From assembly GCA_049517415.1 (NCBI GenBank), contig JBEKSC010000002.1:1-64000 (forward strand): a stretch of DNA of 64,000 nucleotides, given 5' to 3'. Each line of letters begins with the position of its first letter. Positions within the stretch are counted from its first letter, which is position 1. This stretch comes from Candidatus Bathyarchaeia archaeon. Lineage in GTDB: Archaea > Thermoproteota > Bathyarchaeia > 40CM-2-53-6. This document shows, one piece after another, positions 1 through 64,000 of this stretch. The position numbers and the translations under genes are program-made. The notes under the pieces are model-generated. The model did no database searches. It saw only the letters and a list, made by a program, of their open reading frames with translations, and had not been told where the DNA came from.

Positions 1-157
1 GTGATTGCCGCGTTCAGGCCAACCAAGAAAAATGGAGGAAAAGATCGAAGAAAAGGATAAACTCCTGGGCAGGATAATTAGCGCGGCCTGAACGCCACGC
101 AGAAGACCCACCTAAGAATCACATGCTGGATTAGACTTTTCATAGGTGTGGTACTAC

Positions 158-183
158 TGGTGCGGGCAAAGCAATTTGAACTC
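158..183 (-). repeat. tRNA 3'-end-like repeat, isolated copy
   Basis: TGGTGCGGGCAAAGCAATTTGAACTC; reverse complement has T-loop TTCAAAT + 5 nt + TGCCCGC-A-CCA; same motif at 864, 930 and 978. Confidence 0.6.
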
Positions 184-238
184 TTGATTGGCATGTGCTT
201 CTTGTGTGACAACGTGAAAGATGTTGGCGCTGAGGCCC

Positions 239-580
239 CTAGAACTTCCACTTCTGTTTGTATGCTCGGTAGGAGAAGTATGTGAAGAGTAGTGCCAGAA
301 TAATGGACACAATTGGTCCGTACGACATATTCATTGGCAATGTAACTAGCCCCAGAAGGTGCGCTATAGTGGAAATTGCTCCTACAATCGTTGCCCCGAG
401 TGCGGTCCAACGAGCTTTTGACATCACTAATGGGGTGAAGATAAGCACAAGCAGTGTGTTGATGAAACCCTCCCATATGAGAGTAGGGTAGCCCATCAGA
501 AAATTAATAGCATAACCGAGTAGCATCCATGCCACCGAAAGAACTCCGAACGCAGCGGCTAGCTCCCTATTGGTTGGCAT
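239..580 (-). CDS. small hypothetical membrane protein (about 4 TM)
   Basis: 113 aa hydrophobic ORF; GAGGTGA SD-like motif upstream of ATG. Confidence 0.65.
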   Translation of the reverse strand: MPTNRELAAAFGVLSVAWMLLGYAINFLMGYPTLIWEGFINTLLVLIFTPLVMSKARWTALGATIVGAISTIAHLLGLVTLPMNMSYGPIVSIILALLFTYFSYRAYKQKWKF

Positions 581-848
581 GATCTCACCTCTTTCCCAGC
601 ATTTGTTGAGTAGCTTGACCCATCGTGCTCCTCACCGATGCTTCCAAGCAGCCGCTTTGTTGTGCCCGTTCAAGATTTGAGGCTTTGCATCTTGTATGAA
701 CTCCCTCATGACCTTCCCTGCGTCAGGACATGGACAGAATGCTAACCGAAGCTCGGATTGATGTCTGGAAAAAGCGATAACCGCTAGTGCATAGCTTGAT
801 TTTCTTCCACGTCACAATCACGTCGTCCGTCGTCGTTACATGATTTTT

Positions 849-1036
849 TGTGTGTGGCTCTCGTGGTGCGGGCATCGTGATTTGAACCGTCGCCGTTTGT
901 CGTTCGTAAAAGTGTGTGTGTGGGTCTAGTGGTGCGGGCAACGTAATTTGAACTCTAGTTTTGGTGTGTGTGTCTAATGGTGCGGGCGGTCAAATTTGGA
1001 CCGGTGTCGTTCGTCGTAGGTAAAATGTATGTGTGA
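849..1036 (-). repeat. degenerate tandem array of tRNA 3'-end-like repeats (3 copies)
   Basis: TGTGTG-N-TGGTGCGGGC-N5/6-ATTTG(A/G)AC cores start at 864, 930 and 978; geometry matches tRNA positions 52-76. Confidence 0.7.
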
Positions 1037-1118
1037 GCCTACGTCAATCGTTTCGGGCCATTGGTTTGGGTATTCTAGTTGGCCATGCTTCTTCATTCAC
1101 ATGCATAATTTCTCAACA

Positions 1119-2252
1119 TTACAATCCAAACCAGCGCATCCGGCGGCTGTATCCAAAGGACTGTTTATCATTGGCAAGGGCGGCGGAAGGGCCCTCGAAT
1201 CCCCCAGTGGGTTCAGGCCCCGAAAGGAAGTCCACATCCACTCGCCCGACTTTACCACCCCCAAACTCGACGTAGCAGGAACCTGCCCCGGAGTAGGGCG
1301 GGGGCTGTTCGCCGCCCTTTACATTCGCGATCAAGGCGGCTGCCACCACGCGCGCCGCTCCTTCCGAGAATACACCCGCCTTCGGCGTTCCAACACTCGT
1401 CACGTCACCTACCGCATACACCCCCGGAAAACGCGTTTTGAGGGTCTTCGGATCCACCGGGACCCAGCCGCCCTCGGTCATGCCGCTTTTCGCAACCACG
1501 TCTGGGACGCGGTGCTTGGGGATGCCTAGGAACAAGTCGTAGGGCATCTCGCTGGCGTCGTCGAGGATGGCAACTCTGCGCCCCGGGTCTAGGGCGCTCA
1601 CAAGCCGGTGGGGGATGAAGGTGATGCCTCGCTCGGCGAAGGCGCTAAGTAAGGCCCGGGAAGAGGCGGGCGAAGGGGGGACTGGAGCCCCGAACGGCAT
1701 AACCAGGCTGATCTCGCAGGCGCCGCGTAGTCCACGCGCGCTGAGATATTCATGCAGTAATAACGCCGCTTCGCTCGGCGCGGGCGGGCACTTGAAGGGC
1801 GTTGAGGTTACCCCGACGATGGCTCGGCCTTTGGTGAAGGTCGGGAGTACCTCTCGCAGGCGTTCAGCCCCGGCGAAGGAGTAGAATTCGTTACCGCCTT
1901 CCCTTAGCCCCGGTGTGGCCCCCAGGTCGTAGTCGGCACCCAGCGCCACCACCAGCACATCGGCCTCGTAAGTTCCGCGGTCGGTGGTAACGACTCGCCT
2001 CTTGGGGTCGATACCGGTGATCGTTTCCTGTCGGAAACGCACGCCTGGCTTGTCGATGGCACTGTAAGCGAAACGCACGGCCTCGGATGTCTCGCGTCCG
2101 AACATCACATCAAGCTTTGAAAAGCCGAAGAAAAAGGAATCATTCTTGTCGACCAGGGTAAGATCGAGGCGGTCGGGGAGCGCCTCCGACAACATCGTGC
2201 TCAGTTCCAATCCGCCGAAACCCGCACCCAGGACAACCACGCGGAGCTTCAT
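1119..2252 (-). CDS. sqr: FAD-dependent sulfide:quinone oxidoreductase-like protein
   Basis: GAGFGG Rossmann motif, KCPPAPSE, VYAVGD, C-terminal CYVEFG; visibly richer in GC than its flanks. Confidence 0.75.
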   Translation of the reverse strand: MKLRVVVLGAGFGGLELSTMLSEALPDRLDLTLVDKNDSFFFGFSKLDVMFGRETSEAVRFAYSAIDKPGVRFRQETITGIDPKRRVVTTDRGTYEADVLVVALGADYDLGATPGLREGGNEFYSFAGAERLREVLPTFTKGRAIVGVTSTPFKCPPAPSEAALLLHEYLSARGLRGACEISLVMPFGAPVPPSPASSRALLSAFAERGITFIPHRLVSALDPGRRVAILDDASEMPYDLFLGIPKHRVPDVVAKSGMTEGGWVPVDPKTLKTRFPGVYAVGDVTSVGTPKAGVFSEGAARVVAAALIANVKGGEQPPPYSGAGSCYVEFGGGKVGRVDVDFLSGPEPTGGFEGPSAALANDKQSFGYSRRMRWFGL

Positions 2253-2534
2253 GAGTTATCTCCTTTTCAGGCGAGATTCTCATAACCGCCAGGCAAGACG
2301 GGTTATGTTGCAAATAAGAGCTTCCAATAGCGGCCGATCACAGTCGCATCCCGTTTAACGAATAGTTCTGTCAACTCCGTTAGTACCAGATCTCTGCGGT
2401 TCATTTTGATTTCCAGTCCAACTATTCGGCTCGTTCCTGCTGGGTCTTACTTTGGTTTTTAGGCGGGTGTGAAGATGGCGTGGGTTGAGTAGGTTTCTAC
2501 TTGGGTCCCATTGGATCCCGATCTGTAACAGGAT

Positions 2535-3977
2535 TTAGGAAGCGGTTGAGAGGCCGGCGAGTGTTCGGGCTAGGTCTTTCTTTCTTTCCAGGTCGGCTAG
2601 TTGTTTGATGGTCATTTGCGCGGCTGCGGGAGAGCCGCCGCCGTGCATGCAGAGTGCCCCTAACCTGCCTGGGCCGGCGACCATGCTTTCGATCAGCCTA
2701 GCTACTCGTAACCTGTTCTCTGCTGTTACCCCATGTGTACCTCGGTAGTATTTTTCGACTAGTGGGCCGATTTTAGGGTTCTTCAAATCAAGTTCCGAGG
2801 GCATGCAGGATATCATTCCGCCGCCGATGTCTTCGGCGATTTTCTGAATCTCATATGGGAGCCTCGTTACACTGATTTTGGTGACGTTGGCTAGGAGGGG
2901 GTCGGGGAACCATACGCCGGATGGTGTTGGCTGGCCTTCGTAAGCAGCTCCTAGGGCTTGTGAGTATAGGGCCTCGGATAGGTACGTCATTTCAGCTAAC
3001 CGGTCGGAGAGTTGCCTAGACAGCCCATTGTATTCAGCTAGGAGTGCGCCTGCTCCAGTTAATACGTCGCCGCAGCCCGCTAGGCAACCGCCTAACACCA
3101 TTCTGTGGAGTAGAACGAACTTGGTCACGACATCCACAGCGAATTCACACTCGCCGTTCATGAATACGCGTTCTTTGGGTACGAAGACGTCGTCGAAGAC
3201 CACGAGCGATTCTGATGAGCCGAAGTTCACATTTCCCTTATCGAATCCGCCCTCCAATTTCCTTTCCCCGCCCGGCTGCATATCCACAATTTGCATCACG
3301 CCTTCCGTGTTCATTGGCACGGCAAAGGCGACGGCGTGCTCCTTCTCGGCTTCAACGAACCCCGTGCCTGGCTGAACTATAATCTCATGAGATCCTATTG
3401 CGCCGCCAATCATACTTTTGGCGCCCCGGACTACGATTCCTTTCTTATCCTCGTCCACTACTCTGAGGTAGACATCCTTGTCAGGCTGGTGTTTTGGCTT
3501 AAGGGACCGGTTGCCCTTCGGGTCCGTCAACGCTCCCGCGCAGCTTAGATCCTTACCCTGCACCATCTCGGCGTACCGTTTCAGTCGCTTGTGGTACTCC
3601 GTCCCGAGTTGGGCATCCATCTCATACGTCGAGTTCCAAAGCGCGTTGAGCGCGTCCCAGCCGCAGCAGCGGCTCGCCGTGCAAACTCCCGTCCATTGAC
3701 AAACAAGCCGCGCCGCCTTTACGCGGTTTACGAGATCCTCTCTAGACTTATGGATTGAGCAGTATGCGCTGATTTTCGCGCCGCCTTCACCAGTTCTCGT
3801 TAGGAGGCCGTCGTACCTGGGCTGTTTGGAGAGGTTGTAGATTTCACCAATGCCTTCCAACGCCAGGCGCGTGAACGTGTTTTTTGTTACGTCTTGAATG
3901 CGGTCGCCGCGCATGTAGGCCTCCGACTTTAGCCGCTTCATGCTCTGGATGTATTGTTGCTTCGACTTGAGGACCAT
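2535..3977 (-). CDS. abfD: 4-hydroxybutyryl-CoA dehydratase (AbfD/HpaB family)
   Basis: CTASRCCGWD, ALTDPKGNRS, VVRGAK, HRMVLGGC, MHGGGSP motifs. Confidence 0.8.
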   Translation of the reverse strand: MVLKSKQQYIQSMKRLKSEAYMRGDRIQDVTKNTFTRLALEGIGEIYNLSKQPRYDGLLTRTGEGGAKISAYCSIHKSREDLVNRVKAARLVCQWTGVCTASRCCGWDALNALWNSTYEMDAQLGTEYHKRLKRYAEMVQGKDLSCAGALTDPKGNRSLKPKHQPDKDVYLRVVDEDKKGIVVRGAKSMIGGAIGSHEIIVQPGTGFVEAEKEHAVAFAVPMNTEGVMQIVDMQPGGERKLEGGFDKGNVNFGSSESLVVFDDVFVPKERVFMNGECEFAVDVVTKFVLLHRMVLGGCLAGCGDVLTGAGALLAEYNGLSRQLSDRLAEMTYLSEALYSQALGAAYEGQPTPSGVWFPDPLLANVTKISVTRLPYEIQKIAEDIGGGMISCMPSELDLKNPKIGPLVEKYYRGTHGVTAENRLRVARLIESMVAGPGRLGALCMHGGGSPAAAQMTIKQLADLERKKDLARTLAGLSTAS

Positions 3978-3986
3978 CTCAAACCC

Positions 3987-5123
3987 TCACAGAAGCTCGT
4001 TGGAAATCACTAGTCGCTGAATCTCTGATGTCCCCTCGTAAATTTCCGTAATCTTCGCGTCCCGGTAGTATCTCTCGAGCGGTAGGTCCGTCATGTAGCC
4101 GTATCCTCCGTAGATTTGTAATGCCTTGCGGGCAGCTTCGACTGCGGTTGATGCGGCGAAGAGCTTAGCCATGCTAGCCTCCTTCGTGTGCTTTCTTCCC
4201 TGGTCTGTAAGGGCAGCAGCATGGTAGGTGAGCAGTCTCGCGGCTTCAATTTCGGTCGCCATGTCCGCGATCATCCAACGAATCGCTTGTTGGTCGCTGA
4301 TGGGTTTGCCGAACTGAACCCTCGTCCTTGCATGCTCGATCGCAGCATCCAGGGACGCTTGGGCTATGCCTACGGCTTGTGCTGCAATACTAATCCGCCC
4401 ACAATCCAACGTGTCCATCGCAATCTTGAATCCCTCCCCCGGCCGGCCAAGCATGTTCCTCGCCGGAACTCGCACGTTATCGAAAATTACTTCAGAAACC
4501 ATCGACGAACGTATTCCCATCTTATCAAATATCTTCCCAATCTTGACGCCAGGCATATTCCGGTCAACGATGAAACATGATATCCCTCGGTGCGCGAGTG
4601 ATTTATCCGTCATCGCGAAGACCAGGTAGGTGCTCGCCATCGGGGCGTTGACGATGAAGTACTTGCGGCCACGGATCACGTAATCATCGCTGCTCAGCGT
4701 CGCCTTCGTTTCCATCGAGGCTACATCGCTTCCGGCCCCAGGTTCGGTTAAGCAGAATGACCCGAACTTCGAACCTTGGGCCAATGGTGTCAAGTAAAGT
4801 ACCTTTTGCGGTTCGGTTCCGTATGTTAGCAGTGGCTGGCTGACGAGTGACACGTGTACAGCCAAAGTGACCCCGAGGGCAGCGGAACCGCGGGAGATTT
4901 CCTCTACGGCAAGAACATAGCTTAGTATGTCTTGGCCGCCTCCTCCATACCTTTTTGGAATCGGCAGGCCAGTCAGGCCGGCCTTAGCCATTGCGCGCCA
5001 AGTTTCCGTCGGGAATTTATTGCTCTTGTCCCAACCATCAGCCTTCGGTAAGACAAGTTTCTCCGCGAAGCTACGGGCTGTCCGAAGCACGTCTTCTTGG
5101 CGCTTACTCAATGTGAACTCCAT
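3987..5123 (-). CDS. acyl-CoA dehydrogenase (butyryl-CoA type)
   Basis: CLTEPGAGSD, KMGIRSS, GRISIAAQAVG, YRDAKITEIYEGTSEIQR; start moved to the ATG at 5123. Confidence 0.92.
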   Translation of the reverse strand: MEFTLSKRQEDVLRTARSFAEKLVLPKADGWDKSNKFPTETWRAMAKAGLTGLPIPKRYGGGGQDILSYVLAVEEISRGSAALGVTLAVHVSLVSQPLLTYGTEPQKVLYLTPLAQGSKFGSFCLTEPGAGSDVASMETKATLSSDDYVIRGRKYFIVNAPMASTYLVFAMTDKSLAHRGISCFIVDRNMPGVKIGKIFDKMGIRSSMVSEVIFDNVRVPARNMLGRPGEGFKIAMDTLDCGRISIAAQAVGIAQASLDAAIEHARTRVQFGKPISDQQAIRWMIADMATEIEAARLLTYHAAALTDQGRKHTKEASMAKLFAASTAVEAARKALQIYGGYGYMTDLPLERYYRDAKITEIYEGTSEIQRLVISNELL

Positions 5124-5405
5124 ACCGACCCCTATCAGGGGTAGCGTAATTACCGGGAAATAGCTGTTCAATACGAACAATACGAACAATACTTACGGTT
5201 CCGCTAACTTGTCTTCGGACAAGTCAGCTGGCCTCCATCGACTTTCAGGATTACCTTCGGCGCTTCTGAGCCTTCATTGTGTTCCTGTACCATTGCTTCA
5301 CTTGGAAGCCCTACGGCCCGAACCTCAGCGCCCTTCGGCGTCAATTACAGTCGCCAATGATCCTGAGCATTGTGCATATATAATACGTCGCGTAAGACAC
5401 GTTGT

Positions 5406-5624
5406 ATGACAGAGACATTGACCGTTAGGCTCTCAGAGCATGAGAAGCAGGAGCTGCAAAAACATGGAACACTCTCAGATGTGGTTAGAGAAGCAATCCG
5501 TCTCTATCTGAGAAGCAAGAACTCCAAGCGAACAATATCACGATTAAAGGAACTGCAGAAGACACCGATTGCCAGCTCGATCAACGATGACTTAAGGCTT
5601 ATCCGGGCGGATCGCGAACGATGA
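5406..5624 (+). CDS. vapB: ribbon-helix-helix antitoxin (VapB-like)
   Basis: TLTVRL...LSDVVREAIRLYL RHH pattern; overlaps the PIN gene by ATGA. Confidence 0.75.
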   Translation: MTETLTVRLSEHEKQELQKHGTLSDVVREAIRLYLRSKNSKRTISRLKELQKTPIASSINDDLRLIRADRER

Positions 5625-5998
5625 AGGTGGCTGACAGCAGCTACCTCATTGAGGGAATTCTGAGAGACGCCAACCTGCTGGCAAATGAAACATTTCTTTC
5701 CTCAGACCTCGCTTTGTACGAGGTCATCAATGCGCTATGGAAACACGAAACCCTGATCAAGGATCTTAAGGAATCCTGGGCACGCATAAGCCTGTTCTCA
5801 GAATTAGTGTCAGCCGAAACAATCCAATTGATAAGACCAGACAAGAAACTCCTCGAAAAGACATACTCGCTTTCGCGAAAACACCGGGCATCTACGTACG
5901 ATATGGTGTTTGTTGCTTTGGCTTTGGAATTAGGCTTGGAGTTGAAAACGTATGATTCTAGACAGTCCACAATCATGTCCAAGGAAACGCACACCTGA
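5621..5998 (+). CDS. vapC: PIN-domain toxin (VapC)
   Basis: VADSS, YEVINAL, YDMVFVALA, LKTYD acidic PIN motifs. Confidence 0.85.
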   Translation: MKVADSSYLIEGILRDANLLANETFLSSDLALYEVINALWKHETLIKDLKESWARISLFSELVSAETIQLIRPDKKLLEKTYSLSRKHRASTYDMVFVALALELGLELKTYDSRQSTIMSKETHT

Positions 5999-6089
5999 TT
6001 GTTCAAACAGGGGCTCCGCTACCGATGTACACACCGGTACTTTCTCTCTTGAACCATCCACTTGTTCTTGCCTTGCCTCTGAGAACTCA

Positions 6090-6671
6090 CTAGAGGCGCT
6101 TTAGCAGCTCCTCGGTGTCTATTACTGTAGCGAATTCCTCGTTCAAACTCGCAAGGTTGACTGCGTAGATGTCCTCTGCTCTGTATGACTTACCATCAGG
6201 GCCTACTCGATCAAAGGTCGCGGTAGCGTCGGCGACCACGTAAGTATCAAAGCCCAAGTTGCCAGCCATGCGTGCAGAAGTCGAAACACAATGATCCGTC
6301 GTTAGGCCAATGAGAACCACCGTCTTCAAACCACTCTGTCTGAGGCGAGCTTCAAGGTCGGTTCCGATGAATGCGCTGTTGACATTCTTCTGAATAACGG
6401 GCTCGTCGGCACGCGGTTTGGCTGCATCCTTAATTTCAAACCCAGGCGACTCAGGGCCCAAGAGGGAACCGGGGGTACGCGAACGATGCTGTATGTGGAA
6501 GAGTGGGCGGCCGGTCTTTCGCCACGCCTCCAATAATCTTGCGATGTTAGATTCCGCTTCAGGGTTATTCCTGCGACCGCAACTCGGGTCGTCAAAGCCT
6601 TTCTGGACGTCAATTATGATTAGAGCCGCATTTTTCGGGAAGGGTTGAGTTTGGGGTTTCATAATGGCCAT
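6090..6671 (-). CDS. isochorismatase-family cysteine hydrolase
   Basis: ALIIIDVQKGF, KNVNSAFIGT, GLTTDHCVSTSAR. Confidence 0.9.
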   Translation of the reverse strand: MAIMKPQTQPFPKNAALIIIDVQKGFDDPSCGRRNNPEAESNIARLLEAWRKTGRPLFHIQHRSRTPGSLLGPESPGFEIKDAAKPRADEPVIQKNVNSAFIGTDLEARLRQSGLKTVVLIGLTTDHCVSTSARMAGNLGFDTYVVADATATFDRVGPDGKSYRAEDIYAVNLASLNEEFATVIDTEELLKRL

Positions 6672-6768
6672 TGACCGCTTGCTCCATTTCCGCTTTTTAT
6701 GTTTTCCAAGAATGGATGCACTTGATTACCGGAAAGAGTAACTATTCAGGCAAAGGAGTACCTTCGTT

Positions 6769-7095
6769 GTGCGGGGTCAGCGAGGTTTGAGCGGGTACGT
6801 GAAAGTCTGCGAAACCACCGATGTTCCACCCGGGACCATGCATCCCGTTGACGTAGGCGAGAATAAGCTGATGGTCGTCAACGTAGACGGTTCGCTATAT
6901 GCAGTGAACCGGATATGCACCCATGAAACCGCAGTCCTATCGACCGGTTTCCTCGTGGGAGCCGTGGTAACCTGCCCACTGCACTTGTCGAGGTTTAATG
7001 TGAAAACTGGCGAGGTAGAGAACCTTCCAGCTACAGTGCCGCTTGTGACGTATGGTTTGAAGATTGAAGGGACAAGCGTATACGTCAGAGTGTAG
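6769..7095 (+). CDS. Rieske non-heme iron ferredoxin
   Basis: CTH...CPLH ligand motifs; lies upstream of sufS. Confidence 0.85.
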   Translation: MRGQRGLSGYVKVCETTDVPPGTMHPVDVGENKLMVVNVDGSLYAVNRICTHETAVLSTGFLVGAVVTCPLHLSRFNVKTGEVENLPATVPLVTYGLKIEGTSVYVRV

Positions 7096-7174
7096 GCTCA
7101 GTCATAATTAGTTGGAGAATTTATATCCCGTACGTCATACACGTTACTTCAACCAATGTTCGCCGGTCTAGGTA

Positions 7175-8419
7175 ATGGTCGAAGAAGTTACAACGATAAA
7201 TGTTTCTAAGCTCCGGGAAGACTTTCCAGTTCTAAAGCGCCAAGTTAACGGAAAGCCACTCATCTACTTCGATAACGCCGCCACATCACAGAAACCCGAA
7301 TCCGTCATAGAAACTATGAACAAATACTACCGGGAATACAATGCGAACATACATCGCGGAATCCACAAACTAGCTGAGGAAGCAACCCTCGCCCATGAAG
7401 AAGCAAGAGAAAAAATCGCCAAATTCATCAACGCCAAGCACACCGAAGAAATAATCTTCACACGAAACGCAACTGAAGCGATAAACCTAGTCGCCTATGC
7501 CTGGGGCAGGGCGAACGTTGGGAAGGGGGACAAGATTGTCTTAACGATAATGGAGCACCACAGCAACATAGTTCCGTGGCAGTTGCTTGCCCAAGAAAAG
7601 GGCGCCAACGTTGAATACGTAAAGATCAATAGTGAAGGGTTGCTCCGCCTAGATGAACTTCACGAGCTAATTGATGAGAGAACGAAGATCGTGTGCGTAA
7701 CTCATGCCTCTAACGCGCTTGGAACAATTAACCCAGTTAAGGAGATCGGCAAGGTCGCCCACCGCTACGGTGCAATGTTCCTAGTTGACGCAGCCCAGGC
7801 CGTTCCGCACTTGCCCGTTGACGTTAGGGATGTTGACAGTGACTTCTTCGCCTTCTCAGGCCACAAGATGTTGGGCCCCACCGGAATTGGAGTCCTCCAC
7901 GGGAAGAGCGAACATTTGCGGAGGATGCCACCATTCTTGGGTGGTGGGGAAATGATAAGGGAAGTTCACACTACCGGAGCGTCGTGGAAGGACATTCCAT
8001 ACAAGTACGAGGCTGGGACACCAAACATAGCCGGCGCCATCGGCTTCGGGGCCGCAGTGGATTATCTCAGAGAGATCGGAATGGAGAACGTCCATGAGCA
8101 TGAGAGAGAAATCGCCAAGTACGCAATTGGAAGAATGAGCGAAGTGAAGGACCTCACCCTATTTGGTCCCAGGGACATTGCGAAAAGGGTCGGCGTTCTC
8201 TCTTTCAATCTTGGAGACATCCACGCCCACGACTTGGCTTCAATCTTGGACGAGGAAGGAATCGCCATAAGGTCGGGGCACCATTGCGCCCAACCCTTGA
8301 TGGAATTCCTGAACGTTCCCGCCATGGCGAGGGCAAGCTTTTACATTTACAACACGAAGGAGGAAGTTGACGTATTCATCAACGCCCTTGAGAAGGCTAG
8401 GAAGCTATTTGCGCGATGA
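7175..8419 (+). CDS. sufS: cysteine desulfurase SufS
   Basis: YFDNAATSQKP, SGHKMLGPTG, RSGHHCAQP. Confidence 0.95.
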   Translation: MVEEVTTINVSKLREDFPVLKRQVNGKPLIYFDNAATSQKPESVIETMNKYYREYNANIHRGIHKLAEEATLAHEEAREKIAKFINAKHTEEIIFTRNATEAINLVAYAWGRANVGKGDKIVLTIMEHHSNIVPWQLLAQEKGANVEYVKINSEGLLRLDELHELIDERTKIVCVTHASNALGTINPVKEIGKVAHRYGAMFLVDAAQAVPHLPVDVRDVDSDFFAFSGHKMLGPTGIGVLHGKSEHLRRMPPFLGGGEMIREVHTTGASWKDIPYKYEAGTPNIAGAIGFGAAVDYLREIGMENVHEHEREIAKYAIGRMSEVKDLTLFGPRDIAKRVGVLSFNLGDIHAHDLASILDEEGIAIRSGHHCAQPLMEFLNVPAMARASFYIYNTKEEVDVFINALEKARKLFAR

Positions 8420-8823
8420 GTTCTGAAATCTACAAAGACATTATTTTGGACTATTACCGGAACCCGCGCAACTTCGGTGACCTACCGGAGCCGGATGTCC
8501 GCGCGAAGGACTCGAATCCGGTATGCGGTGACATCATAGAGATGCAGTTGAAGATCAAGGACGGTAAGGTGGACGATATACGGTTCAAGGGTAAAGGCTG
8601 CGCCATTAGCCAAGCCTCAGCTTCGATGCTCACTGAGGCTGTTAAAGGGAAAACACTTGACGAAATCAAAACCATGGGCAAATCTAGCGTGCTAGAGCTC
8701 ATAGGCATAGACCCGGGCCCGACTCGAATCAAATGCGCCCTGTTAGGCTTGAAAGTGCTGAAACTCAGTGTTTACGGCTACCTCGGGCAAGCAGTAACCG
8801 ATGAAGTAAGGCAACTAGTCTAA
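8416..8823 (+). CDS. sufU: Fe-S cluster scaffold SufU/IscU
   Basis: NPVCGD, GCAISQAS, RIKCALL; translationally coupled to sufS. Confidence 0.92.
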   Translation: MSSEIYKDIILDYYRNPRNFGDLPEPDVRAKDSNPVCGDIIEMQLKIKDGKVDDIRFKGKGCAISQASASMLTEAVKGKTLDEIKTMGKSSVLELIGIDPGPTRIKCALLGLKVLKLSVYGYLGQAVTDEVRQLV

Positions 8824-8933
8824 CTACGCCCTTGCAGTTAATTCAATAGCAAGTCAGTTTGCGGGAACTGATGTTCCTGCCTGTTTTGGTTGGATGAAAA
8901 GTTTATGTTAGATGCGGCTAACGTAGGGAACTC

Positions 8934-9542
8934 ATGCCAAACAAATATGTTCTTCCGGAATTGCCATACAAATACAACGCGCTCGAACCAGTCATTTCCC
9001 AAGAAATAATGACACTGCACCACGACAAACACCACGCAGCCTACGTTACCGGCGCAAATGCGGCCCTCGACAAACTCGACAAAGCCCGTAAGGGCGAAGC
9101 CCCAGTCGACATCAGAGCAGTCCTCAGGGATTACAGCTTCAACTACGGAGGCCACATCCTCCACAGCATCTTCTGGCCCAACATGGCCACTCCCGGCAAG
9201 GGAGGTGGAACCCCAGGAGGAGCCATCGCCGACAAAATCAACGCCGACTTCGGTAGCTTCGACAAATTCAAACAACAATTCTCAGACGCAGCCAAAACCG
9301 TCGAAGGCTCAGGATGGGCACTCCTACTCTACGACAACACAACCGACCAACTAGTCCTTACCCAAGTCGAAAAACAAAACTTCATGCACCTCGCCCAACT
9401 CCCAATCCTACTCGGCCTCGACGTATGGGAACATGCGTATTATCTCCTCTACAAAAACGACAGGGCAAAATATGTGGACGAGTGGTGGAAGGTCGTTAAC
9501 TTCGACGATGTAGCATCAAGATACGCCAAAGCCAAGAAGTAA
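8934..9542 (+). CDS. sod: Fe/Mn superoxide dismutase
   Basis: LHHDKHH, GHILHSIFW, DVWEHAYY. Confidence 0.96.
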   Translation: MPNKYVLPELPYKYNALEPVISQEIMTLHHDKHHAAYVTGANAALDKLDKARKGEAPVDIRAVLRDYSFNYGGHILHSIFWPNMATPGKGGGTPGGAIADKINADFGSFDKFKQQFSDAAKTVEGSGWALLLYDNTTDQLVLTQVEKQNFMHLAQLPILLGLDVWEHAYYLLYKNDRAKYVDEWWKVVNFDDVASRYAKAKK

Positions 9543-9543
9543 A

Positions 9544-9588
9544 ATTCTTCCTTCCCGCCTTTCTTTTTCTCACTTTTTTTACTTTCTC
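9544..9588 (+). terminator. oligo-pyrimidine (T-tract) archaeal terminator
   Basis: TTTCTTTTTCTCACTTTTTT directly after the sod stop. Confidence 0.55.
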
Positions 9589-9615
9589 AACCAGTTCTCA
9601 ACATACTGCGCTTTC

Positions 9616-9723
9616 TTGTCCATCTTTTCCGCCGAAGAAATCAGCTCATGCAAGCTAAGCATAGCTGACGATACAGGGATCTTTGACTGCGGCGATTCCG
9701 CGCTTAACGACTACATATGTTGA
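9616..9723 (+). pseudogene. N-terminal fragment of a GNAT acetyltransferase (TacT/AtaT-like)
   Basis: translates to ...KLSIADDTGIFDCGDSALNDYIC*; F-x-CG-x3-LNDY motif followed by an early stop. Confidence 0.5.
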
Positions 9724-9841
9724 CGAGTGATGGCACATCTTTTTCTCATTAGGTACGGTGCCTCGGCATAAGGTTCAAAAAGTACTAAGTACGTAGGTTC
9801 ATACAGCCTTCTGACGGCAATAGTCACAGGGTGTTTTTTAT

Positions 9842-10102
9842 TTGGTATGTGCTATTTGTAAAGGAGATGGAGAAGTAGCTTGTGCCAAATGCAAAGGCAC
9901 AGGCTCAATACCAGCGAAATGCGACGAATGCAAAGGAACCGGCAAACTGACCACTGAGAAGGGCATACTTGAATGCGACATTTGCAACGGTACGGGTCTA
10001 ATTTCAATCAAGTGCAACGAATGCTTCGGCGGCGGCAAACTCGTCTGTGAAGCATGCGGCGGAACAGGCGGCAAAGAAAGCGAAATAGACGACTCCATCT
10101 GA
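9842..10102 (+). CDS. stand-alone DnaJ-type zinc-finger protein (6 x CxxCxGxG)
   Basis: six CxxCxGxG repeats in 86 aa; no J-domain HPD motif. Confidence 0.8.
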   Translation: MVCAICKGDGEVACAKCKGTGSIPAKCDECKGTGKLTTEKGILECDICNGTGLISIKCNECFGGGKLVCEACGGTGGKESEIDDSI

Positions 10103-10218
10103 ATTAACTATCGCCAAACAAAACCAGACAAACCGTCTTGTTAGCGTCAAACTGGCCTGCAATTGGGAGGCAAAGATAAAGCCTCGCCAAGCTTTCCCTA
10201 ACAGGAGTCTGCTTCGCA

Positions 10219-11772
10219 ATGAAAACGACTCTCATCTCAAGTCAAGAGAAATTCCCATTCCTTCGAGAGCTATCCATACAGGACACTAACCCCGGTTCAT
10301 GTACCGGCCCAAAGGATTGGAGCAGCATTCAAGGGCACGAGCTTCTGGAAGTTGTGACTCCGATCGACGGCTCGGTAATTGCTAAGGTGGCACTCGCATC
10401 AGTAGACGACTACGAGCACGTCGTCAAAACCGCTCAGGAAGCTTTCCTCAAATGGCGTTTAACACCCGCACCGGTTCGAGGCCAAATCGTCCGGGAGGTT
10501 AGCGACGAACTTCGCAAGCACAAGGAACAACTTGGCAAGTTAATAACGCTAGAAATGGGCAAAATTATCGCGGAAGGCACCGGAGAAGTTCAGGAAGCTA
10601 TTGATATCGCCGATTTCGCGGTGGGCCTCTCACGCCAGCTCTACGGCCTCACGATGCAATCTGAACGCCCGCTTCACCGAATGTACGAGCAATGGCACCC
10701 CTTAGGCCTCGTAGGCATAATTACGGCCTTCAATTTCCCAGTCGCGGTCTGGTCATGGAACTCCATGATCGCAGCTGTCTGCGGTGACACAATGGTATGG
10801 AAACCTTCCTCGAAAGTCCCGCTTACCGCAATTGCAGTTCAGCACATCGTAAACCGAGTGATGGAACGCCATCAGCTAACGGGAATCTTCACACTCGTAA
10901 TAGGGCGAGGCTCAACGATTGGGGAACGCCTGATCAATGACAAGAGAATCCCGCTAATATCCTCCACTGGGTCAACCGCGATGGGGATGCGCGTTGCCGA
11001 GGCAGCGGCGAAACGACTGGCACGAACCATACTGGAACTGGGTGGCAATAACGGCATAATTGTAGCTGAGGACGCGAACTTAGACCTGGCCGTACGCGCG
11101 ATCCTTTTTGGAGCAGTTGGAACAGCGGGACAACGTTGCACAACGACTAGGAGGATAATCGCGCAGAAGAAGATCATAGACGAATTGACTTCGAGGCTTG
11201 TAAAAGCCTACGGACAAGTTCGCATCGGCGACCCCTTGGATCCCAACATAGTGATGGGGCCATTGGTTGACGAGGAGGCAGTTGCCAACATGATGAAGGC
11301 GATAGAAACCTTACCGAAACAGGGCGGAAAGATTGTTACCGGTGGGAAAAAGCTCGAACGATCCGGGTCCTATGTGACACCAACAATTGTCGGTGTTCCA
11401 GGCAATACGCAATTGGTCTGTGAAGAAACTTTTGCACCGATACTCTACATAATGCCCTACGATACGATTGAGGACGCCGTTAGCCTGCATAACGAAGTCC
11501 CGCAGGGACTGTCCTCAGCAATTTTCACCGAATCCGTCAAAAAAGCGGAGAAGTTTCTCTCCTCCGTAGGCAGTGATTGTGGTATAGCGAACGTGAACAT
11601 TGGCACGTCTGGGGCCGAGATTGGTGGCGCATTCGGTGGGGAGAAGGATACGGGTGGGGGTAGGGAGGCAGGTTCGGATGCTTGGAAACAGTACATGCGC
11701 CGCCAGACGACAACGATTAACTGGGGCGACCAACTGCCGTTAGCACAGGGCATTAAATTCGGTGAAGAATAG
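10219..11772 (+). CDS. aldehyde dehydrogenase, ALDH7/antiquitin (piperideine-6-carboxylate dehydrogenase) type
   Basis: TAFNFPVAVW, LELGGNN, GTAGQRCTT, SGAEIGGAFGGEKDTGGGRE. Confidence 0.92.
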   Translation: MKTTLISSQEKFPFLRELSIQDTNPGSCTGPKDWSSIQGHELLEVVTPIDGSVIAKVALASVDDYEHVVKTAQEAFLKWRLTPAPVRGQIVREVSDELRKHKEQLGKLITLEMGKIIAEGTGEVQEAIDIADFAVGLSRQLYGLTMQSERPLHRMYEQWHPLGLVGIITAFNFPVAVWSWNSMIAAVCGDTMVWKPSSKVPLTAIAVQHIVNRVMERHQLTGIFTLVIGRGSTIGERLINDKRIPLISSTGSTAMGMRVAEAAAKRLARTILELGGNNGIIVAEDANLDLAVRAILFGAVGTAGQRCTTTRRIIAQKKIIDELTSRLVKAYGQVRIGDPLDPNIVMGPLVDEEAVANMMKAIETLPKQGGKIVTGGKKLERSGSYVTPTIVGVPGNTQLVCEETFAPILYIMPYDTIEDAVSLHNEVPQGLSSAIFTESVKKAEKFLSSVGSDCGIANVNIGTSGAEIGGAFGGEKDTGGGREAGSDAWKQYMRRQTTTINWGDQLPLAQGIKFGEE

Positions 11773-11813
11773 GGCAGAAGGATTCAGTGCACCTCTTTAT
11801 TCTGGCAAGTGCT

Positions 11814-12251
11814 CTAAGTGATCTGAACGTGGTCTATTTGGTAGTAACGTTTGGCTAGCATGCGAGTCTTGTCTATTGTTCGGCCGTTCTTACCAATGGC
11901 TAGAGCTTTGTCTTTGGGGTCAACTTCTACGACCACAATTTTGCGGTCGGGCTTCTCGGTTATTCGAACTTCCTTAATCTTCGCTGGCGAGAGACAATTC
12001 CGGATGAGGCCCTCAGCCGTGTCGCCCATTTCGACTACTTCGATTGGTCGCCCGGTCATCTTACGGAGTGCGTTGATGTTTTTGCCACCTTTACCGATCG
12101 CCAACCCCATTTCTCCGGCTTTGGCGACGAAGATTATTCTATCGTCTTCCTCGTCGATTATGCAATCGTTTGCTGTAGCCCCGGTGATGTTTTCAAAGAG
12201 TGCGATAAGCCGCATCGTTTCGCCGGTTAGTTTTATTCCTGAAGTGGCCAT
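11814..12251 (-). CDS. nusA: archaeal NusA (two KH domains)
   Basis: AIGKGG and AIGKNG KH motifs; operon position. Confidence 0.95.
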   Translation of the reverse strand: MATSGIKLTGETMRLIALFENITGATANDCIIDEEDDRIIFVAKAGEMGLAIGKGGKNINALRKMTGRPIEVVEMGDTAEGLIRNCLSPAKIKEVRITEKPDRKIVVVEVDPKDKALAIGKNGRTIDKTRMLAKRYYQIDHVQIT

Positions 12252-12254
12252 GTC

Positions 12255-12569
12255 TTAACCCTCTGCCAACTTTAGAATCTCTGAATCGCCCGGCTCCTTG
12301 ATTGTTAGTACGGCTACTACGAAAGGTTTCAGGCATGCTGCCCCAAGGTCTACGCTGTTACCTGGAAAGTCGAAAATGGGTACGGAGGATTGCTTGGCAT
12401 ATTGAACAATGTTTGTTCTGTATTGCGCGGGGCAGTTGGAGGAGATTATTAGGAGCCTGGCTTTCGCGAACCTTGCAGCGTCAAGGGCTTCCTTAACGCC
12501 CAAGGCAACTTTGCCAGTTTTCACGGCGATCTGAATCTGCTTGGTTACGTCTACTTTTGCGGTTTGCAT
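12255..12569 (-). CDS. rpl30e: 50S ribosomal protein L30e
   Basis: AVKTGKVALG...DLGAACLKPF...PGDSEIL. Confidence 0.95.
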   Translation of the reverse strand: MQTAKVDVTKQIQIAVKTGKVALGVKEALDAARFAKARLLIISSNCPAQYRTNIVQYAKQSSVPIFDFPGNSVDLGAACLKPFVVAVLTIKEPGDSEILKLAEG

Positions 12570-15500
12570 TACTTCTTTTCCTTCTCAGGCATGGACATGT
12601 AAACTTCGATGAGGCCTGTACCCATCGGAACCTGTTGGCCGACGATTACGTTTTCTGCGACTCCGCGTAATGTGTCCCGTGTGCCTTTGACCGCCGCATC
12701 TACGATCGTGGGTATGGTTATTTCAAATGCTGCCTTGGCTAGCGTGCTGGCCTTCTCTCCACTCACACCGTGCCTGCCGACTTGGAGGACTTCACCTGAC
12801 GAAGTCATAGCGTCGGCGACGAGCATAACGTGGCGTACGTCGACGTCGAGGCCTTGCTCCTCGAGAACCGCTGTCGCTTCTTTTATGATGACGTTGCGTC
12901 CGGCTTCAATTCCCAGCACTTCAGCTACTTCGTGCATATTGTTCGAAATTGTTCGGGTCGTATCTACGCCTTCGGTTTCAAGAGTTAATTCGAGGTTGGA
13001 ACCTTCAGTTCGAATGACCCACTCGCTTTTCTCGCCTGTTTTCTCTTCCATGACTAGTGCACGTTTCACTTGTGGGATTCCTTTCACGTGCATCAACGGC
13101 AGCCTCAATACGAGTCGGTTGAATTGTGCTATGTCCATATCTTGTGGTGCGATGTGGACGGTGTTCCTTTCCACTTCTACTTTGCATCCGCCAGGCGTCA
13201 CGGCGGCTTTCACGTCTTTGAGGGATACTTCTCTTTCCCTCATGGCTTCATTGTTCAGGGTGACGATAATCCGCATCTTTGTAATATCAGATTCAAGGCT
13301 TGAAGCGATGTCGCCTAATGTTGTGTGAGTGATGCTCGTAGCAACTTCCTGCGCCTTGTCGCGGCTCGTGCGCCGTTTCTTGTCGAGGTAGACTATCATG
13401 CTTGGTGTGGACGGAATCTTCCGTGCGTCAACGATTTCGATTAGCCTCGGAAGGCCTAGGGTCACGTTCTGTTCTCTGACACCTGCAAAGTGGAATGTTC
13501 TAAGCGTCATCTGAGTTCCTGGCTCACCGATTGATTGGGCCGAGACTATTCCAGCAGCTTCTCCAGGTTCGATCATCGCTTTACGGTAGTTTTTGACGGC
13601 TTCCTTTATTGCTGCGTCAACTCCCTTCCGTGTGAGTTTCGCGCGGAGCAGGCTATCTTTTAGTTGCCCCAAGAGGCTTGGCGTGAGGTCTTCTTTGACA
13701 TCTGCAACTTTCCTCTCAATGTAGGCCTTGCTAGCCCTTGCGCCCTTCTCGATTGTGAGTGCGACCCGTTCGACCAGGCGTTCCGTATTCACTGCTTTGC
13801 CGTGGTCACTTTTGGCGGTGTCAACTCCGTCTTCGCCATACCTGAATTGTATTATGTCACCCCTTGAGTCGCGAACTGTCCCATCATATTCAACCCGAAT
13901 GTGTTCGAGTGCGTTGATCAGCCTGCGTTGCATGTAGCCGCTTTGTTGCGTCCTCACGGCCGTGTCCACAAGTCCTTCTCTGCCGCCCATTGAGTGGAAG
14001 AAAAATTCTACCGGGGTTAAGCCTTCCTGGTAGGAGGCGTAGACGAACCCGCGAGCTTCCGCACCTACGTCGCCCCTTTCAAAGAATGAGAGTGCCCTGT
14101 CCCTGTAACCCCGCCTGATTCGCTGGCCTCGGATTGATTGTTGGCCTACTGTGGCCACCATTTGCGCGATGTTTAGCATTGAGCCGCGAGCTCCGGTCTT
14201 GGTCATTATGACTCCCGAATTGTCGACCTCAGTCTTGAGGTACTGTTCTGCCAGTTCGCCGGCTTGGTCGCGCGCCTTGGAAAGTTCATCCATGATTCGA
14301 AGTTCAAGGGACTCTTGAAGCGTACGGCCAGGTAGCCTTTCAAGCGTTTTCCTCTTGTATTGATCAATTAGTTCTTGAACATGTTCTTCGGCCTTCTTAA
14401 CCGATTTAGTTATCTTGTCTCTGACCGCGGGTGAAATATCGAGTTCATCAATTCCGTAGCTAAATCCTCTCAGCGTTATGAAACGGTCAAGGAGTTTGAT
14501 CAAGCCGTTTAGGAAGTTGCGGCCTGGTTCAGAACCGCTGTCTTTCACTATTCTGTGGAAGAGGGTTTCGGAACGTTCAGCACCGATTGTGTTCTTGTCT
14601 ATGACTCCTTCAATTAGCATCCCGTCTTTTACTACGACTGAGCTACCGTCTTCCTGCGTGATCATGCTCGACTTGGCGACGAAGTTGAAACCCGCCGGAA
14701 GGAATAAACTGAAGATTTGCTTCCCGCTCCAGAGCTCGTCCGGGCGCTTTATCGCGGGTGTTGGGAGTTCCCCGTTGTACCCTGCCGCAACTAGGAGCTT
14801 TCCAACCTCTTCTTTGGTTAAGTAGGTTGACTTTCTCGTGAGGAGATATGCTGCCGTGAGTAAGTCGGTTTTTGCGCCAATTATTGGGCCTCCATAGCGT
14901 GGTGAGAGAATCTGGTCTTGTACTTGCATGAGGAGTTTTGCTTCCGTTCTTGCTTCCTCGCCCTGGGGGACGTGGAGGTTCATTTCGTCGCCATCAAAGT
15001 CCGCATTGTACGGCGGGCATACGCATGGGTTGAGCCTGAAGGTCTTGTAGGGGAGTACTTTCACAGTGTGCGCCATTATCGACATTCGGTGGAGTGAAGG
15101 TTGTCGGTTGAAGAGGACAATGTCTCCATCCCTAATGTGGCGTTCCACAATGAACCCTGCCTGAATTGCGTCAGCTAGGCTTTCGCGTTCAGTGACGAAT
15201 TCCAATCTGACTCTTCGCCCGTCGGGCCTTACAATGTAGAGGGCGCCAGGGTATTGGTCTGGTCCGTTTCTGATGAGTCGTTTCAACTCATCAATATTCC
15301 ATGGGGTGACCCTCTCGGGGATAGTGAGTCGCTGGGCTACATCGAGTGGTACACCGACTTCGTTGATGTCGATATTTGGATCGGGTGAGATTACGGTCCT
15401 AGCCGAGAAGTCAACACGCTTTCCGGAAAGGTTACCCCTGAACCTTCCTTCTTTGCCTTTGAGCCTTTGGCTGAGCGTTTTCAGGGCGCGCCCAGACCTA

Positions 15501-16381
15501 TGTCGTGCGGGTGGTAGTCCGGAAACCTCATTGTCAAAGTAGGTAGTGACGTGGTATTGGAGTAGTTCGTGGAGTTCTTGGATGATGTTGACGGGAACAC
15601 CTGACTCTAGGGCTTCTTTCAGTTTCTGATTTATCCTGATAATGTCGACGAGCTTGTGCGTAAGGTCGTCCTCTGAGCGTATTCCTGACTCGAGTGTGAT
15701 GGAGGGTCGGACCGTTACAGCTGGGACGGGTAGAACTTGTAGGATCATCCACTCAGGCCGTGCAGCGGTGGGCTCCATACCTAATAATCGAAGGTCGTCG
15801 TCTGGGATCCTTTCTAGTCGCTCGCGAATTTGGCTTGGGTTTAACCTAGCGGCGCCGCCTTCCACCGTTTCATGGAAGGTTGTCGGTTTCGCGTGTTCAA
15901 TTGGGTTTTGACGGGCTCCGCAGTGTGGGCATTCCTGGCTCTTCTTCGCATCCTTCATGACAGCTTCGTAGAAGGTAGATGGAACTTCGTTGAGTTGCTT
16001 TTGCTCTCTTTGCATCTGTTCATTGTATGACTTGATTTTGTCGGCTGAGAGTAATATGCGTCCACAGTTTCGGCATGTCACTTGGAGCAGTTTGTGAAGC
16101 AGCTTCGCAAAAGCCACGTGGACCACTGGTTCCGATAACTCTATGTGTCCGAAGTGTCCGGGGCATGCAGAGGCAGTGTTGCCGCACGTCTTGCACTTCT
16201 GTCGTGGTTCTAGTGTGCCGAGTCGGCCGTCCATCAGGCCCGAAACGATTGGAACACCATCCTCGTCGTACGTGTCGGCCGTTTGAATCTCAACCGCGGA
16301 GAGTTTGCGTATTTCGCTGGGGGAAGTGAGAGTGAAATGTATACTGCCGATTACCTTAGTTGGTTCTTCAGCTACTGACAT
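12569..16381 (-). CDS. rpoA: RNA polymerase largest subunit Rpo1, fused A'+A''
   Basis: NADFDGD active site and the A''-type GEPGTQMTLRTFH in one ORF; likely ATG at 16381. Confidence 0.97.
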   Translation of the reverse strand: MSVAEEPTKVIGSIHFTLTSPSEIRKLSAVEIQTADTYDEDGVPIVSGLMDGRLGTLEPRQKCKTCGNTASACPGHFGHIELSEPVVHVAFAKLLHKLLQVTCRNCGRILLSADKIKSYNEQMQREQKQLNEVPSTFYEAVMKDAKKSQECPHCGARQNPIEHAKPTTFHETVEGGAARLNPSQIRERLERIPDDDLRLLGMEPTAARPEWMILQVLPVPAVTVRPSITLESGIRSEDDLTHKLVDIIRINQKLKEALESGVPVNIIQELHELLQYHVTTYFDNEVSGLPPARHRSGRALKTLSQRLKGKEGRFRGNLSGKRVDFSARTVISPDPNIDINEVGVPLDVAQRLTIPERVTPWNIDELKRLIRNGPDQYPGALYIVRPDGRRVRLEFVTERESLADAIQAGFIVERHIRDGDIVLFNRQPSLHRMSIMAHTVKVLPYKTFRLNPCVCPPYNADFDGDEMNLHVPQGEEARTEAKLLMQVQDQILSPRYGGPIIGAKTDLLTAAYLLTRKSTYLTKEEVGKLLVAAGYNGELPTPAIKRPDELWSGKQIFSLFLPAGFNFVAKSSMITQEDGSSVVVKDGMLIEGVIDKNTIGAERSETLFHRIVKDSGSEPGRNFLNGLIKLLDRFITLRGFSYGIDELDISPAVRDKITKSVKKAEEHVQELIDQYKRKTLERLPGRTLQESLELRIMDELSKARDQAGELAEQYLKTEVDNSGVIMTKTGARGSMLNIAQMVATVGQQSIRGQRIRRGYRDRALSFFERGDVGAEARGFVYASYQEGLTPVEFFFHSMGGREGLVDTAVRTQQSGYMQRRLINALEHIRVEYDGTVRDSRGDIIQFRYGEDGVDTAKSDHGKAVNTERLVERVALTIEKGARASKAYIERKVADVKEDLTPSLLGQLKDSLLRAKLTRKGVDAAIKEAVKNYRKAMIEPGEAAGIVSAQSIGEPGTQMTLRTFHFAGVREQNVTLGLPRLIEIVDARKIPSTPSMIVYLDKKRRTSRDKAQEVATSITHTTLGDIASSLESDITKMRIIVTLNNEAMREREVSLKDVKAAVTPGGCKVEVERNTVHIAPQDMDIAQFNRLVLRLPLMHVKGIPQVKRALVMEEKTGEKSEWVIRTEGSNLELTLETEGVDTTRTISNNMHEVAEVLGIEAGRNVIIKEATAVLEEQGLDVDVRHVMLVADAMTSSGEVLQVGRHGVSGEKASTLAKAAFEITIPTIVDAAVKGTRDTLRGVAENVIVGQQVPMGTGLIEVYMSMPEKEKK

Positions 16382-16382
16382 T

Positions 16383-19300
16383 CTAAGCACGCTCCGATAC
16401 TTCTAGACGAGGCGCTATGCCGAGCGCCATCAGTTCTTGGAGTAGCAGTTTGAACGCGTACGAAAGCTGCACGCCGGATATGAGGGCTTTGTCGCCGTCG
16501 ATCCTACAAATGTACTTGTTCTGTTTCACGTCGTGGTAGGCCAATAAGCCGCACACTTCGCAAACCATAACCGTGTACTTGTCGGATTCCTCGAGGAGCC
16601 GGTCTCGCAAGAGCGCCGACGCCCCGTGGCCAATTAGGCAATCCCTTTCCATTTCGCCGAATCTGAGGCCCCCGCCCCTGGCGCGGCCTTCTGTCGGTTG
16701 CCGTGTGAGCATCTGTACTTGTCCGCGGGCGCGTGCGTGCATTTTGTCGGCGACCATGTGGTGTAGTTTCTGGTAGTAGACGACTCCGATGAAGACATCG
16801 GCGACAAGTTTCTTGCCGTCTACTCCGTTGTAGAGGACTTCTCTTCCGCTGTGTTGGAAACCTAACTCGAGAAGCGCGTCCCGCAGAGCAGCGGGGCCCT
16901 CGTTGCTGAAAGCCGTTCCGTCGACCGCTTCTCCGCGAAGGCTTGCAACCTTCCCTCCTACTGCTTCAACAAACTGGCCGATGGTCATGCGCGATGGGAT
17001 CGCATGCGGATTAATGATAACGTCGGGTACGACTCCCTGTTCAGTGAAGGGCATGTTCTCTTGTGGGATCAGTGTTCCGATGACTCCTTTCTGTCCGTGC
17101 CTTGACGCGAATTTGTCGCCGAGTTCTGGTATTCGCGTGTCTCGAACGCGGGCTTTCACTAGGCGGTTGCCTTCAATCGATTCGCTGAGGAAAACTGCGT
17201 CCACTATGCCTTCTTCTGATGGGCGCATGCCGACCGATGAATCCCGTTTTGTTGGGCCTTTGACCTCGAATTCCCGGTATTCTTCAAGGAACCTTGGTGG
17301 GCTCGTTCTACCGATTAGCACGGAGTTTCCGGTAACTTCTGATTCAACCGAAATGACTCCGTCTTCTTCCAAGAGCCTGTAGTACCTGTCACCCCTGTAG
17401 CCTCGAATTCCCGCTTCAGGTACTTCGAACTTATCGCGTAGGCCACCGAGGTATTGCCTACACTCTCCTTCGTACACTCTGTAGAAGGTTGAACGGAAGA
17501 GTCCGCGGTCGACGGATGACTTGTTGATGATGATAGCGTCTTCCATGTTGTAGCCTTGGTAGCAGAGAAGTGCTACGACGCAGTTCTGGCCGGCCGGCCT
17601 GCTGTCATACTTGATGATGTCCATGGGTTTCGTTCTAACGACGGGAACCTGTGGGTAGTGCAGGATGTGAGCACGGGAGTCCACGCGGTTTGCGTAGTTA
17701 ACGCAGAAAACGCCAAGCGCTTGCTTCGCCATCGCCGATTCGTAGGCGTTGCGTGGTGATTGGTTGTGTTCGGGGTAGGGAATTAGGGATGCACAGATCC
17801 CGAGTATTGTGTATGGGGCGATTTCGAGGTGCGTGGTTTTTTCGTTGATTCGGTTTGGGGATGGTGCGATTAGAGTGCTTTCTTCCTCGTCGGCGTCCAA
17901 GTACTCAATGACGCCTTTGTCCACCAGATCTTCCCAGCGCATTTCGCCCCGCGAAACTGCTTCTACGTGTTCACGCGTTAAGCGTGGCTTAGAATTCTCA
18001 ACGATAATTAGCGGCCTTCTCACCCGACCTTGGTCGCAGTTAACGTAAAGATCCTGCCTTCCTCCTTCAACTTGTGGCGGGGAATAGGCGACATTCACTT
18101 CGGAACTTATTTCAGCATTCCTTCGCATCCGAATGAGTTCTGCCGAAAGTTTGTCTGCATCGCCAGTGTACCCTGCGATGAGGCCGTCAACGAAAACTTT
18201 AGCGCCCACTTCACGAAGTTTGCTGTCTGCTTCATCTACTGTGACCACGCCCATCCTTCGGAGTTTGGACACGAATTCTCGCGAATCAACGCCGATGGAT
18301 ATGACGGCGCTGAGGGCTAGGTTCTTGACGAGGCCGCAGTTCGAGCCTTCAGGTGTTTCGCTGGGACAGAGCCTTCCCCAATGTGTTGGGTGTAGGTCTC
18401 TGGCTTCGAGGTTTGGTTGGCTCCTGCTCAGCGGAGATTGGAGCCTTCGAAGGTGACTTAGTGTTGATGCGTAATTTGTTCGATCTAGGAGTTGGGTTAC
18501 GCCGACTCGACCGCGAACCCAATTGCCGGTGGCTATCGCGTGTTGGATTCGTTCAGTGATAATTCCAGGTCGAATTGCGTTACTTATTGAAAGTTCAGCG
18601 TGCCTGCGAATCGTGATTCTTTCAAGCTGATACTTGAGGTCACGGATGAGGTTCCTGAAGGATATTCGGAAAAGTTCGGCCAGTAGAGACCCCGCGAGCT
18701 TCAACCGTTTGTTCGCGTAATGGTCCTTATCGTCGGGCCCCCTCATTCCAAGTTTCAGTTCAATTACTCTGCATCCGACTTCCGCGATGCATGCCGCCTT
18801 CTCCTTCCTGTCCTCAGGGTTCCGTCCAATATGGGGGAGAAAGTTTCTGTCAACCGAAGCCTCGGCCTTCTTTAAGCGGTAATCTTCGACCTGGCCGGGA
18901 GCCAACCTGTTTCCAATGTAGAGGAGTGCGTCCCTCTGCGTGACGACTCCGACGGACTTCTCGAAGGTTGGTGCAAGTTGATTTTGAAGCGTTTCGTCCG
19001 GGGATATCATTTCGGCAATTTTCGAATCTTCTTCGTAGCCGAGCGACTTTATCATCACTACTATTGGAATGTCCGATGGGACTCCTGGCATTGTAATGTA
19101 CATAGCACCGTCAGTTTTCAAAGTGACTTCTGTTCTGGCTCTGAAGCCGACGGTAGTCGAGAAAATCTTCGCCTTATAGGTCGGGTGAACACCTGTTTGC
19201 TCTTTGTCCACGAGAATCTTGTTCGCTGCCAAGTCTTCTAGCGCGACTACGACGCGTTCCGCGCCATTTACTATGAAGTAACCACCGGGGTCAAGCGGGT

Positions 19301-19745
19301 CTTCACCAATGCTGATGAGTTCTTCAGCCGACATTCGGGAAAGCGGGCAGATTTTCGAGCGGAGCATTACGGGGAAGTCCCCGATGTAGACGATCTCAGT
19401 CTGCCCTTCTCTTTCACCAATGACTGGCGTCATTTCCAGATGTAAGGGAGCCGCGTATGTGAGATTGCGAATTCTCGCTTCGGTGGGAAAAATCTGCCGT
19501 TCCGATCCGTCTACTTCGGTAACACGGGGCGTTCCAATCTCGATCTTCCCCAGCTTGATCTTAAGCGGGTAGTCTTCAATTTCGATCGGTATTTCTCCTG
19601 TCTCGTCGACAATAGCTTGCAGCCCAGTTTCGATGTATTCGTTATACGAGTCGATGTGCTGCCTAACTAGCCCTTTCTCGTCCAGGAAATGTTTGATTAG
19701 ATCCCAGATTTGAGGGCTAACCATTCCACTTGTAGTTACAGTCAT
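16383..19745 (-). CDS. rpoB: RNA polymerase subunit Rpo2 (B, unsplit)
   Basis: GDKFASRHGQKG, RFGEMERD, C-terminal zinc site; 1120 aa. Confidence 0.97.
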   Translation of the reverse strand: MTVTTSGMVSPQIWDLIKHFLDEKGLVRQHIDSYNEYIETGLQAIVDETGEIPIEIEDYPLKIKLGKIEIGTPRVTEVDGSERQIFPTEARIRNLTYAAPLHLEMTPVIGEREGQTEIVYIGDFPVMLRSKICPLSRMSAEELISIGEDPLDPGGYFIVNGAERVVVALEDLAANKILVDKEQTGVHPTYKAKIFSTTVGFRARTEVTLKTDGAMYITMPGVPSDIPIVVMIKSLGYEEDSKIAEMISPDETLQNQLAPTFEKSVGVVTQRDALLYIGNRLAPGQVEDYRLKKAEASVDRNFLPHIGRNPEDRKEKAACIAEVGCRVIELKLGMRGPDDKDHYANKRLKLAGSLLAELFRISFRNLIRDLKYQLERITIRRHAELSISNAIRPGIITERIQHAIATGNWVRGRVGVTQLLDRTNYASTLSHLRRLQSPLSRSQPNLEARDLHPTHWGRLCPSETPEGSNCGLVKNLALSAVISIGVDSREFVSKLRRMGVVTVDEADSKLREVGAKVFVDGLIAGYTGDADKLSAELIRMRRNAEISSEVNVAYSPPQVEGGRQDLYVNCDQGRVRRPLIIVENSKPRLTREHVEAVSRGEMRWEDLVDKGVIEYLDADEEESTLIAPSPNRINEKTTHLEIAPYTILGICASLIPYPEHNQSPRNAYESAMAKQALGVFCVNYANRVDSRAHILHYPQVPVVRTKPMDIIKYDSRPAGQNCVVALLCYQGYNMEDAIIINKSSVDRGLFRSTFYRVYEGECRQYLGGLRDKFEVPEAGIRGYRGDRYYRLLEEDGVISVESEVTGNSVLIGRTSPPRFLEEYREFEVKGPTKRDSSVGMRPSEEGIVDAVFLSESIEGNRLVKARVRDTRIPELGDKFASRHGQKGVIGTLIPQENMPFTEQGVVPDVIINPHAIPSRMTIGQFVEAVGGKVASLRGEAVDGTAFSNEGPAALRDALLELGFQHSGREVLYNGVDGKKLVADVFIGVVYYQKLHHMVADKMHARARGQVQMLTRQPTEGRARGGGLRFGEMERDCLIGHGASALLRDRLLEESDKYTVMVCEVCGLLAYHDVKQNKYICRIDGDKALISGVQLSYAFKLLLQELMALGIAPRLEVSERA

Positions 19746-19754
19746 AAATCCACC

Positions 19755-20021
19755 TTAACCATCAACAACATAACGATAAACGACTACTTCGCCAGCGGTA
19801 GCGCTCTTACGGGTAATACGCAGGATGTCGCCCATCTTTGCTCCCAGGACTTCAGCAGTAGGATCACTAGTCTTGATGTATGGTAGCTGATGTGGCCTGA
19901 TATGGAATTCCCGCATCAATTCTTCTGCTTCTTTCTTGGAAAGAAGTTCATGTTTAGGGACAAATGAATGTCCGAAAATGTTGTATGACCTCTCCTTTTC
20001 GGTATCCTTCAATCTAGGCAT
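19755..20021 (-). CDS. rpoH: RNA polymerase subunit Rpo5 (H)
   Basis: HSFVPKHELL...LPYIKTSDP...GDILRITRKSATAG..YRYV; likely ATG at 20021. Confidence 0.93.
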   Translation of the reverse strand: MPRLKDTEKERSYNIFGHSFVPKHELLSKKEAEELMREFHIRPHQLPYIKTSDPTAEVLGAKMGDILRITRKSATAGEVVVYRYVVDG

Positions 20022-20254
20022 TCTCTCCACGGAGAAAAGATTCATCCGGCCCTCGTTTGGAGCCCTTCCGAAACTTTCCGTACATGCACCGGGACCCACG
20101 CTAATAAAGTTTCGTGCAGAAAAAGCGCTCCGCTAAATGAAGAAGCTGCTTCCGAACCGAAATTTCGGAGCAGATGACGACCCGATCGACGATTACATTC
20201 TATGTGGGAGCTCATTAATTATGTTTGAGGCACACCCAAACTAACCCAATCCCT

Positions 20255-21031
20255 TCACTCACGTCGATAAATCAGAGTTGCGCTTGCCTCGTCGGTGGGC
20301 CACAGGACGATTTCGCTAATGTTAACATGTGGTGGCCTGGTTATTGCGTAAAATATCGTATCGGCAACGTCATCACCCGTTAACGGAGTCATACCCTTGT
20401 AGGTCTGAGCAGCGCGCTCCCGGTCTCCCCGAAACCTAATCTGCGCAAATTCAGTTTCCACAAGCCCCGGGCTTATGGTTGTAACACGGATTGGTGTACC
20501 GAAAAGGTCTTGCCTTAACCCATCGGACAGGACCCTGACTGCAGCTTTGGAAGCACAATAAACGTTTCCACTAGGATAGGTTTGGATGCCAGCAATGGAG
20601 GCAATGTTAACCACATGGCCCTTCCCTCGTTTCACCATACCTGGAAGAACCAAGCGAGTGACGTAGAGCAGGCCTTTGACGTTGCTATCAATCATCTCTT
20701 CCCAGTCTTCGATATGTCCCTCATGCAACTTGTCGGCACCACGAGCGAGACCCGCATTGTTAATCAACACGTCGATAGACTGCCACTCTTTAGGGAGCCC
20801 TTCAAGAGCGGTCCTGACCTGGTCAGGGTTGCGGACGTCAAATGGCAGTACGAGGCTTGAAGTGCCGTAGTTCTCCTTCAATTCTGCAGCTAAGGCATTA
20901 AGGCGCTCCTCTCTACGTGCGTTCAAAATGACTCTGGCACCGTTCTTGCTGCATACCCGTGCGCAAGCTGCGCCGATTCCGCTACTCGCGCCGGTGATTA
21001 GAACAATCTCATTCGTCAGCATCTGCAACAC
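20255..21031 (-). CDS. NADP-dependent short-chain dehydrogenase (YdfG-like)
   Basis: [17 protein letters not shown]. Confidence 0.92.
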   Translation of the reverse strand: MLQMLTNEIVLITGASSGIGAACARVCSKNGARVILNARREERLNALAAELKENYGTSSLVLPFDVRNPDQVRTALEGLPKEWQSIDVLINNAGLARGADKLHEGHIEDWEEMIDSNVKGLLYVTRLVLPGMVKRGKGHVVNIASIAGIQTYPSGNVYCASKAAVRVLSDGLRQDLFGTPIRVTTISPGLVETEFAQIRFRGDRERAAQTYKGMTPLTGDDVADTIFYAITRPPHVNISEIVLWPTDEASATLIYRRE

Positions 21032-21174
21032 CTTCTCCAGACGAAGCAGTAAATCCGCCGTATATCAGAGCTTCCTTGCGCAGATTAGGATTATCGATAA
21101 TCTATCAGCTAGTATAGAGACTACAGACGGCATGGATATACTGCATTCTAATCTTCGAATATTCGGCGAATGGA

Positions 21175-21519
21175 ATGCTCTCGCCGACTAAGCAACGAGT
21201 CCTGCAACTACAATCTGAGATCTGTAAGATACTCTCCAATCCGAAACGCCTCGAAATCCTTCACGAACTCCGTAGTGGCGAAAAGACCGTGGGTGAATTG
21301 GCATCCAGCACCGCGTTGAAACAAGCAAACGTTTCGCAGCATCTAGCGCTAATGCGACACCGAATGATTGTGGTTGAAAGGCGTGTTGGCAACACGGTGT
21401 TCTATCGAATTTCAGACCGGCGCATCAACGAAGCCTGTGACATCATGCAGCAAGTCCTACTCACGCAGGCTAGCGAGGACTCGAAGTTGGTTAGGTTGGC
21501 GGTCACGTCCAGTCGCTAA
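21175..21519 (+). CDS. ArsR/SmtB-family regulator (BigR/SqrR-like, two Cys)
   Basis: CKILSNPKRLEIL, VSQHLA, YRISD...AC. Confidence 0.88.
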   Translation: MLSPTKQRVLQLQSEICKILSNPKRLEILHELRSGEKTVGELASSTALKQANVSQHLALMRHRMIVVERRVGNTVFYRISDRRINEACDIMQQVLLTQASEDSKLVRLAVTSSR

Positions 21520-21527
21520 AAAAGGAG

Positions 21528-22034
21528 ATGAAAAAAATGCAAACCTTAGAACAGAAAACTGCTACGCCGTTGAAACGAAATAAGCTCGTCATAATTTGCT
21601 CGAAAGGCAGCTTGGATATGGCTTATCCTCCGTTAATGTTAGCAACGACAGGCGCGGCGATGGGCATGGAGGTTCACCTCTACTTCACCTTCTGGGGAAT
21701 GAACATGATTACGAAGAAGACAATTGACTCACTAAAAATCTCCCCCGTCGGAAACCCAGCCCTCCCCTTGCCTAACATTCTTGGAATGATTCCTGGAATG
21801 AGCAGCATGGTGACATCAATGATGACAAAGAAAATGCAGAAAATGAAGATGCCCAGCATCAGAGAAATGATAGCTACTGCCAAGGAGAGCGGCGTCAAAT
21901 TCCACGCGTGCTCCCCATCAATGAACATGATGGGCCTGAAGAAGGAAGACTTGATTCCGGAAGTGGACGACATCATCGGCGCGACAACATACCTTGACCT
22001 AGCATCAGAAGACGCCATAACACTCTTCGTGTAA
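21528..22034 (+). CDS. DsrE/DsrF-like (DsrE2) sulfur relay protein
   Basis: KGSLDMAYPP, YFTFWG, GVKFHAC, GATTYL. Confidence 0.88.
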   Translation: MKKMQTLEQKTATPLKRNKLVIICSKGSLDMAYPPLMLATTGAAMGMEVHLYFTFWGMNMITKKTIDSLKISPVGNPALPLPNILGMIPGMSSMVTSMMTKKMQKMKMPSIREMIATAKESGVKFHACSPSMNMMGLKKEDLIPEVDDIIGATTYLDLASEDAITLFV

Positions 22035-22048
22035 ACGGAGGAACTCCC

Positions 22049-22309
22049 ATGTCAACACCTGAAACTGCAATCAAAGCCCCCATCGTGGTTGACTCTCGGG
22101 GCACAATGTGCCCCGGCCCCATAACGGACCTATTCAAAGCCTACCGCCACGCAAACATAGGCGACGTAATCGAACTCCTCGCCACTGACCCTGCGGCGAA
22201 AAGCGACACTCAAGCTTGGGCCAAACGTAGCGGAAACGAAATTCTGGAAATCGTTGACGAGAAAGACTACGTTCGAATCAAAGTACACATCGTCAAGAAA
22301 GGCCGCTAG
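22049..22309 (+). CDS. tusA: TusA/SirA sulfur carrier
   Basis: DSRGTMCPGP, ATDPAAKSD. Confidence 0.9.
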   Translation: MSTPETAIKAPIVVDSRGTMCPGPITDLFKAYRHANIGDVIELLATDPAAKSDTQAWAKRSGNEILEIVDEKDYVRIKVHIVKKGR

Positions 22310-22320
22310 CAAGAAGATCT

Positions 22321-23532
22321 ATGATGGCCCAACACAGGATCAACATTGTCGTTGTTGGGGGTGGAACGGGAGGAACGTTAGCCGCCAATCTGCTGGCGAG
22401 CCACCTTCACAGCGAAATGAAAGCAGAACAAGTGGAGGTGCAGCTCATCTGCGGCCAAAAGACCCACATTTTTCAACCTGGTTATTTACACGTCGCCTTC
22501 AAGGGCCTGAACCCGAGCGATATCATCCGCCCTGAAGAAGAGCTCGTCAATTCGGGCGTGAAGCTCATTGCTCAAGATGCTCAACGAATCGAATTGGCAG
22601 CGAAGACAGTGACGCTCGCATCCGGAGAGAAGATTAGCTATGACTACCTGATAGTGGCAACTGGAAGCGTACCCGACCCATCAGTCATTCCTGGCTTGAG
22701 TGAAGCTGCTCTAAACTTTCATACCAGCCCTGAGGAATCAAGTAAAATCTGGAATGCAATCCAGAACTTTGATGGAGGCCATGTCGTCGTAGGAATCGCC
22801 GGTGTACCTCACAAGTGTCCCCCGTCGCCAAATGAAGCGGCCTTCTTAGTAGACGATTATTTCAGGGAGCAGGGTACCCGTGATAAGGTGAAGATAACTT
22901 TCGTTACTCCATACCCACGGCCTTACCCTGCCGAACCCATGTCCAAGGTTGTCGAACCGCGTTTTCAACAGCGCGGGATTGAAGTTGTGACATTCTTCAA
23001 TGTTGAGTCCGTGGACCCAGCAAAGCGTGAGGTCTATTCCCTCGAAGGCGAATCATTACAATACGATTTACTCATAATGGTTCCACCGCATCGTGGCGCA
23101 GACGTTATAATGAAGTCGGGAATCGGTGACGCGGATGGATGGATTCCCACCGACAAGGGAACACTTCGAATTGTAGGCTATGAGAACGCGTACGCGATTG
23201 GGGATGCTACCAACATCCCTGTCTCGAAGACCGGCGTAACCGCACACCTAGAAGCAATCGTTGCCGTAGACAACGTCATATCCTCAATTCGGAAGGGTGG
23301 TAAGCTCTTCAAGTACAACGGCCGCATTAACTGCCCGTTCGAGATGGGTTCGGGGCAAGCTTCCTTTGTCGTCGGATCTTACGACATGCCGGTGAAGCAA
23401 ATTCAGCCCTCACGAATTCGTTATACGATGAAGAAAGCATTTGCCCGATTCTACTGGCAAACGTTGTCCGGAAGTTGGGATTGGTTGCTGAAAGCATATT
23501 TCGGAAGAACGTACACGATTGACACTCCGTAA
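22321..23532 (+). CDS. sqr: sulfide:quinone oxidoreductase-like flavoprotein
   Basis: GGGTGG, HIFQPG, KCPPSPNE, YAIGD, YNGRINC. Confidence 0.82.
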   Translation: MMAQHRINIVVVGGGTGGTLAANLLASHLHSEMKAEQVEVQLICGQKTHIFQPGYLHVAFKGLNPSDIIRPEEELVNSGVKLIAQDAQRIELAAKTVTLASGEKISYDYLIVATGSVPDPSVIPGLSEAALNFHTSPEESSKIWNAIQNFDGGHVVVGIAGVPHKCPPSPNEAAFLVDDYFREQGTRDKVKITFVTPYPRPYPAEPMSKVVEPRFQQRGIEVVTFFNVESVDPAKREVYSLEGESLQYDLLIMVPPHRGADVIMKSGIGDADGWIPTDKGTLRIVGYENAYAIGDATNIPVSKTGVTAHLEAIVAVDNVISSIRKGGKLFKYNGRINCPFEMGSGQASFVVGSYDMPVKQIQPSRIRYTMKKAFARFYWQTLSGSWDWLLKAYFGRTYTIDTP

Positions 23533-23546
23533 CAGGTGTAAGTGAG

Positions 23547-24014
23547 ATGGCTGCACAAGTTTCATTGAAATTAGAGCGGGTTAAGGATCTTAAGTTCAAT
23601 GTTGGCCTTCAGGATGGCCGCAGAATCGAGCTGAACTCAGCGAAAGAGATGGGACACGCTTTTACTCCCATGGAGCTCTTCTTGGTCGGTTTGGCAGGTT
23701 GCACTGCGATGGATGTGCAGTGGATTATGGGTAAAGAGAGGCAACAGGTTGACCGGCTGGAAATTTCAGCCCGGGGAACGCGGCGCGATGAAGACCCGAG
23801 ATACTATGAAACCATAGACCTAGAATATACGCTCGCAGGCCCGAGCATCAGAAAGGATGCCGTTGAAAGGGCAATTCGACTCTCACAGGAGGAATACTGT
23901 TCAGTGCGGGCCATGGTAAAGGATAGTGTAAGAATTAACATAACCTACAAGATTGCGAACGGAACCGAACCCGAGCAAAAGTACGTCTATACTCCGCCTC
24001 ATGCTTCAGATTGA
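23547..24014 (+). CDS. OsmC/Ohr-family (YhfA-like) protein
   Basis: PMELFLVGLAGC...SQEEYCSV. Confidence 0.88.
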   Translation: MAAQVSLKLERVKDLKFNVGLQDGRRIELNSAKEMGHAFTPMELFLVGLAGCTAMDVQWIMGKERQQVDRLEISARGTRRDEDPRYYETIDLEYTLAGPSIRKDAVERAIRLSQEEYCSVRAMVKDSVRINITYKIANGTEPEQKYVYTPPHASD

Positions 24015-24272
24015 AGAGCTTAACCCATGGGGACAACGTCGCTTTTATTCCGGTTGGGCCTTATCTTAGCTGGATGAATATTGGGAAACCCTAAGATGGT
24101 TCGTAAGAAAAAGAAAGAACAGCCTAAGCCCGCGGCTCCGGGCCATATGTCCACCTCAGGACATTAGCCGCCTCCTAGCTAGTTCCGAATCGCCTGCGTC
24201 AAAGAACTCGACTTTATGTACGTAAGTCTCCATTGAGGCCCAGCGATTCACATCTTCGGCGGACCTAATCAA

Positions 24273-25445
24273 ATGCAGCATGCAGACCACAAGGAATTTT
24301 ACCAGTACGACCCCGACAAAAGGATCCTTGCTGCACGCTACGAAAATGTGAAACTGATTCTAGAGCCCATAACTGGAACCATCGTTCCAGTCACATTTTC
24401 CCTCTTCCTAGTATTCTCAGGCATCTCAGTCTGGCTGGCCCACCATCTCTCTTCAACGACCGGTTCCTATTGGGTAACATTGGGCGTGTACATTGTCATC
24501 TTCGTGAGCTTCCTGCAGCTTGTAGAAATGCCATTCTCATTTTACTCAGGCTTTGTTGTTGATCACAGGTTTCACCTTTCGACACAAACCGTGAAAGGCT
24601 GGGCTGTGGACGAGTTAAAGAGCCTGGGAGTCGAGGTGGCGTTTGGCCTGCTTGCGGGAACAATCCTCTATTATCTGATAAGGGCGGTGAGTTTCTGGTG
24701 GCTCGCGGCCGCAGTCCTATTTGCAATTTTCTCAATCTTGCTTTCAATAATTCTGCCCTACGTCTTCCTGCCCTTATTTTACAAAGTGACACCGCTCGCC
24801 GATTCATCTTTGAAGGATAATCTTCTTGAAATGTCTAGAAAGGTCGGCGCGAAAAGCGTTGACCGTGTTATAGTGGCAGATGAGAGCAGAAAATCCGTCA
24901 GGGCGAACGCGTTCTTCTCTGGAATTGGTAAGAGCAAAGCGATCGTACTATTCGATACGTTGTTGAGCAATTTCACGCGGAGAGAGGTGATCACCGTGGT
25001 TGCTCACGAGCTTGGGCATTATGTGAACAAGGATATTTGGAAGGAGGCGATTCTATCGGGTTTCTTGATTGTACCGCCCTTCTTCATTGCTGACTACGTT
25101 CTGAGGTTGGGCGCGGGCAACTTAGGGCTGACTGGAGCAGCTGACCCTGCAGGCGTTCCCGTAATCTTCGCCATCCTAATGGGTGTGAGCTTCATGCTTC
25201 AACCCATCTCCAATGGAATCTCACGAATAATGGAGAGTAAGGCAGACGAGTTTGCTCTCCGCGCCGCGGATGATTCAGAGGCGCAGTCGTCAGCCGAAAG
25301 GAGGCTAGCCGATTTGAGCCTTGCAGTTGACAAGCCGAACCGGCTGGTAGAACTCGTCTTCTACACTCATCCTTCGCCCTCCAAACGCGTGCAATTGGCT
25401 GACGGTTGGAGGAAAGAGCAAACGAGCGGAAGAAACGCCGATTAG
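24273..25445 (+). CDS. M48 (Ste24-type) membrane zinc metalloprotease
   Basis: ANAFFSG, HELGH, ESKADEFA, THP. Confidence 0.92.
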   Translation: MQHADHKEFYQYDPDKRILAARYENVKLILEPITGTIVPVTFSLFLVFSGISVWLAHHLSSTTGSYWVTLGVYIVIFVSFLQLVEMPFSFYSGFVVDHRFHLSTQTVKGWAVDELKSLGVEVAFGLLAGTILYYLIRAVSFWWLAAAVLFAIFSILLSIILPYVFLPLFYKVTPLADSSLKDNLLEMSRKVGAKSVDRVIVADESRKSVRANAFFSGIGKSKAIVLFDTLLSNFTRREVITVVAHELGHYVNKDIWKEAILSGFLIVPPFFIADYVLRLGAGNLGLTGAADPAGVPVIFAILMGVSFMLQPISNGISRIMESKADEFALRAADDSEAQSSAERRLADLSLAVDKPNRLVELVFYTHPSPSKRVQLADGWRKEQTSGRNAD

Positions 25446-25464
25446 AATGTATCTCGAGACCTTA

Positions 25465-26001
25465 TCAGTAGACCTTTCTGACTCGTGAGATTAAAGACGG
25501 GCCAATCGCGGCAAGCAATATTGCTGTAGTTAACTCGTCCGCTAGGCCGAAAGGATAAACGCTTGCGCCGCCCGTGATGAATGGAACGAAGAGGGCAAGG
25601 ACCGCGCCCACCCAAGGATAGCTGAAAAGTAAGACATCGATGATAGAGGTCCCAATATCGAAGATCATGGTCAGCAAGAAACCTACGCCCGCCATTTTCC
25701 ACCGATTAAGCGAGCTAGCATGATGCCATAGAAGACCCGCGAACAATCCGACTATGGCCATACAGCTTGAAGTCTCCAAGGTCCAGATACCAGCCCCGTA
25801 TGGGCTGACCAAATCGCTGAGCGTCATGGAAAGCCAGCCCACGGCAAACCCGGCCACGGGACCGCCGATCACTCCACCGACGATGACAAGAAAGGCAACT
25901 GGCTTGACGTTTGGTGGACCCCAGGCGAGCGCGAACCTAAAGGCAACGTTCGCCGCGGAGAGTGAGGCTATGAGGGCCAAGAGCCTTGTCTTACTTGGCA
26001 A
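25465..26001 (-). CDS. ECF transporter S component
   Basis: PNVKP motif, GPVAGFAVG, multi-TM, 178 aa. Confidence 0.78.
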   Translation of the reverse strand: MPSKTRLLALIASLSAANVAFRFALAWGPPNVKPVAFLVIVGGVIGGPVAGFAVGWLSMTLSDLVSPYGAGIWTLETSSCMAIVGLFAGLLWHHASSLNRWKMAGVGFLLTMIFDIGTSIIDVLLFSYPWVGAVLALFVPFITGGASVYPFGLADELTTAILLAAIGPSLISRVRKVY

Positions 26002-26238
26002 CCACGACGCTACCTGGATGGATCATCCAGACCACCACCTGTAAAGCCTTCCTGACGCACGAGACGGATTTCTAACGGAATGAAACCCCACTTCTGCAAC
26101 CTCGGCGATTGTTGGGGACTCTGCCCATAGCGTCGAGCTTCTCCCTGGCTAAATGAGTGACCGAATCGTCTGTGAAACTTAAATCTAGGCACGAAATCCA
26201 ATCTCGAATCTATTGTCTGTAGGAGAAAACTGGGAAAG

Positions 26239-27798
26239 TTGTCTAGAACAAGAAGCGCGATCTGTCTTGTAATTGTCCTGCTCATGGTCGGTGGGGCGAC
26301 GATTCCAATTCTAGCATTCAATGTGAAGGGCACGCCTTCCAAGATTCAACATATTATTTTCATAATCCAAGAAAACCACTCGTTCGACAACTATTTCGGA
26401 ACCTATCCAGGGGCAAATGGCTTGCCACTCGGAATCGCGATTCCAGTCGACCCCAATCAAACGAATCTGGGAGTTGTTCAACCCTTTCATCTGAATGTAA
26501 CCAAGCCAGTCTTGATTGTGGGGGATGAATTGCCCCCAGGTGTTTCCGACCCTTCGCAGTTGGGAGGTGACGGTGACGATTTGATGGGACCCTTCCCATT
26601 TGGTAATGAATCGATCCAAGGTGACCTTTCCCACGCATGGAAGGTAGCGCACATAGACTATGATGGAGGTAAGATGGATGGGTTCGTTGCTGGCGAGAAG
26701 GGCACTCTAACGATGGGGTACTACGACAGAAATGACATACCCTACTACTGGGATTACGCTGACAACTATGTATTGGACGATAATTTCTTTTCTTCTCTCA
26801 TGGGTCCGAGCTTTCCGAACCACCTGTACATCGTATCTGGGACCAACGGCCCAACGAATGGGTTGACTTATCGTTGGGTATGGCACAACGGCGTAATCGA
26901 TAACCCAGTCACTGGGTTTGGTTGGCAGGGAGTCAGCCTCTCGTGGGCCACGCTCGCAGAAGAAATGAGCGACGCGAGTGTCCCCTGGACTTGGTACAAT
27001 GGTGACGCGAAACCCCTAGAACCCTCAATCTGGAACGTCCTCCCCCTCTTCACCTACTTCCAGACCCATCCTGACCAGTTGAAGGAACATGTGAAGAACA
27101 CGCAATCCTTCATCTCAGACATTCAAAGCGGACAATTGCCTGCTGTTTCTTGGATAATCCCTGGAGGATGGCACCCGCCCGTTTGGCCGACCGCTTGTAT
27201 TGGGCAATCACCAAGTGAACATCCACCCGCCAGAAGTGATTGCGGCATGGATTATGTTGCCTACTTGATCAATCACGTGATGCAGAGCCAATACTGGCAG
27301 TCCACCGCTATCGTATTGACGTGGGACGATTACGGAGGGTTCTACGACCATGTCCCCCCACCGCAAGTGGATCAATACGGTGAAGGGTTCCGGGTCCCAA
27401 CCCTCGTAATCTCGCCTTGGGCAAAACACCATTTCATAGACAATACCCAATACGAATTCGGATCGTTCTTGAAACTGGCAGAGGAAACGTTCAACTTGCC
27501 ATCACTCGGGACGAGGGATGTAATATCTAACGACATGATGAATTCTTTTGATTTCAACCAAGCTCCACAATCAGGGCTAATTGAGCCAGCTAATTTCGTG
27601 GGGCCTGCCCAGTCAGCGACGACAACGCAGCAGTCAACTCAAACGACTGGAACCATAGTACAAGGTACAGAGTCAACCTTACTCTCGGGGGTTGGTTTCT
27701 TCTACATCGTTGCGGCAGCGGTGGTGGTTACTGTGGCAATCATTGCCGCGGTCGTAATTCGACGATGGAACAGTCGGTTACCGCAAGGGTCTCATTAG
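26239..27798 (+). CDS. membrane-anchored phosphoesterase (phospholipase C/acid phosphatase family)
   Basis: [35 protein letters not shown]; signal peptide, Thr/Gln linker and C-terminal TM. Confidence 0.9.
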
Positions 27799-28812
27799 AA
27801 CCTCGCCGGCCGTCTTTCGGGGAGTAGGCTTGACATCTGGACCGTAGCCTAGTCGGAGGAGGAGTTGCGGGAAGCCCCTCACGCCCAAAATCTCCCGAAG
27901 TCTGGGGAGCAGTTCAGGGACTTCGATAGGTTGGTTCAGGAAGGATGCCCAGACCTCTTCAGCGCGGGCGCTTAACAATACTCTTTCCAAGGCTTGACCC
28001 GTTGACAACCAGTTCTCTGGGGCGTTAGCGGCTGACCCAAGCACCGCCAAGACCGGGGACCCAGTGGCAAGTTGGCGGTCTTTAGCAGCCTGCCCTTTCC
28101 CAAAGTCGAACGTTCTTACGATAAGAGGCGCCAGAGTGGAAGTGACACCCCCCAAACCAAGGGCAAAGCCTGGCATGCCGTCGTGGCTAACGTCTCGATT
28201 GCGATGCATCCAAGCGGCGAGTTCACGTCGAAAAGGTGCGTTAGCCATTTGAATATTGTCGCCTTCAGCGACTAGGTCGGCAACTTTGTTGCGGCCACTT
28301 TCGCCGAGGACGAAATGAAGCCATGCATCTTCTTTGTTTGCCGCCGCCTTCAACTTTGAGAGGACTTTCTCTGGAACCTCCCGAGGTTCGAACGGCATGC
28401 GGTTTGTGTGGCGCTGGGCGATTGCATGGAAGAGTGAGTCATCTTCTGCGGTAGGCTTTCGTTTTCCGCCGAAACCGACGCGTGCCAGAAGGTCGGGTTC
28501 ATTCTTATCCGGGAAGGTTTTCACTTTGCCTTCGTAATCGAAATGTCGGAGAGCCACTCGCAAGTTGAAGAGGGCCGCACCACAGGCCATCACTAGTTCT
28601 CGATCTTCAGGGTCACAAACAGCGAGAGCCCGAGTCCGGTCAGCATATAGCTCGACCTCTTCTCCCACAATCTTGAACAGCCAAGGTTGCGAATTGTGTC
28701 CCGATGGTGCCAGAACTGCATAGTTCAAGAGGTAACGCAGCTTGTCTGAGGGTTTCCCCTTTTTCGGAAAGATTCGCTCAGAAATCTCCCATGGGTTCCA
28801 TAATTCTGACAT
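27778..28812 (-). CDS. Acg-family nitroreductase-like FMN protein
   Basis: [33 protein letters not shown]. Confidence 0.88.
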
Positions 28813-28930
28813 TTCAGAGCCCCCCCAGAAGTTCACGAAATTTCGTGAGTCGCCCAGCTATTAAGAGAATTGCCCAGTTCCCTTGCTAGAACACCAAAAG
28901 TCTGTTATCGCCCCTTAGCCGAACTTCCCG

Positions 28931-30379
28931 TTGATGACCATGAAGGAGTACGACGTTATCGCAATCGGTACTGGTTCGACGATGTATGTTCTCCAAGGCT
29001 TGATGCAACGGAATCCGAACGTAAAGATCGCTGTCATAGACAAGGATGAGCCCGGCGGAATATGCCTGACTCGAGGTTGCATCCCATCTAAGATTCTACT
29101 ATACCCAGCAGCAGTCGTCCGCACAATTCAACGTGCGGAAGCCTTCGGGATTGAGGTCGACTTGAAGACCGTGAATTTTGCGAAGGTAATGAAACGGATG
29201 AGAACGCTAATAGACAAAGATATAGAATTGATAAGGCAAGGCCTATCCAGTTCCCCAAACATCGAGTACTACCACGCCACGGCCGAATTTACCGGCCCGT
29301 ACACGCTCAAGGTTCAAGATGAGACGATCAAGTCGAAAATGGTTCTCCTCTCGACCGGCTCACAGACGACCATACCCCCCATTGATGGCTTGAAGGAAGC
29401 AGGCTACTTAACGAGCGACACAATTCTCCACGAAACGAAACTACCCAAAAGCATTGCAATCATCGGGGGCGGCTACATAGCCGCCGAATACGCCCATTTC
29501 CTATCAGCGATGGGTTCGAAGGTTACGATAATTGGCAGAAACCCGCAGTTCCTACCACAAGAAGAGCCGGAAGTCTCTGCACTCGCCAAAGAGGAGCTAG
29601 GGAAACACATGACTATCCTAACAAATCATGAGGTTATACAAGCGAGTAAGACGCCCGATGGCAACAAGAAACTCGTCGCTGTGAATAGAGAAACTGGGCA
29701 GAAAACACCCATTACTGCTGATGAAGTAATGATTGCCACAGGGCGAGAATCGGGCACCGAAATGCTTCACCCAGACCACGCTGGAATTAAGACTGACGCG
29801 CACGGGTGGATTGTAGTCGACGAATACTTGCAAACAACATCCCCAAACGTCTGGGCGTTCGGCGACGCGAACGGCAAGTACCTCTTCAAACACAAAGCCA
29901 ACTACGATGCTGAAATAGTCTACTCCAACGCTGTTCTAGGGAGGAAGATCCCCTTCGACTACCACGCCGTCCCACACGCCGTCTTTACAGATCCTGAAAT
30001 TGCCAGCGTCGGACTGAGGGAGAAAGAGGCGCTGGAGCAATTCGGCCCGGACAGGATTCTAATCGGTTTTGAACAATATGAAAACACAGCGAAAGGAGAA
30101 GCCATGGCTGTGAAGAACTTCTTCGTGAAGGTAATCTTGGAAAGGGATAGCCTCCGCATATTAGGCGCTCACCTTATCGGCCCAGAGGCGTCCGTGCTAA
30201 TCCAGGAAATCATCAACCTCATGTACACGCCGGACCAGAGCGCACGGCCTCTGATGAATGCGATGCACATCCACCCCGCGCTGAGCGAGGTAGTCCAGCG
30301 AGCGTTCGGATCACTAATGACACCTGAACAGTACCACCACCAACTAAGCCACATGATGGGACACGAAGAGCACGCCTGA
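28931..30379 (+). CDS. pyridine nucleotide-disulfide oxidoreductase (dihydrolipoamide dehydrogenase/mycothione reductase-like)
   Basis: GGICLTRGCIPSK, GGGYIAAE, HIHPALSE. Confidence 0.9.
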   Translation: MMTMKEYDVIAIGTGSTMYVLQGLMQRNPNVKIAVIDKDEPGGICLTRGCIPSKILLYPAAVVRTIQRAEAFGIEVDLKTVNFAKVMKRMRTLIDKDIELIRQGLSSSPNIEYYHATAEFTGPYTLKVQDETIKSKMVLLSTGSQTTIPPIDGLKEAGYLTSDTILHETKLPKSIAIIGGGYIAAEYAHFLSAMGSKVTIIGRNPQFLPQEEPEVSALAKEELGKHMTILTNHEVIQASKTPDGNKKLVAVNRETGQKTPITADEVMIATGRESGTEMLHPDHAGIKTDAHGWIVVDEYLQTTSPNVWAFGDANGKYLFKHKANYDAEIVYSNAVLGRKIPFDYHAVPHAVFTDPEIASVGLREKEALEQFGPDRILIGFEQYENTAKGEAMAVKNFFVKVILERDSLRILGAHLIGPEASVLIQEIINLMYTPDQSARPLMNAMHIHPALSEVVQRAFGSLMTPEQYHHQLSHMMGHEEHA

Positions 30380-30598
30380 AGGACATCACGAGCGTAATGG
30401 AAGAGCGGGTAAGCTAATTGTTTCGTATCGAATTTGCCTTGTTTGGGCTAGGTTTCTCAAGAACATGCCGAAAGAATTAGTTGGACCATCTCTGCCGTAG
30501 TTGGGGTTTGGTAGTCGTGGTTCTCGGATCGGCGCTTTTTTCTCTACTTCATTCCTTTAGAGATTCTTGCCGCATTCGGAACCATCGCGATTCTCGAT

Positions 30599-30871
30599 TT
30601 GCTCAATCGCTACCGGACTCGCCTAACCCTTGACAGGAGCGGTTTTCTTAGTATCGGAGTTTTGCTCACCATCTTTACCTTCTTGGGCGTTGCGTTGTCT
30701 CTTTCCATAGTGTCTCTACGCGTTTCATTGGCCATCATACCATTATTTCTGGGCGTTGAAGCGCTCGTAAGTTCGTATCGACCGACTCTCCTTAGAATGG
30801 ACGTCACGACGCTTTTCGTCACTTCAATAATACTTGAAGAGATCGGCAGGGCTCTATACGTTATGACTTGA
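30599..30871 (+). CDS. hydrophobic ORF, possibly the 3' part of a frameshifted membrane protein gene
   Basis: hydrophobic reading continues upstream but changes frame at a T6 run near 30536-30541. Confidence 0.4.
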   Translation: MLNRYRTRLTLDRSGFLSIGVLLTIFTFLGVALSLSIVSLRVSLAIIPLFLGVEALVSSYRPTLLRMDVTTLFVTSIILEEIGRALYVMT

Positions 30872-31008
30872 GAGCGCCATCAAAACTGGTTTTCGAGATC
30901 AGGTTCCGTTGTTAGTTTCGATGTGTGAAAAAAGTAAGCAGCCTGTTTCAAGATGAAAAATGACGCCATGGCCCGTTCAGAACCACCATCTCACTCGTAC
31001 GAACAGGT

Positions 31009-31198
31009 TGGCGGGCCCGCCGGGATTTGAACCCGGGACCCTTCCCCAAGAAGGCTTCTCGGCCTGTTTCTTTTCGGGTGGCTTCCCATGGGTTCTAAAA
31101 GCCCAGAGGTAAAAGCATCACCGACACCTACCTGGCGTCTCCGATGCTCTACCTTTTCAGGATCCAATCTTGAAAGGATCTGACTGAGCTACGGGCCC
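31009..31198 (-). tRNA. tRNA-Lys(UUU) with four BHB introns (17/17a, 30/31, 37/38, 43/44)
   Basis: introns 31155-31181, 31117-31140, 31080-31109, 31042-31073; spliced 77 nt: GGGCCCG TA GCTC AGTCAGGTA GAGC A TCGGG CTTTTAA CCCGA GGGTC CCGGG TTCAAAT CCCGG CGGGCCC G CCA. Confidence 0.9.
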
Positions 31199-31250
31199 CG
31201 AACGTTCACAGCACGGACCAGTATCAAAAGCGTTTCGCACGTATGAAGTT

Positions 31251-32225
31251 CTATGATGTTGCTTCTCCGAGAATCACAGTTACGGTGCCTTGTTCGTTGT
31301 TGCGCCCGATCGAGAGTTCGATGTTCTCGCCGACCTTCTTGTTTTGAACAGAATGCTGCAATTCCTCCCAGCTCTTCAGCGGCTTTTTGTCGGCTTCTAG
31401 GATTACGTCTCCGGCGGATACGCCGCCCTGGTTAGCAGGGCTACCCCTCCCCACTTTGACAACCAATACGCCGTTCTCGCTTGGGATATCGTATGATTCC
31501 GCTATGGCCCTGTTCAGGGTTATACCTGAGATTCCTAAGTACGGCCGGACAACTCGTCCGTTCTGTAAGATTTCCTTCGCAATTCCCCTGGCCGTATTGA
31601 TGGGGATGGCGAACCCGATGCCCTGCGCAAATGGTATGTTCGCCGTATTAACGCCGATAACAGATCCCGTGCTGTCAACCAATGGGCCGCCGCTGTTCCC
31701 CGGGTTGATCGCTGCGTCGGTCTGAATCAAATCCTCATACATGTGATCCTCGATGTGTATGTGCCTCTTCAGCGCACTCACTACGCCAACAGTTGCAGTT
31801 GGCCCTGGAAGCAGGAACCCGTATGGGTTCCCAATCGCTATGGCAATCTGTCCAACGACTAGGTTGTCCGAATCTCCCAACTTCACCTTCGGCAGGTCTT
31901 CGCCGTCCACGCGAACAACTGCGATGTCGGACATGGCGTCCGAGCCTAGAACTTCGCCTTTGAATTTCTTGCCTTCAGTCGTTACGACTTCGACGCGCGA
32001 TGCGTCTTCAACTATGTGGTGATTGGTTAAGATTCCGCCGTTAGAATCGAATATTATGCCTGACCCTAAACCGCGTAATGGTATTGTGTCGTAGAAGTTC
32101 TCGCGAATCACGCGCAGAGTCGCCACAGTGACTACTGCGGGGCTGACTTTCTGGATAGCAGCAGTTACATCTTTCTCGTTAACAGGAATCAATTCCAATG
32201 ATACCTCAGAGCAAAATGAAAACAA
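31251..32225 (-). CDS. HtrA/DegP-like serine protease with PDZ domain, no TM
   Basis: LTNHH, IQTDAAINPGNSGG, PYLGI; true start probably slightly downstream. Confidence 0.92.
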   Translation of the reverse strand: MFSFCSEVSLELIPVNEKDVTAAIQKVSPAVVTVATLRVIRENFYDTIPLRGLGSGIIFDSNGGILTNHHIVEDASRVEVVTTEGKKFKGEVLGSDAMSDIAVVRVDGEDLPKVKLGDSDNLVVGQIAIAIGNPYGFLLPGPTATVGVVSALKRHIHIEDHMYEDLIQTDAAINPGNSGGPLVDSTGSVIGVNTANIPFAQGIGFAIPINTARGIAKEILQNGRVVRPYLGISGITLNRAIAESYDIPSENGVLVVKVGRGSPANQGGVSAGDVILEADKKPLKSWEELQHSVQNKKVGENIELSIGRNNEQGTVTVILGEATS

Positions 32226-32280
32226 CCGAGCTCTATTTAATGACTAAGTGATCATAAAACTAGACAAGAGGGCCAACGAG

Positions 32281-32421
32281 ATGGATGATGCGAAGTTCCT
32301 TAGGTGCGGAAAATGCGGTTACGAATTCCTTTCCAAAGCGTTGAACTCACCATGCCCTAAATGCAAGAGCCAAACCCTCGAAGAGAAAGACATGAAAACC
32401 TTGTCCGGTTTCAATGATTAG
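32281..32421 (+). CDS. 46-aa zinc-ribbon microprotein (not in the ORF track)
   Basis: MDDAKFLRCGKCGYEFLSKALNSPCPKCKSQTLEEKDMKTLSGFND*; two CxxC knuckles. Confidence 0.7.
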   Translation: MDDAKFLRCGKCGYEFLSKALNSPCPKCKSQTLEEKDMKTLSGFND

Positions 32422-32481
32422 ACAGAAGACTTTGCCCTAGCGTCCTGGCCTCTCTTTATTGTAGGAGTGCCGAACGCGGGT

Positions 32482-32586
32482 TGGCGCCCTTCGCCAGGAG
32501 AAGGCTAGGCTGCTCCTTTGGGCGGGATTCGAACCCGCGTCGACGACGTGACAGGCCGTCATCCTAGACCACTGAACGACCAGGGC
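32482..32586 (-). tRNA. tRNA-Asp(GUC) with a 29-nt intron in the acceptor stem (68/69)
   Basis: intron 32490-32518; CC-CGCC-CA|A-AGGAG...CTCCT-GGCG-AA|G-GG is a complete hBHBh'; splicing restores CCAGGGC-G-CCA pairing with 5' GCCCTGG. Confidence 0.92.
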
Positions 32587-32717
32587 ATCGGCACCCCAGA
32601 AATCGCTGTGCCAGCTTAAAGCCTTGCTACAACATATACGCGGAACAGAAAAGACGCCAAGCATATCTTACGGTGGTCTTCGCTAGGATGTGACGGCATA
32701 CGGACTCATATTTGGTT

Positions 32718-32819
32718 ATGCTGTTGGTCATAGTCGCGGTGCTGATCCTTGTACCGGTCATCGTAGCCTACGCACATGTTCGTCAACGCCTGCTCGAAAG
32801 AATCTTCAAGAACAGATGA
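32718..32819 (+). CDS. possible 33-aa single-TM peptide
   Basis: MLLVIVAVLILVPVIVAYAHVRQRLLERIFKNR*; hydrophobic helix with basic tail. Confidence 0.35.
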   Translation: MLLVIVAVLILVPVIVAYAHVRQRLLERIFKNR

Positions 32820-32821
32820 TT

Positions 32822-34543
32822 TCACGGGCGGGTTGTAAGGACCTTCGCGAAATCGTTCTCGAAATATTCATCTTTGTTCCTGGTTAGGGAACCTCTCTGG
32901 TCGGTTCCGAGTTTCCGCAGGTCTGTCCTCTTGATCTTCCCGCTCACGGTCTTAGGCAGTTCGCTTACGAATTGTATGATCCGCGGCCGTTTGTAGGGCG
33001 CCATGTGCTGCCTGGTGAAGTTGAATATCTCCAAGGCCAGTTCTCTAGAAGCAATCAAGTTTGGTTTTAGCATCACGTACGCTTTTGGAACGAACCCTCT
33101 CAACGGATCTGGACTTGCAACGACAGCAACCTCCGTAATGGAAGGGTGGACCAGAAGTTCGCTCTCCACTTCGAAGGCACTGATCCTATAGTCTGAGCTC
33201 TTGAACACGTCGTCGGCTCGACCTATGAACCAGAAGTAGCCTTCGGCGTCCCGTGACGCCAAGTCGCCAGTGAGGTACCAATCGCCGACGAAGACCTCCC
33301 GATTCTTCTCGCGCGGGTCGATATAGCCATTCATCACTCCGACCGGCCTTCGCGGCTTAACCCGAATAGCAAGAATACCATCGGTCTTTGGTGCAACGGG
33401 ATTATATTCATCGTCCAAGATTTCTACGTTAAACCCCGGAGCTACAACTCCCATCGAACCCAATTTGATCTTCATCCCTGGGAAGAAACCAACTGTTATG
33501 GTTGTCTCAGACTGTCCGAAGCCTTCTCGTATGGTAAGCCCAGTTGCGTCGTGCACTTTCTGGTTTATTTCTGGGTTCAATGGTTCGCCGGCGCTAATGA
33601 GTTCTCTGAGCGAGAAGTGGTAGTCCTTCAAGTTCTCCAAGAGTAGGAATCTCCATACGGTTGGGGGGGCGCAGAGGGTTCTCACGTCGTGGCTTTCAAT
33701 CACGCTTAGAACGCGCTTGGGGTCGAATTTTCCAGAGTAATTGTAGAGGAAACTTGTAGCTTCTGCGTTCCAGGCTCCAAAGATACTACTATACGCGTAC
33801 TTAGCCCAGCCAGGCGCACTGATGTTGTAATGTACATCTCCCCTTCTGGCTCCGATCCAGTACATGGTACTCAGGTGCCCAACCGGGTAGCTTCCGTGGG
33901 TTTGAAGAACAAGTTTGGGCTTCGCAGTCGTTCCCGATGTAAAGTAGATGAGGAGTTCGTCTTCGGGGCTAAATGTATCCTCGGTTCTAAAGTTTGCAGA
34001 CTGATCGTCTATCTCCGCATAATCTGTCCAACCATTCCAACTTCCTCCAACGCTAACCTTGGAGACAGATTCGGGAAGTGAAGCTGAATCGATTCTACTA
34101 GTCAGTTCAGCGCCGGTGAAGATGCACTTAGCCTTCCCCCTTCCAATTCTGTCTCGAATATCGTCGACCGTCAGTAGGGTGGAGGCAGGTATGATTACGC
34201 ATCCAGCTTTCATCGCCCCGAGGAAGACTTCGAACAATTCAACGGAACTAGGCATCATGAGCATGATTCGGTCCCTTCTCTTGAGCCCTAGGGTCATCAG
34301 GAAATTTGCTGCCTTGTTGGACCGTTCTTTCATCGCTTCAAAAGTGACCTTCGTCTCCGACCCTTTGTCGTCTACGTACATTAGAGCAGGGTTGGAACAT
34401 TGCCCCGCCAGTGTATCGAAGTAATCTAAGGCCCAGTTGAACTGATTCAGCTCTGGCCAGTCGAATCCAACCTTCGCTTCCTCGTAGTTGTGTGCGTTTA
34501 GGAGGAGATCTCGAGCTGCAGTGAATTCTTTTAGGCCTGTCAA
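32822..34543 (-). CDS. medium-chain acyl-CoA synthetase (AMP-forming)
   Basis: YFTSGTTAKPK, SAGEPLN, EGFGQSE, YLTGD, PKTVSGKI. Confidence 0.92.
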   Translation of the reverse strand: MTGLKEFTAARDLLLNAHNYEEAKVGFDWPELNQFNWALDYFDTLAGQCSNPALMYVDDKGSETKVTFEAMKERSNKAANFLMTLGLKRRDRIMLMMPSSVELFEVFLGAMKAGCVIIPASTLLTVDDIRDRIGRGKAKCIFTGAELTSRIDSASLPESVSKVSVGGSWNGWTDYAEIDDQSANFRTEDTFSPEDELLIYFTSGTTAKPKLVLQTHGSYPVGHLSTMYWIGARRGDVHYNISAPGWAKYAYSSIFGAWNAEATSFLYNYSGKFDPKRVLSVIESHDVRTLCAPPTVWRFLLLENLKDYHFSLRELISAGEPLNPEINQKVHDATGLTIREGFGQSETTITVGFFPGMKIKLGSMGVVAPGFNVEILDDEYNPVAPKTDGILAIRVKPRRPVGVMNGYIDPREKNREVFVGDWYLTGDLASRDAEGYFWFIGRADDVFKSSDYRISAFEVESELLVHPSITEVAVVASPDPLRGFVPKAYVMLKPNLIASRELALEIFNFTRQHMAPYKRPRIIQFVSELPKTVSGKIKRTDLRKLGTDQRGSLTRNKDEYFENDFAKVLTTRP

Positions 34544-34679
34544 ATTTGTCGTGCCCGAGTCGAATAGAGTTTCTTCTAAGGGTTGTTTTTGATTCCTCGC
34601 ATTAGCAAGAAGCTTGAGAAATCATTCATTGTCTCTAATCGTAAGTTGCTAAATATTGCAGCCGACATAGGCAAACAAA

Positions 34680-35165
34680 TTGGTTGAAGCTAGCTTGCCG
34701 AAGAAAACTTCGATCAGGAAGAGCAAACAGGCCACCGATTTCGCACTCGTGGACCATGCGGGGAGGTTGGTGAGGCTTCGTGATTTTCGCGGCAGGAAGG
34801 TTGTTCTCTTCTTCTATGTTCACGATGATACGCCAGGGTGTACGAAGGAAGCGTGCAACTTCCGGGACGGCTATGGACGCTTGAAAGCGAGGGATGTAGT
34901 GTTGCTAGGCATCAGCCCGGACCCGATAGAATCACACAACAATTTCGCGGACAAATACAACCTTCCGTATCCTCTGCTCGTTGACGCGAAGGCGGAGGTC
35001 GCAAAGAGGTTCGGCGTTTGGGGTAAGAAGAACATGTATGGCAGAACATACTTTGGAGTAATTCGCTGCACCTTCATCATCGACGAGACGGGTACAGTCG
35101 TGAAGGAATACAGGCGTGTGAAGGTGGATGGACACTTGGACCAAATTCTCAAAGACTTGGGATGA
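34680..35165 (+). CDS. bcp: peroxiredoxin Bcp/PrxQ
   Basis: TPGCTKEACNFRD, KNMYG. Confidence 0.92.
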   Translation: MVEASLPKKTSIRKSKQATDFALVDHAGRLVRLRDFRGRKVVLFFYVHDDTPGCTKEACNFRDGYGRLKARDVVLLGISPDPIESHNNFADKYNLPYPLLVDAKAEVAKRFGVWGKKNMYGRTYFGVIRCTFIIDETGTVVKEYRRVKVDGHLDQILKDLG

Positions 35166-35665
35166 CTCTTAGGGCAACCAGCCTCAGCAAGGTGGATCCC
35201 ATGGTAAACTTGGACGTCGCGTATGTCCCAACCCCCAAGGACATCGTTCGAAGGATGCTTAGGCTGGCAAGCGTACGTCGCGGTGAAACCGTTTTCGACC
35301 TTGGAGCGGGAGACGGCCGAATCCTGATTGAGGCAGTGAGAGGGTTTGGGGCACAAGCCATAGGAGTAGAGGTAGACCCAGAACGACTAGTTCGTATGAA
35401 AGAACGATTAACGGCGACGGGCACAGAAGCCACGGTGATTCAAGGAGATTTCATGGATGCAAACGTCTCATTGGCCGACGTTGTTGCTATCTACCTTTCT
35501 GATTCGGTCAACGCTAAGCTAGAATCAAAACTGAGGAAAGAGCTCAAAACTGGGGCACGGGTTGTCTCCTTAGATTATACCCTTCCAGGCTGGGTGCCAG
35601 AGAAGGAGTTGACGGTCAAAAGCGGCGGTATTTCGCGTAAAATATACCTATATAGGGTCGCGTGA
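35162..35665 (+). CDS. class I SAM-dependent methyltransferase (protein-lysine MT-like)
   Basis: YVPTP, DLGAGDGRI, GARVVS. Confidence 0.88.
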   Translation: MTLRATSLSKVDPMVNLDVAYVPTPKDIVRRMLRLASVRRGETVFDLGAGDGRILIEAVRGFGAQAIGVEVDPERLVRMKERLTATGTEATVIQGDFMDANVSLADVVAIYLSDSVNAKLESKLRKELKTGARVVSLDYTLPGWVPEKELTVKSGGISRKIYLYRVA

Positions 35666-35778
35666 AACGCGCGTGTACCATACCGTACAGGTATCTACAT
35701 AACTTACCCAGAGGGGGGCCGAAACTTGTAAATAAAGAAGCATGCTACGCTAGTATGTTAGCATGGGGGAGGTGAGAG

Positions 35779-35961
35779 ATGTTGTCTAAGTTCAAATTTC
35801 TCCTACCCGCAATAGTACTAATCATCGTAGTAGCGCTAATCCTGGCCTCAAGCAACGCTAGTTTCCTTACATTCTCGCACGCCTGGATCGCCAAGGCTCT
35901 ATTGGGTCAAGGTACTGGAGGCGGCGGTCACGGCATGGGTAGAATAATAGGGCATCATTAA
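35779..35961 (+). CDS. small exported/membrane peptide with Gly/His-rich tail
   Basis: GGAGGTGA SD, TATA-like TAAATAA upstream, signal-like N-terminus, ends GQGTGGGGHGMGRIIGHH. Confidence 0.6.
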   Translation: MLSKFKFLLPAIVLIIVVALILASSNASFLTFSHAWIAKALLGQGTGGGGHGMGRIIGHH

Positions 35962-36050
35962 GGCCCTAGAGAGAGGCCTCTAGTTCATTCTCCTCCCCTT
36001 TTTAGTGTAAATTATAAAGTTATTATACTTGCGGCGCCATTTCCGCTTAA

Positions 36051-37226
36051 ATGCGAGCAAGGATGCTAGCGACTGAGAAGGTAGGGCTCCTCCAAAGGCA
36101 CAAAATTGTCACGGAGATCATGAAGCAACTCGACCCTACAAATATCAAGATCCTTTCCACGATGTGGGAAACTGGCCCACGGAACCTTCTCGAAGTTTCT
36201 AGAAAAACTGGTATACCATTTACCTCTGTGTATCATCGTGTGGGCAAGATTGAGGCAAAGTCAAAACGCCTCGCCACTGTGATTCCGCAGGTTTCCAAAC
36301 TTGGAATGGTAAGGATTGCTCTTTTCACCGCTGCTAGACCAGGCTCCGAAGAGAGCGTAACTACTGCGCTGAAGATACCCAACCTTTGGCGTTCCGTGAA
36401 CCGTTGCGAAGGCGCCTTCACACACGTGTCAATTCATGTCGTCCCTGTACAATTCATGAAACATTTCAGGACATACCTGAAACGACTTTCCGAATCAGGT
36501 TTGATTAAACAGTCGAAAATGTTCCTTACAGGAGAATACATTCCTAACTTCCCAGCTTTCAAGTACTACGACCCGTCCTCTAATCAATGGACATTTGACT
36601 GGGAGCGCTGGTTGAACGCGCTCAAACGGGACCCCACCAAGACGATCGAAGACCCGGAAAGTTATGCTATGCTTGCAGACGAGAAAGACCTGCTAATTAT
36701 CAAGGAACTTGAGAAGAATGCGCGACAGAGCTTCGCGGAGATTGCGCCGCTCATGGGAATATCTTTGCAAGGCGTCAAGTACCATTACGACAAGAAACTG
36801 GTTCCATCTGAAATTGTGAAGTATGTTGGTTACGATGTCTGGCCGTACCCCGAAGAAGTGTCGGCTTATCATGAGATCTTCCTCAAGTTCACTAGCACAA
36901 TAGAGATGAACAGGTTCTATTCCTTAGTCCGTGAATTGTTCTTTGTACTTGGCGTCTCAAAAGTACTTCACGAGAACTCATTGATCGTGCGAACCTACAC
37001 GCTACAAAACCAGGTTTGGAGCATGTTCTCTTTCTTCTCACAAATGGCGAAGGAAGGGATAATCGAATCATATTCTTCTGTTAGGCAAGATTTCAGCGGC
37101 AGAGAGACACAATCAATATCATTTGAGCTCTTCGACAGCGAGAAAGGATGGACTTTCGATTTAGATAACTGCCTGTCAGATCTAGCGAAACTAACTCAAC
37201 TCGTCCCAGCCGTTCAAAAGGTCTAA
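36051..37226 (+). CDS. tandem Lrp/AsnC-like wHTH transcriptional regulator
   Basis: two HTH units (LDPTNIKIL...SVYHRV; DEKDLLIIKELEKNAR...GVKYHY). Confidence 0.8.
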   Translation: MRARMLATEKVGLLQRHKIVTEIMKQLDPTNIKILSTMWETGPRNLLEVSRKTGIPFTSVYHRVGKIEAKSKRLATVIPQVSKLGMVRIALFTAARPGSEESVTTALKIPNLWRSVNRCEGAFTHVSIHVVPVQFMKHFRTYLKRLSESGLIKQSKMFLTGEYIPNFPAFKYYDPSSNQWTFDWERWLNALKRDPTKTIEDPESYAMLADEKDLLIIKELEKNARQSFAEIAPLMGISLQGVKYHYDKKLVPSEIVKYVGYDVWPYPEEVSAYHEIFLKFTSTIEMNRFYSLVRELFFVLGVSKVLHENSLIVRTYTLQNQVWSMFSFFSQMAKEGIIESYSSVRQDFSGRETQSISFELFDSEKGWTFDLDNCLSDLAKLTQLVPAVQKV

Positions 37227-37229
37227 TGC

Positions 37230-37296
37230 TGGTCCCGCGGACCGGAGTTTCGTAGAGTTTAACATCGTTTCAGTCGCTCTAAGCCTAGTAGGCTGA
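37230..37296 (-). pseudogene. decayed partial duplicate of tRNA-Tyr
   Basis: 37230-37255 matches 37341-37366 at 24/26 nt (3' exon plus part of the 59/60 intron); AGCCTAGTAGGCTGA near 37282 matches intron sequence AGCCCAGTAGGCTGA near 37438. Confidence 0.65.
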
Positions 37297-37340
37297 ACTC
37301 CAAATCGCTTCGGACCAAGACCTAGTGTAAATGACTATTA

Positions 37341-37542
37341 TGGTCCCGCGGGCCGGAGTTTCATAGGGGTTTAGGCCCTATTTTGAATTCGCCGAGCCAG
37401 CAAGGGGCTCTCCAGCGACACTCCGGTGTCCGTTGTTAGCCCAGTAGGCTGACATGGGTACGCCTTGGGCGCACACCTACAGCGTCTCCGTCGCTCCGAA
37501 TAAGAGAGACTCGGAAGCTCTACCAGGCTGAGCTACCGCGGG
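37341..37542 (-). tRNA. tRNA-Tyr(GUA) with four BHB introns (30/31, 37/38, 53/54, 59/60)
   Basis: introns 37484-37511, 37428-37476, 37388-37411, 37358-37381; spliced 77 nt: CCCGCGG TA GCTC AGCCTGGTA GAGC T TCCGG CTGTAGA CCGGA GTGTC GCTGG TTCAAAT CCGGC CCGCGGG A CCA (C1-G72 and A73 Tyr identity). Confidence 0.92.
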
Positions 37543-37677
37543 ACTGATTCAAAACCTTCGCTCTGTAGCCTATAAGGTTTCATGAACCATACGCCGAACC
37601 ACCCGTCTTAGTGGTCCGAAAATACTCGCCCGGATTAAATCCCTGGAGGCATTCTCCTCCGCGTTAGGTTAGTTAGG

Positions 37678-38085
37678 ATGATATTCAAGCGATCTTTCCG
37701 TGTTCACTGGGTTGACACAGACACTGCAGGCGTCATGCACTTTAGCAACTTCTTCCGTTACTTCGAAGCTTGCGAAGAAGAATTCTATCGTTCCCTCTCT
37801 CTGCCGCTGACTGAGATCCACGATAGATTTGGTGTATTATTACCCCGCGTCGAGGCCCACTGTCAATACAAAGCCGCGTGCAGATTCGATGAGCTGATCG
37901 ATGTTACGTTGAAAATTCGCGAGGTCCAGAAGAAGGTCATCATCTACGATTTCCAAGTTATGCGTCAATCAGATGGAAAACTGGCGGCGGAAGGCTTCGT
38001 GAAATGCATTGCTGTAGATTCAGAATGGAAAGCCGTCTCCTTACCCGGTGAAGTCTCAAGAACAATTCGTAATAGCATACTCTAA
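37678..38085 (+). CDS. 4HBT/YbgC-like acyl-CoA thioesterase
   Basis: DTDTAGVMHFSNFFRYFE. Confidence 0.88.
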   Translation: MIFKRSFRVHWVDTDTAGVMHFSNFFRYFEACEEEFYRSLSLPLTEIHDRFGVLLPRVEAHCQYKAACRFDELIDVTLKIREVQKKVIIYDFQVMRQSDGKLAAEGFVKCIAVDSEWKAVSLPGEVSRTIRNSIL

Positions 38086-38128
38086 AGACTAGATCGTGGC
38101 TGAAACTATACAACGTAAGGGTTAGAAA

Positions 38129-38794
38129 CTATCGCTGCGACCGTCCACACTTCTCGCAGAAAATTAGATCCTTGGCATTCTTCTTGCCGCAGAATTTGCA
38201 TTTCCATCGGTCAGTTTGAGCTGAGATTGCGTCATGCTTTTTTCCGCCCCTGATTCCGAGCCAGCATAGGATGATTCCTATCAACAGGAACTCGTAGCCG
38301 GCGAACTCAATAATTGGATTCAGGAGCGTTACATTCTCGACGGTGTTTAAGCTAAAGATTACGACTCGGCGAGCCGTGTCCTCGTTGTCGAAGACGAAGT
38401 AATAAGTGCTGCTAGTTGTGGGTATGAAGGTGAAGTTGGAGGATATGACCGTCGGCCGAACGAGGATGATTGCGCTGGGCTTTCCTGCTCGCCATAGGGA
38501 GAAGTTCCCCTGATCCATCACGTAGAATGCTACCTCATGCCCATCGGAGACCTCCAATGCCCCTTCCACCTGGGTACCCCCTCTTAGGTCGGCCGAGAGT
38601 GAGGTGTAGTTTGTGGCTGGCACTGCGATGAGTGTCGGTGGTAGGATTGGGAGCAGAGTCTGAGCGTGCGATGCTAAACCGAAGGTCTGTGCAATTGGGC
38701 TGAGAAACAGTGGGCCCTGCTCAAGCGTGAACACTCCCGCTAGGAGTAGGAGCACGCCGATTGTCAAAACCTTTCTTCGCATCATCCTCACCAT
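38129..38794 (-). CDS. membrane protein with extracellular beta domain and C-terminal zinc ribbon
   Basis: N-terminal TM, YYFVFDN beta-strand motif, second TM, WKCKFCG...FCEKCG. Confidence 0.7.
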   Translation of the reverse strand: MVRMMRRKVLTIGVLLLLAGVFTLEQGPLFLSPIAQTFGLASHAQTLLPILPPTLIAVPATNYTSLSADLRGGTQVEGALEVSDGHEVAFYVMDQGNFSLWRAGKPSAIILVRPTVISSNFTFIPTTSSTYYFVFDNEDTARRVVIFSLNTVENVTLLNPIIEFAGYEFLLIGIILCWLGIRGGKKHDAISAQTDRWKCKFCGKKNAKDLIFCEKCGRSQR

Positions 38795-38834
38795 TATTCA
38801 GCTAGTTTAGTTGTTCCATCGCTCCTCGACAGGG

Positions 38835-38949
38835 TGGCGGGCCCGCGGGGATTCGAACCCCGGATCCCAGGCTTTCACCGCTTCCGCCCCGAAGGCTTAC
38901 ACGACTCTTACGCATCTCTGTGTCTTAATCCTGGCTCGACTACGGGCCC
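38835..38949 (-). tRNA. tRNA-Arg(UCG) with two introns (29/30, 37/38)
   Basis: introns 38897-38917 (ACAC/GTGT helix) and 38874-38888; spliced anticodon arm CAGGC CTTCGGA GCCTG; 79 nt mature. Confidence 0.9.
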
Positions 38950-39153
38950 TTGTTGCCGGCAGCCATAGACGAAGATTGGCGTATATGGTTAGCGAAACGC
39001 CCGTGGACCGAGCACGGGAAGCTTAGATTGCGGTCCCGGTAACATCGTATTGAAGACGATACCCCCCTCTGATATCCCTTCATGGAGAAAAAGGAATACT
39101 GTTAGGTACCATACGTCTATGCGTCGAACATGTGGTGAAAACAACTGCCCATC

Positions 39154-39579
39154 TTGTCGGGTGAGGAAATTGAAAGCCGCGTGCGAAACGGTTCGCTTGC
39201 CCTCACGCCTTTCGAACGGGTCTGCCTGAATGGAGGCGGTTACGACTTGCGCCTGGGAATGGAAGTGATCATTCCACCCGGAGAAAATCGCTTGGTAGCA
39301 ACCCTTGAGAGAGTTGAGTTGGGAGATGATATAGCTGGGACATTGCATCTTCGCTCCTCCCTTGCACGCAAGGGAATAATCGCCAGCCTAGCGTTGGTAG
39401 ACCCAGGCTTTCACGGGCAACTAACGATTTCTCTCTTCAACGGAGGAGAAGAATTATTCAAAATGAGTCGGAATGGCAAGTTCGTGCAACTCGTGCTACA
39501 TGAGCTTAGCAGCAAGACGAATTTTATGTACAGTGGGAAGTACCAAGATAGCCAAGGAATTGTAGATAGCCGCCCCTAG
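39154..39579 (+). CDS. dcd: dCTP deaminase/dUTPase family protein (short form)
   Basis: GYDLRLG, TLERV, LRSSLARKG, VDPGFHGQLT, YSGKYQ. Confidence 0.85.
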   Translation: MSGEEIESRVRNGSLALTPFERVCLNGGGYDLRLGMEVIIPPGENRLVATLERVELGDDIAGTLHLRSSLARKGIIASLALVDPGFHGQLTISLFNGGEELFKMSRNGKFVQLVLHELSSKTNFMYSGKYQDSQGIVDSRP

Positions 39580-39681
39580 GCACCCCACTCTTTGTGTCAA
39601 TACATGTCGAAAGTATTATTACCGGTGTGCATGAGCATGTGAATATCCCTACTTGTCAAATCGACTACAGAAGGCGGCATC

Positions 39682-40431
39682 TTGAAAGCAGGTTCACGTA
39701 TATCCGACCTAAAGTACAAGCTCATGACCATAGAGCTCCTCAACTTAGCGAAAAACTACTACACATACAGAGAACTCGCACAAATCATCGGACTCCCTGA
39801 GACCGTTCTAAGCAGATACGTAAAGGGCCACGTGCTACCGACGATAGATCGAGCGCAGAACATCAACAGAACCCTACAGAAAATAATGCGTCTCGAAGGG
39901 GAGATTCAGCAAAGAATCCGTTTCGACGAATCTGGATACTTCGACAACACTAAACTCATCTCAGACACACTGCTCCTCGAACGTGCAGTTCAACATGCCG
40001 TAAACGCATTCGCTGGCATGCGCATTACAAAGATCCTTGCGGCAGCCGTTGACGGTGTACCGTTGGCGGCGCTTCTCGCACACAGGCTTGGTGTTGGCCT
40101 CATAATCGCAAAGAAAACTAGGGAAGTGGGAGTACGAGAGTTCATTGAAGAAGTCTACATCCCCAACAGGACTGCAATAATGGTCAGTCTATATGTCCCA
40201 CGAGACGCGCTAAGAAAAGGGGATTGCGTACTCATAGTGGACGATGTCATCGATAGCGGCGAAACACAGATTGCATTAACCCGAATCGTTCAGAAAGCCA
40301 AAGCAGAAGTCACAGGCATGTATGCTCTCATCAGTACGGGTTCAGAGTGGAAGAGCAGGATCGAAGCAGTCACTCATTGCCCAGTAGAAATCGTTTTGCA
40401 AGTGGGCAAGAAACCACTACAAGAAGTCTGA
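39682..40431 (+). CDS. HTH-phosphoribosyltransferase fusion (archaeal PurR/Apt-like)
   Basis: TYRELA...VLSRYVKGHVLP HTH; VLIVDDVIDSGET PRPP loop. Confidence 0.88.
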   Translation: MKAGSRISDLKYKLMTIELLNLAKNYYTYRELAQIIGLPETVLSRYVKGHVLPTIDRAQNINRTLQKIMRLEGEIQQRIRFDESGYFDNTKLISDTLLLERAVQHAVNAFAGMRITKILAAAVDGVPLAALLAHRLGVGLIIAKKTREVGVREFIEEVYIPNRTAIMVSLYVPRDALRKGDCVLIVDDVIDSGETQIALTRIVQKAKAEVTGMYALISTGSEWKSRIEAVTHCPVEIVLQVGKKPLQEV

Positions 40432-40472
40432 ACAAAGTTCGGACTTCGCTCGGCAACCAGCCCAGTTACGAC

Positions 40473-41564
40473 TCAATTTGCACCTCCAAAGCGGGAAATA
40501 TTAGAATACCCAGTTGTCGAGTGAACCCGCTGGCTTTCATGCGCCGACAACTTAGCTTCTAGGCTATCCCGAGTTAGCAGGCCTTTTTCTGTGATGAAAC
40601 CTGTTACAAGCTCGACTGGTGTGAGGTCAAATGCGGGGTTGAAGACTGGAACACCTTTCGGTACAATTCGTTTTCCTCCTATGTGAGTGACTTCTTGCGG
40701 GCTCCTTTCCTCGATTCTTACCTCAGACTGCTCGGTCTTAAGGTCGAAGGTTGAGGAGGGTGCAACAACGTAGAACGGAATCTGGTTTGCTTTCGCTGCC
40801 AGCGAAATAAGATAGGTACCAACCTTATTGGCGACGAACCTCTTTGTGATTCTGTCCGCACCTACGAAGACGCTTTGTACCATGCCCCTACTCATCACGT
40901 ATCCAGCGGCCCCGTCAACAATTAGTGTCACAGGGATTCCGTCCCGGAGAAGTTCGTAGGTCGTTAATTTTGCTCCCTGGAGCCTAGGCCGCGTTTCAGT
41001 AGCAATCACACGAACTCTTTTGCCCTGCCCGATCGCTGTGCGAATCGGAGCGATGGCTGTGCCGTAACTGACAGTCGCGAGCGTTCCAGTATTACAGTGG
41101 GTTAGGACTTGATCGCCGTCGTTAATCAGTCCGGCGCCATATTCGCCGATTTTTCGGCTTGCCTGAACATCTTCCTCAGCCATTTTCTGAGCCTCGGCGA
41201 CGATGTGAGATGCTACTTCGTTCGGTCCCCCCGCTGTTTGTCGAGCTTCTCGAAGGATTCTATCAATAGCCCAGAACAGGTTCCTTGCTGTTGGGCGACT
41301 CTTTCGAAGTGCTTCCGCCGCTGTTTCAAGGTCCTGCATGAAATGTTCTTTGTCTTTCGTTCTGCTCGCGTTGGCGGCGAGGGCGAGCCCCATGGCCGCG
41401 GCGATGCCTATTGCCGGAGCACCTCGGACAGTCATTTCTCTTATGGCCTTGGCAACCTGGCGGTAATCTTTGAAGGATACGTAGGCAAACTTGTAGGGTA
41501 ATCTTGTTTGGTCTATCATTCTCACTCGGCCGCCAACCCACTCGACTGTTCTTAGTTCGGACAT
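40473..41564 (-). CDS. mtnA: S-methyl-5-thioribose-1-phosphate isomerase
   Basis: DQTRLP, VRGAPAIG, RPTA, THCNTG, ETRPRLQG, NPAFDLTP. Confidence 0.92.
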   Translation of the reverse strand: MSELRTVEWVGGRVRMIDQTRLPYKFAYVSFKDYRQVAKAIREMTVRGAPAIGIAAAMGLALAANASRTKDKEHFMQDLETAAEALRKSRPTARNLFWAIDRILREARQTAGGPNEVASHIVAEAQKMAEEDVQASRKIGEYGAGLINDGDQVLTHCNTGTLATVSYGTAIAPIRTAIGQGKRVRVIATETRPRLQGAKLTTYELLRDGIPVTLIVDGAAGYVMSRGMVQSVFVGADRITKRFVANKVGTYLISLAAKANQIPFYVVAPSSTFDLKTEQSEVRIEERSPQEVTHIGGKRIVPKGVPVFNPAFDLTPVELVTGFITEKGLLTRDSLEAKLSAHESQRVHSTTGYSNISRFGGAN

Positions 41565-41772
41565 CGGCCGCAAGTAATCCACCTGTTGACGAGAATGGTC
41601 GTGCGCGTTGAATTAGCTTTCCCATGCGAATCAATACCATGACTCTTTGCGAGGTTCAATTTCAAAGAAGTTCTGTTTGGGGATGCTTACGGAGTGAATT
41701 ATCGCTCGCTGGTGCTCTTGGTCGCAAAAGCATTAAGGGATGATGTACCAGCGGTGAGTCGAGTGCCCTTTC

Positions 41773-42336
41773 ATGGAGAACAACCTCGGCTCAACACCTC
41801 AAGCTCCCGCGCAGGTCCAAGAAAAACCGCCGTTTACCCCTTGGAACGCGGTGTCCGGTCCGCGTTTGGTATACATACCCTATAAATCTGAACTCATGGA
41901 GTTAAGGGACCGAGGATTTGGCGACCTCCGGAAGGACAAGCTTGTCCTTTCTCCGTACGAATCATTCTATCTTCTAGAGAAACAGAAGATTAGAGTGTTT
42001 GCCAAGGATGCAGGCCGGGAGTTGGAGCTTCGAGACTTAGTCCAGAAGTATTCAGTTGACAAACCCGAGATCTGGATCAAGTACTTGGTGTACCGTGACC
42101 TACGGGAGCGTGGGTACATAGTCCGTGAGTCCACTAGGGCCTTCGATTTTGACATTTACGGAAAAGGGCCGCTGAGGCGTTTAATCTCAATCGTATACGA
42201 AGGCGGCGAAGCGAGCCTTCGTAAATTAAGTAAACTGCTTCAATATTCTGACAAAGAGAAGAAGGAGTTGATACTAGCCGTCGTTGATAGGCGGACCGAT
42301 ATTGTGTACTATACGTTGAGTTCGTTGAATGTCTAA
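41773..42336 (+). CDS. endA: tRNA splicing endonuclease subunit, probably structural (beta)
   Basis: LSPYESFYL, YLVYRDLRERGY, LILAVVD...IVYY; the catalytic His after DFxxY is not evident. Confidence 0.85.
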   Translation: MENNLGSTPQAPAQVQEKPPFTPWNAVSGPRLVYIPYKSELMELRDRGFGDLRKDKLVLSPYESFYLLEKQKIRVFAKDAGRELELRDLVQKYSVDKPEIWIKYLVYRDLRERGYIVRESTRAFDFDIYGKGPLRRLISIVYEGGEASLRKLSKLLQYSDKEKKELILAVVDRRTDIVYYTLSSLNV

Positions 42337-42352
42337 CAACAGTTATTGTAGC

Positions 42353-42913
42353 CTACTGGGGCTGCCGCGCGTTGCAGTGGGGACAAATAAGTTCCCCACC
42401 TTGTAGCTGAGCACCGCACTGGACGCAGTACTTGACCTGAGCTACTCCTGTCCCGGGCTGGAGGATTGGTTGTGGTATGACAGCTTCGGCGCCACGATGG
42501 CGGATGGTTCCTCCTAGGGCTCCGCCGAAGGCACCAGCAACCAGATTTGTTAGCAAGATGAAAATGACTGCTTCCTGCAACTGCGATAACGGGGGGGTCG
42601 GCGTGTTTGGGATCGGTATTACTTCGAAGATTAGGAAGATTTGGGAGACGCCAAGGAAGAATGGTGCGTTGAGAATTCCTGCAAGGGCACCAGCCGCTGC
42701 TGCCTGACCAACCCTGCCGTAAAGAACGTATGCAGCGACAATTCCTCCAACGACTGCCCCTATCACTGTCGAGAATTGCAAATCAGTGATGCTTAAAACC
42801 GCGGATAGAAATCCGCCTACAATCAGGCCGCTCAACGTTGCAGCCCAGAGGTCTTTGCTTTTGGTGGACAAAGTAGTTCGAATTGCCAGAATTCCCGCTT
42901 CGCTATAAAGCAT
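42353..42913 (-). CDS. Gly-rich membrane protein with C-terminal zinc ribbon
   Basis: several TM segments; YCVQCG...CPHC. Confidence 0.7.
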   Translation of the reverse strand: MLYSEAGILAIRTTLSTKSKDLWAATLSGLIVGGFLSAVLSITDLQFSTVIGAVVGGIVAAYVLYGRVGQAAAAGALAGILNAPFFLGVSQIFLIFEVIPIPNTPTPPLSQLQEAVIFILLTNLVAGAFGGALGGTIRHRGAEAVIPQPILQPGTGVAQVKYCVQCGAQLQGGELICPHCNARQPQ

Positions 42914-42992
42914 TGTACCTTCGATGTCTCGAATTTAACTCACAACATTATAGGAGAGGCTCTCGCTACTGCGAAGGCTAGCGTGTTGAAAC

Positions 42993-44306
42993 TTGACCGC
43001 AAAAGCGTTCACGCTCCCGCGGGGCATTAGAGATACGGACTCAGTGGAGATGAATCAAAGGCTTTGGCTCTATGGTAAGATACGTGATGTGGTCCGCAGA
43101 TACGGGTTCCAAATGGTTGAACCTGCAACGATTGAGAACCTCAATACTCTTGAAGCCAAGAGTGGCCCAGCGATACGGAATGAGATTTACTGGTTCAAGG
43201 ATAAGGGCGGGAGAAGCCTTGGCCTTCGCTTCGACCTCACCGTCGGCATAGCAAGGATGGTCGCGAACCGATCCGACCTACCCGAGCCTATGAAATTCGC
43301 CACAATTGGCGGGAACTGGCGCTATGATGAGCCACAATACGGGAGATATCGCTACTTCACCCAATGGGACGTAGAAATCTTCGGCTCAGAAAGTCCTTTG
43401 GCAGATGCAGAGGTGATCTGTGTCGGGGCAGACATCCTAAGCAGCGTCGGGTTGAAAGACTGCATTATCAGAATTAGCAACAGGAAACTCACAGAAGCTT
43501 ACCTCAAGCAATTGGGCATCAAATCGGGCAAGAGACTGGATCAGTGCCTTAGGATCATCGATAAGCTCAGAAAGGCTAACCGCGAGCAACTGGAAAAAGA
43601 GTTCCAAGCTGCTAAGATCGGGAAAGAAGCAGTAAAGGAAATTTTCTCGTTCATCTCCCTGAACGGGTCTCCAGCAAGTGTCCTTGCGAAGCTGAACAGT
43701 TTCACTTTCACTGAAGAGAATGCCAAGAAAGGTTTGGAGGAGTTGACGAATCTAGCAGACGCCCTAGCATCATTAGGGCGTTTAGGGATCTGTGTATATG
43801 ACCTTAGCATAGTGCGCGGAATTGGATACTACGACGGAATTGTCTTCGAAGCTTTCGATAAGGGTGGGGAAGGCGTTGGCTCAATCTTCGGTGGCGGGAG
43901 ATACGACCGGTTGTGCAGAATATATGGAAAGCGTGACATACCAGCAACCGGCGTGGCGGGTGGGATCGAGCGCCTAATGATTTCACTGGAACGAGACAAC
44001 CTGTTTCCGAAGGGCCCTATGGGTGCCAAGGTCTTCATCGCTACGGTCCAAGAAGGCCTCAAGCACGAAGCAACGAAGCTGGCACAAAAGCTTCGAGATA
44101 ACGGAATCGCAACCGAGGTTGACTTGAAGACACGCCCTTTGGGCAAGCAGTTAGAATACGCGAACGCAGCTAAGATCCCATTCTTGATAGTGCTCGGCCC
44201 ACAGGAACTTCAAACCCAAACCGTCAAAGTTAAGGAAATGGCCACTCGAAACGAGATGCCCGTACCCCTCGACGCTCTTGTGGAAAAGCTCCAGTCTTTG
44301 AATTAG
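42993..44306 (+). CDS. hisS: histidyl-tRNA synthetase
   Basis: PRGIRD, LRFDLT, WRYDEPQYGRYRYFTQ, RGIGYYDG, GGGRYD, GIER. Confidence 0.96.
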   Translation: MTAKAFTLPRGIRDTDSVEMNQRLWLYGKIRDVVRRYGFQMVEPATIENLNTLEAKSGPAIRNEIYWFKDKGGRSLGLRFDLTVGIARMVANRSDLPEPMKFATIGGNWRYDEPQYGRYRYFTQWDVEIFGSESPLADAEVICVGADILSSVGLKDCIIRISNRKLTEAYLKQLGIKSGKRLDQCLRIIDKLRKANREQLEKEFQAAKIGKEAVKEIFSFISLNGSPASVLAKLNSFTFTEENAKKGLEELTNLADALASLGRLGICVYDLSIVRGIGYYDGIVFEAFDKGGEGVGSIFGGGRYDRLCRIYGKRDIPATGVAGGIERLMISLERDNLFPKGPMGAKVFIATVQEGLKHEATKLAQKLRDNGIATEVDLKTRPLGKQLEYANAAKIPFLIVLGPQELQTQTVKVKEMATRNEMPVPLDALVEKLQSLN

Positions 44307-44731
44307 TCGCCGCCGATGAAGACTTCTTTCTCATTGGACTGCAAGATTGCAGTTAGAGTTGCCCGTTCACCGACTAAATCTCGCATTGAAACAACTCCAA
44401 TTGGTTTCCCCTGCTCATCGACCACTACGACGTGTCTTATCCTATTCTTGTTCATCGCTTTGGCCGCCTCAGCCACGTCCGAGCTGGCTTTTGCGGTAAT
44501 AACATGTTTCGTACTCACTTCGTCCACTGCTGCGTTCAGCGTTTTTCCCGATGCTATGGCTTTCATTATGTCCCTTTCCGAGATTACGCCGACGAGTTTT
44601 GTTCCTTCTTTTGCGTCGCATATGACTAGGAGGCCCATGTTGTTGTCCACCATGAGTTTTGCTGCGTCGAGCATTGTCGTGCCCGAGGGAATCGCGACTA
44701 TAGGCCGTTGCAGAATATGCTCAAGCTTCAT
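44303..44731 (-). CDS. CBS domain pair protein
   Basis: GVISERDI, IRHVVVVD..GVVSMRDL. Confidence 0.9.
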   Translation of the reverse strand: MKLEHILQRPIVAIPSGTTMLDAAKLMVDNNMGLLVICDAKEGTKLVGVISERDIMKAIASGKTLNAAVDEVSTKHVITAKASSDVAEAAKAMNKNRIRHVVVVDEQGKPIGVVSMRDLVGERATLTAILQSNEKEVFIGGD

Positions 44732-45903
44732 GCTTGCTGATCCTCCTCTCTACCAAGCCTGGAACCCATCGGAGTATAAGGTAAACCTGTTTTCCCGATG
44801 TAGAGAGCTTTAGGTCGAATCAGCCTGTTAGCTTTCAAGTATTCAATTGAGTGCGCCGTCCAACCTGCAATTCTGCTCATCGCGAAGATCGGCGTGAACA
44901 GGTCAGTAGGGATTCCCAATATGTGGAAGACAATACCCGAGTATGAGTCAACGTTCGGAAAAATCGGTAAACCTGCAAGGTGTTTAAGGGCGCTGGCCTC
45001 AATCGCGCTGGCGGTATCAAATAACTTAGTCTGATTCCGCTTTACTGCAAGTTCCCCACCGAGTTTCTTGAGAATAACGTACCTGGGATCCCAAGTCTTG
45101 TACACTCGATGGCCAAAGCCCATGATCTTTTTCTTTTGAGCCAGAGCTTCAACAACATAGCCTTCAGCTCTGGAAGGGTCACCAACCTCGATGACCGTTT
45201 GGAGAGCAACCTCATTTGCCCCGCCGTGAAGAGGCCCCCTCAATGTCGCAATACCAGAGGTAATTATGGAGTACATGTCAGCCAAGGTTGAAGCCGTCAC
45301 CGTGCATGAGAAGGTTGATGCGTTCATTTCATGTTCCGCGTGGAGGATCAGAGCGACGTCCATGACATGGGCATCATATGGATCAGGCTCTTTCCCCGTC
45401 AGCATGTATAGGAAGTCTGCAGCGTGGCTCAAACCCTGCTTGGGTAAAACAGGGTCCTTTCGGTTTCTGATTCGGTCAAATGCTGCAATGATCGCTGGCG
45501 TTCTCGCTAAAATTCTGAGCGCCTTGTCGACTCGACCCTCGATGCTATCCGTCGTTGGTTGGGGGTCGTACAAGCCGAGGGCTGAAACTGATGTTCGCAA
45601 AACGTCCATCGGATCGCCTTTGATGGGAAGTGACAGAATTAATTGTGATATCTCAGGTTCAAGGGATCGATAAGATTCGATTCGCCCATTGAATTCTGCC
45701 AACTGGGATTTTGTTGGAAGCCAGCCGTATATTAGAAGGTAGGCAGTTTCCTCGAAGGTAGCATGCTCAGCCAAGTCTTCGATGCTGTAGCCTCTGTAGA
45801 AGAGTTTGCTGGCCTCACCATCAATGAAGCAGATCTTACTCTCCTTCACGTACACGTTGTCGAGCCCTTTGTGGATGACGACGGGTTCTCTTACGAGAGA
45901 CAA
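44728..45903 (-). CDS. gltA: citrate synthase
   Basis: LHAEHEMNAST, GPLHGGANE, MGFGHRVYK, PNVD. Confidence 0.95.
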   Translation of the reverse strand: MSLVREPVVIHKGLDNVYVKESKICFIDGEASKLFYRGYSIEDLAEHATFEETAYLLIYGWLPTKSQLAEFNGRIESYRSLEPEISQLILSLPIKGDPMDVLRTSVSALGLYDPQPTTDSIEGRVDKALRILARTPAIIAAFDRIRNRKDPVLPKQGLSHAADFLYMLTGKEPDPYDAHVMDVALILHAEHEMNASTFSCTVTASTLADMYSIITSGIATLRGPLHGGANEVALQTVIEVGDPSRAEGYVVEALAQKKKIMGFGHRVYKTWDPRYVILKKLGGELAVKRNQTKLFDTASAIEASALKHLAGLPIFPNVDSYSGIVFHILGIPTDLFTPIFAMSRIAGWTAHSIEYLKANRLIRPKALYIGKTGLPYTPMGSRLGREEDQQA

Positions 45904-45993
45904 TCTGACCTGAACGGGCTCCCACGAGGTTCTTTATACAAATTGCCCAGTACAGACAAGGGAGCCTTGAGGAGCCTTTGAGTGATTCAATGG

Positions 45994-46854
45994 TTAGACG
46001 ATGCTGATTGTGCCGTCTCCAGTGAACCAAAAGGGCGGACTGTAGACCGAATCAAGAGGATCGCTCGATTCCAACCTGCTGAAGGGCGAGACGGTATTGT
46101 ATACGGAAGCGAATACGGAATTGCCGCTTGCTAGGTAGTAGAACAGAGCGCCAGTCAAGTCGTCGATTTGTCCGAAAGCGAGGGTGATGCGTCCATTGCA
46201 AGAGATTACAGCCTTAACGCCTGCATTAATGAAATAGCTGGCAATGAGGACTGAATTTGATGACATCAACACTACCAATTTGACGTTCTCTAGAGAATCC
46301 GCCTGCAAATGTTCGCTCAGGAATTGAATACTAATGCCGAGGATTCCAGCATTCTGATTAACTCGCCCCTGCTCGAAGTCATCCGCGTATTTCCGTTCGG
46401 CAGCTAGATTGACGGTCTGTCCGACGTACCAGTAAGTTCTGTGTGCGAATGAATACGTATTCGTGCGCCAGACGATCACATCGTAGTTGTTCAGTTGAGT
46501 CGTGAGGAAGTCAAGTGTCACAGCAGAGCTGGAAAGGAAACTCACTTGATACCCAACGTGAGCTAAATCGTATTTGAGCGTCGTGGCATAGTAGCCCATA
46601 GGGGCTAGTGCATCGAGCGAAGAGAGGATCACGGCCTTGCGCTCTGGTTGGGCCTGAACCGGCGCGATCGCTACCAACGCCAATGAAACTAGGACCAACA
46701 TAAACGCAGCATGTAACCTTCGTTGCAAATTCCTACAGCTACGCGGCCACGAAGGATTCTGTGAGATAAAAGGTGCCTTAGCCAAGTGACAAATGCAAGT
46801 AAAAGACATGCCATAATTCTTTCCGGAGTTACTTCTAGAATGCAAGAACGCCAT
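45994..46854 (-). CDS. hypothetical secreted alpha/beta protein
   Basis: signal-like segment MLVLVSLALVAIAPVQA; real start likely downstream of 46854. Confidence 0.6.
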   Translation of the reverse strand: MAFLHSRSNSGKNYGMSFTCICHLAKAPFISQNPSWPRSCRNLQRRLHAAFMLVLVSLALVAIAPVQAQPERKAVILSSLDALAPMGYYATTLKYDLAHVGYQVSFLSSSAVTLDFLTTQLNNYDVIVWRTNTYSFAHRTYWYVGQTVNLAAERKYADDFEQGRVNQNAGILGISIQFLSEHLQADSLENVKLVVLMSSNSVLIASYFINAGVKAVISCNGRITLAFGQIDDLTGALFYYLASGNSVFASVYNTVSPFSRLESSDPLDSVYSPPFWFTGDGTISIV

Positions 46855-47253
46855 GGACGCGAGTACGACAATGCCTTCAGTTTGCCATCCGCTTTCCAGT
46901 CATTTCTCATTGCAAGGCCGCCATCGCGGCCAGAACGGTTTCTTGCCATTATCGTCTCTTGGGATAAATGTGAAATTCACTTACTGAAACGAATAAGCAA
47001 TAGCCGGATCACGACTAGGATGCTTCGCGAAAAATCGTGTCCCATGCGAGGTTGAATGTTCCAAAACACCAGTAAGCTGCTCCGTAGGCGTTGCTTAAGT
47101 AGGCTCCTCAAAAAGTGCAAATCAAACCGCCGAGGCATTTCCATCTCCATAGAATGGAGACATGGTGTTTCGGATTATGATTAATGGGTGCCCCTCCATT
47201 AGACTGAAACATTAATATACGTAAAATGGTACACCAGTGTTTCGGCGCCCGAC

Positions 47254-47733
47254 ATGTCCCAAGCTTTCACAACGAAACCCCTTACCACAGACAACGAGAT
47301 ACTTTGGGCAACCTTCACGCATGACCAAAGCCTCTTCAACGCCCCTCGACTCACAATAGTGCTACCAAACCACTTAACAGACCTAAGCCTGAACCTCGAA
47401 AAGCTCTCAAAGAAAATAACCGGCCGCATACCACTAATCGTCGGGGACTTCCTCGACAACCTGCTTTCTGTTTCATCGGCTCCAGCAGGGCTCTACTCCT
47501 TCCTTTGCAAACTCTTCACGGGAATTGGAACAAACGGGCAGACCGGTTTCTTCCTAGCGACAGAGGATATGCACGACTCAAAGAAAACTGCGATTCTCAA
47601 GAGATTCGCTGACGTTGTCATCGAATACCGGGCAATACAAGAAATAGCCAACTACCGGCTTGAGGCTCGAATCCTCGACCAAGCACAAAACCATTACAGT
47701 ACATGGGACAGCAGCGAAAACTCGGATTCATAA
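47254..47733 (+). CDS. RecA/KaiC-like ATPase-fold protein lacking Walker A
   Basis: DLSLNLEK..LIVGDFLDNLL...EDMHD...LKRFADVVIEY. Confidence 0.55.
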   Translation: MSQAFTTKPLTTDNEILWATFTHDQSLFNAPRLTIVLPNHLTDLSLNLEKLSKKITGRIPLIVGDFLDNLLSVSSAPAGLYSFLCKLFTGIGTNGQTGFFLATEDMHDSKKTAILKRFADVVIEYRAIQEIANYRLEARILDQAQNHYSTWDSSENSDS

Positions 47734-47866
47734 TATGAAGACCAACCTTTCCTAAGCAACCAGCTCTCTAAGATCGGGCGCCAGCCAAACCTCCTCCGAA
47801 AGCCTATCCCGGCTTGTTCTGAAGCTCCAAGCGCATCCTGAAGCTTCGAGAGAACTTTTCGGCCAC

Positions 47867-49603
47867 TCACGCGGTTCTTATCGAGGCTGCTTCCTCCAAC
47901 CCTAGTTCCTTAGTCGAAATCTCTCGCATCTTGAATTTTTGGACCTTCCCCGTAACCGTCATGGGAAACGTTTCTGTGAACTTGAAATATGCTGGAACCT
48001 TGAAGTAGGCAATTCTAGTTTTGCAGAATTCCTGCAACTCCTCGGCAGTGGCTGTCTCGCCCGGTTTCAACTTAACCCAAGCCATAACCTCTTCTCCGTA
48101 CTTCCGACTGGGAATGCCGATTACCTGCACGTCAGAAATCTTAGGGTGTGTGTAGAGGAAATCTTCCACCTCCCTGGGGAAAACCTTCTCTCCACCCCGG
48201 CTAATCATGTCCTTCGTGCGCCCAACAATGTTCACATAACCATTCGGTTGCATGAGTGCGAGGTCCCCCGTATGCATCCACCCCTCCCGGTCAATGGCTT
48301 CCCGCGTGGCTTCCGGATTGCTCCAGTACTTCAGCATCACGAGGTAACCACGTACGCAAAGCTCGCCAGCTGTCCCACGTGGGACGGTACGGTTGGTTAG
48401 TGGTTCAATGACCCTTGCTTCGACATGTGGAAGTGGGCGGCCGACCGTTGATACTCGAAGTTCCAAGGGATCGTCGAGCCGGGTTTGAAATGAAACGGGG
48501 GATGTTTCCGTCATTCCATAACAAATTGTGATCTCACGTATGCCCATGTCCGAGATGACTTTCTTCATGACCTCGACGGGGCACGGCGAACCTGCCATGA
48601 CACCAGTTCTTAGGCTTGACAAGTCGAATTGGTTGAAGTTGGGATCGTTCAGTTCGGCTATGAACATTGTTGGTACGCCGTGAAGCGCCGTACACCTTTC
48701 TTCCTCCACGGTCCGGAGCACGGTTTCTGAGCTGAAGGCATCTGACGGAAGAACCATGGTGGCACCGTGGGTTACGCACGCGAGGTTTCCTAACACCATG
48801 CCAAAACAATGGTAGAAGGGGACTGGGATGCATAGTTTGTCGTGGTGGGTAAATTTCATTTCTTCTCCGACGAAGAAACCGTTATTCAAAATGCCGTAAT
48901 GGGTTAGGGTTGCGCCTTTAGGAAAACCGGTAGTTCCCGAAGTATATTGAATGTTAATGGCATCATAACACTCAAGCATCCTTTCTCTCTCCTTGAGTTC
49001 CCGTGGGGAGGAGTTCATTGTTCCGATTTCTAGAAAACGCTCCCAGGAAAGCATTGAAGGCGGAGAAGGCTCCCCCCCATCGCTGAGTGTTACGATTCGA
49101 CGTAGAGCAGGGACTCGAGCAGCCTTGATTTCTTGGCCAGCTCCTATCTTCGGGAGCTTTCTGATTTCAGGTGCCAGTTCTGTTATCATCCAATGGTAGT
49201 CCGAGGTTTTGAATTGTTTGGCCGTTATGAGGAGGCTTATCCCGGATTGGTTCAGCGCATACTCCAACTCTTGAACTCGGTATGCGGGATTGACGTTGAC
49301 TAGGATCGCCCCAACCTTTGCAGTAGCGAACTGGGTCAGAACCCATTCCGCATTATTTGGCGACCATATACCAACTCGGTCTCCCTTCTGTACGCCGAAA
49401 CCAAGAAGCGCTACGGCGAACTCATCCACCCGCTCCTTCAGTTGGGCGTAGGTCAATCTCAGGCCCTGATGCCTAGAAACGAGCGCTTCTGCATCCTCAT
49501 GCCCCGAAACGACCTCGTCGAAGAGACGCCCAACGGTCTTTTCGATGAGAGGTTTCTCCGTTGGGCCGTGTTCGTAGCTTGGCTCGGGCCCCTTTTCCTT
49601 CAT
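47867..49603 (-). CDS. AMP-binding acyl-CoA synthetase (ACSF2-like)
   Basis: [37 protein letters not shown]. Confidence 0.93.
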
Positions 49604-49678
49604 TTGCGGTCGCGTGCCGTTTGGGGCTTGGTGTGAAAGAATAATTCTTGGTACCTTTACTAATTATGGTAAAATTCA

Positions 49679-49827
49679 TGGCGGGCCCGCGGGGATTTGA
49701 ACCCCGGACCTCTGTACCAGTGCTGGGCTGGTTCTACAGCTTTTTCCGGTGTTCCTTAGGGGGTTCGGCAACAAATTCCGCTTTATGTGCGGAGCCTGCC
49801 GCTCTATCCAACCTGAGCTACGGGCCC
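49679..49827 (-). tRNA. tRNA-Arg(CCU) with three introns (30/31, 37/38, 45/46); C at position 33
   Basis: introns 49764-49795, 49742-49756, 49710-49733; spliced arm GCAGC CCCCTAA GCTGT AGGTC; 78 nt mature. Confidence 0.85.
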
Positions 49828-49882
49828 AAGGGTGGAACGCGGCGGGTAAAGTAAAAGGATTAAGGCGCAGCGATTCGAAGAA

Positions 49883-49890
49883 GTTTAAAG
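49883..49890 (+). promoter_or_regulatory. TATA box of tRNA-Leu in the divergent tRNA promoter region
   Basis: TTTAAAG preceded by a purine-rich BRE-like stretch, about 30 nt before 49918. Confidence 0.6.
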
Positions 49891-49917
49891 AACCAATCGG
49901 ATTTCCTTTGTCTCTGT

Positions 49918-50079
49918 GCGGGGATTCCCGAGCCAGGTCAAAGGGGCAGGACCACCCGGCGCGGTGGGGCCACACTTAAGATCAGAACTTGCCTTGGGAG
50001 ATGAGGAGACATCCTGTGGCGTAGAGCCAGCGGATGGGCGCGTAAGCCTTCAGGGGTTCGAATCCCCTTCCCCGCACCA
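49918..50079 (+). tRNA. tRNA-Leu(UAA) with three introns (30/31, 37/38, variable-arm loop)
   Basis: introns 49951-49973, 49981-50010, 50025-50045; spliced CAGGA CTTAAGA TCCTG TGGCGTAGGCCTTC AGGGG TTCGAAT CCCCT TCCCCGC A CCA; 88 nt mature. Confidence 0.9.
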
Positions 50080-50182
50080 ACCACACCAAGTATAACGCAT
50101 GTAAGAACCGTGATGAATGCGAAAAATTGGTTCCGGATACATTTCGATTCACCTTTGAATAAGGATGTTAGTTGCGTGATCA

Positions 50183-50419
50183 TTACCTGATTTTTCGAGT
50201 AAGCAAGAGGCTAAACGAAATAGAAAGCAACAGTATGACTCCGAACATTATCCCAACCAACTTTCCCAATGACAAGACAGTCAACACTAAGACCCCTACG
50301 ATTAATAGAAGAATGATGTTGAACCTGACCCCAACGTTTCTTGACCTGACGATTAGAGCAACCAAACTCACAACCACAAGTAACACAAACAGGTCTACAA
50401 CAAGACTGAGCAAGCTCAT
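50183..50419 (-). CDS. small 3-TM hypothetical protein
   Basis: 78 aa hydrophobic; GGAGG SD upstream. Confidence 0.6.
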   Translation of the reverse strand: MSLLSLVVDLFVLLVVVSLVALIVRSRNVGVRFNIILLLIVGVLVLTVLSLGKLVGIMFGVILLLSISFSLLLTRKIR

Positions 50420-50728
50420 TCAAAACGCCTCCACGAAACGGCCGGCCGAGAGGTAAGGTTCATCCGCGGAAAGAAAAGACCCTCAAGAGAATCGGAAGAC
50501 TTAGAGGCCGTATTCAACCTTTCCAAAGCCAATATTCAGTATCAGTCCAACCTAGGCCTAGCTGATTCTTGAATACAAGTTGATCGGGTAGATAGTTCAA
50601 TCAGCGAATTCACAGAGCAGTCTTGCTCCGCAGGATGATGTCGCGAAGAAAAGTGCGCGGATCTGGTTTACAGGCCACAATGTCTGGGTGAATGAGAAAG
50701 GTTAGGTGTGAAGCTTGGGTTGGTCGTA

Positions 50729-51211
50729 CTAGTACAAAGTAATGTAGTAATATGTTATGACTCGGACGTAGATGTCGCCGAAGAAAAATAGTGGCGGTAC
50801 CCATTGATCAGCTTGGAAAGCGGATGGGGTCACGAATAACCCGGAGACTACCACACTCGACCCAGCTAAGCTCGCTGGAATTTGCATTTTGCCTGAAACC
50901 ATCAACCGGTAGTTGCGCCCGTTAACTTGAACGTAGAAAATCTGCGTCACCGGAGTGGAACAAGGATCGACTGCCACACTGCATACTGGTGCCAAAGTCA
51001 ACACCTTCAGCTTTCCTAGCACAGTCACGTTCTCATGCATTGGTTGGATTCCCCCCCCCACTCCGACAGATGGTGGAGGCGCGGCGAAGATTTGAGGTTC
51101 AACCATCGAATTGGTGCGAACCACAGAATTGTAGGAGTAAACGGCGGCCATTACCAGGAAAGCAACCGCGACAAGCGCTATGATGGAGTTTACGTGCTTT
51201 CGATTTTTCAC
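50729..51211 (-). CDS. hypothetical exported protein
   Basis: N-terminal TM, Cys pair, beta-rich OB-like C-terminus. Confidence 0.6.
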   Translation of the reverse strand: MKNRKHVNSIIALVAVAFLVMAAVYSYNSVVRTNSMVEPQIFAAPPPSVGVGGGIQPMHENVTVLGKLKVLTLAPVCSVAVDPCSTPVTQIFYVQVNGRNYRLMVSGKMQIPASLAGSSVVVSGLFVTPSAFQADQWVPPLFFFGDIYVRVITYYYITLY

Positions 51212-51599
51212 AACGACCAGCCGCTAGAGTGAAATCTACGAGCGTAACAAGCTCGGAAACCTAAAGGAACTCTTGACTAAACTTATCAAATCTCAAAACC
51301 CCGCCGTATTCAAATTGATAATAACTAGCTACCTTATCTAGGAAAGTGCGACAGAATAAACTGCAACCTAATAGAACGATCTAATGGGGAAAGGGGTAAT
51401 TCTACCTGTCTAGGATTAAATCCCAGTTCCCATTGCGTCAAGATGAGCCTCCCGAACACTCCCCCCACGGGTTCTCCCCTCAGGCCTCGCAAGCCGCTAG
51501 GTTTAACGAACTGGCGTATGCCCTGGCATTTTGCAATAGACTGTTGGCTTATTATACGACTGTCCCAAGCCTTCCTTAGCGCACGGAAGTGAAAATCTG

Positions 51600-52754
51600 T
51601 TGGCGAAGAAGTTTAAACGGATTGACACCAAACTCATCCATGCTGGCGAACCCGAACCACGCATCATGGGCGCGGTTAGCATCCCGATATTTCAGTCGGC
51701 AATGTTTGAATATTCTGGCGAGACGAGCTACCACGACCTCAAATATATTCGCTTGAACAACACCCCAAACCATACGGCGCTCCACGAAAAGTTGGCAGCC
51801 CTCGAAAACGCTGAAGCCGCATTGGTCACAGCCAGCGGGATGGCCGCCATCTCAACAACCTTACTGTCGTTTCTCTCCACAGGCGACCATTTGCTTGCCC
51901 AAAACTGCCTGTATGGAGGAACTCACGATTTTGTAACGAAGGATTTTCGCACATTCGGCATATCTTACGATTTCATTGACGCTAACGACTCAGAGTCATG
52001 GAAGGAAAAGCTGCGGCCCAATACCAGGGCAATTTACGTAGAAACGATAACAAACCCTATGATGCAGGTTGCCGACCACAAGGCGGTCGTCAAATTTGCT
52101 AAAGCTAATGGGCTAGTGACAATAATCGACAACACCTTCGCGAGCCCGATCAACTTCCGTCCCTCAGAATGGGGCTTCGACCTATCACTGCACAGTTGTA
52201 CAAAGTATCTGAACGGCCATTCCGATATTGTGGCCGGCGCGATCATAGGCCGCGCAGGAATGGTTGAGAAAGTGAAGCATAGGCTTGACCACTTGGGTGG
52301 TTCGCTCGACCCTCACGCCTGTTTTCTACTCCATAGGGGAATCAAAACGCTTGGAGTTAGGGTCAGGTACCAGAACGAGAGCGCAATTAAGATCGCAAAA
52401 TTCCTGCATGAACATCCGGCCGTCGAGAAAGTCAATTACCCAGGCCTCGACACACACCCGCAGTACTCGAGAGCAAGAGAACTCTTTGACGGCTTCGGGG
52501 GCATGTTAAGCTTCGAACTAAAGGGCGGAGTTGCAGCAGCCCGCCGCTTCATGGATCACACGACGCTACCAATAATAGCGCCAAGCCTTGGCGGCGTAGA
52601 AACTTTACTCACGCTACCAGCCACTACATCACACTCCGGAATGTCCCCAGAAGATCGCAAGGCACTTGGAATCTCCGACGGGCTCATTCGCTTGTCAGTT
52701 GGAATAGAAGCAACCGAAGACATAATCGAAGATTTCCAACAAGCCTTAGCGTAA
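51600..52754 (+). CDS. PLP-dependent cystathionine/methionine gamma-lyase family
   Basis: ASGMAAI, DNTFASP, HSCTKYLNGHSD, SLGGVETL, IRLSVGIE. Confidence 0.93.
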   Translation: MAKKFKRIDTKLIHAGEPEPRIMGAVSIPIFQSAMFEYSGETSYHDLKYIRLNNTPNHTALHEKLAALENAEAALVTASGMAAISTTLLSFLSTGDHLLAQNCLYGGTHDFVTKDFRTFGISYDFIDANDSESWKEKLRPNTRAIYVETITNPMMQVADHKAVVKFAKANGLVTIIDNTFASPINFRPSEWGFDLSLHSCTKYLNGHSDIVAGAIIGRAGMVEKVKHRLDHLGGSLDPHACFLLHRGIKTLGVRVRYQNESAIKIAKFLHEHPAVEKVNYPGLDTHPQYSRARELFDGFGGMLSFELKGGVAAARRFMDHTTLPIIAPSLGGVETLLTLPATTSHSGMSPEDRKALGISDGLIRLSVGIEATEDIIEDFQQALA

Positions 52755-53086
52755 TAGCTCATTGACCGGGCCCACATCGGTCAAGCGAGCAAAACAGAGA
52801 GTTTCCACAGGTAAGAGATCACAAGAGTCCGTTCAAGCGAGGCAATTTGCACCAACGCTTTCGCCATCCGCACAGAACTAAGTATTAGCGGACCAAGGTG
52901 AACTTGATACCTTCGACTCTTGAAGGGATCTAGAGCGTAAGTTCGCAAAGCTCGAATCGAGGCGTGTCCTGTGCTCCCAATCGGACTTGCGCTGTACGGA
53001 GCCACCTTCTGTCCTAATGCGGAATAATGTGTAAATATGAATTCAACTACGACGCGTAGTTCAAATCCTAAGGATATGATACTGCC

Positions 53087-54310
53087 TTGAAAGGTGGAAA
53101 GACTGTCACACAAAAGACCGCAGTAGTTCTAATTATCTCAGTTGTGGTTTTGGCATCAATTTCGACGTACTCAAGCTTGGCGCTCAGGGCGGAGGCAACT
53201 CGAATCACGCAACTGCAAACTCTGGCGTCTGATCTGGAAAGCAGAAACACCGTGTTGGAAAACGCCCTGTCGTCACAGCCTCAGCCTGCCGGAAATGCAT
53301 CGTTCGGCCTCAATGCAGTTGCGATCTATGATATCTCGAATCAAAGCGTGGTGACCGTTCAGAGCACCCAAGTCTCTGTTGTTCAGACCATCTTTGGACC
53401 ACAAACCGGAATATCGAGTGTCCTCGGCTCCGGTTTCGTGGTGGACTATTCAAATGCTTACTACATTGTGACTAACTTTCATGTGATCGATAGCGCGGTT
53501 AACTCGACTGTAACCTTCTGGGACGGCGACTCCTACCCAGCGAAGGTCATAGGTTCCTATCCTTACAGCGATATTGCAGTGATTATAACTCCAGCTCCCG
53601 AAAGCGATTTCCATCCCCTCAAACTCCCCCCATCAGCATCTCTTAGAGTGGGGCAAACAGTGATGGCAATCGGTAACCCGTTTGGACTCTCAGGTTCCAT
53701 CACGATTGGAATAGTAAGCCAGTTGGGAAGAAATATACAGTACCAGTCTGCCAGTCAAGTGCTCTCAATATCTGACGTTATCCAGTTTAGTGCCCCGATA
53801 AACCCTGGAAATTCTGGAGGACCACTCTTGAACGCTGGCGGAATGGTGGTCGGAATCACAACCGCCACAGCAAGTGGTTCGCAAGGTGTTGGGTTCGCGA
53901 TACCATCCGACACCATACTAAGAGAGCTACCTTCCATCATAAGCAGCGGCGGGTACCGTAATCATCCGGACCTAGGAATTCAAGCAGCTGACATGAACTA
54001 CGAACTCTCACAAGTTACTGGGGCAAACGTGACTAACGGCGTATTGATTGAAAAGACCGTTTCGGGAGGACCCGCGGACCAAGCAGGGCTACGAGGTGGC
54101 CAGCAAATTACAACAATCGCTGGCCAGCAGTACATTATCGGCGGTGACGTCATAGTTTCCGTAAACGGAAATAGAATAGTAAGTTATGATGCGCTATCAA
54201 CCTATCTAGAGAGGTACATCCTCCCGGGACAGATAATCCGGGTGGGCATAATTAGATCCGGAAACTACCAAGAAGTAGAGGTCACCGTCGGCGCAGCGTC
54301 CGACCCATAG
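53087..54310 (+). CDS. membrane-anchored HtrA-like serine protease
   Basis: N-terminal TM and coiled coil, VTNFHV, INPGNSGG, PDZ. Confidence 0.9.
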   Translation: MKGGKTVTQKTAVVLIISVVVLASISTYSSLALRAEATRITQLQTLASDLESRNTVLENALSSQPQPAGNASFGLNAVAIYDISNQSVVTVQSTQVSVVQTIFGPQTGISSVLGSGFVVDYSNAYYIVTNFHVIDSAVNSTVTFWDGDSYPAKVIGSYPYSDIAVIITPAPESDFHPLKLPPSASLRVGQTVMAIGNPFGLSGSITIGIVSQLGRNIQYQSASQVLSISDVIQFSAPINPGNSGGPLLNAGGMVVGITTATASGSQGVGFAIPSDTILRELPSIISSGGYRNHPDLGIQAADMNYELSQVTGANVTNGVLIEKTVSGGPADQAGLRGGQQITTIAGQQYIIGGDVIVSVNGNRIVSYDALSTYLERYILPGQIIRVGIIRSGNYQEVEVTVGAASDP

Positions 54311-54322
54311 AGGAGGAAAGGT

Positions 54323-54475
54323 TTGACGAGGAAGGCAACTGAAACCAGCAGGTCGAAAACTGCTCTCGTGACAGGTGCGTCCAGTGGAATCGGTCTGGAA
54401 CTCACGAAGTTATTCGCCAAAGACGGCTACAGCCTTGTTCTCGTGTCAAGAGATCATGTTGCCTACATCTTGTAG
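54323..54475 (+). pseudogene. truncated short-chain dehydrogenase (N-terminal 50 aa)
   Basis: [33 protein letters not shown] followed by a stop; AGGAGG SD upstream. Confidence 0.75.
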
Positions 54476-54554
54476 TTCGTATCATCTTTGAAGGAATATA
54501 TAACAAGGCTGGGTGAGTCAACGTCAGATTCCATTAAAGAGATGAAACGGTATC

Positions 54555-54767
54555 TTGAGTCAGAAGAGGGGCGTGTCGGTTCTTGCTTACGTGTTGACCG
54601 CCGTAGGTATATTGGGAATTATTATTTCTCTGGTTATAGAACAATCCGATTACGACACCGTTGCTTTTGGAATCGCCACCATTTCGATGCTGATAGCGAT
54701 AGCAGGCCTCGCCCTTGCGTTCAAACTTCCAGCTGGTACTGACCAGCCGAGAGAAGGCGACCTTTAA
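54555..54767 (+). CDS. small 2-TM hypothetical protein
   Basis: 70 aa, two hydrophobic helices. Confidence 0.55.
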   Translation: MSQKRGVSVLAYVLTAVGILGIIISLVIEQSDYDTVAFGIATISMLIAIAGLALAFKLPAGTDQPREGDL

Positions 54768-54934
54768 GGGAATCCAACAAACGCTCTGTCCTCGTCCCTT
54801 GGACTAAACCAGTCAAGTCAAGGCCATCCCGCACACGCTCAACTGGAGAGTCCATCACTTTTGTAGTGAATAGTTGAGGTTGTGAAGAGTTTTTCTTTGA
54901 GAGGATTGGTTTGGCGTAAGTTCGTGTCAAGATC

Positions 54935-56368
54935 GTGCAGTATCGTTGGATTGTCCTTTCGGTAACGACAGTCGGCATCTTCATGGCCGGTCTTGATACA
55001 CGAATAGTACTGATCGGCCTTCCCACGATAGCTGAATCACTCCAGACAGACCTTGAGACGATGTTATGGGTGACTCAGGGCTACCAAATCGCAATAACTA
55101 TCGGCCTGCTCTTTCTCGGACGATTCACTGACATCTTTGGACGGGTGAAGGTTTACAATCTAGGGTTTGCAATTTTCACCGTCGGTTCAGGCCTTTGCGT
55201 CATTGCTCAAACGGGGGAGCAACTCATAATTTTCCGGGTCATCCAGGGCGTTGGCGCGGCTATGGTGATCACCAACAGCTTCGCCCTGATCACAGACTCC
55301 TCGCCAGCGGCAGAGCTTGGCTTTGCGCTCGGAGTTAACCAAGTAGCGTTCACGCTTGGTGCTATCCTTGGGTTGACAGTGGGCGGTGTCTTGATCGACA
55401 CGGTAGGGTGGAGAAGCATATTCACACTAAACGTTCCCATCGGAATCTTCGGAACTCTTTGGGCTCACTTACGCCTGAAAGAAATTGCCCATACTGAAAA
55501 GCACACTGGCTTTGATTATTCGGGACTATTCCTATTCACGACCTCCTTGACATTGGTACTACTAGTCATCAGCTTACAGACTATGGCCGCAATAGGCTAC
55601 ATCGAAGCCGCGGTCCTTTATCTCGTCAGCATAGTTACCTTTGCACTCTTTCTCTACGTCGAACCGCGCACGGCTGAACCGATTCTGGATATGCGGCTGT
55701 TCAAGATTCGGCTCTTCTCGGCGGGGAATGTTAGTCAATTCTTGTATTCTCTCGGTTTTGGCTCTCTAAGCCTTATCATAATTCTGTACTTTGAACTGAT
55801 CCGTGGATTTGATGCCCTCACGGCCGGGCTTCTCTTTCTCCCTTTAGATGTGGCGTTTGTGAGCATCGCCCCAATAAGCGGGAAACTTTCTGATCGGTAC
55901 GGAACACGCTGGTTGGCCACTTTAGGAATGGCTGTGGGAACCGTTGGTTATGTTGCCCTCGTTTTTCTCAGCGCGACAACCCCGCTAGTACAGATAGAGC
56001 TCATTCTCATTTTGTCTGGCCTTGGTATGGGACTTTTCTCCTCTCCAAACATTAGCGCAGTGATGGGCTCTGTTCCCTCCCAACGGCGTGGGGTTGCTTC
56101 AGGGATTAGAGCAACGGTCTTCAATTCGGGAAGTGTGGTAAGCATCGGCCTCGTAGCGTTCATAATCACGACGGCTATACCTTACCAAGTGGTTTCAGGC
56201 ATAATCACCGGCGGCTACACGACACTTACGCCTGGAGAGGCGTTAGGGTTTGTGAGCGGTATCGGGCGCGCGTTTCTTGTAGCCGCCGCAATCACTTTCG
56301 TAGGAATGTTCGCAGCCAGCCTACGCGGACCTGAAACGAAAACGCATACAGACCTAAGCGCAAAATGA
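54935..56368 (+). CDS. MFS transporter, DHA2 (14-TM) type
   Basis: GRFTDIFGRVK, FRVIQGVG, GWRSIFTLNVPIG. Confidence 0.92.
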   Translation: MQYRWIVLSVTTVGIFMAGLDTRIVLIGLPTIAESLQTDLETMLWVTQGYQIAITIGLLFLGRFTDIFGRVKVYNLGFAIFTVGSGLCVIAQTGEQLIIFRVIQGVGAAMVITNSFALITDSSPAAELGFALGVNQVAFTLGAILGLTVGGVLIDTVGWRSIFTLNVPIGIFGTLWAHLRLKEIAHTEKHTGFDYSGLFLFTTSLTLVLLVISLQTMAAIGYIEAAVLYLVSIVTFALFLYVEPRTAEPILDMRLFKIRLFSAGNVSQFLYSLGFGSLSLIIILYFELIRGFDALTAGLLFLPLDVAFVSIAPISGKLSDRYGTRWLATLGMAVGTVGYVALVFLSATTPLVQIELILILSGLGMGLFSSPNISAVMGSVPSQRRGVASGIRATVFNSGSVVSIGLVAFIITTAIPYQVVSGIITGGYTTLTPGEALGFVSGIGRAFLVAAAITFVGMFAASLRGPETKTHTDLSAK

Positions 56369-56390
56369 AATTGGAACACTCAACCGCGAC

Positions 56391-56912
56391 CTATCCCCAG
56401 TTCTCGCTTATGTCAGCTATCTTTGGGCTTAGAATGGCAACCATATCTCTGGTCCTGACCTCCAGTAGCTTGTTGACATCTCCCCCACCAACTATTGCCG
56501 TTTCCTTCTCGAGAACTTGCGGGTCTAGCAGAATACGAATGATGTTGCTGAAGGGGGGCACACCTCCGGCAGGGTACCCCGAGTGCCTGAGCACTTCTTG
56601 AGGGGTGGCGAGCCGCACATCCCTGACAGCGAGGATGCTCTTGAGTTTCCTGTGGCTGACCTTGCGCTTCGCTGGCACAATTGCGAGTAATGGGTCGCCT
56701 GCTGAGTCGACCATTACGATCGACTTCGCTATTTTCTCCACCTGAACCTTTCTGCCGGCCTGTTCAACCGTCTTCACAGGCTCGCTGAACTCGATGAAGC
56801 GGTGCCACACGTTCTTGGAGCTGAGGACGAGTTCAAGTTTCTCAGAGTAACTCGATCCTGGCGTCTTCTCCCCATGAAAGGCCATTAGAGGAACCCGCTG
56901 CCCGAATCTCAA
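56391..56912 (-). CDS. YbaK/EbsC aminoacyl-tRNA deacylase
   Basis: IAKSIV, GYPAGGVPPF, GGG. Confidence 0.88.
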   Translation of the reverse strand: MRFGQRVPLMAFHGEKTPGSSYSEKLELVLSSKNVWHRFIEFSEPVKTVEQAGRKVQVEKIAKSIVMVDSAGDPLLAIVPAKRKVSHRKLKSILAVRDVRLATPQEVLRHSGYPAGGVPPFSNIIRILLDPQVLEKETAIVGGGDVNKLLEVRTRDMVAILSPKIADISENWG

Positions 56913-57005
56913 CGATTAAAGTAAACGTATTGCCTAAGCAAATTGGGAGAACTCGGAAACCCGTATAGCCAAGTGCATGAACCTTCATATTGTAAAGTGA
57001 ATCAA

Positions 57006-57410
57006 ATGTCGCCTCGCAAGGGGCTAACAGCTGCAGACATTATGACTGAACATGTCGTGACGGGTGGGCCACACGACGGCCTGTGGAGAATCGCTAATGA
57101 GATGCAACGTCACAATATTGGGTCGGTCGTGATCGCGGAGAAGGAAAAGATACTTGGCATCTTGACAGAGAGAGATTTCGTTCGAATAGTCGAACAGGTG
57201 GGGGCTTTGCTTGAGAAAAATCTAGCCATACACCACATGTCCAAGCCCGTTCTTACCGTGCAATCGGATGCCCCGGTCGCGGACGTCATCAAGCTCATGC
57301 GTGACAAACATGTAAGGCATTTGCTCGTGCTAAGCAAAACTGGTGACGTCGCAGGCATAATAAGTTCCCGGGACTTGATGAAAGTCGTAACAGACGTCAT
57401 GTCGGTTTAG
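57006..57410 (+). CDS. CBS domain pair protein
   Basis: GILTERD, VRHLLV, GIISSRDL. Confidence 0.88.
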   Translation: MSPRKGLTAADIMTEHVVTGGPHDGLWRIANEMQRHNIGSVVIAEKEKILGILTERDFVRIVEQVGALLEKNLAIHHMSKPVLTVQSDAPVADVIKLMRDKHVRHLLVLSKTGDVAGIISSRDLMKVVTDVMSV

Positions 57411-57494
57411 AGTTGCGATGGTATGAAAGAATCTCTTTTAGTTGAGATAACTCATTAAGTTCATCTTCGATTCCAGACTGAAATCACGTTTAGG

Positions 57495-57959
57495 TTATGT
57501 GAATTCGGCGACGGTTGGATTGGCTAGCTTGGTGAGGGCTTGCGTACTAATCTTCACGCTCTTCGTGTGCGAGCCAGGGTTGAAGTACACATATTCCTGG
57601 TGCAAGATCGCACTATCAAACAACGTTTCGAGGTTAATGATGCTTCCAAGCGGGTAGACGCAGCCCACTGAGCATTGCGCAATCTCTTCTACTTCCTTCT
57701 TCGGCGCCAAGATGACAGGAGCTGCCTTGGTAACCAGGCCTAACCTGTGGAAGTCGATCTTCTTGTTCCCCGGGAGAACGGCAAGTAAGTAGGTGCCGTC
57801 GCTCTTCTTCACTATCATTGACTTGGCTATGTGGGCTTCATCGGTCTTCAGGAAATTCGCCATCTGAGCGCAGGTGTATACGGGGTCGTGTTCGAAGACC
57901 TCGTATTCTATCCCCTGCGCCTTGAGCACAGACAGGATTTCTTCTTCTACCTCAGTCAT
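57495..57959 (-). CDS. YbaK/ProX-family aminoacyl-tRNA editing protein
   Basis: HDPVYT, IAKSMIV, GCVYPLG, FNPGSHTKS. Confidence 0.88.
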   Translation of the reverse strand: MTEVEEEILSVLKAQGIEYEVFEHDPVYTCAQMANFLKTDEAHIAKSMIVKKSDGTYLLAVLPGNKKIDFHRLGLVTKAAPVILAPKKEVEEIAQCSVGCVYPLGSIINLETLFDSAILHQEYVYFNPGSHTKSVKISTQALTKLANPTVAEFT

Positions 57960-57965
57960 GTAGGC

Positions 57966-59579
57966 CTATTTCACGATCCACCTTGATTGTTCGTGCATGA
58001 ATTGCTGCACGTAATACGGACCTAACCCACTTTTGCCGGTAGACCCGCTGCCTTTCCATCCCCCGAAGGAGTTAACCCCAGGCCATGCACCAGTCGTCGC
58101 GCCAGCGCGCCTATTCGCGTAAGTTACTCCAGCCTGAATCCGGTCGAAGAACGTTTGCATTTCCTTCTTGTCCTTCGTGTAGATCCCAGCGCAGAGGCCG
58201 AACTCGCTTTCGTTCGCAAGTTTCAGGGCTGCATCGAATGATTCTACGCCTGCGACCACAACGAACGGTACGAACAGTTCTTCCTTGAAGAGGCGGTGAG
58301 TTGTAGGTAGGCCGTCAACTATCGCTGGTTCGACGAAGTAGCCACTTGCGTACTCGGCACCCCGTGGTGTGCTGCCTCCGTTGATGAGTTTCGCGCCATC
58401 TCGCTTCGCCTCCTCTACCGCCCGCTGGTATGTTTCGACGGCGGCTTTGTTGATTATTGGTCCCAGGAAGGTATCTTTCCGGGTGGGGTCGCCTACCTTC
58501 ACGTATTTCTGCGTGTAGTCTCTCAGAAGTTCTAAGAACTTGCTCTTGACACGTTGGTCGACGTATACACGGGAGCAGGCGCTGCATTTCTGCCCTCCGA
58601 AACCGAAGGCTGCGCGCATGACCCCTTCCGCAGCTTGATCTAGATCTGCGTTAGCGGTGACTATGGCTGGGTTCTTGCCTCCCATCTCGGCTATGACGGG
58701 TTTAGGGTAGTCCTTTGCGAAGTGGTGGTATACTTGCATTCCAACATCCTTCGAGCCCGTGAAGACAAGCCCATCCACCCCCGGGTTGTTCTGTAATTCG
58801 GCCCCTACTGTTGCACCTGGTCCAGTTACAAAATTGTATACGCCTCGTGGGACGCCGGCGTCAACGAAGGTTCTGCAGAGCTCATAGCCTAGAAGTGGCG
58901 AGTCGCTTGAGGGTTTGAAAACCGCTGTGTTACCCGCGGCTAGGACGCCCGCGGACATGCCCGTGGTCAATGCGATGGGGAAGTTCCAGGGACCGATAAC
59001 GGCCCAGACTCCAAACGGTCGAAGTATGCTCTCTGTCTCTTGTCCTGGTCCCGGCGGTTCAAGTGGCCGCAAGAAGCCTTTGTTAATTTCCATCTGCTCG
59101 CAGTAGTATCGAATCAACTCCGCGGCTTCGTTAACCTCCGCTAACGATTCGGCGCGGTTCTTTCCGACTTCGAAGGCCATCCAAGCTGAGAGCTCAAATC
59201 GCCTTTTAATAATCAAATCAGCGGCTTTGCGTAGGATCGCAATACGGTCCTTGTATGGGGTCGCGGCCCATTTAGGATACGCTTCTCTAGCTGCTGCAAT
59301 TGCAGCTTTCACGTCGTCGCTTGTTCCTTTCGGAAAGTAGCTCACGACGACGCTGGTATCTATGGGGCAAACATGGGCCATCTCCTCACCGGTCGCTGCC
59401 CGTTTCTCTCCATTGATGAAAATCGGGTAGTGGCTGCCAAGCTTCGCTCTCGCTTGTTCAACCGCCTCATCATACGCCTTGTCGTCGTCCGGTGTGACCT
59501 TAAGCGTTGCGTACGTAATCCGAGGTAGTTTCGATGCCGCCTTACTTTTCGTCTTACCCTTCGCTTTCGTACGTCCCAT
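57966..59579 (-). CDS. aldehyde dehydrogenase, 1-pyrroline-5-carboxylate dehydrogenase type
   Basis: PWNFP, AEMGGKN, FGFGGQKCSACSR, FGGWKGSGSTGK. Confidence 0.88.
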   Translation of the reverse strand: MGRTKAKGKTKSKAASKLPRITYATLKVTPDDDKAYDEAVEQARAKLGSHYPIFINGEKRAATGEEMAHVCPIDTSVVVSYFPKGTSDDVKAAIAAAREAYPKWAATPYKDRIAILRKAADLIIKRRFELSAWMAFEVGKNRAESLAEVNEAAELIRYYCEQMEINKGFLRPLEPPGPGQETESILRPFGVWAVIGPWNFPIALTTGMSAGVLAAGNTAVFKPSSDSPLLGYELCRTFVDAGVPRGVYNFVTGPGATVGAELQNNPGVDGLVFTGSKDVGMQVYHHFAKDYPKPVIAEMGGKNPAIVTANADLDQAAEGVMRAAFGFGGQKCSACSRVYVDQRVKSKFLELLRDYTQKYVKVGDPTRKDTFLGPIINKAAVETYQRAVEEAKRDGAKLINGGSTPRGAEYASGYFVEPAIVDGLPTTHRLFKEELFVPFVVVAGVESFDAALKLANESEFGLCAGIYTKDKKEMQTFFDRIQAGVTYANRRAGATTGAWPGVNSFGGWKGSGSTGKSGLGPYYVQQFMHEQSRWIVK

Positions 59580-59724
59580 TCATAATTCCCTCACAACCAT
59601 CTCGCTTCTGATTACTTGAACTTAGCGGGGCCTCTTTCACATTACTGTGTGACGAAGGGGGTATTGCGTGGTCGGCGTTGAGTTTCATTCTCCGCAAAAT
59701 ATAGCCAGTTCCAAGCAGAGTAGA

Positions 59725-60438
59725 TCACGAAGCCAGCACGCCCAAGTAAAGCCTTCCAAGCTCTTTGTGTTCTAGGAGTTCACGAGCAGTTCCTTCAAAA
59801 GCATTTTTGCCGCCAACGAGCAGATAAGCAACGTCACCAATCTCCAAGGCGCGCCTTGCGTTTTGTTCTGCAAGGAGAATGGTTAAGCCGATGTCTTTGG
59901 CAAGCGACGAAATGAGGTTTAGGACCTGTGTTGCAATTTTGGGCGCCAAATTTGCGGTCGGTTCATCGAACATCATTATGTTCGGTTCCCTTATGAGCGC
60001 TAAGGCCATTGCGAGCATCTGCCGCTCTCCGCCACTAAGGCTAAACGCTTTTGTGTTCGTGTACGCTGAAAGCTGTGGAAAGAGTTGGAAGATCCTCTTT
60101 AGTCTCGTCCGATAGTCATTCTGGTTAATCGTGTACCCCGCGAGTCTCAGGTTCTCCGTTATGGTAAGGTTCGTGAATACGTTGTCAGTCTGGGGGAGAA
60201 AAGCGATACCACTCCTGGCGATTTTATGGGAAGCCAAGCCGGTGATCTCCTGCCCGTTATGCTTTACAGTCCCCTCGTAAACAGTCGTGAGGCCCGCGAT
60301 CGTCTTCAGGAGTGTGCTCTTCCCTGAGCCGTTCGGGCCGACGATGACCGTGATCTCTCTGGGTTTGGCCGTGAGTGTGACGCCGTTCAGAATTTGCAGT
60401 TTCCCGTAGCCAGCGAAGATGTTTTTAACATTTAGCAA
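59725..60438 (-). CDS. livF: branched-chain amino acid ABC ATPase
   Basis: GPNGSGKST, LSGGERQMLA, EQNA. Confidence 0.92.
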   Translation of the reverse strand: MLNVKNIFAGYGKLQILNGVTLTAKPREITVIVGPNGSGKSTLLKTIAGLTTVYEGTVKHNGQEITGLASHKIARSGIAFLPQTDNVFTNLTITENLRLAGYTINQNDYRTRLKRIFQLFPQLSAYTNTKAFSLSGGERQMLAMALALIREPNIMMFDEPTANLAPKIATQVLNLISSLAKDIGLTILLAEQNARRALEIGDVAYLLVGGKNAFEGTARELLEHKELGRLYLGVLAS

Positions 60439-60441
60439 TTT

Positions 60442-61206
60442 TCACGCGCCCAAGTATGCTTCGATTACTTTGGGATCGTTGATGACTTGTTGGGGCGGGC
60501 CGGCTGCAAGAAGCTTACCCGAAGCCATCGCGTTCACGTAATCGACGTATTTGAGAGCGATGTCGAGTCTGTGCTCGACAATGAAGAAGGTTATTCCATA
60601 TTGTTCCCTCAGCCGAATAATTCTTGCGAATATTTCATGGGCTAAGGTTGGGTTTACTCCTGACACCGGCTCGTCGAGCAGGTACAGGTTGGCGTCACTC
60701 ATCAGGGCTCTCCCAATTTCCACTAGCTTCATTTGTCCACCGCTCAGGAGCGAAGCCGGGGTGCTCAATTGCTCGGACATCCCAAGCAATTCCAGTATTT
60801 TCGTCGCTTTCTCAATAGCGCCTGTTTCGTGTTTTACCCAAAGCCGTTTGACCATCGACTTCGCGAATGATTCTCCGGGATGATTCTTCTCAGCGACAAG
60901 TAAGTTCTCGAGCACTGTTAGCTTGCCGAACATCGAGGGTATCTGGAAAGTCCTTGCGATGCCCGTTCCGTAGACCTGCTGGGGCGACCATCCAGTTATC
61001 TCTGTTGAGCCATAGTAAATCTGCCCTTCGTCTGGTTTCTGGAAGCCCGTGATAACATTGATCAATGTAGTTTTTCCCGAACCGTTTGGCCCGATGAGAA
61101 TGGTCACTGTCTTCTCGTCTACGTTGAGTGTCACTCCGTCTAAGGCGTGAAGATTACCGAATGACCTCTTTACGTCCTTGACCTGCAACAGGCTGCCCAT
61201 TTCCAA
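60442..61206 (-). CDS. livG: branched-chain amino acid ABC ATPase
   Basis: GPNGSGKTT, ARTFQ, LSGGQ, VIEAYLG. Confidence 0.92.
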   Translation of the reverse strand: MEMGSLLQVKDVKRSFGNLHALDGVTLNVDEKTVTILIGPNGSGKTTLINVITGFQKPDEGQIYYGSTEITGWSPQQVYGTGIARTFQIPSMFGKLTVLENLLVAEKNHPGESFAKSMVKRLWVKHETGAIEKATKILELLGMSEQLSTPASLLSGGQMKLVEIGRALMSDANLYLLDEPVSGVNPTLAHEIFARIIRLREQYGITFFIVEHRLDIALKYVDYVNAMASGKLLAAGPPQQVINDPKVIEAYLGA

Positions 61207-61207
61207 A

Positions 61208-62236
61208 TCACTTCTTTGCCTGGACGGCTGCAGGTTCCCTCTGCCAGGTTCGGACGATGCCTTCGGGCCTATAGATGAGAATGAGGATCGTTATGAAGCC
61301 GAGTAGGAGATAATTCAGCCAAATTATGTTGAATGGCAGAATCCCAGCAAAGGCATACTTGTAGTAGAGGATTAGCTTGTCCAGAGCGACAAAAATGAAG
61401 GTGCCCACGAAAGCCCCTCTGTTGCTTCCCATTCCACCGATCAAGATCATAAGCCAAGGCAGAAACGTCCAGTCAAATCTCGCATAAGTGGGCGTTACGG
61501 CGCCGCTGTACATAACCCAGAGGCTTCCAGCAATGCCGCACAATGTTGAGCCAATCAATATCGCGACTGTTCTGTATCGAGTGATGTCTTTACCAAGCGA
61601 CCTCGCCACGATCTCGTTGTCCCGAATGGCTCTCAGAGTCCTTCCAAGAGGCGTTTTGATGAGATAACCTGCGTAGGCAAAGATTGCGATTGCTACGACG
61701 AGGAGCACGAAGGTTCCCGCGTAGAACCTGTACTGCCCTGCCCACCCTAGGACGTCTGGTACGCTAACCCCAGGCGGCCCACCTATGAGAGGCGTGTACC
61801 CTATTCCTATGACGTTTAGTATCTCTCCGAAAGCCAGAAGCGTGATCGCCAAATAATCCTCCCGGAGTCTAACGGCAGGCGCTGAGGAAATCAGACCCAT
61901 CGCCGCACCCGCTACGCCTCCAACCATTAGGAACAAAACCAGAAATGCGATGGCTATGAAAGGCTGCGATATTAGAATGGGATTGATAATCGCTAACACT
62001 GAAACATTATTGAGAATGGGATTCAAGTTCGTTCGTACACCTAGAAGACTCAAAGCGAGTCTTGTTGAGAGGCCACCTGTGAAGTAGGCCCCACCTGCGA
62101 CTGCGAAGAGAATGCCGAAATTAGGTATCCCGGTTATGCCCTCTTGCAAGTTGAGGCCTATGTTGATGATTAGATAGACCGCGAACAATGCCAAAAGGTC
62201 TGTTGTGAATAGGATGAGTTGGTCTAGCGCTGACAC
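61208..62236 (-). CDS. livM: branched-chain amino acid ABC permease
   Basis: RLREDYLAITLLAFGE, GRTLRAIRDNE. Confidence 0.92.
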   Translation of the reverse strand: MSALDQLILFTTDLLALFAVYLIINIGLNLQEGITGIPNFGILFAVAGGAYFTGGLSTRLALSLLGVRTNLNPILNNVSVLAIINPILISQPFIAIAFLVLFLMVGGVAGAAMGLISSAPAVRLREDYLAITLLAFGEILNVIGIGYTPLIGGPPGVSVPDVLGWAGQYRFYAGTFVLLVVAIAIFAYAGYLIKTPLGRTLRAIRDNEIVARSLGKDITRYRTVAILIGSTLCGIAGSLWVMYSGAVTPTYARFDWTFLPWLMILIGGMGSNRGAFVGTFIFVALDKLILYYKYAFAGILPFNIIWLNYLLLGFITILILIYRPEGIVRTWQREPAAVQAKK

Positions 62237-63144
62237 TACTTACCCCTCCGAACTCGAAGGCCTGCGAGCCCTCGAGGCGCAACTATCAAGGTGACCGAGA
62301 GCACTATGAGTGGGATAATGGGTTCGTAGAATGAAATCCAAGGACCAATCATTGAGGCTAGCACCGACGTGCCGACCACGTCGACCAAACCTAGCAGGAG
62401 GCCTCCCAATACGGCGCCGTATATCTGCTCAAGGCCCCCAACTATACTGGCGCAGAAAATGCTGGCCAGTAGGATTGTTCCGATGTCTGGGTTGATCTCA
62501 GTCCATAGCGGAATTAGGGATCCCGCAATTCCTGCGAGTCCTCCAGCGATGAACCAGGACACGGCTAGCATCAAGCTTACGTTGATGCCAATTGCTTCTG
62601 ATAGAGAGGGGTTCTCCATCGACGCCCTCAACGCTATGCCCAACGTGGTAAAGTTCAGAAGCAGGTACATGGCTGCCGAACAGACGGCTAGTGTTCCGAG
62701 CGCAACAAAAAGTATTCCCGGCTCGCCCAAGAACTTGAAGTCTAATACACTTAACAGAACATCGCGTGACGGAACCCTGTAAGCAGTGTTCAGGTAGTCA
62801 GCGTGTATGTTCGTGACACCAAGCAATATGATATCAAATGCTAGAGTTGCAATCATCAACATGACGGTAGATGAGTTCCTCCTCCTCATCGGTTCCAGAA
62901 CCCCATAGAACAGCAACAAACCCACGAGGCCTACCACAACGAAAGCAACTGGAACGCCAACATACGGGTTCGGACTCAGTACGATAGTTAGCGTGTATGT
63001 GACGTAGGCACCGACCGTCACGAAGGATGCGTGTGCGAAGTTTGCAACCTTCGTCGTCCTGTATAACAGAGTAACTCCCAGCGCCATAAGCGACAGAAGC
63101 GCTGAGTAGGTGAGCCAACTCACAATAGTCGGCAACATTTCCAT
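62236..63144 (-). CDS. livH: branched-chain amino acid ABC permease
   Basis: ALGVTL...NFAH, GIALRASMEN, PRGL. Confidence 0.92.
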   Translation of the reverse strand: MEMLPTIVSWLTYSALLSLMALGVTLLYRTTKVANFAHASFVTVGAYVTYTLTIVLSPNPYVGVPVAFVVVGLVGLLLFYGVLEPMRRRNSSTVMLMIATLAFDIILLGVTNIHADYLNTAYRVPSRDVLLSVLDFKFLGEPGILFVALGTLAVCSAAMYLLLNFTTLGIALRASMENPSLSEAIGINVSLMLAVSWFIAGGLAGIAGSLIPLWTEINPDIGTILLASIFCASIVGGLEQIYGAVLGGLLLGLVDVVGTSVLASMIGPWISFYEPIIPLIVLSVTLIVAPRGLAGLRVRRGK

Positions 63145-63364
63145 AGCTCAGTCAACCCATTCCTAACCCGAGCTTCATGCCTTTTCCTAAGGCCACCTCT
63201 TAGAGGTCACGCATCAACACCTTTCTTGCAATTAAGATCTCTCAGAGTTCATACGTAATTTTCAGTGCGCCCCCAGGAGTTCGCGCCGACATGACGCATG
63301 ATTATCTCGATCAGAGTCACATCCGTAAGGAAAGATTAGAAAAAAGGAGAGAGGGGTTGTGAGG

Positions 63365-64000
63365 TTAAAGTTGTACCAGCCACGTTACCTGTTGGGTTAG
63401 TGAGGAATAGGTGGCAACCCTTTGCCAATTGCTTTGAACCACGGCCCAGAACTCCATGTCCATGGTCACTCTGTCTCCATCCGAGTTGAGTTCAGTGTTG
63501 CCTGTGGCACCCCAGTATTTTGCTGCTACCGTCGGAATTGCGGCCTTGATCGCGTCACTGTCGTATTTGCCAGCGTTGAGAATTGCGAGGGCCGCTATCC
63601 AAGCTGCGTCGTAGGTGGCCAGCGCGTAGATGTCCGGTTGCTGCCCAATCGCAGCTTGAACTTCGGTGTTCAGGGCCAGATGCTTAGAAGTCAGTGGCGC
63701 CATGAGTTGTACGGATATTAGATTTACCTTTGTCGCTATAGCTCCAGCGTTCTGGATGATTACGGTGTCCTGCGACAACGTATCAGGGCCAAACCACGTT
63801 AGCGTGAGCAGCGGACTATTCCTGGTGTTGGCTTGGGACAGCATTGTAGCAACGTCTTCCCACATGTTGGCAAAGATTGCAACAGGCGTCTTGGCGGCCA
63901 GGAGAGGGGCAACTTGCTGTTCAAGTGTGTTGAGTACGACAGTGAAATCTGTCGTAGTTGGATAAGCGTAGGTTATGTCCGCTACCAAGTTTCCTCCAGC
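63365..64000 (-). CDS. periplasmic-binding protein type 1 (LivK-like), 5' end beyond the window
   Basis: YDAAW, GATGNTELNSDGDR; upstream of livH. Confidence 0.85.
   Translation of the reverse strand, partial: AGGNLVADITYAYPTTTDFTVVLNTLEQQVAPLLAAKTPVAIFANMWEDVATMLSQANTRNSPLLTLTWFGPDTLSQDTVIIQNAGAIATKVNLISVQLMAPLTSKHLALNTEVQAAIGQQPDIYALATYDAAWIAALAILNAGKYDSDAIKAAIPTVAAKYWGATGNTELNSDGDRVTMDMEFWAVVQSNWQRVATYSSLTQQVTWLVQL

Follow-up and report, generated by a model that had tools for sequence, protein, structure and literature searches.

The archaeal endonuclease EndA cuts BHB motifs, which consist of two 3-nt bulges that contain the intron ends, a 4-bp helix between the bulges, and flanking helices h and/or h'. 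Genes with several such introns were described in the Thermoproteales genera Pyrobaculum, Thermofilum and Caldivirga (Sugahara 2007/2008 and Fujishima 2010, as cited in PMC4090602 and PMC8450103). For Thermoproteales, PMC8450103 gives at most three introns per tRNA gene and 0.84 on average, the highest total being the 71 introns that Pyrobaculum calidifontis has in its 46 genes; the introns form related families, which was read as transposition (PMC4090602). Higher loads come from Asgard archaea. Introns occur in 92-95% of the tRNA genes of Atabeyarchaeia and Freyarchaeia (bioRxiv 10.1101/2023.11.21.568159), and Asgard archaea have 2.2 introns per tRNA gene and up to five in one gene (2026 preprint, 10.64898/2026.10.13.758758). 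The red alga Cyanidioschyzon merolae also has several short, protein-spliced tRNA introns per gene at non-canonical positions; unlike in Bathyarchaeia, these lie in a eukaryotic nuclear genome that has permuted genes too (PMC3728597). The name Bathyarchaeia does not occur in the Asgard census preprint, and in the literature searched we found no published report of such a tRNA intron load for this group.

We analysed a 64,000-nt stretch (the window) of the genome of a Bathyarchaeia archaeon. All six tRNA loci at 31009..50079 are tRNA genes and all are interrupted, with 17 introns at ten positions (Table 1). These numbers were first put forward in an initial annotation of the sequence and were reproduced by our program and by alignment of orthologues. 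ARAGORN, Rfam scans and our own searches found no tRNA genes in the window beyond the six. The exons of every gene are colinear within 105-202 nt, so the genes are neither split nor permuted. Self-splicing group I or group II introns have a ribozyme core that is hundreds of nucleotides long; the introns found here, at 15-49 nt, are not of this kind, and no group I/II intron family matched anywhere in the window.

Table 1. Interrupted tRNA genes, their introns and associated features in the window (n/4, pairs in the BHB central helix; h and h', flanking helices in bp)
Feature	Coordinates	Strand	Description
tRNA-Lys(UUU) gene	31009..31198	-	190 nt with encoded CCA; 4 introns; 5 exons of 17, 14, 7, 6, 33 nt; structure from own cloverleaf program, ARAGORN and orthologues
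Lys intron 1, D-loop 17/17a	31155..31181	-	27 nt; 4/4, inner helix 5 bp; absent in 4/7 relatives at exact boundaries
Lys intron 2, 30/31	31117..31140	-	24 nt; strict hBHBh' (4/4, h 4, h' 6)
Lys intron 3, canonical 37/38	31080..31109	-	30 nt; 4/4; outer helix 1 bp, 5 bp once intron 2 is removed
Lys intron 4, 43/44	31042..31073	-	32 nt; relaxed BHB (3/4, h' 5)
tRNA-Asp(GUC) gene	32482..32586	-	105 nt with CCA; 1 intron; exons 68, 8 nt
Asp intron, acceptor stem 68/69	32490..32518	-	29 nt; strict hBHBh' (4/4, h 2, h' 5); in 12/12 relatives' loci
Decayed duplicate of tRNA-Tyr 3' part	37228..37340	-	adjoins the gene, directly downstream
tRNA-Tyr(GUA) gene	37341..37542	-	202 nt with CCA; 4 introns; exons 31, 7, 16, 6, 17 nt
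Tyr intron 1, 30/31	37484..37511	-	28 nt; strict hBHBh'; absent in relatives L012 and L013
Tyr intron 2, canonical 37/38	37428..37476	-	49 nt; 4/4; 3' part unusually conserved across relatives
Tyr intron 3, 53/54	37388..37411	-	24 nt; 4/4, h' 5; absent in 6/9 relatives
Tyr intron 4, T-loop 59/60	37358..37381	-	24 nt; 4/4; outer helix 0 bp, 5 bp once intron 3 is removed; absent in relative L004
tRNA-Arg(UCG) gene	38835..38949	-	115 nt with CCA; 2 introns; exons 32, 8, 39 nt
Arg-UCG intron 1, 29/30	38897..38917	-	21 nt; 4/4, h' 3
Arg-UCG intron 2, 37/38	38874..38888	-	15 nt; 3/4; outer helix 5 bp once intron 1 is removed
EndA paralogue	41773..42336	+	187 aa; both tRNA-intron-endonuclease domains; catalytic His absent
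tRNA-Arg(CCU) gene	49679..49827	-	149 nt with CCA; 3 introns; exons 32, 7, 8, 31 nt; C at anticodon-loop position 33
Arg-CCU intron 1, 30/31	49764..49795	-	32 nt; 4/4; no inner helix beside the bulge
Arg-CCU intron 2, 37/38	49742..49756	-	15 nt; weak BHB (2/4); outer helix 5 bp once intron 1 is removed
Arg-CCU intron 3, 45/46	49710..49733	-	24 nt; 4/4, h' 5
tRNA-Leu(UAA) gene, class II	49918..50079	+	162 nt with CCA; 3 introns; exons 33, 7, 14, 34 nt
Leu intron 1, 30/31	49951..49973	+	23 nt; 3/4, h 3, h' 5
Leu intron 2, 37/38	49981..50010	+	30 nt; 3/4; outer helix 6 bp once intron 1 is removed
Leu intron 3, variable arm	50025..50045	+	21 nt; 4/4, h' 3

Five of the six structures were solved directly by our cloverleaf program, which uses BHB-weighted jumps. 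For Arg-CCU, the program read the anticodon GTT from non-conserved intron sequence; this solution was ruled out by an alignment of 11 orthologues, from which the structure was corrected. A cloverleaf that appears after removal of BHB-like segments is weak evidence alone because hundreds to thousands of alternatives exist: a depth-first search with relaxed BHB thresholds yielded 817 alternative cloverleaves for Lys and up to 31,532 for Leu, the node limit being reached. A fully motif-free version of the program gave other, wrong decompositions for five genes, and among the solvers only the BHB-weighted version matched the comparative data (Arg-CCU excepted). For Tyr, a fifth, 111-nt 'intron' at 68/69 that would join the gene into the downstream duplicate was attributed to the duplication and not accepted. 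After removal of the introns in silico, ARAGORN recognised each of the six sequences as a complete tRNA that has no intron and carries the expected anticodon, in agreement with the normal cloverleaves initially described. All four stems are intact in the spliced sequences, and U8, A14, G18G19, G53, the T-loop and C61 are present. The exception is C33 in Arg-CCU; C instead of U at this position is unusual in a working tRNA.

Comparison with relatives provided a measure that is independent of the splicing motif. Exon/intron identities were 0.992/0.597 for Tyr, 0.994/0.635 for Arg-UCG, 0.999/0.663 for Arg-CCU, 0.980/0.640 for Leu, 0.989/0.564 for Lys and 0.996/0.766 for Asp, and indels were confined to introns. 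Length changes in the Asp gene were restricted to the intron loop, with paired changes that preserve the inner helix (12 relatives' loci), and a paired change across Leu intron 3 maintains the variable-arm stem in L005 and L007. Four introns are polymorphic for presence: Lys 17/17a is missing at exactly the predicted boundaries, and of 9 relatives, 2 lack the Tyr intron at 30/31, 6 that at 53/54 and 1 that at 59/60, which likewise marks their exact boundaries. Very recent gains or losses are visible between genomes with 96% identity in HisRS. One alternative is that the loci are decaying pseudogenes or relics and that compact working copies exist at other places, such as parts of the genome missing from the assembly; the assembly consists of 59 contigs, two isoacceptors (Gly-CCC and Leu-UAG) were left without a solution in our census, and Arg-CCU has C33. 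Against this stand exons that are 98-99.9% identical while the introns have diverged to 56-77%, the intact stems and conserved nucleotides, and the interrupted state of the same genes in every relative examined. Moreover, the initial annotation had made its proposal depend on there being no intron-free copies of the same isoacceptors, and Rfam, ARAGORN and blastn of the spliced sequences found none in the genome for any of the six. We regard the pseudogene explanation as close to refuted.

The genome is a metagenome-assembled bin with 6.9% estimated contamination, which might suggest that the interruptions arose from assembly or binning (chimeric contigs or collapsed repeats). The chance of this is negligible: contigs from independent metagenome runs match the Asp and Tyr loci without a single difference (31368-33863, 35720-37597 and 36638-37544), a 10-kb stretch is present in runs of 12 further studies, possible sources excluded, and separately assembled relatives contain orthologous interrupted genes in the same gene neighbourhood. 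The search for sequencing runs that contain this DNA yielded no RNA run. Apparent read joints at these loci turned out to be cross-matches of other organisms' tRNA contigs to the shared exons, often with differing letters between the two sides, and were left unused.

The initial annotation had described the intron ends as BHB or relaxed BHB motifs, and this description held. Of the 17 introns, 12 have all four base pairs of the central helix (0.43 expected from intron shuffles) and 16 have at least three (2.9 in shuffles), a test that is partly circular because the motif was used in choosing boundaries. In the non-circular subset, the four introns whose boundaries are defined by polymorphism, all four central pairs are present in each. 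Six of the 17 are strict hBHBh' and the remainder are relaxed, the Arg-CCU 37/38 intron being a weak motif. These data support assignment of the window introns to the archaeal BHB type, the class spliced by EndA. Some segments could conceivably be retained as expansions of the mature tRNA, or leave by a route other than EndA, mainly Arg-CCU 37/38, Lys 43/44 and the cases with three central pairs. Five of the 17 introns are without a full central helix, one of them at 2/4 pairs, and the Asgard preprint reports a minority without canonical motif. However, relaxed motifs are known to be cut by the two-subunit enzyme type (PMC4090602 and PMC5829648), and the weak-motif segments evolve like the other introns. 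Retention would also destroy the fold because the segments sit inside the anticodon loop or beside the anticodon stem. We consider such retention or alternative removal improbable.

It is thus very likely that the six serve this Bathyarchaeia archaeon of peat or soil as functional tRNA genes, each present once, with introns cut by EndA and exons joined by RtcB. Both enzymes are encoded in the genome, which has two EndA paralogues (PF01974 matches twice) and one RtcB (PF01139 matches once). Judged from its sequence, the paralogue in the window is probably the structural beta subunit. The other, on contig C10 and predicted to be the catalytic alpha subunit, aligned over 179 residues with the solved tRNA-splicing endonuclease chain 3p1z_B (E 7.5e-39); the catalytic Tyr, His and Lys are conserved in this alignment, and an insert aligns to the Crenarchaea-type loop of 3p1z_B. 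In crenarchaeal-type (alpha-beta)2 EndA, only one of two paralogous subunits keeps Tyr/His/Lys, and the same subunit has an extra loop tied to broad specificity. The pair fits this broad-specificity type, and a heterotetramer is predicted.

We infer that splicing occurs, and also its order, as follows. Each gene would be transcribed as a 105-202 nt precursor, from which (alpha-beta)2 EndA would excise one to four introns at the BHB motifs before RtcB ligates the exons. Five genes have an anticodon-bearing micro-exon of 7-8 nt between an intron at 29-31 and the canonical one at 37/38. The anticodon stem serves as the outer helix of the 37/38 motif; it grows from 1-2 bp to 5-6 bp upon removal of the upstream intron, which is probably removed first because the helix exists only without it. 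The same relation in Tyr suggests that the 53/54 intron would go before 59/60 (Table 1). Precursors with four or five introns and micro-exons of 6-8 nt would be demanding substrates with which to study splicing order and the limits of EndA and RtcB.

To estimate the load genome-wide, we used our BHB-motif program. The census resolved 44 tRNA genes, one per anticodon, with about 105 introns (about 2.4 per gene); 43 genes are interrupted and the maximum is five introns, in Trp. These counts are estimates because the program uses the motif, mis-solved one of the six window genes and gave a doubtful solution for Glu-UUC (two introns both at 37/38, one without central pairs). A reversed-genome control, which applies to the candidate stage only, gave 103 candidates compared with 167 in the real genome. 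A second 'Arg-cct' on contig C17 and an 'Asn' on C10 (both ARAGORN) and the Rfam match C11:15907 were discarded as noise (scores 69-85 versus at least 99 for real genes). The heavy load is common to the genus and weaker in other families of the order.

Several introns per tRNA gene are a known kind of feature. At about 2.4 per gene, the load found here is as high as any in print, and until now only Asgard archaea were reported to reach it; the Asgard figure comes from a motif-free census and ours from a motif-informed program, such that the two are not strictly comparable. The resemblance is extensive: nearly all tRNA genes are interrupted (92-97% in Asgard, 43/44 here), both have a load of about 2.2-2.4 introns per gene and single genes with as many as five, many introns lie in the D-arm, at 29-31 and in the T-arm, the median intron is about 22 nt, there are two EndA paralogues, the introns are without detectable families, and both genome sets come from wetland or peat soil. 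Bathyarchaeia are, however, a different phylum-level lineage. With Thermoproteales, our genome shares BHB and relaxed BHB introns at 29/30, 30/31, 45/46, 53/54, 59/60 and other positions, an EndA predicted to be of the (alpha-beta)2 type with a catalytic subunit that best matches solved crenarchaeal chains, and motifs that form only once a neighbouring intron is gone. It differs in its higher load, in having no intron families found among 79 introns, and in habitat (peat versus hot springs). The expectation that the load would match or exceed that of Thermoproteales is borne out by four introns in each of two window genes, five in Trp and about 2.4 per gene. The accompanying limit of 'up to three' introns stands as the Thermoproteales figure in print and fails as an overall record, Asgard archaea reaching five.

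The load had also been ascribed to an 'intron invasion'. All-against-all local alignment of 79 introns showed no similarity beyond that of shuffles (7 pairs scored ≥18 where 4.0 were expected, and none ≥20); it covered 79 of the 84 introns then known, with 5 of Asp, His and Ala-UGC (coordinate mismatch) and 21 found later omitted. A single mobile-intron invasion is unsupported because the sequences form no families. More speculatively, and on balance we doubt it, peat-soil Bathyarchaeia may have arrived at near-universal multi-intronic tRNA genes on their own, as a third lineage besides Thermoproteales and Asgard archaea, and part of their intron turnover may run via LAGLIDADG homing-endonuclease cassettes, which would insert at tRNA genes and replace the 3' half by one with other introns. 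In relative L001, the 3' half of a tRNA gene is without the 53/54 intron, and the displaced original half, behind an endonuclease gene, retains it. If this reading were true, the cassettes would be a concrete route for intron exchange between lineages, which the Asgard census preprint leaves open, and would agree with the long-standing view that interrupted tRNA genes owe their form to a conflict with tRNA-gene-targeting elements. Now that the extreme load of the Asgard families is also seen in a second wetland lineage unrelated to them, it permits a comparative test of why introns accumulate (EndA breadth, habitat or mobile-element pressure).

Finally, standard gene finders miss or mis-call such genes, as had been anticipated; this was true of ARAGORN and Rfam/Infernal, the two tested. 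With default settings, ARAGORN found one of the six genes in the window, with a wrong 3' end. In intron mode it reported five loci, missed Tyr and gave an anticodon different from our solution in four. The Rfam tRNA model reached its gathering score at two of the six loci, and genomes of the same genus have 8-20 Rfam tRNA matches each versus about 46 expected. Because a covariance-model scan recovers so few, genome-quality calls based on tRNA counts and inferences based on anticodons will be wrong for this group, which is abundant in soil and sediment.

The six tRNA genes of the window were first read by hand and then solved with a cloverleaf dynamic program in which jumps were weighted by the local geometry of bulge-helix-bulge (BHB) motifs cut by EndA. 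Together they contain 17 introns of 15 to 49 nt at ten positions; the initial annotation, which had counted six interrupted genes, 17 introns and ten positions, was right in every count. ARAGORN recognized all six in-silico spliced sequences as full-length tRNAs with the anticodons that we had derived. For tRNA-Arg(CCU) the program preferred an alternative reading, which was ruled out since its sequence is not conserved in an alignment of 11 orthologues; the block giving the CCU reading is invariant across all 11.

Interrupted tRNA genes of the window, with the sites of their predicted introns and the position of the encoded 3' CCA
Gene	Window position	Strand	Intron sites	CCA
tRNA Lys-UUU	31009-31198	-	17/17a, 30/31, 37/38, 43/44	31009
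tRNA Asp-GUC	32482-32586	-	68/69	32482
tRNA Tyr-GUA	37341-37542	-	30/31, 37/38, 53/54, 59/60	37341
tRNA Arg-UCG	38835-38949	-	29/30, 37/38	38835
tRNA Arg-CCU	49679-49827	-	30/31, 37/38, 45/46	49679
tRNA Leu-UAA	49918-50079	+	30/31, 37/38, variable arm	50077

On the window itself, ARAGORN with default settings reported a single tRNA, Asp, whose 3' end was wrong, and the Rfam tRNA model reached its gathering score at two loci (three in E-value mode). The intron mode of ARAGORN reported five loci and missed Tyr; at four of them the anticodon differed from the derived one (Lys ctt, Arg gcg, Trp cca and Leu tag). The expectation that standard finders would miss or mis-call most of these genes was thus seen to hold in the window for ARAGORN and the Rfam model.

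Folding into a cloverleaf after removal of BHB-like segments is weak evidence by itself, since under relaxed BHB thresholds our first search offered alternative cloverleaves by the hundreds to thousands at each locus, and a program without the motif settled on wrong decompositions. Strong evidence comes from the comparison of relatives, which does not depend on the motif. The histidyl-tRNA synthetase (HisRS) of the window matched 26 related loci, of which the close relatives (49-96% identity) are mostly Candidatus Bathyarchaeia/Bathyarchaeota from peat and soil metagenomes. Across relatives, exon positions were 98.0-99.9% identical and intron positions 56-77%, and length changes fell only inside introns. 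Four introns are polymorphic, present in some genomes and cleanly missing from others, with edges that coincide exactly with the predicted boundaries. Four of seven relatives lack Lys 17/17a, and Tyr 30/31, 53/54 and 59/60 are missing from two, six and one of nine, respectively. The closest relative, locus L004 (96% HisRS identity), is without both T-arm introns of tRNA-Tyr, which implies that intron turnover is recent. An extra D-arm intron of ∼ 19-22 nt, the fourth intron there, occurs in tRNA-Leu(UAA) at the related loci L009, L010 and L014 and is absent from the window gene. In the Asp intron, paired changes maintain the inner helix; in tRNA-Leu, they maintain the variable-arm stem across its intron. 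The 4-bp central helix was complete at 12 of the 17 boundaries, compared with 0.43 in intron shuffles, and had at least three pairs at 16 (2.9 in shuffles). The strict hBHBh' form was present in 6/17, and one motif, that of Arg-CCU 37/38, was weak (two of four pairs). The Asp and Tyr loci showed zero differences from contigs of independently sequenced metagenomes, and the stretch was present in runs of 12 further studies after exclusion of possible sources.

The genome encodes RtcB and two EndA paralogues. The best matches of the 190-aa paralogue on contig C10 were the solved tRNA-splicing endonuclease chains 3p1z_B (E 7.5e-39), 3ajv_B, 2cv8_A and 2zyz_B, which are catalytic subunits from Aeropyrum, Sulfolobus and Pyrobaculum. 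In the alignment with these chains, the paralogue retains the catalytic Tyr, His and Lys, and an insert of it corresponds to their extra loop. The second paralogue (window 41773-42336, 187 aa) contains both endonuclease domains and no His at the catalytic place, and we read it as a putative structural beta subunit. The two would form the architecture of the crenarchaeal-type two-subunit EndA, which has been tied to non-canonical and relaxed motifs (PMC4090602; PMC5829648). Together with the central helices, the encoded endonuclease and RtcB bear out the assignment of the introns to the BHB type in the initial annotation.

Five genes contain an anticodon micro-exon of 7-8 nt between the intron at 29-31 and that at 37/38. 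Removal of the upstream intron lengthens the 37/38 outer helix from 1-2 to 5-6 bp, and the outer helix of Tyr 59/60 grows from 0 to 5 bp after removal of 53/54. These changes imply an order of splicing, in which the 29-31 intron would leave ahead of the one at 37/38, and Tyr 53/54 ahead of 59/60; both splicing itself and its order are what we infer from sequence. Dependence of a motif on a neighbouring intron has been described for two- and three-intron genes (PMC8450103).

We then took a census of the whole assembly (2.65 Mb in 59 contigs; judged by marker genes to be 100% complete with 6.9% contamination), in which the window is contig C2:1-64000. Candidates were chosen by an intact T-arm or D-arm plus acceptor pairing, while in a later round acceptor pairing together with U8 and CCA sufficed, and all were scored by the same BHB-weighted program. 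Scores in the first set were either at least 94 or at most 78; in the last set, six new genes reached at least 99 and all others stayed below 88. The census yielded 44 tRNA genes with about 105 introns (2.4 per gene). Both counts are estimates, since the program relies on the motif, got one of the six known genes wrong and returned a doubtful solution for Glu-UUC. There is one gene per anticodon, except for three CAU genes. The sole compact gene, tRNA-Arg(CCG), has no intron; 9, 17, 7 and 9 genes have one, two, three and four, respectively, and the 229-nt tRNA-Trp gene (contig C24:5192-5420) has five. Among the first 38 genes, the commonest positions were 37/38, 30/31 and 29/30, followed by 22/23 and 45/46. 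No gene for Gly-CCC or Leu-UAG was resolved in the assembly; outside the window, 31 nt (C2:122837-122867, minus strand) match the tRNA-Leu 3' end and may be part of a tRNA-Leu(UAG) gene. The initial annotation had pointed to intron-free copies elsewhere in the genome as evidence against its reading; Rfam, ARAGORN and blastn of the spliced sequences found none of the six window tRNAs in such a form in the assembly.

In 12 genomes from this genus, the Rfam model recovered 8-20 tRNAs per genome, of which nearly all exceed 85 nt in length; it recovered 12-31 in eight other families of the order, and one of these (G019) retains about 12 compact tRNA genes. This recovery points to a lineage-wide trait that is strongest in this genus. 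Multiple BHB introns are described for Thermoproteales (at most three per gene; 71 introns in 46 genes of P. calidifontis; mean 0.84 per gene; PMC8450103), and the level seen here does exceed theirs, as had been proposed. The accompanying maximum of "up to three" is outdated by Asgard archaea of wetland soil, in which 92-95% of tRNA genes are interrupted (bioRxiv 10.1101/2023.11.21.568159), with 2.2-2.4 intervening sequences per gene and up to five in one gene (10.64898/2026.10.13.758758). The present level is in print for these archaea only. Bathyarchaeia are not named in the available text of the latter census preprint, and a full-text literature search, with subscription journals and supplements outside its reach, returned no report of their tRNA introns. 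The phenomenon is known and the lineage is new to it, with a density at record level. This matters in practice for the annotation of a very abundant archaeal group, and Bathyarchaeia offer a second useful system in which to study the gain and loss of tRNA introns.

An all-against-all comparison of 79 introns gave no similarity above that of shuffles. One recently spreading mobile intron family is therefore unsupported, and so is the "invasion" originally suggested. The introns of Thermoproteales, in contrast, form related families (PMC4090602), whereas the Asgard census, which our result resembles, found no families either. The polymorphisms are better fitted by many separate gains and losses.

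A decayed copy of the tRNA-Tyr 3' part lies directly downstream of the gene (window 37228-37340), with no endonuclease gene in the window there. At the related locus L001, a 270-aa ORF with a LAGLIDADG domain (L001:3601-4413, plus strand; PF14528, E 3.8e-6) separates the tRNA-Tyr gene (L001:4414-4589, minus strand) from an intact 3'-part copy (about L001:3339-3450). Locus L008 has the same pair of copies; the sequence between them was read in L001 alone. At both loci the copy within the gene is without 53/54, and its 59/60 intron is a different one that matches the type of L009, L012 and L013; the displaced copy contains a 53/54 intron of the window's type. This differing content suggests that the gene's 3' half was replaced along with the endonuclease gene. 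Homologues of the endonuclease were found in 8 of 41 family genomes searched, and at seven of the eight loci (L046-L053) a tRNA gene is no more than about 420 nt away; three different contexts occur (Tyr; His and Ala-UGC; Glu-UUC). The homologue of the source genome (C9:47297-48283, minus strand; 31% identity) lies between tRNA-His (47177-47288) and tRNA-Ala-UGC (48756-48867), with a 12-nt direct repeat of the 3' end of tRNA-His flanking it. We hypothesize that such cassettes may be a route for exchanging intron sets, and make no claim of intron creation. Some 22 nt in the 3' part of the 49-nt Tyr 37/38 intron (window 37428-37450) are conserved in all ten aligned genomes, far above other intron sequence. 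Since the duplicated 3' parts of L001 and L008 start inside this stretch, it could be an endonuclease target or be functional in its own right.

The 3' CCA is encoded in all six window genes and is not encoded in tRNA-His elsewhere in the genome; most genome-wide candidate searches required CCA, so this observation covers the window genes and tRNA-His. Both tRNA-Arg species reading AGA/AGG, Arg-CCU (micro-exon, window 49757-49763) and Arg-UCU (contig C1:94774-94896), have C33 instead of the near-universal U33, their anticodon loops starting with CC. C33 of Arg-CCU is kept in 11 of 11 relatives, and U33 is present in Arg-UCG, Arg-CCG and Arg-GCG.

Follow-up and report, generated by a model that had tools for sequence, protein, structure and literature searches.

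A tRNA-Lys(UUU) gene interrupted by four BHB introns in a Bathyarchaeia genome

The 190-nt locus at positions 31009..31198 of the window (the whole stretch of DNA analysed, 64 kb) is very probably a functional, and apparently the only, tRNA-Lys(UUU) gene of its Bathyarchaeia host; its product is very probably spliced from a four-intron precursor by the endonuclease EndA and the ligase RtcB. This reading draws on the anatomy of the gene, the geometry of its four BHB motifs, their conservation and covariation, natural alleles from which introns are absent, and the genes for the splicing enzymes in the host genome.

Gene anatomy and natural alleles

A preliminary description of this DNA placed a gene of 190 nt at the same position without stating its strand, and divided it into exons of 17, 14, 7, 6 and 33 nt and introns of 27, 24, 30 and 32 nt that leave a 77-nt product. 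The position is borne out, the strand is minus, and the lengths all stand: when the five exons are joined by script, ARAGORN reads them as a 77-nt tRNA-Lys(ttt) with every stem fully paired and an encoded CCA. The spliced sequence has the anticodon UUU, U33, A37 and CCA, and removal of the introns restores a canonical cloverleaf. Introns make up 113 of the 190 nt (59.5%), close to the earlier estimate of about 60%. Coordinates of all features are given in Table 1.

Table 1. Features of the tRNA-Lys(UUU) locus and of other genes discussed in the text. Coordinates are those of the window unless a contig of the host genome (G000) is named; H, central helix; h', intron hairpin helix; h, exon helix; a slash within a bulge marks the cut.
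Feature	Length	Position	Strand	Remarks
tRNA-Lys(UUU), whole gene	190 nt	31009..31198	-	5' end 31198; encoded CCA 31011-31009; discriminator G 31012
Promoter-like element		31221..31238	-	BRE-like purine-rich stretch and TATA-like box (CTTTTGATA); about -38 to -23; putative function
Exon 1	17 nt	31182..31198	-	acceptor 5' strand, U8 A9, D-stem 5' strand, D-loop to position 17
Intron 1, at 17/17a	27 nt	31155..31181	-	HBh' motif; H TCAG/CTGA; h' 5 bp; bulges TC/A and AA/A
Exon 2	14 nt	31141..31154	-	D-loop remainder, D-stem 3' strand, position 26, anticodon stem 27-30
Intron 2, at 30/31	24 nt	31117..31140	-	full hBHBh'; H CATC/GGTG; h' 6 bp; h 4 bp
Exon 3	7 nt	31110..31116	-	G31, then C32 U33 U34 U35 U36 A37; anticodon UUU; invariant
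Intron 3, at canonical 37/38 site	30 nt	31080..31109	-	H CTTT/GAAG; exon helix h is the anticodon stem
Exon 4 (ACCCGA)	6 nt	31074..31079	-	A38 and anticodon stem 3' strand, positions 39-43
Intron 4, at 43/44	32 nt	31042..31073	-	H ACCC/GGGG, 3/4 pairs; h' 5 bp and inner 3 bp
Exon 5	33 nt	31009..31041	-	variable loop, T-arm, acceptor 3' strand, discriminator, CCA
EndA paralogue	187 aa	41773..42336	+	both EndA domains; no His in C-terminal domain
tRNA-Arg(CCG)	146 nt	49682-49827	-	about 3 predicted introns; Rfam gathering scan 37.4 bits
tRNA-Leu(UAA)	159 nt	49918-50076	+	about 3 predicted introns; missed by Rfam gathering scan
tRNA-Pro(GGG)	177 nt	G000:C6:94952-95128	+	best parse four introns of 29, 20, 21 and 31 nt; H 4/4 in all, h' 4-5 bp
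tRNA-Leu(CAG)	192 nt	G000:C4:118814-119005	+	best parse four introns of 33, 24, 26 and 24 nt; first at 8/9

Each of the four junctions is backed by a natural relative that cleanly lacks the intron in question; the intron sites claimed in the preliminary description (17/17a, 30/31, 37/38 and 43/44) are thereby upheld independently of motif scoring. Junction 1 is contiguous in seven congeners (L005, L009, L014 and L017-L020) and also in G003, G005 and G025. Junction 2 is contiguous in G034 and G025, from which intron 2 is absent; intron 4 is missing in L027, G023, G037 and G040, where exon 4 is directly joined to exon 5. L125 is without introns 2, 3 and 4, and between the end of the D-stem and the start of the T-stem its sequence is identical to the predicted spliced product. 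Intronless Lys(UUU) genes in Desulfurococcales and Sulfolobales MAGs (L049, L088) match at 73 of the 77 positions.

Standard gene finders behave poorly on the unspliced DNA. ARAGORN in its default mode makes no call at the Lys(UUU) locus, and a gathering scan of the 64-kb window with Rfam gives no match there. Since both can miss an essential tRNA, the tRNA sets of Bathyarchaeia draft genomes may look incomplete. A permissive Rfam scan of the unspliced gene returns the tRNA family (RF00005) with 31.6 bits against a cut-off of 29 and with insertions of 33, 63 and about 33 nt. Among natural forms of the gene, the score is 74.4 without introns, 59.9 with one, 52.5 with two and 43.9, 38.5 or 37.6 with three, the value of 31.6 belonging to the four-intron gene studied; this loss of about 10 bits per intron is the expected effect of insertion penalties on a good tRNA. 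With its intron option, ARAGORN proposes a tRNA-Lys(ctt) with one 119-nt intron, which was rejected for its D-arm mismatch, its 5-nt loop and an anticodon stem lying inside intron sequence. Other Rfam matches (Plastid-ycf2, mascRNA, HCV_SLVII, isrK, COG3610-DE and SNORD88) are noise, far under their cut-offs with E values of 0.17-5.2.

The host genome is a 2.65-Mb draft in 59 contigs, rated 100% complete with 6.86% contamination. No further gene with a UUU anticodon was found in a genome-wide tRNA scan of this draft; given the number of contigs and the contamination, a second Lys(UUU) gene could be unassembled. Lys(CUU) is specified by a separate gene of 136 nt (G000:C3:128103-128238, plus strand). 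By eye, this gene has introns at 30/31, at 37/38 and within the T-arm; the solver, which forbids T-arm introns, gave no parse for it. Upstream of Lys(UUU), each of the 19 orthologues has a box equivalent to the promoter-like element in Table 1 at an unchanged distance, amid flanking sequence that has diverged.

Splice motifs, conservation and folding

Motifs were scored by the published BHB geometry in the studied gene and 18 complete orthologues of the same genus (n=19). In this geometry, the four exon bases preceding the 5' bulge form pairs with the four intron bases preceding the 3' bulge; each bulge has 3 nt and is cut after its second base. The four central helices proposed in the preliminary description are confirmed (Table 1), each flanked by two 3-nt bulges as it had claimed, and the one mismatch that it noted in the last helix is an A.G pair.

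The four introns differ in how closely they follow the full motif. In intron 1, H has all four pairs in 11 of the 12 carriers and h' has 5-7 bp; the exon helix is only 1 bp. Intron 2 has a complete H in 18 of the 19 genes, an h' of 5-8 bp and an h of 4 bp. H is complete in all 19 genes for intron 3, whose exon helix, the anticodon stem, is complete only after introns 2 and 4 have been removed and then has 5 bp. Intron 4 has three of four central pairs, with the A.G pair outermost, in 15 genes and all four pairs in the other four; its h' ranges from 3 to 10 bp. In the studied gene itself, h' measures 5, 6, 2 (followed by a mismatch and 4 bp) and 5 bp in introns 1 to 4, and every intron has an h or h' of at least 2 bp. 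Introns 1 and 4 are relaxed motifs, owing to the short exon helix of the former and the A.G mismatch of the latter.

Pairing is maintained as the introns diverge. Standard pairs fill 96.3% of the 914 pair cells in a MAFFT alignment of the 19 genes, and 36.2-53.9% after a shift of the partners by 1-3 columns; the same shift lowers the covariation score from 0.094 to 0.017-0.034. The observed values were not reached in any of 500 shuffles. Two-sided changes are seen at seven pairs; the h' helix of intron 2 accounts for four of these (4/5 of the pairs of that helix, over 19 orthologues). The exons are nearly invariant across the orthologues while the introns vary. In exon 1, 16 of 17 columns are invariant, position 16 being the exception; exon 4 is invariant in 18 of 19 genes. 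The single change in exon 4, A43G in L016, is compensated by U27C in exon 2, across two introns, within the anticodon stem of the mature tRNA.

An independent model search over 259-282 BHB-like candidates with a cloverleaf filter placed the four-intron model first, with a score of 43.2; the best models with three and two introns scored 40.0 and 33.5. The best three-intron model fuses introns 3 and 4 with exon 4 into one 58-nt intron (gene 90-147); in the resulting tRNA the variable loop would have 9 nt and different bases would close the anticodon stem. This model places three G.U pairs in the anticodon stem and has 3/4 pairs in its H. The near-invariance of exon 4, with its one change compensated in exon 2, is also unlike an intron interior, and relatives without intron 4 have exon 4 joined straight to exon 5. 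A gene with three introns only is therefore extremely improbable.

A motif-free global alignment to intronless relatives likewise yields four precursor-only stretches with a total of 113 nt. It recovers intron 1 without error and intron 4 to within a base, but displaces the two middle stretches, the cause being a 9-nt copy, inside intron 3, of the sequence spanning the exon 2/exon 3 junction. The copy (window 31096-31104, minus strand; gene 95-103) sits in a hairpin resembling an anticodon arm and misleads both alignment and pattern search. It is seen in the clade of the host (L001-L005) and is not kept in more distant congeners; its origin may be partial duplication or chance. Were the copy to replace the end of exon 2 and exon 3, the same mature tRNA would be produced with other middle boundaries. 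This is the parse that the motif-free alignment chose (precursor-only stretches 57-94 and 104-119), as one of 12 equally good alignments. However, these boundaries form no BHB, with 2/4 central pairs for 57-94 when read by eye, and distant congeners without the copy keep the boundaries of the main model together with BHB motifs. The shifted boundaries are thus very improbable, and those in Table 1 are preferred.

The cores of the four motifs (H plus h') occupy adjacent, non-overlapping stretches of the gene (12-45, 53-83, 84-120 and 120/121-158), so that there is in principle room for all four at once between acceptor stem and T-arm. Competition arises among the outer exon helices: four bases are common to h of intron 2 and H of intron 3, and h of intron 4 has its pairing partner in the tail of intron 3. 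By nearest-neighbour energies the BHB conformer is not the favoured one; the precursor MFE is -86.4 kcal/mol, against -60.6 kcal/mol with all four BHB cores, and pair probabilities of the central helices in the thermodynamic ensemble are 0-0.28. Such poor folding is taken as a limit of a protein-free energy model and as evidence neither way, being used for a weak ranking only. Forming a core within the full precursor costs 2.3 kcal/mol for intron 1, 3.7 for intron 4, 9.8 for intron 2 and 20.4 for intron 3; the last value falls to 10.5-13.9 kcal/mol once intron 2 is removed. These costs weakly suggest that introns 1 and 4 would leave early and the canonical intron 3 last.

Intron distribution and turnover

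Exact patterns run over 105 genomes of the order find introns 3 and 4 in 28 genomes and introns 1 and 2 in 37; reversed control patterns give no matches in the same genomes. All four introns are present at one locus in 13 of the 105, namely the host genome, 11 congeners and G033, which belongs to another family.

Turnover of intron 1 was followed on a tree of the adjacent syntenic ORF of 324 aa, a single gene from related genomes. The tree includes 13 of the 19 loci; L004, L006 and L009 were left out as not readable at full length, and L007, L010 and L016 as having no match. Presence of intron 1 needs four changes on this tree, of which well-supported branches force at least three, all within one genus. 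Two sister pairs differ in the intron: it is present in L003 and absent from L005, and present in L015 and absent from L020. Since intron 1 is homologous among its carriers and occurs in other families as well, repeated precise loss is the more economical reading, with the thin support that a single-gene tree can give.

Sister species that differ only by the clean absence of intron 1 also bear on the possibility that at least one of the four stretches, likeliest the one in the D-loop, stays in the mature tRNA as an expansion. The relaxed motif of intron 1, with an exon helix of 1 bp, would agree with retention. Its H is nevertheless complete in all but one carrier, and its h' shows compensatory change. 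G18 and G19 contact the T-loop in the architecture of tRNA; a 27-nt hairpin between positions 17 and 17a would displace them from this contact. Retention has a slim chance of being correct, and removal of all four introns is the reading followed here.

Two further genes in the host genome, for tRNA-Pro(GGG) and tRNA-Leu(CAG), have a best parse with four introns (Table 1). Full-length orthologues of Pro(GGG), 173-181 nt long, are present in 17 congeners, and intron 1 is cleanly absent from two genera of the same family (L179, L180). In Leu(CAG), intron 1 is cleanly absent from L200 and L201 and intron 2 from L194 and L195. The multi-intron genes Arg(CCG) and Leu(UAA) are divergently placed within the window.

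Long tRNA genes are common in this genome; 28 of 29 distinct CCA-ended tRNA-like loci found in an incomplete scan exceed 80 nt, with a median of 120 nt. The 29 loci were chosen for an encoded CCA. All verified tRNA genes carry CCA, and the CCA-less candidates of the host genome looked spurious, bar a possible tRNA-His; CCA is thus a useful filter in this lineage. Genome-wide intron counts per gene are unreliable, and only lengths and genes checked against relatives are trusted. Census counts of 4-5 introns in spurious regions or over-extended genes (e.g. C6:10932-11125) are attributed to overfitting, and a parse of C7:29750-29928 with 4-5 introns was rejected, this locus being better read as Leu(CAA) with two introns.

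In relatives, the same D-loop site is also occupied by an intron in genes for tRNA-Lys(CUU) and tRNA-Met(CAU) (L148 in G033:C31; L154 in G026:C21), and its ends, AGAYC...GGWYCCTGAA, are those of intron 1 of Lys(UUU). In G033, the D-loop intron has an identical 20 nt in both Lys genes. This suggests a D-loop intron family common to several tRNA genes, which may have arisen via transposition or gene conversion.

Two congeners have a second copy of Lys(UUU) 1-2 kb from the first (L152, G020:C7:48600-48940; L153, G011:C4:150300-150660). These copies retain introns 2-4, exons 3-5 and the last part of exon 2, but nothing recognisable as exon 1 or a D-arm lies upstream. Either pseudogenes truncated at the 5' end or the 3' halves of split tRNA genes could account for them.

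Introns 1 and 4, for which folding into the splice motif is computed to be easiest, are also the pair whose presence varies among the relatives examined, a pattern that would fit precise loss via reverse-transcribed, partly spliced intermediates. A tentative reading, and on balance a somewhat doubtful one, is that the order evolved a tRNA gene set interrupted to about the same degree as those of Asgard archaea and Thermoproteales, and did so independently of them, with introns still turning over and with precise loss via such intermediates. The presence and absence of intron 1 between sister species provides a concrete system for tRNA intron gain and precise loss.

RNA records, splicing enzymes and related systems

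RNA data consisted of contigs from two peat metatranscriptome runs with small word shares, from which four records matched. The spliced Lys(UUU) product was not seen among these four. Two of the records are unspliced relatives, covering 31008-31142 with 5 differences and 31009-31166 with 18, for which DNA carry-over is possible. Another is a different tRNA (anticodon loop CTTCTAA) with a common 3' end. The remaining record connects exon 5 with exon 1 through 47 letters, where full splicing predicts 25, and is either another tRNA or an intermediate.

Spliced RNA not being seen in the contigs of either library would agree with a decaying or silent pseudogene that retains its insertions and yields no working tRNA, as would the failure of standard finders and the existence of 5'-truncated second copies in two congeners. 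In contrast, the exons are near-invariant over 19 species while the introns drift with compensatory changes, the promoter-like box is conserved, and the four-intron form is kept in two families. AAA codons need a UUU-anticodon tRNA, and no other gene for one was found in the host genome. A pseudogene is very unlikely on this evidence, and a functional gene remains the preferred reading.

The host genome encodes two proteins with EndA domains (PF01974/PF02778) as well as RtcB (572.9 bits). The catalytic triad of EndA is Tyr-His-Lys. One of the two proteins, EndA alpha on contig C10 (L021:1213-1785), keeps the Tyr, His and Lys positions, of which the His is Ala in the 3ajv chain, and matches the catalytic subunit of A. 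pernix (3p1z_B) over 179 residues with an E value of 7.5e-39. Its residues 36-48 align without gaps to the Crenarchaea-specific loop of 3p1z_B, K43 aligning with K44; Hirata et al. showed that K44 of this loop confers a broad substrate range (PMC3241643). The paralogue encoded in the window is probably the structural (beta) subunit of the splicing endonuclease. Two paralogues, one of them His-less, fit a heterotetrameric EndA of crenarchaeal type, which is the assembly predicted from the sequences.

In the mechanism that we infer, the conserved BRE/TATA-like promoter would drive transcription of the 190-nt precursor, in which the acceptor stem and T-arm would enclose four adjacent stem-loop modules, each made up of a 4-bp central helix between two 3-nt bulges and the intron hairpin h'. 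A crenarchaeal-type endonuclease would cut each bulge after its second nucleotide; it would combine, in a presumptive alpha2beta2 assembly, a catalytic alpha subunit bearing the Crenarchaea-specific loop with its lysine and a beta subunit that lacks the His. RtcB would then ligate the five exons. Until splicing is complete, the D-arm and the anticodon arm would be absent as contiguous sequence. With introns filling 60% of its length and internal exons of 6 and 7 nt, the pre-tRNA would be a demanding natural substrate for the tolerance of alpha/beta EndA towards relaxed, overlapping BHB motifs.

Reviews and the tRNAscan-SE 2.0 paper give the maximum for archaeal tRNA introns as 'up to three' (PMC4390854, PMC8450103), and examples with three are pre-tRNA-Glu(UUC) of Pyrobaculum calidifontis as well as pre-tRNA-Pro(UGG) of P. 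islandicum (PMC4390854). The preliminary description held that four introns exceed the number known from the literature; this is true of these sources and untrue of a preprint of October 2026, which gives, without RNA proof, up to five intervening sequences per Asgard tRNA gene. Among the literature matches listed, neither a report of an archaeal four-intron tRNA nor a description of such genes in Bathyarchaeia was found; the supplementary tables of the Asgard papers may list four-intron genes. The Lys(UUU) gene raises the number of well-documented introns per archaeal tRNA gene from three to four outside Asgard, and the support for its junctions, natural alleles without each intron, goes beyond motif prediction. 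Also new are the Bathyarchaeia lineage, the two further four-intron genes in the same genome (Pro-GGG and Leu-CAG), the occurrence of the four-intron gene in 13 of the 105 genomes covered for the order, and the clean gain or loss of intron 1 on at least three separate occasions within one genus.

The three-intron genes of Thermoproteales share with Lys(UUU) protein-spliced BHB introns at canonical and non-canonical sites, overlapping motifs of which some are complete only after a neighbouring intron has been removed (PMC8450103), and an endonuclease of the crenarchaeal alpha/beta type, here one predicted from its genes. Unlike these genes, the one described here belongs to a Bathyarchaeia lineage and has four introns and internal exons of only 7 and 6 nt; RNA-library contigs of its relatives come from peat metatranscriptome runs.

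As in the Asgard genomes of the preprint, most tRNA genes are interrupted, many of them in the D-arm, standard finders miss introns, and close relatives differ by single introns. The two cases differ in phylum, and every Lys(UUU) junction is backed by a natural intron-less allele. A D-loop intron family is common to Lys-UUU, Lys-CUU and Met here, whereas such sharing is almost absent in Asgard according to the preprint.

The pre-tRNAs of C. merolae also combine several BHB introns in one precursor (PMC3728597). For a three-intron tRNA of this organism, RT-PCR showed ordered removal, with the 37/38 intron leaving after the others (PMC3728597); the helix analysis of Lys(UUU) predicts the same order. 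C. merolae is a eukaryote in which an order for three introns was seen in RNA, whereas the four introns described here are known from DNA. The alpha2beta2 EndA of A. pernix (PMC3241643; PDB 3p1z, 3ajv) is matched in the aligned loop and lysine and in the presence of a second, His-less paralogue; the same assembly in the Bathyarchaeia enzyme is a prediction from sequence.

Follow-up and report, generated by a model that had tools for sequence, protein, structure and literature searches.

The window analysed here, a stretch of 64,000 nt, carries on its minus strand a tRNA-Asp(GUC) gene which, intron included, extends from G1 at 32586 to 32482, and which has an HtrA-like protease and an AMP-binding enzyme encoded as its neighbours. 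The first 68 positions, including the anticodon arm, the T-arm and C66 C67 A68 (32521..32519, minus strand), make up a 5' exon (32519..32586, minus strand) that is assigned from the sequence, the ARAGORN and Rfam calls and the spliced cloverleaf, and reads GCCCUGG UC GUUC AGUGGUCUA GGAU G ACGGC CUGUCAC GUCGU CGAC GCGGG UUCGAAU CCCGC CCA. Between A68 and G69 lies a 29-nt insert, AAGGAGCAGCCUAGCCUUCUCCUGGCGAA (32490..32518, minus strand), identified as a BHB intron from the sequence, a BHB finder and comparison with congeners. The 3' exon, GGGCGCCA (32482..32489, minus strand), is only 8 nt long and supplies G69-C72, the discriminator G73 and an encoded CCA, as indicated by the sequence, by the spliced cloverleaf and by its contiguity in sister genera. 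On the minus strand the 3' part of the gene is GCGGG UUCGAAU CCCGC CCA / AAGGAGCAGCCUAGCCUUCUCCUGGCGAA / GGGCGCCA, then ACCCGCG, and the predicted spliced junction is ...CCCGCCCA/GGGCGCCA. The hexamer TTTAAG, read from the sequence 29-34 nt upstream of G1 (32615..32620, minus strand), is possibly an archaeal TATA-like box and would imply a short leader.

The exon-intron borders can form a strict 3-4-3 hBHBh' motif, i.e. two 3-nt bulges separated by a 4-bp helix. The exon half (32521..32526, minus strand) contributes C61 C62 to the outer helix h (CC/GG, pairing with G70 G71) and C63 G64 C65 C66 to the central helix H (CGCC/GGCG, pairing with intron GGCG), the inner helix h' (AGGAG/CUCCU) closes a 12-nt loop, and the bulges are C67 A68|A and A A|G69 (CA|A and AA|G). 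The exon bases so used, C61-C66, double as the T-stem 3' strand and the first acceptor pair of the mature tRNA. An earlier note on this DNA had proposed a BHB intron at 68/69 of tRNA-Asp, with these helices and bulges and with a last exon of 8 nt. All three points agree with what is found here, in that the helices and bulges match the minus-strand sequence, 32489..32482 reads as G69-C72, G73 and CCA, and excision at the strict hBHBh' restores the cloverleaf.

Evidence for an intron in the acceptor stem

When the 29 nt are removed by script, the ARAGORN score of the tRNA-Asp rises to 121.1, compared with 112.0 for the unspliced gene, and the acceptor stem has 7/7 pairs followed by G73-CCA, whereas the unspliced form has 3 mismatched pairs and no NCCA. 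Both ARAGORN and the Rfam tRNA model (43.4 bits) nonetheless call the tRNA-Asp unspliced, at 32512/32514..32587/32586, i.e. ending inside the insert; standard callers thus miss the intron and give a wrong 3' end, and genome annotations probably carry a defective-looking tRNA-Asp. That these unspliced calls are above threshold in both programs, together with the fact that spliced RNA was not seen, is what might be said for there being no intron at all, the gene ending at about 32512-32514 with a poor acceptor stem, or being a decaying pseudogene or insertion scar. Such a reading is scarcely credible, however, given the mismatched acceptor stem without NCCA that it entails, and given four further observations. 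In the genome, which is rated 100% complete, a single Asp(GUC) anticodon arm accompanied by a T-arm was detected, so that the gene must be functional; the insert has no paralogues elsewhere in the genome; a strict BHB is maintained through 20 different inner helices in five families; and the spliced form is contiguous in the DNA of relatives (see below).

A BHB-like motif by itself is not rare, since the BHB finder returned three strict ones in the 201 nt around the gene, two of them by chance; only the one at 68/69 restores a tRNA. On shuffling the 29-nt insert, a strict hBHBh' at the 68/69 junction arose in 62 of 200,000 trials. The combined sequence evidence makes it almost certain that the 68/69 insert is a real non-canonical archaeal BHB intron.

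Two other types of insertion were considered and rejected. An integrative-element scar (attL/attR-type) is not indicated, as nothing upstream is repeated in the 8-nt 3' exon, there is no second copy in the genome, and the insert keeps its BHB structure across five families. With regard to the suggestion in the earlier note that the intron would disrupt the 3'-end sequence used by integrases as attB, a duplicated Asp 3' end was not found in 24 matching intron-less relatives. A self-splicing group I/II intron would need a ribozyme core of hundreds of nt, compared with the 29 nt present, and Rfam finds only the tRNA.

Distribution and conservation in relatives

The insert is at the same place in all 22 other genomes of the window's own genus (g1), where it ranges in length from 24 to 32 nt and the loop varies in both sequence and length. 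In a scan of the class, the pattern for which demanded the exact exon sequence, such that misses do not amount to absences, 43 of 401 genomes gave a 68/69 match; the match is real in 42, all of them in the window's own order of the Bathyarchaeia. By group, the intron is present in 22/22 genomes of g1, in 5/5 of family f5, 3/4 of f7, 4/7 of f9 and 7/16 of f2. The match in another order (G341) is ascribed to chance, there being no BHB or tRNA context, as is one with a 15-nt gap in a bacterial MAG (L034), for the same reasons; a second match in G001 also looks like chance.

The geometry of the motif is conserved. Among 37 unique 68/69 genes, 33 have a strict hBHBh' and the remaining 4 have an inner helix with 7 of 8 pairs, while H, h and both bulge lengths are invariant in all 37. 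The inner helices themselves take 20 distinct forms, e.g. AAGGGA/UCCCUU, AGAGACGUG/CACGUUUCU and AGGGG/CCCCU. Within g1 the structure is 97.3% paired and nearly invariant, with 1 pair changed on both sides, and covariation there is consequently weak (the score was reached by 33 of 500 shuffles); the compensatory evidence is that from comparison between families, which are themselves related, so that kin do not count as independent.

The predicted spliced 3' end, ...UUCGAAUCCCGCCC(A/U)GGGCGCCA, is contiguous in the DNA of 24 of 105 genomes of the order, as found with a search pattern that misses roughly a quarter of cases, having a three-letter code at its end. These genomes are distributed over g2 (17/22), g3 (2/3), g5 (3/10), f3 (1/2) and g24 (1/2).

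Other introns are present in the same gene in some relatives. In the sister genus g5 (L024-L028) there is no 68/69 intron and a strict BHB intron of 22-29 nt is located at 53/54. The tRNA-Asp genes of f2 (L060, L029, L109 and L110) have three or four introns, the sites being 68/69, one following base 4, one in the region of the D-loop and one preceding the T-stem, with all four occupied in L060; in f9 (L064, L065 and L107) the intron at 68/69 is joined by one at 5/6 and one preceding the T-stem. In both families the 4/5 or 5/6 intron faces 68/69 directly across the acceptor helix, and leader bases are used in its BHB. In f9, where the insertion sites read GCCCU|GG and GCCCA|GG, the two acceptor-stem introns accordingly have a common core, CGCC...GGCGAA|GG; one possibility is that an intron moved from one of these similar sites to the other. 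The leaders of L059 and L061 (f7) and of L064 and L065 (f9) contain the acceptor 5' strand (GCCCUGG) in a spare copy; in f7 this copy is followed by GGCGAAGG and, lying before an intact gene, resembles what would remain of a 5/6 intron since lost.

Position of the splice junction

Within g1 the junction is flanked by an A on either side, such that from DNA the junction can also be read as 67/68. A real intron at 67/68, cut as CC|AA...GA|AGGGC, would give an identical mature sequence in this genus, and the repeated A means that the cut is not placeable from the DNA of g1 alone; the minimum free energy (MFE) structure, moreover, has its second bulge in the shifted register. BHB motifs are cleaved after the second base of each bulge, and applying this rule to the 3-4-3 geometry places the cut at 68/69. 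Family f2, with bulges CU|A and AC|G and with A5 opposite, fixes the junction at 68/69, since the arrangement CCU|A...AC|GGGC with A5 opposite is compatible with 68/69 only. A junction at 67/68 is therefore very improbable.

The 3' trailer and the predicted precursor fold

Directly after the CCA lies a trailer element, ACCCGCGUU (32473..32481, minus strand), recognised by folding and by trailer comparisons, which may serve as a surrogate T-stem strand, or 'clamp'. It is complementary to G46-U54; in the MFE register it pairs with A47-U55, and A76 joins the helix. Its partner, defined by the MFE structure and by pair counts, is accordingly G46 A47 C48 G49-G53 U54 U55 (32532..32541, minus strand), i.e. 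the variable region, the T-stem 5' strand and the first T-loop bases. In the pair counts for g1, 94.3% of the cells of this helix (helix 1) are paired.

The BHB uses the T-stem 3' strand and two acceptor bases, and so cannot coexist with the cloverleaf. When explicit conformers were evaluated, with the same D and anticodon arms in each, the BHB alone came to -13.2 kcal/mol and a cloverleaf-like conformer (T-arm, acceptor pairs 1-4/69-72 and an intron hairpin) to -24.8 kcal/mol, the BHB without clamp being worse by about 11.6 kcal/mol; the 3-4-3 BHB with clamp came to -29.0 kcal/mol. The MFE structure of a precursor ending at CCA is cloverleaf-like, with no BHB, and 8 nt of trailer are sufficient to switch the MFE structure of the full precursor to the BHB, enclosed by a 9-bp helix (-48.1, compared with -40.1 for the trailer-less form). 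In this MFE structure the second bulge is of 2 nt rather than 3, owing to a register shift by one base. When the 3' domains of 39 genes were folded with a 30-nt trailer, the central helix H appeared in the MFE structure of 27 and was missing from that of 12; with no trailer it appeared in none of the 39. Once the intron is spliced out, the clamp fold (-36.3 with an 8-nt trailer) and the trailer-less cloverleaf (-34.9) are predicted to be close in energy, so that the trailer could be released.

The trailer complement is found in all five intron-bearing families, at offsets of 0-15 nt, and its sequence is family-specific, tracking the local T-stem 5' strand, e.g. AAGCGGGUUC/GAAUCCGCUU in f9. When the trailer is paired with the T-stem 5' region, the longest possible helix has a median of 9 bp in 39 unique intron-bearing genes compared with 5 bp in 13 unique intron-less Asp genes, in none of which (0/13) is there a complement of at least 8 bp. 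Median duplex energies are -16.2 for intron-bearing (n = 38) and -6.2 for intron-less (n = 13) genes; for the other tRNA 3' ends of this genome the median is -8.75 (n = 38). Within g1 the trailer is preserved while leaders diverge, ACCCGCG being present in 19 of 21 distinct sequences; the exceptions are one ACUCGCG, which still pairs, and one ACCCGCU. In the congener G004, G49 is replaced by A and the trailer does not compensate. In RNA-library contigs of relatives the similarity extends over exactly 32586 to 32474, a faint pointer in the same direction.

A strong trailer complement is not unique to tRNA-Asp, as 4 of the 38 other tRNA 3' ends form duplexes of -15 or below with the trailers that follow them, and have no 3' acceptor intron. 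These four, at G000:C13 24621 (+), C7 29897 (+), C7 88511 (-) and C58 2513 (-), lie in the range -15 to -17 kcal/mol, one example being GAGGGUUC/GAACCCUC; they may represent more cases of trailer-assisted folding, or chance. Pairing between leader and trailer was also considered. Here the leader GGGGUGCCGA (32588..32597) and the trailer UCGGCACUCC (32468..32473) can form a 10-bp helix outside the clamp; in most congeners the helix is of 4-6 bp, a level reached by 40-100% of shuffles, and this pairing was rejected.

Splicing enzymes and RNA libraries

The genome, of 2.65 Mb in 59 contigs with 50% G+C and an estimated contamination of 6.9%, encodes two EndA paralogues, each with N and C Pfam domains, together with RtcB. 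The one in the window, of 187 aa (41773..42336, plus strand), is 9 kb from tRNA-Asp and in the alignment has no His at the catalytic position, as for a beta-like structural subunit. The other, of 190 aa, lies outside the window (G000:C10, L057 1213..1785) and is catalytic-like; among solved structures its nearest matches are crenarchaeal EndA chains (A. pernix 3P1Z_B, 7.5e-39, which aligns with it through the KPKPEQEF/KPRG-ADF loop and the IDHAPF histidine). The catalytic Tyr/His/Lys, the Crenarchaea-type loop and the subunit roles are here assigned provisionally to the two paralogues on the general pattern for such enzymes. By sequence, the pair fits the two-subunit, broad-specificity (alpha-beta)2 type.

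Six RNA runs hold a small share of the sequence. The contigs of four of these were compared and yielded 5 pieces from the locus, of which 3 run through the entire intron without splicing, 1 breaks off within the intron beside adapter sequence and 1 covers the 5' part only. No spliced joints were found in the contigs of these four runs, which may hold DNA; RNA libraries of this kind rarely contain mature tRNA. The contigs accordingly speak neither for transcription of the locus nor against splicing.

Proposed order of processing

The available evidence can be accommodated by the following pathway. The precursor would be transcribed with a 3' trailer, and ACCCGCGUU would pair with the T-stem 5' strand; the T-stem 3' strand, C61-C66, would so be freed to pair with the intron GGCG and with G70-G71, giving the 3-4-3 hBHBh'. 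A two-subunit EndA, probably (alpha-beta)2 with a Crenarchaea-type loop, would then cut after A68 and before G69, with the trailer helix tethering the tiny 3' exon, and the exons would be joined by RtcB. Formation of the T-arm and acceptor stem, and trimming of the ends, would have to await splicing. On the sequence and the energy models we infer that the trailer is transcribed, that it has a clamp and tether role, and that processing follows this order. As the acceptor/T minihelix would be absent before splicing, splicing would precede 3' trimming, and probably 5' trimming too. The earlier note had likewise supposed that the BHB competes with the T-stem and acceptor stem and that splicing comes before end maturation; the conformer energies bear out the first point, and the second gains support from the conserved trailer complement, which tips the fold to the BHB. 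The explanation as a whole, i.e. a functional tRNA-Asp(GUC) with a BHB intron at 68/69 and trailer-assisted splicing before end trimming, appears quite probable.

With respect to its individual parts, the models suggest that the trailer may well act as a clamp. A different possibility is that the intron is real and spliced by EndA, with the trailer playing no part in splicing, but being a relic of a T-arm 3'-half duplication (it resembles AAUCCCGC) or an element in termination or 3'-end processing. The trailer element is indeed nearly a copy of the T-loop/T-stem 3' strand, several orphan tRNA 3'-half copies are present in the genome, the trailer helix is conserved rather than covarying within the genus, and the four other tRNAs with trailers of similar strength show that such complementarity can occur away from a 3' acceptor intron. 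A relic would not, however, be expected to recur in all five intron-bearing families at differing offsets, with sequences following the local 5' strand, nor to be missing at a length of at least 8 bp from every one of the unique intron-less Asp genes, and it leaves the energetic disadvantage of the BHB in the trailer-less precursor without remedy. It is thus regarded as unlikely, and a clamp role for the trailer is preferred.

A more far-reaching proposal is advanced tentatively, with somewhat less conviction than the clamp role itself: the trailer could be an obligatory cis-acting splicing helper, which flips the precursor to the BHB and tethers the 8-nt exon, such that splicing must precede 3'-end processing, and acceptor-stem introns in archaea could generally need co-evolving transcribed flanks. 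Were this so, then, taken with the leader-assisted 4/5 and 5/6 introns of relatives, acceptor-stem introns would be seen to depend generally on such flanks. The competition between trailer and T-stem would constitute a simple RNA switch, and the processing order is directly testable, the design predicting splicing first.

Relationship to known tRNA introns

By every sequence test, the 68/69 intron is a rare-position member of the non-canonical archaeal BHB introns. As with those of Thermoproteales, other TACK archaea and ARMAN-2, it has a strict 3-4-3 hBHBh', half of which comes from the exon; it is likewise short (24-32 nt), and it occurs with an encoded, putatively two-subunit EndA and RtcB and with many interrupted tRNA genes. 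By contrast with them, it is located in the acceptor 3' strand and leaves a last exon of 8 nt, its BHB must displace both the T-stem and the acceptor stem, and it is accompanied by a conserved trailer complement. A literature search, the scope of which was outside the primary intron catalogues, gave nothing relevant on an intron between 68 and 69. Introns 'in the amino acid arm' are reportedly mentioned in the abstract of a 2003 paper by Marck and Grosjean. The non-canonical positions named in the part of the Yoshihisa 2014 review available to us (PMC4090602) are 20/21, 22/23, 25/26, 29/30, 30/31, 45/46, 53/54, 56/57 and 59/60, with 3/4 as the extreme; 68/69 is not among the positions named there. 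The program tRNAscan-SE 2.0 lengthens its candidates by 60 nt so as not to miss introns close to either end (PMC8450103, available portion); its supplement gave no match in the search made of it.

Two known types of arrangement, as described in the accessible portions of the sources, are the closest to that proposed here. The 3/4 introns of Thermoproteales are on the 5' acceptor side and their BHB uses the 5' leader (Sugahara 2008 as cited in PMC4090602). Like the tRNA-Asp intron, they lie inside the acceptor stem, need a flank for a splice-competent fold and imply splicing before trimming; in tRNA-Asp, by contrast, the flank is the 3' trailer, which is not part of the BHB and would sequester the competing T-stem strand. 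In split and permuted tRNAs (Nanoarchaeum, C. merolae and Thermofilum), the leader and trailer pair to build the BHB (PMC4090602, PMC3218864), such that, as proposed for tRNA-Asp, sequence outside the mature tRNA presents the splice sites to EndA. The tRNA-Asp gene differs, going by the same partial accounts, in being one contiguous gene of normal order, the trailer of which pairs with an internal exon strand and not with a leader. No mention of a trailer acting as a splicing clamp was found in the literature searched, and it is the conserved trailer complement that may be new.

The location of the intron implies that archaeal splicing tolerates an interruption in the part of a tRNA that is read by RNase P, RNase Z, the CCA enzyme and aspartyl-tRNA synthetase. 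This tolerance of an acceptor-stem intron appears to be stable throughout an order of archaea that are widespread in soil and peat, and the stretch itself is contained in peat and wetland metagenome runs.

Other tRNA genes and tRNA fragments in the genome

Very many tRNA genes of the genome are interrupted, and strict BHB removal followed by ARAGORN over 48 seed regions resolved only a minority. Among the T-arm-bearing candidates of the genome, tRNA-Asp is the only one with an interrupted 3' acceptor strand. Four more interrupted tRNA genes lie in the window, at 31009..31198 (-), 38835..38949 (-), 49679..49827 (-) and 49918..50079 (+), some of them at more than one place; for these genes ARAGORN gives isotypes and introns that look unreliable, and a 146-nt Rfam match at 49682..49827 scores 37.4 bits.

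The orphan or duplicated tRNA 3' halves referred to above each comprise a T-arm, an acceptor strand and NCCA, lack a 5' partner strand within 420 nt, and are located at C11 14757 and 15942, C7 29904 and 37452, C2 122864, C6 55873, C16 41022, C34 17365 and C35 4213. Some form pairs 1.2 or 7.5 kb apart, resembling att sites of integrated elements; there is no such duplicate for tRNA-Asp. An identical tRNA-Asp locus is present in L042, L044 and L050, MAGs labelled Acidiferrales, Acidoferrum and Methylomirabilota, probably as a result of bin contamination.
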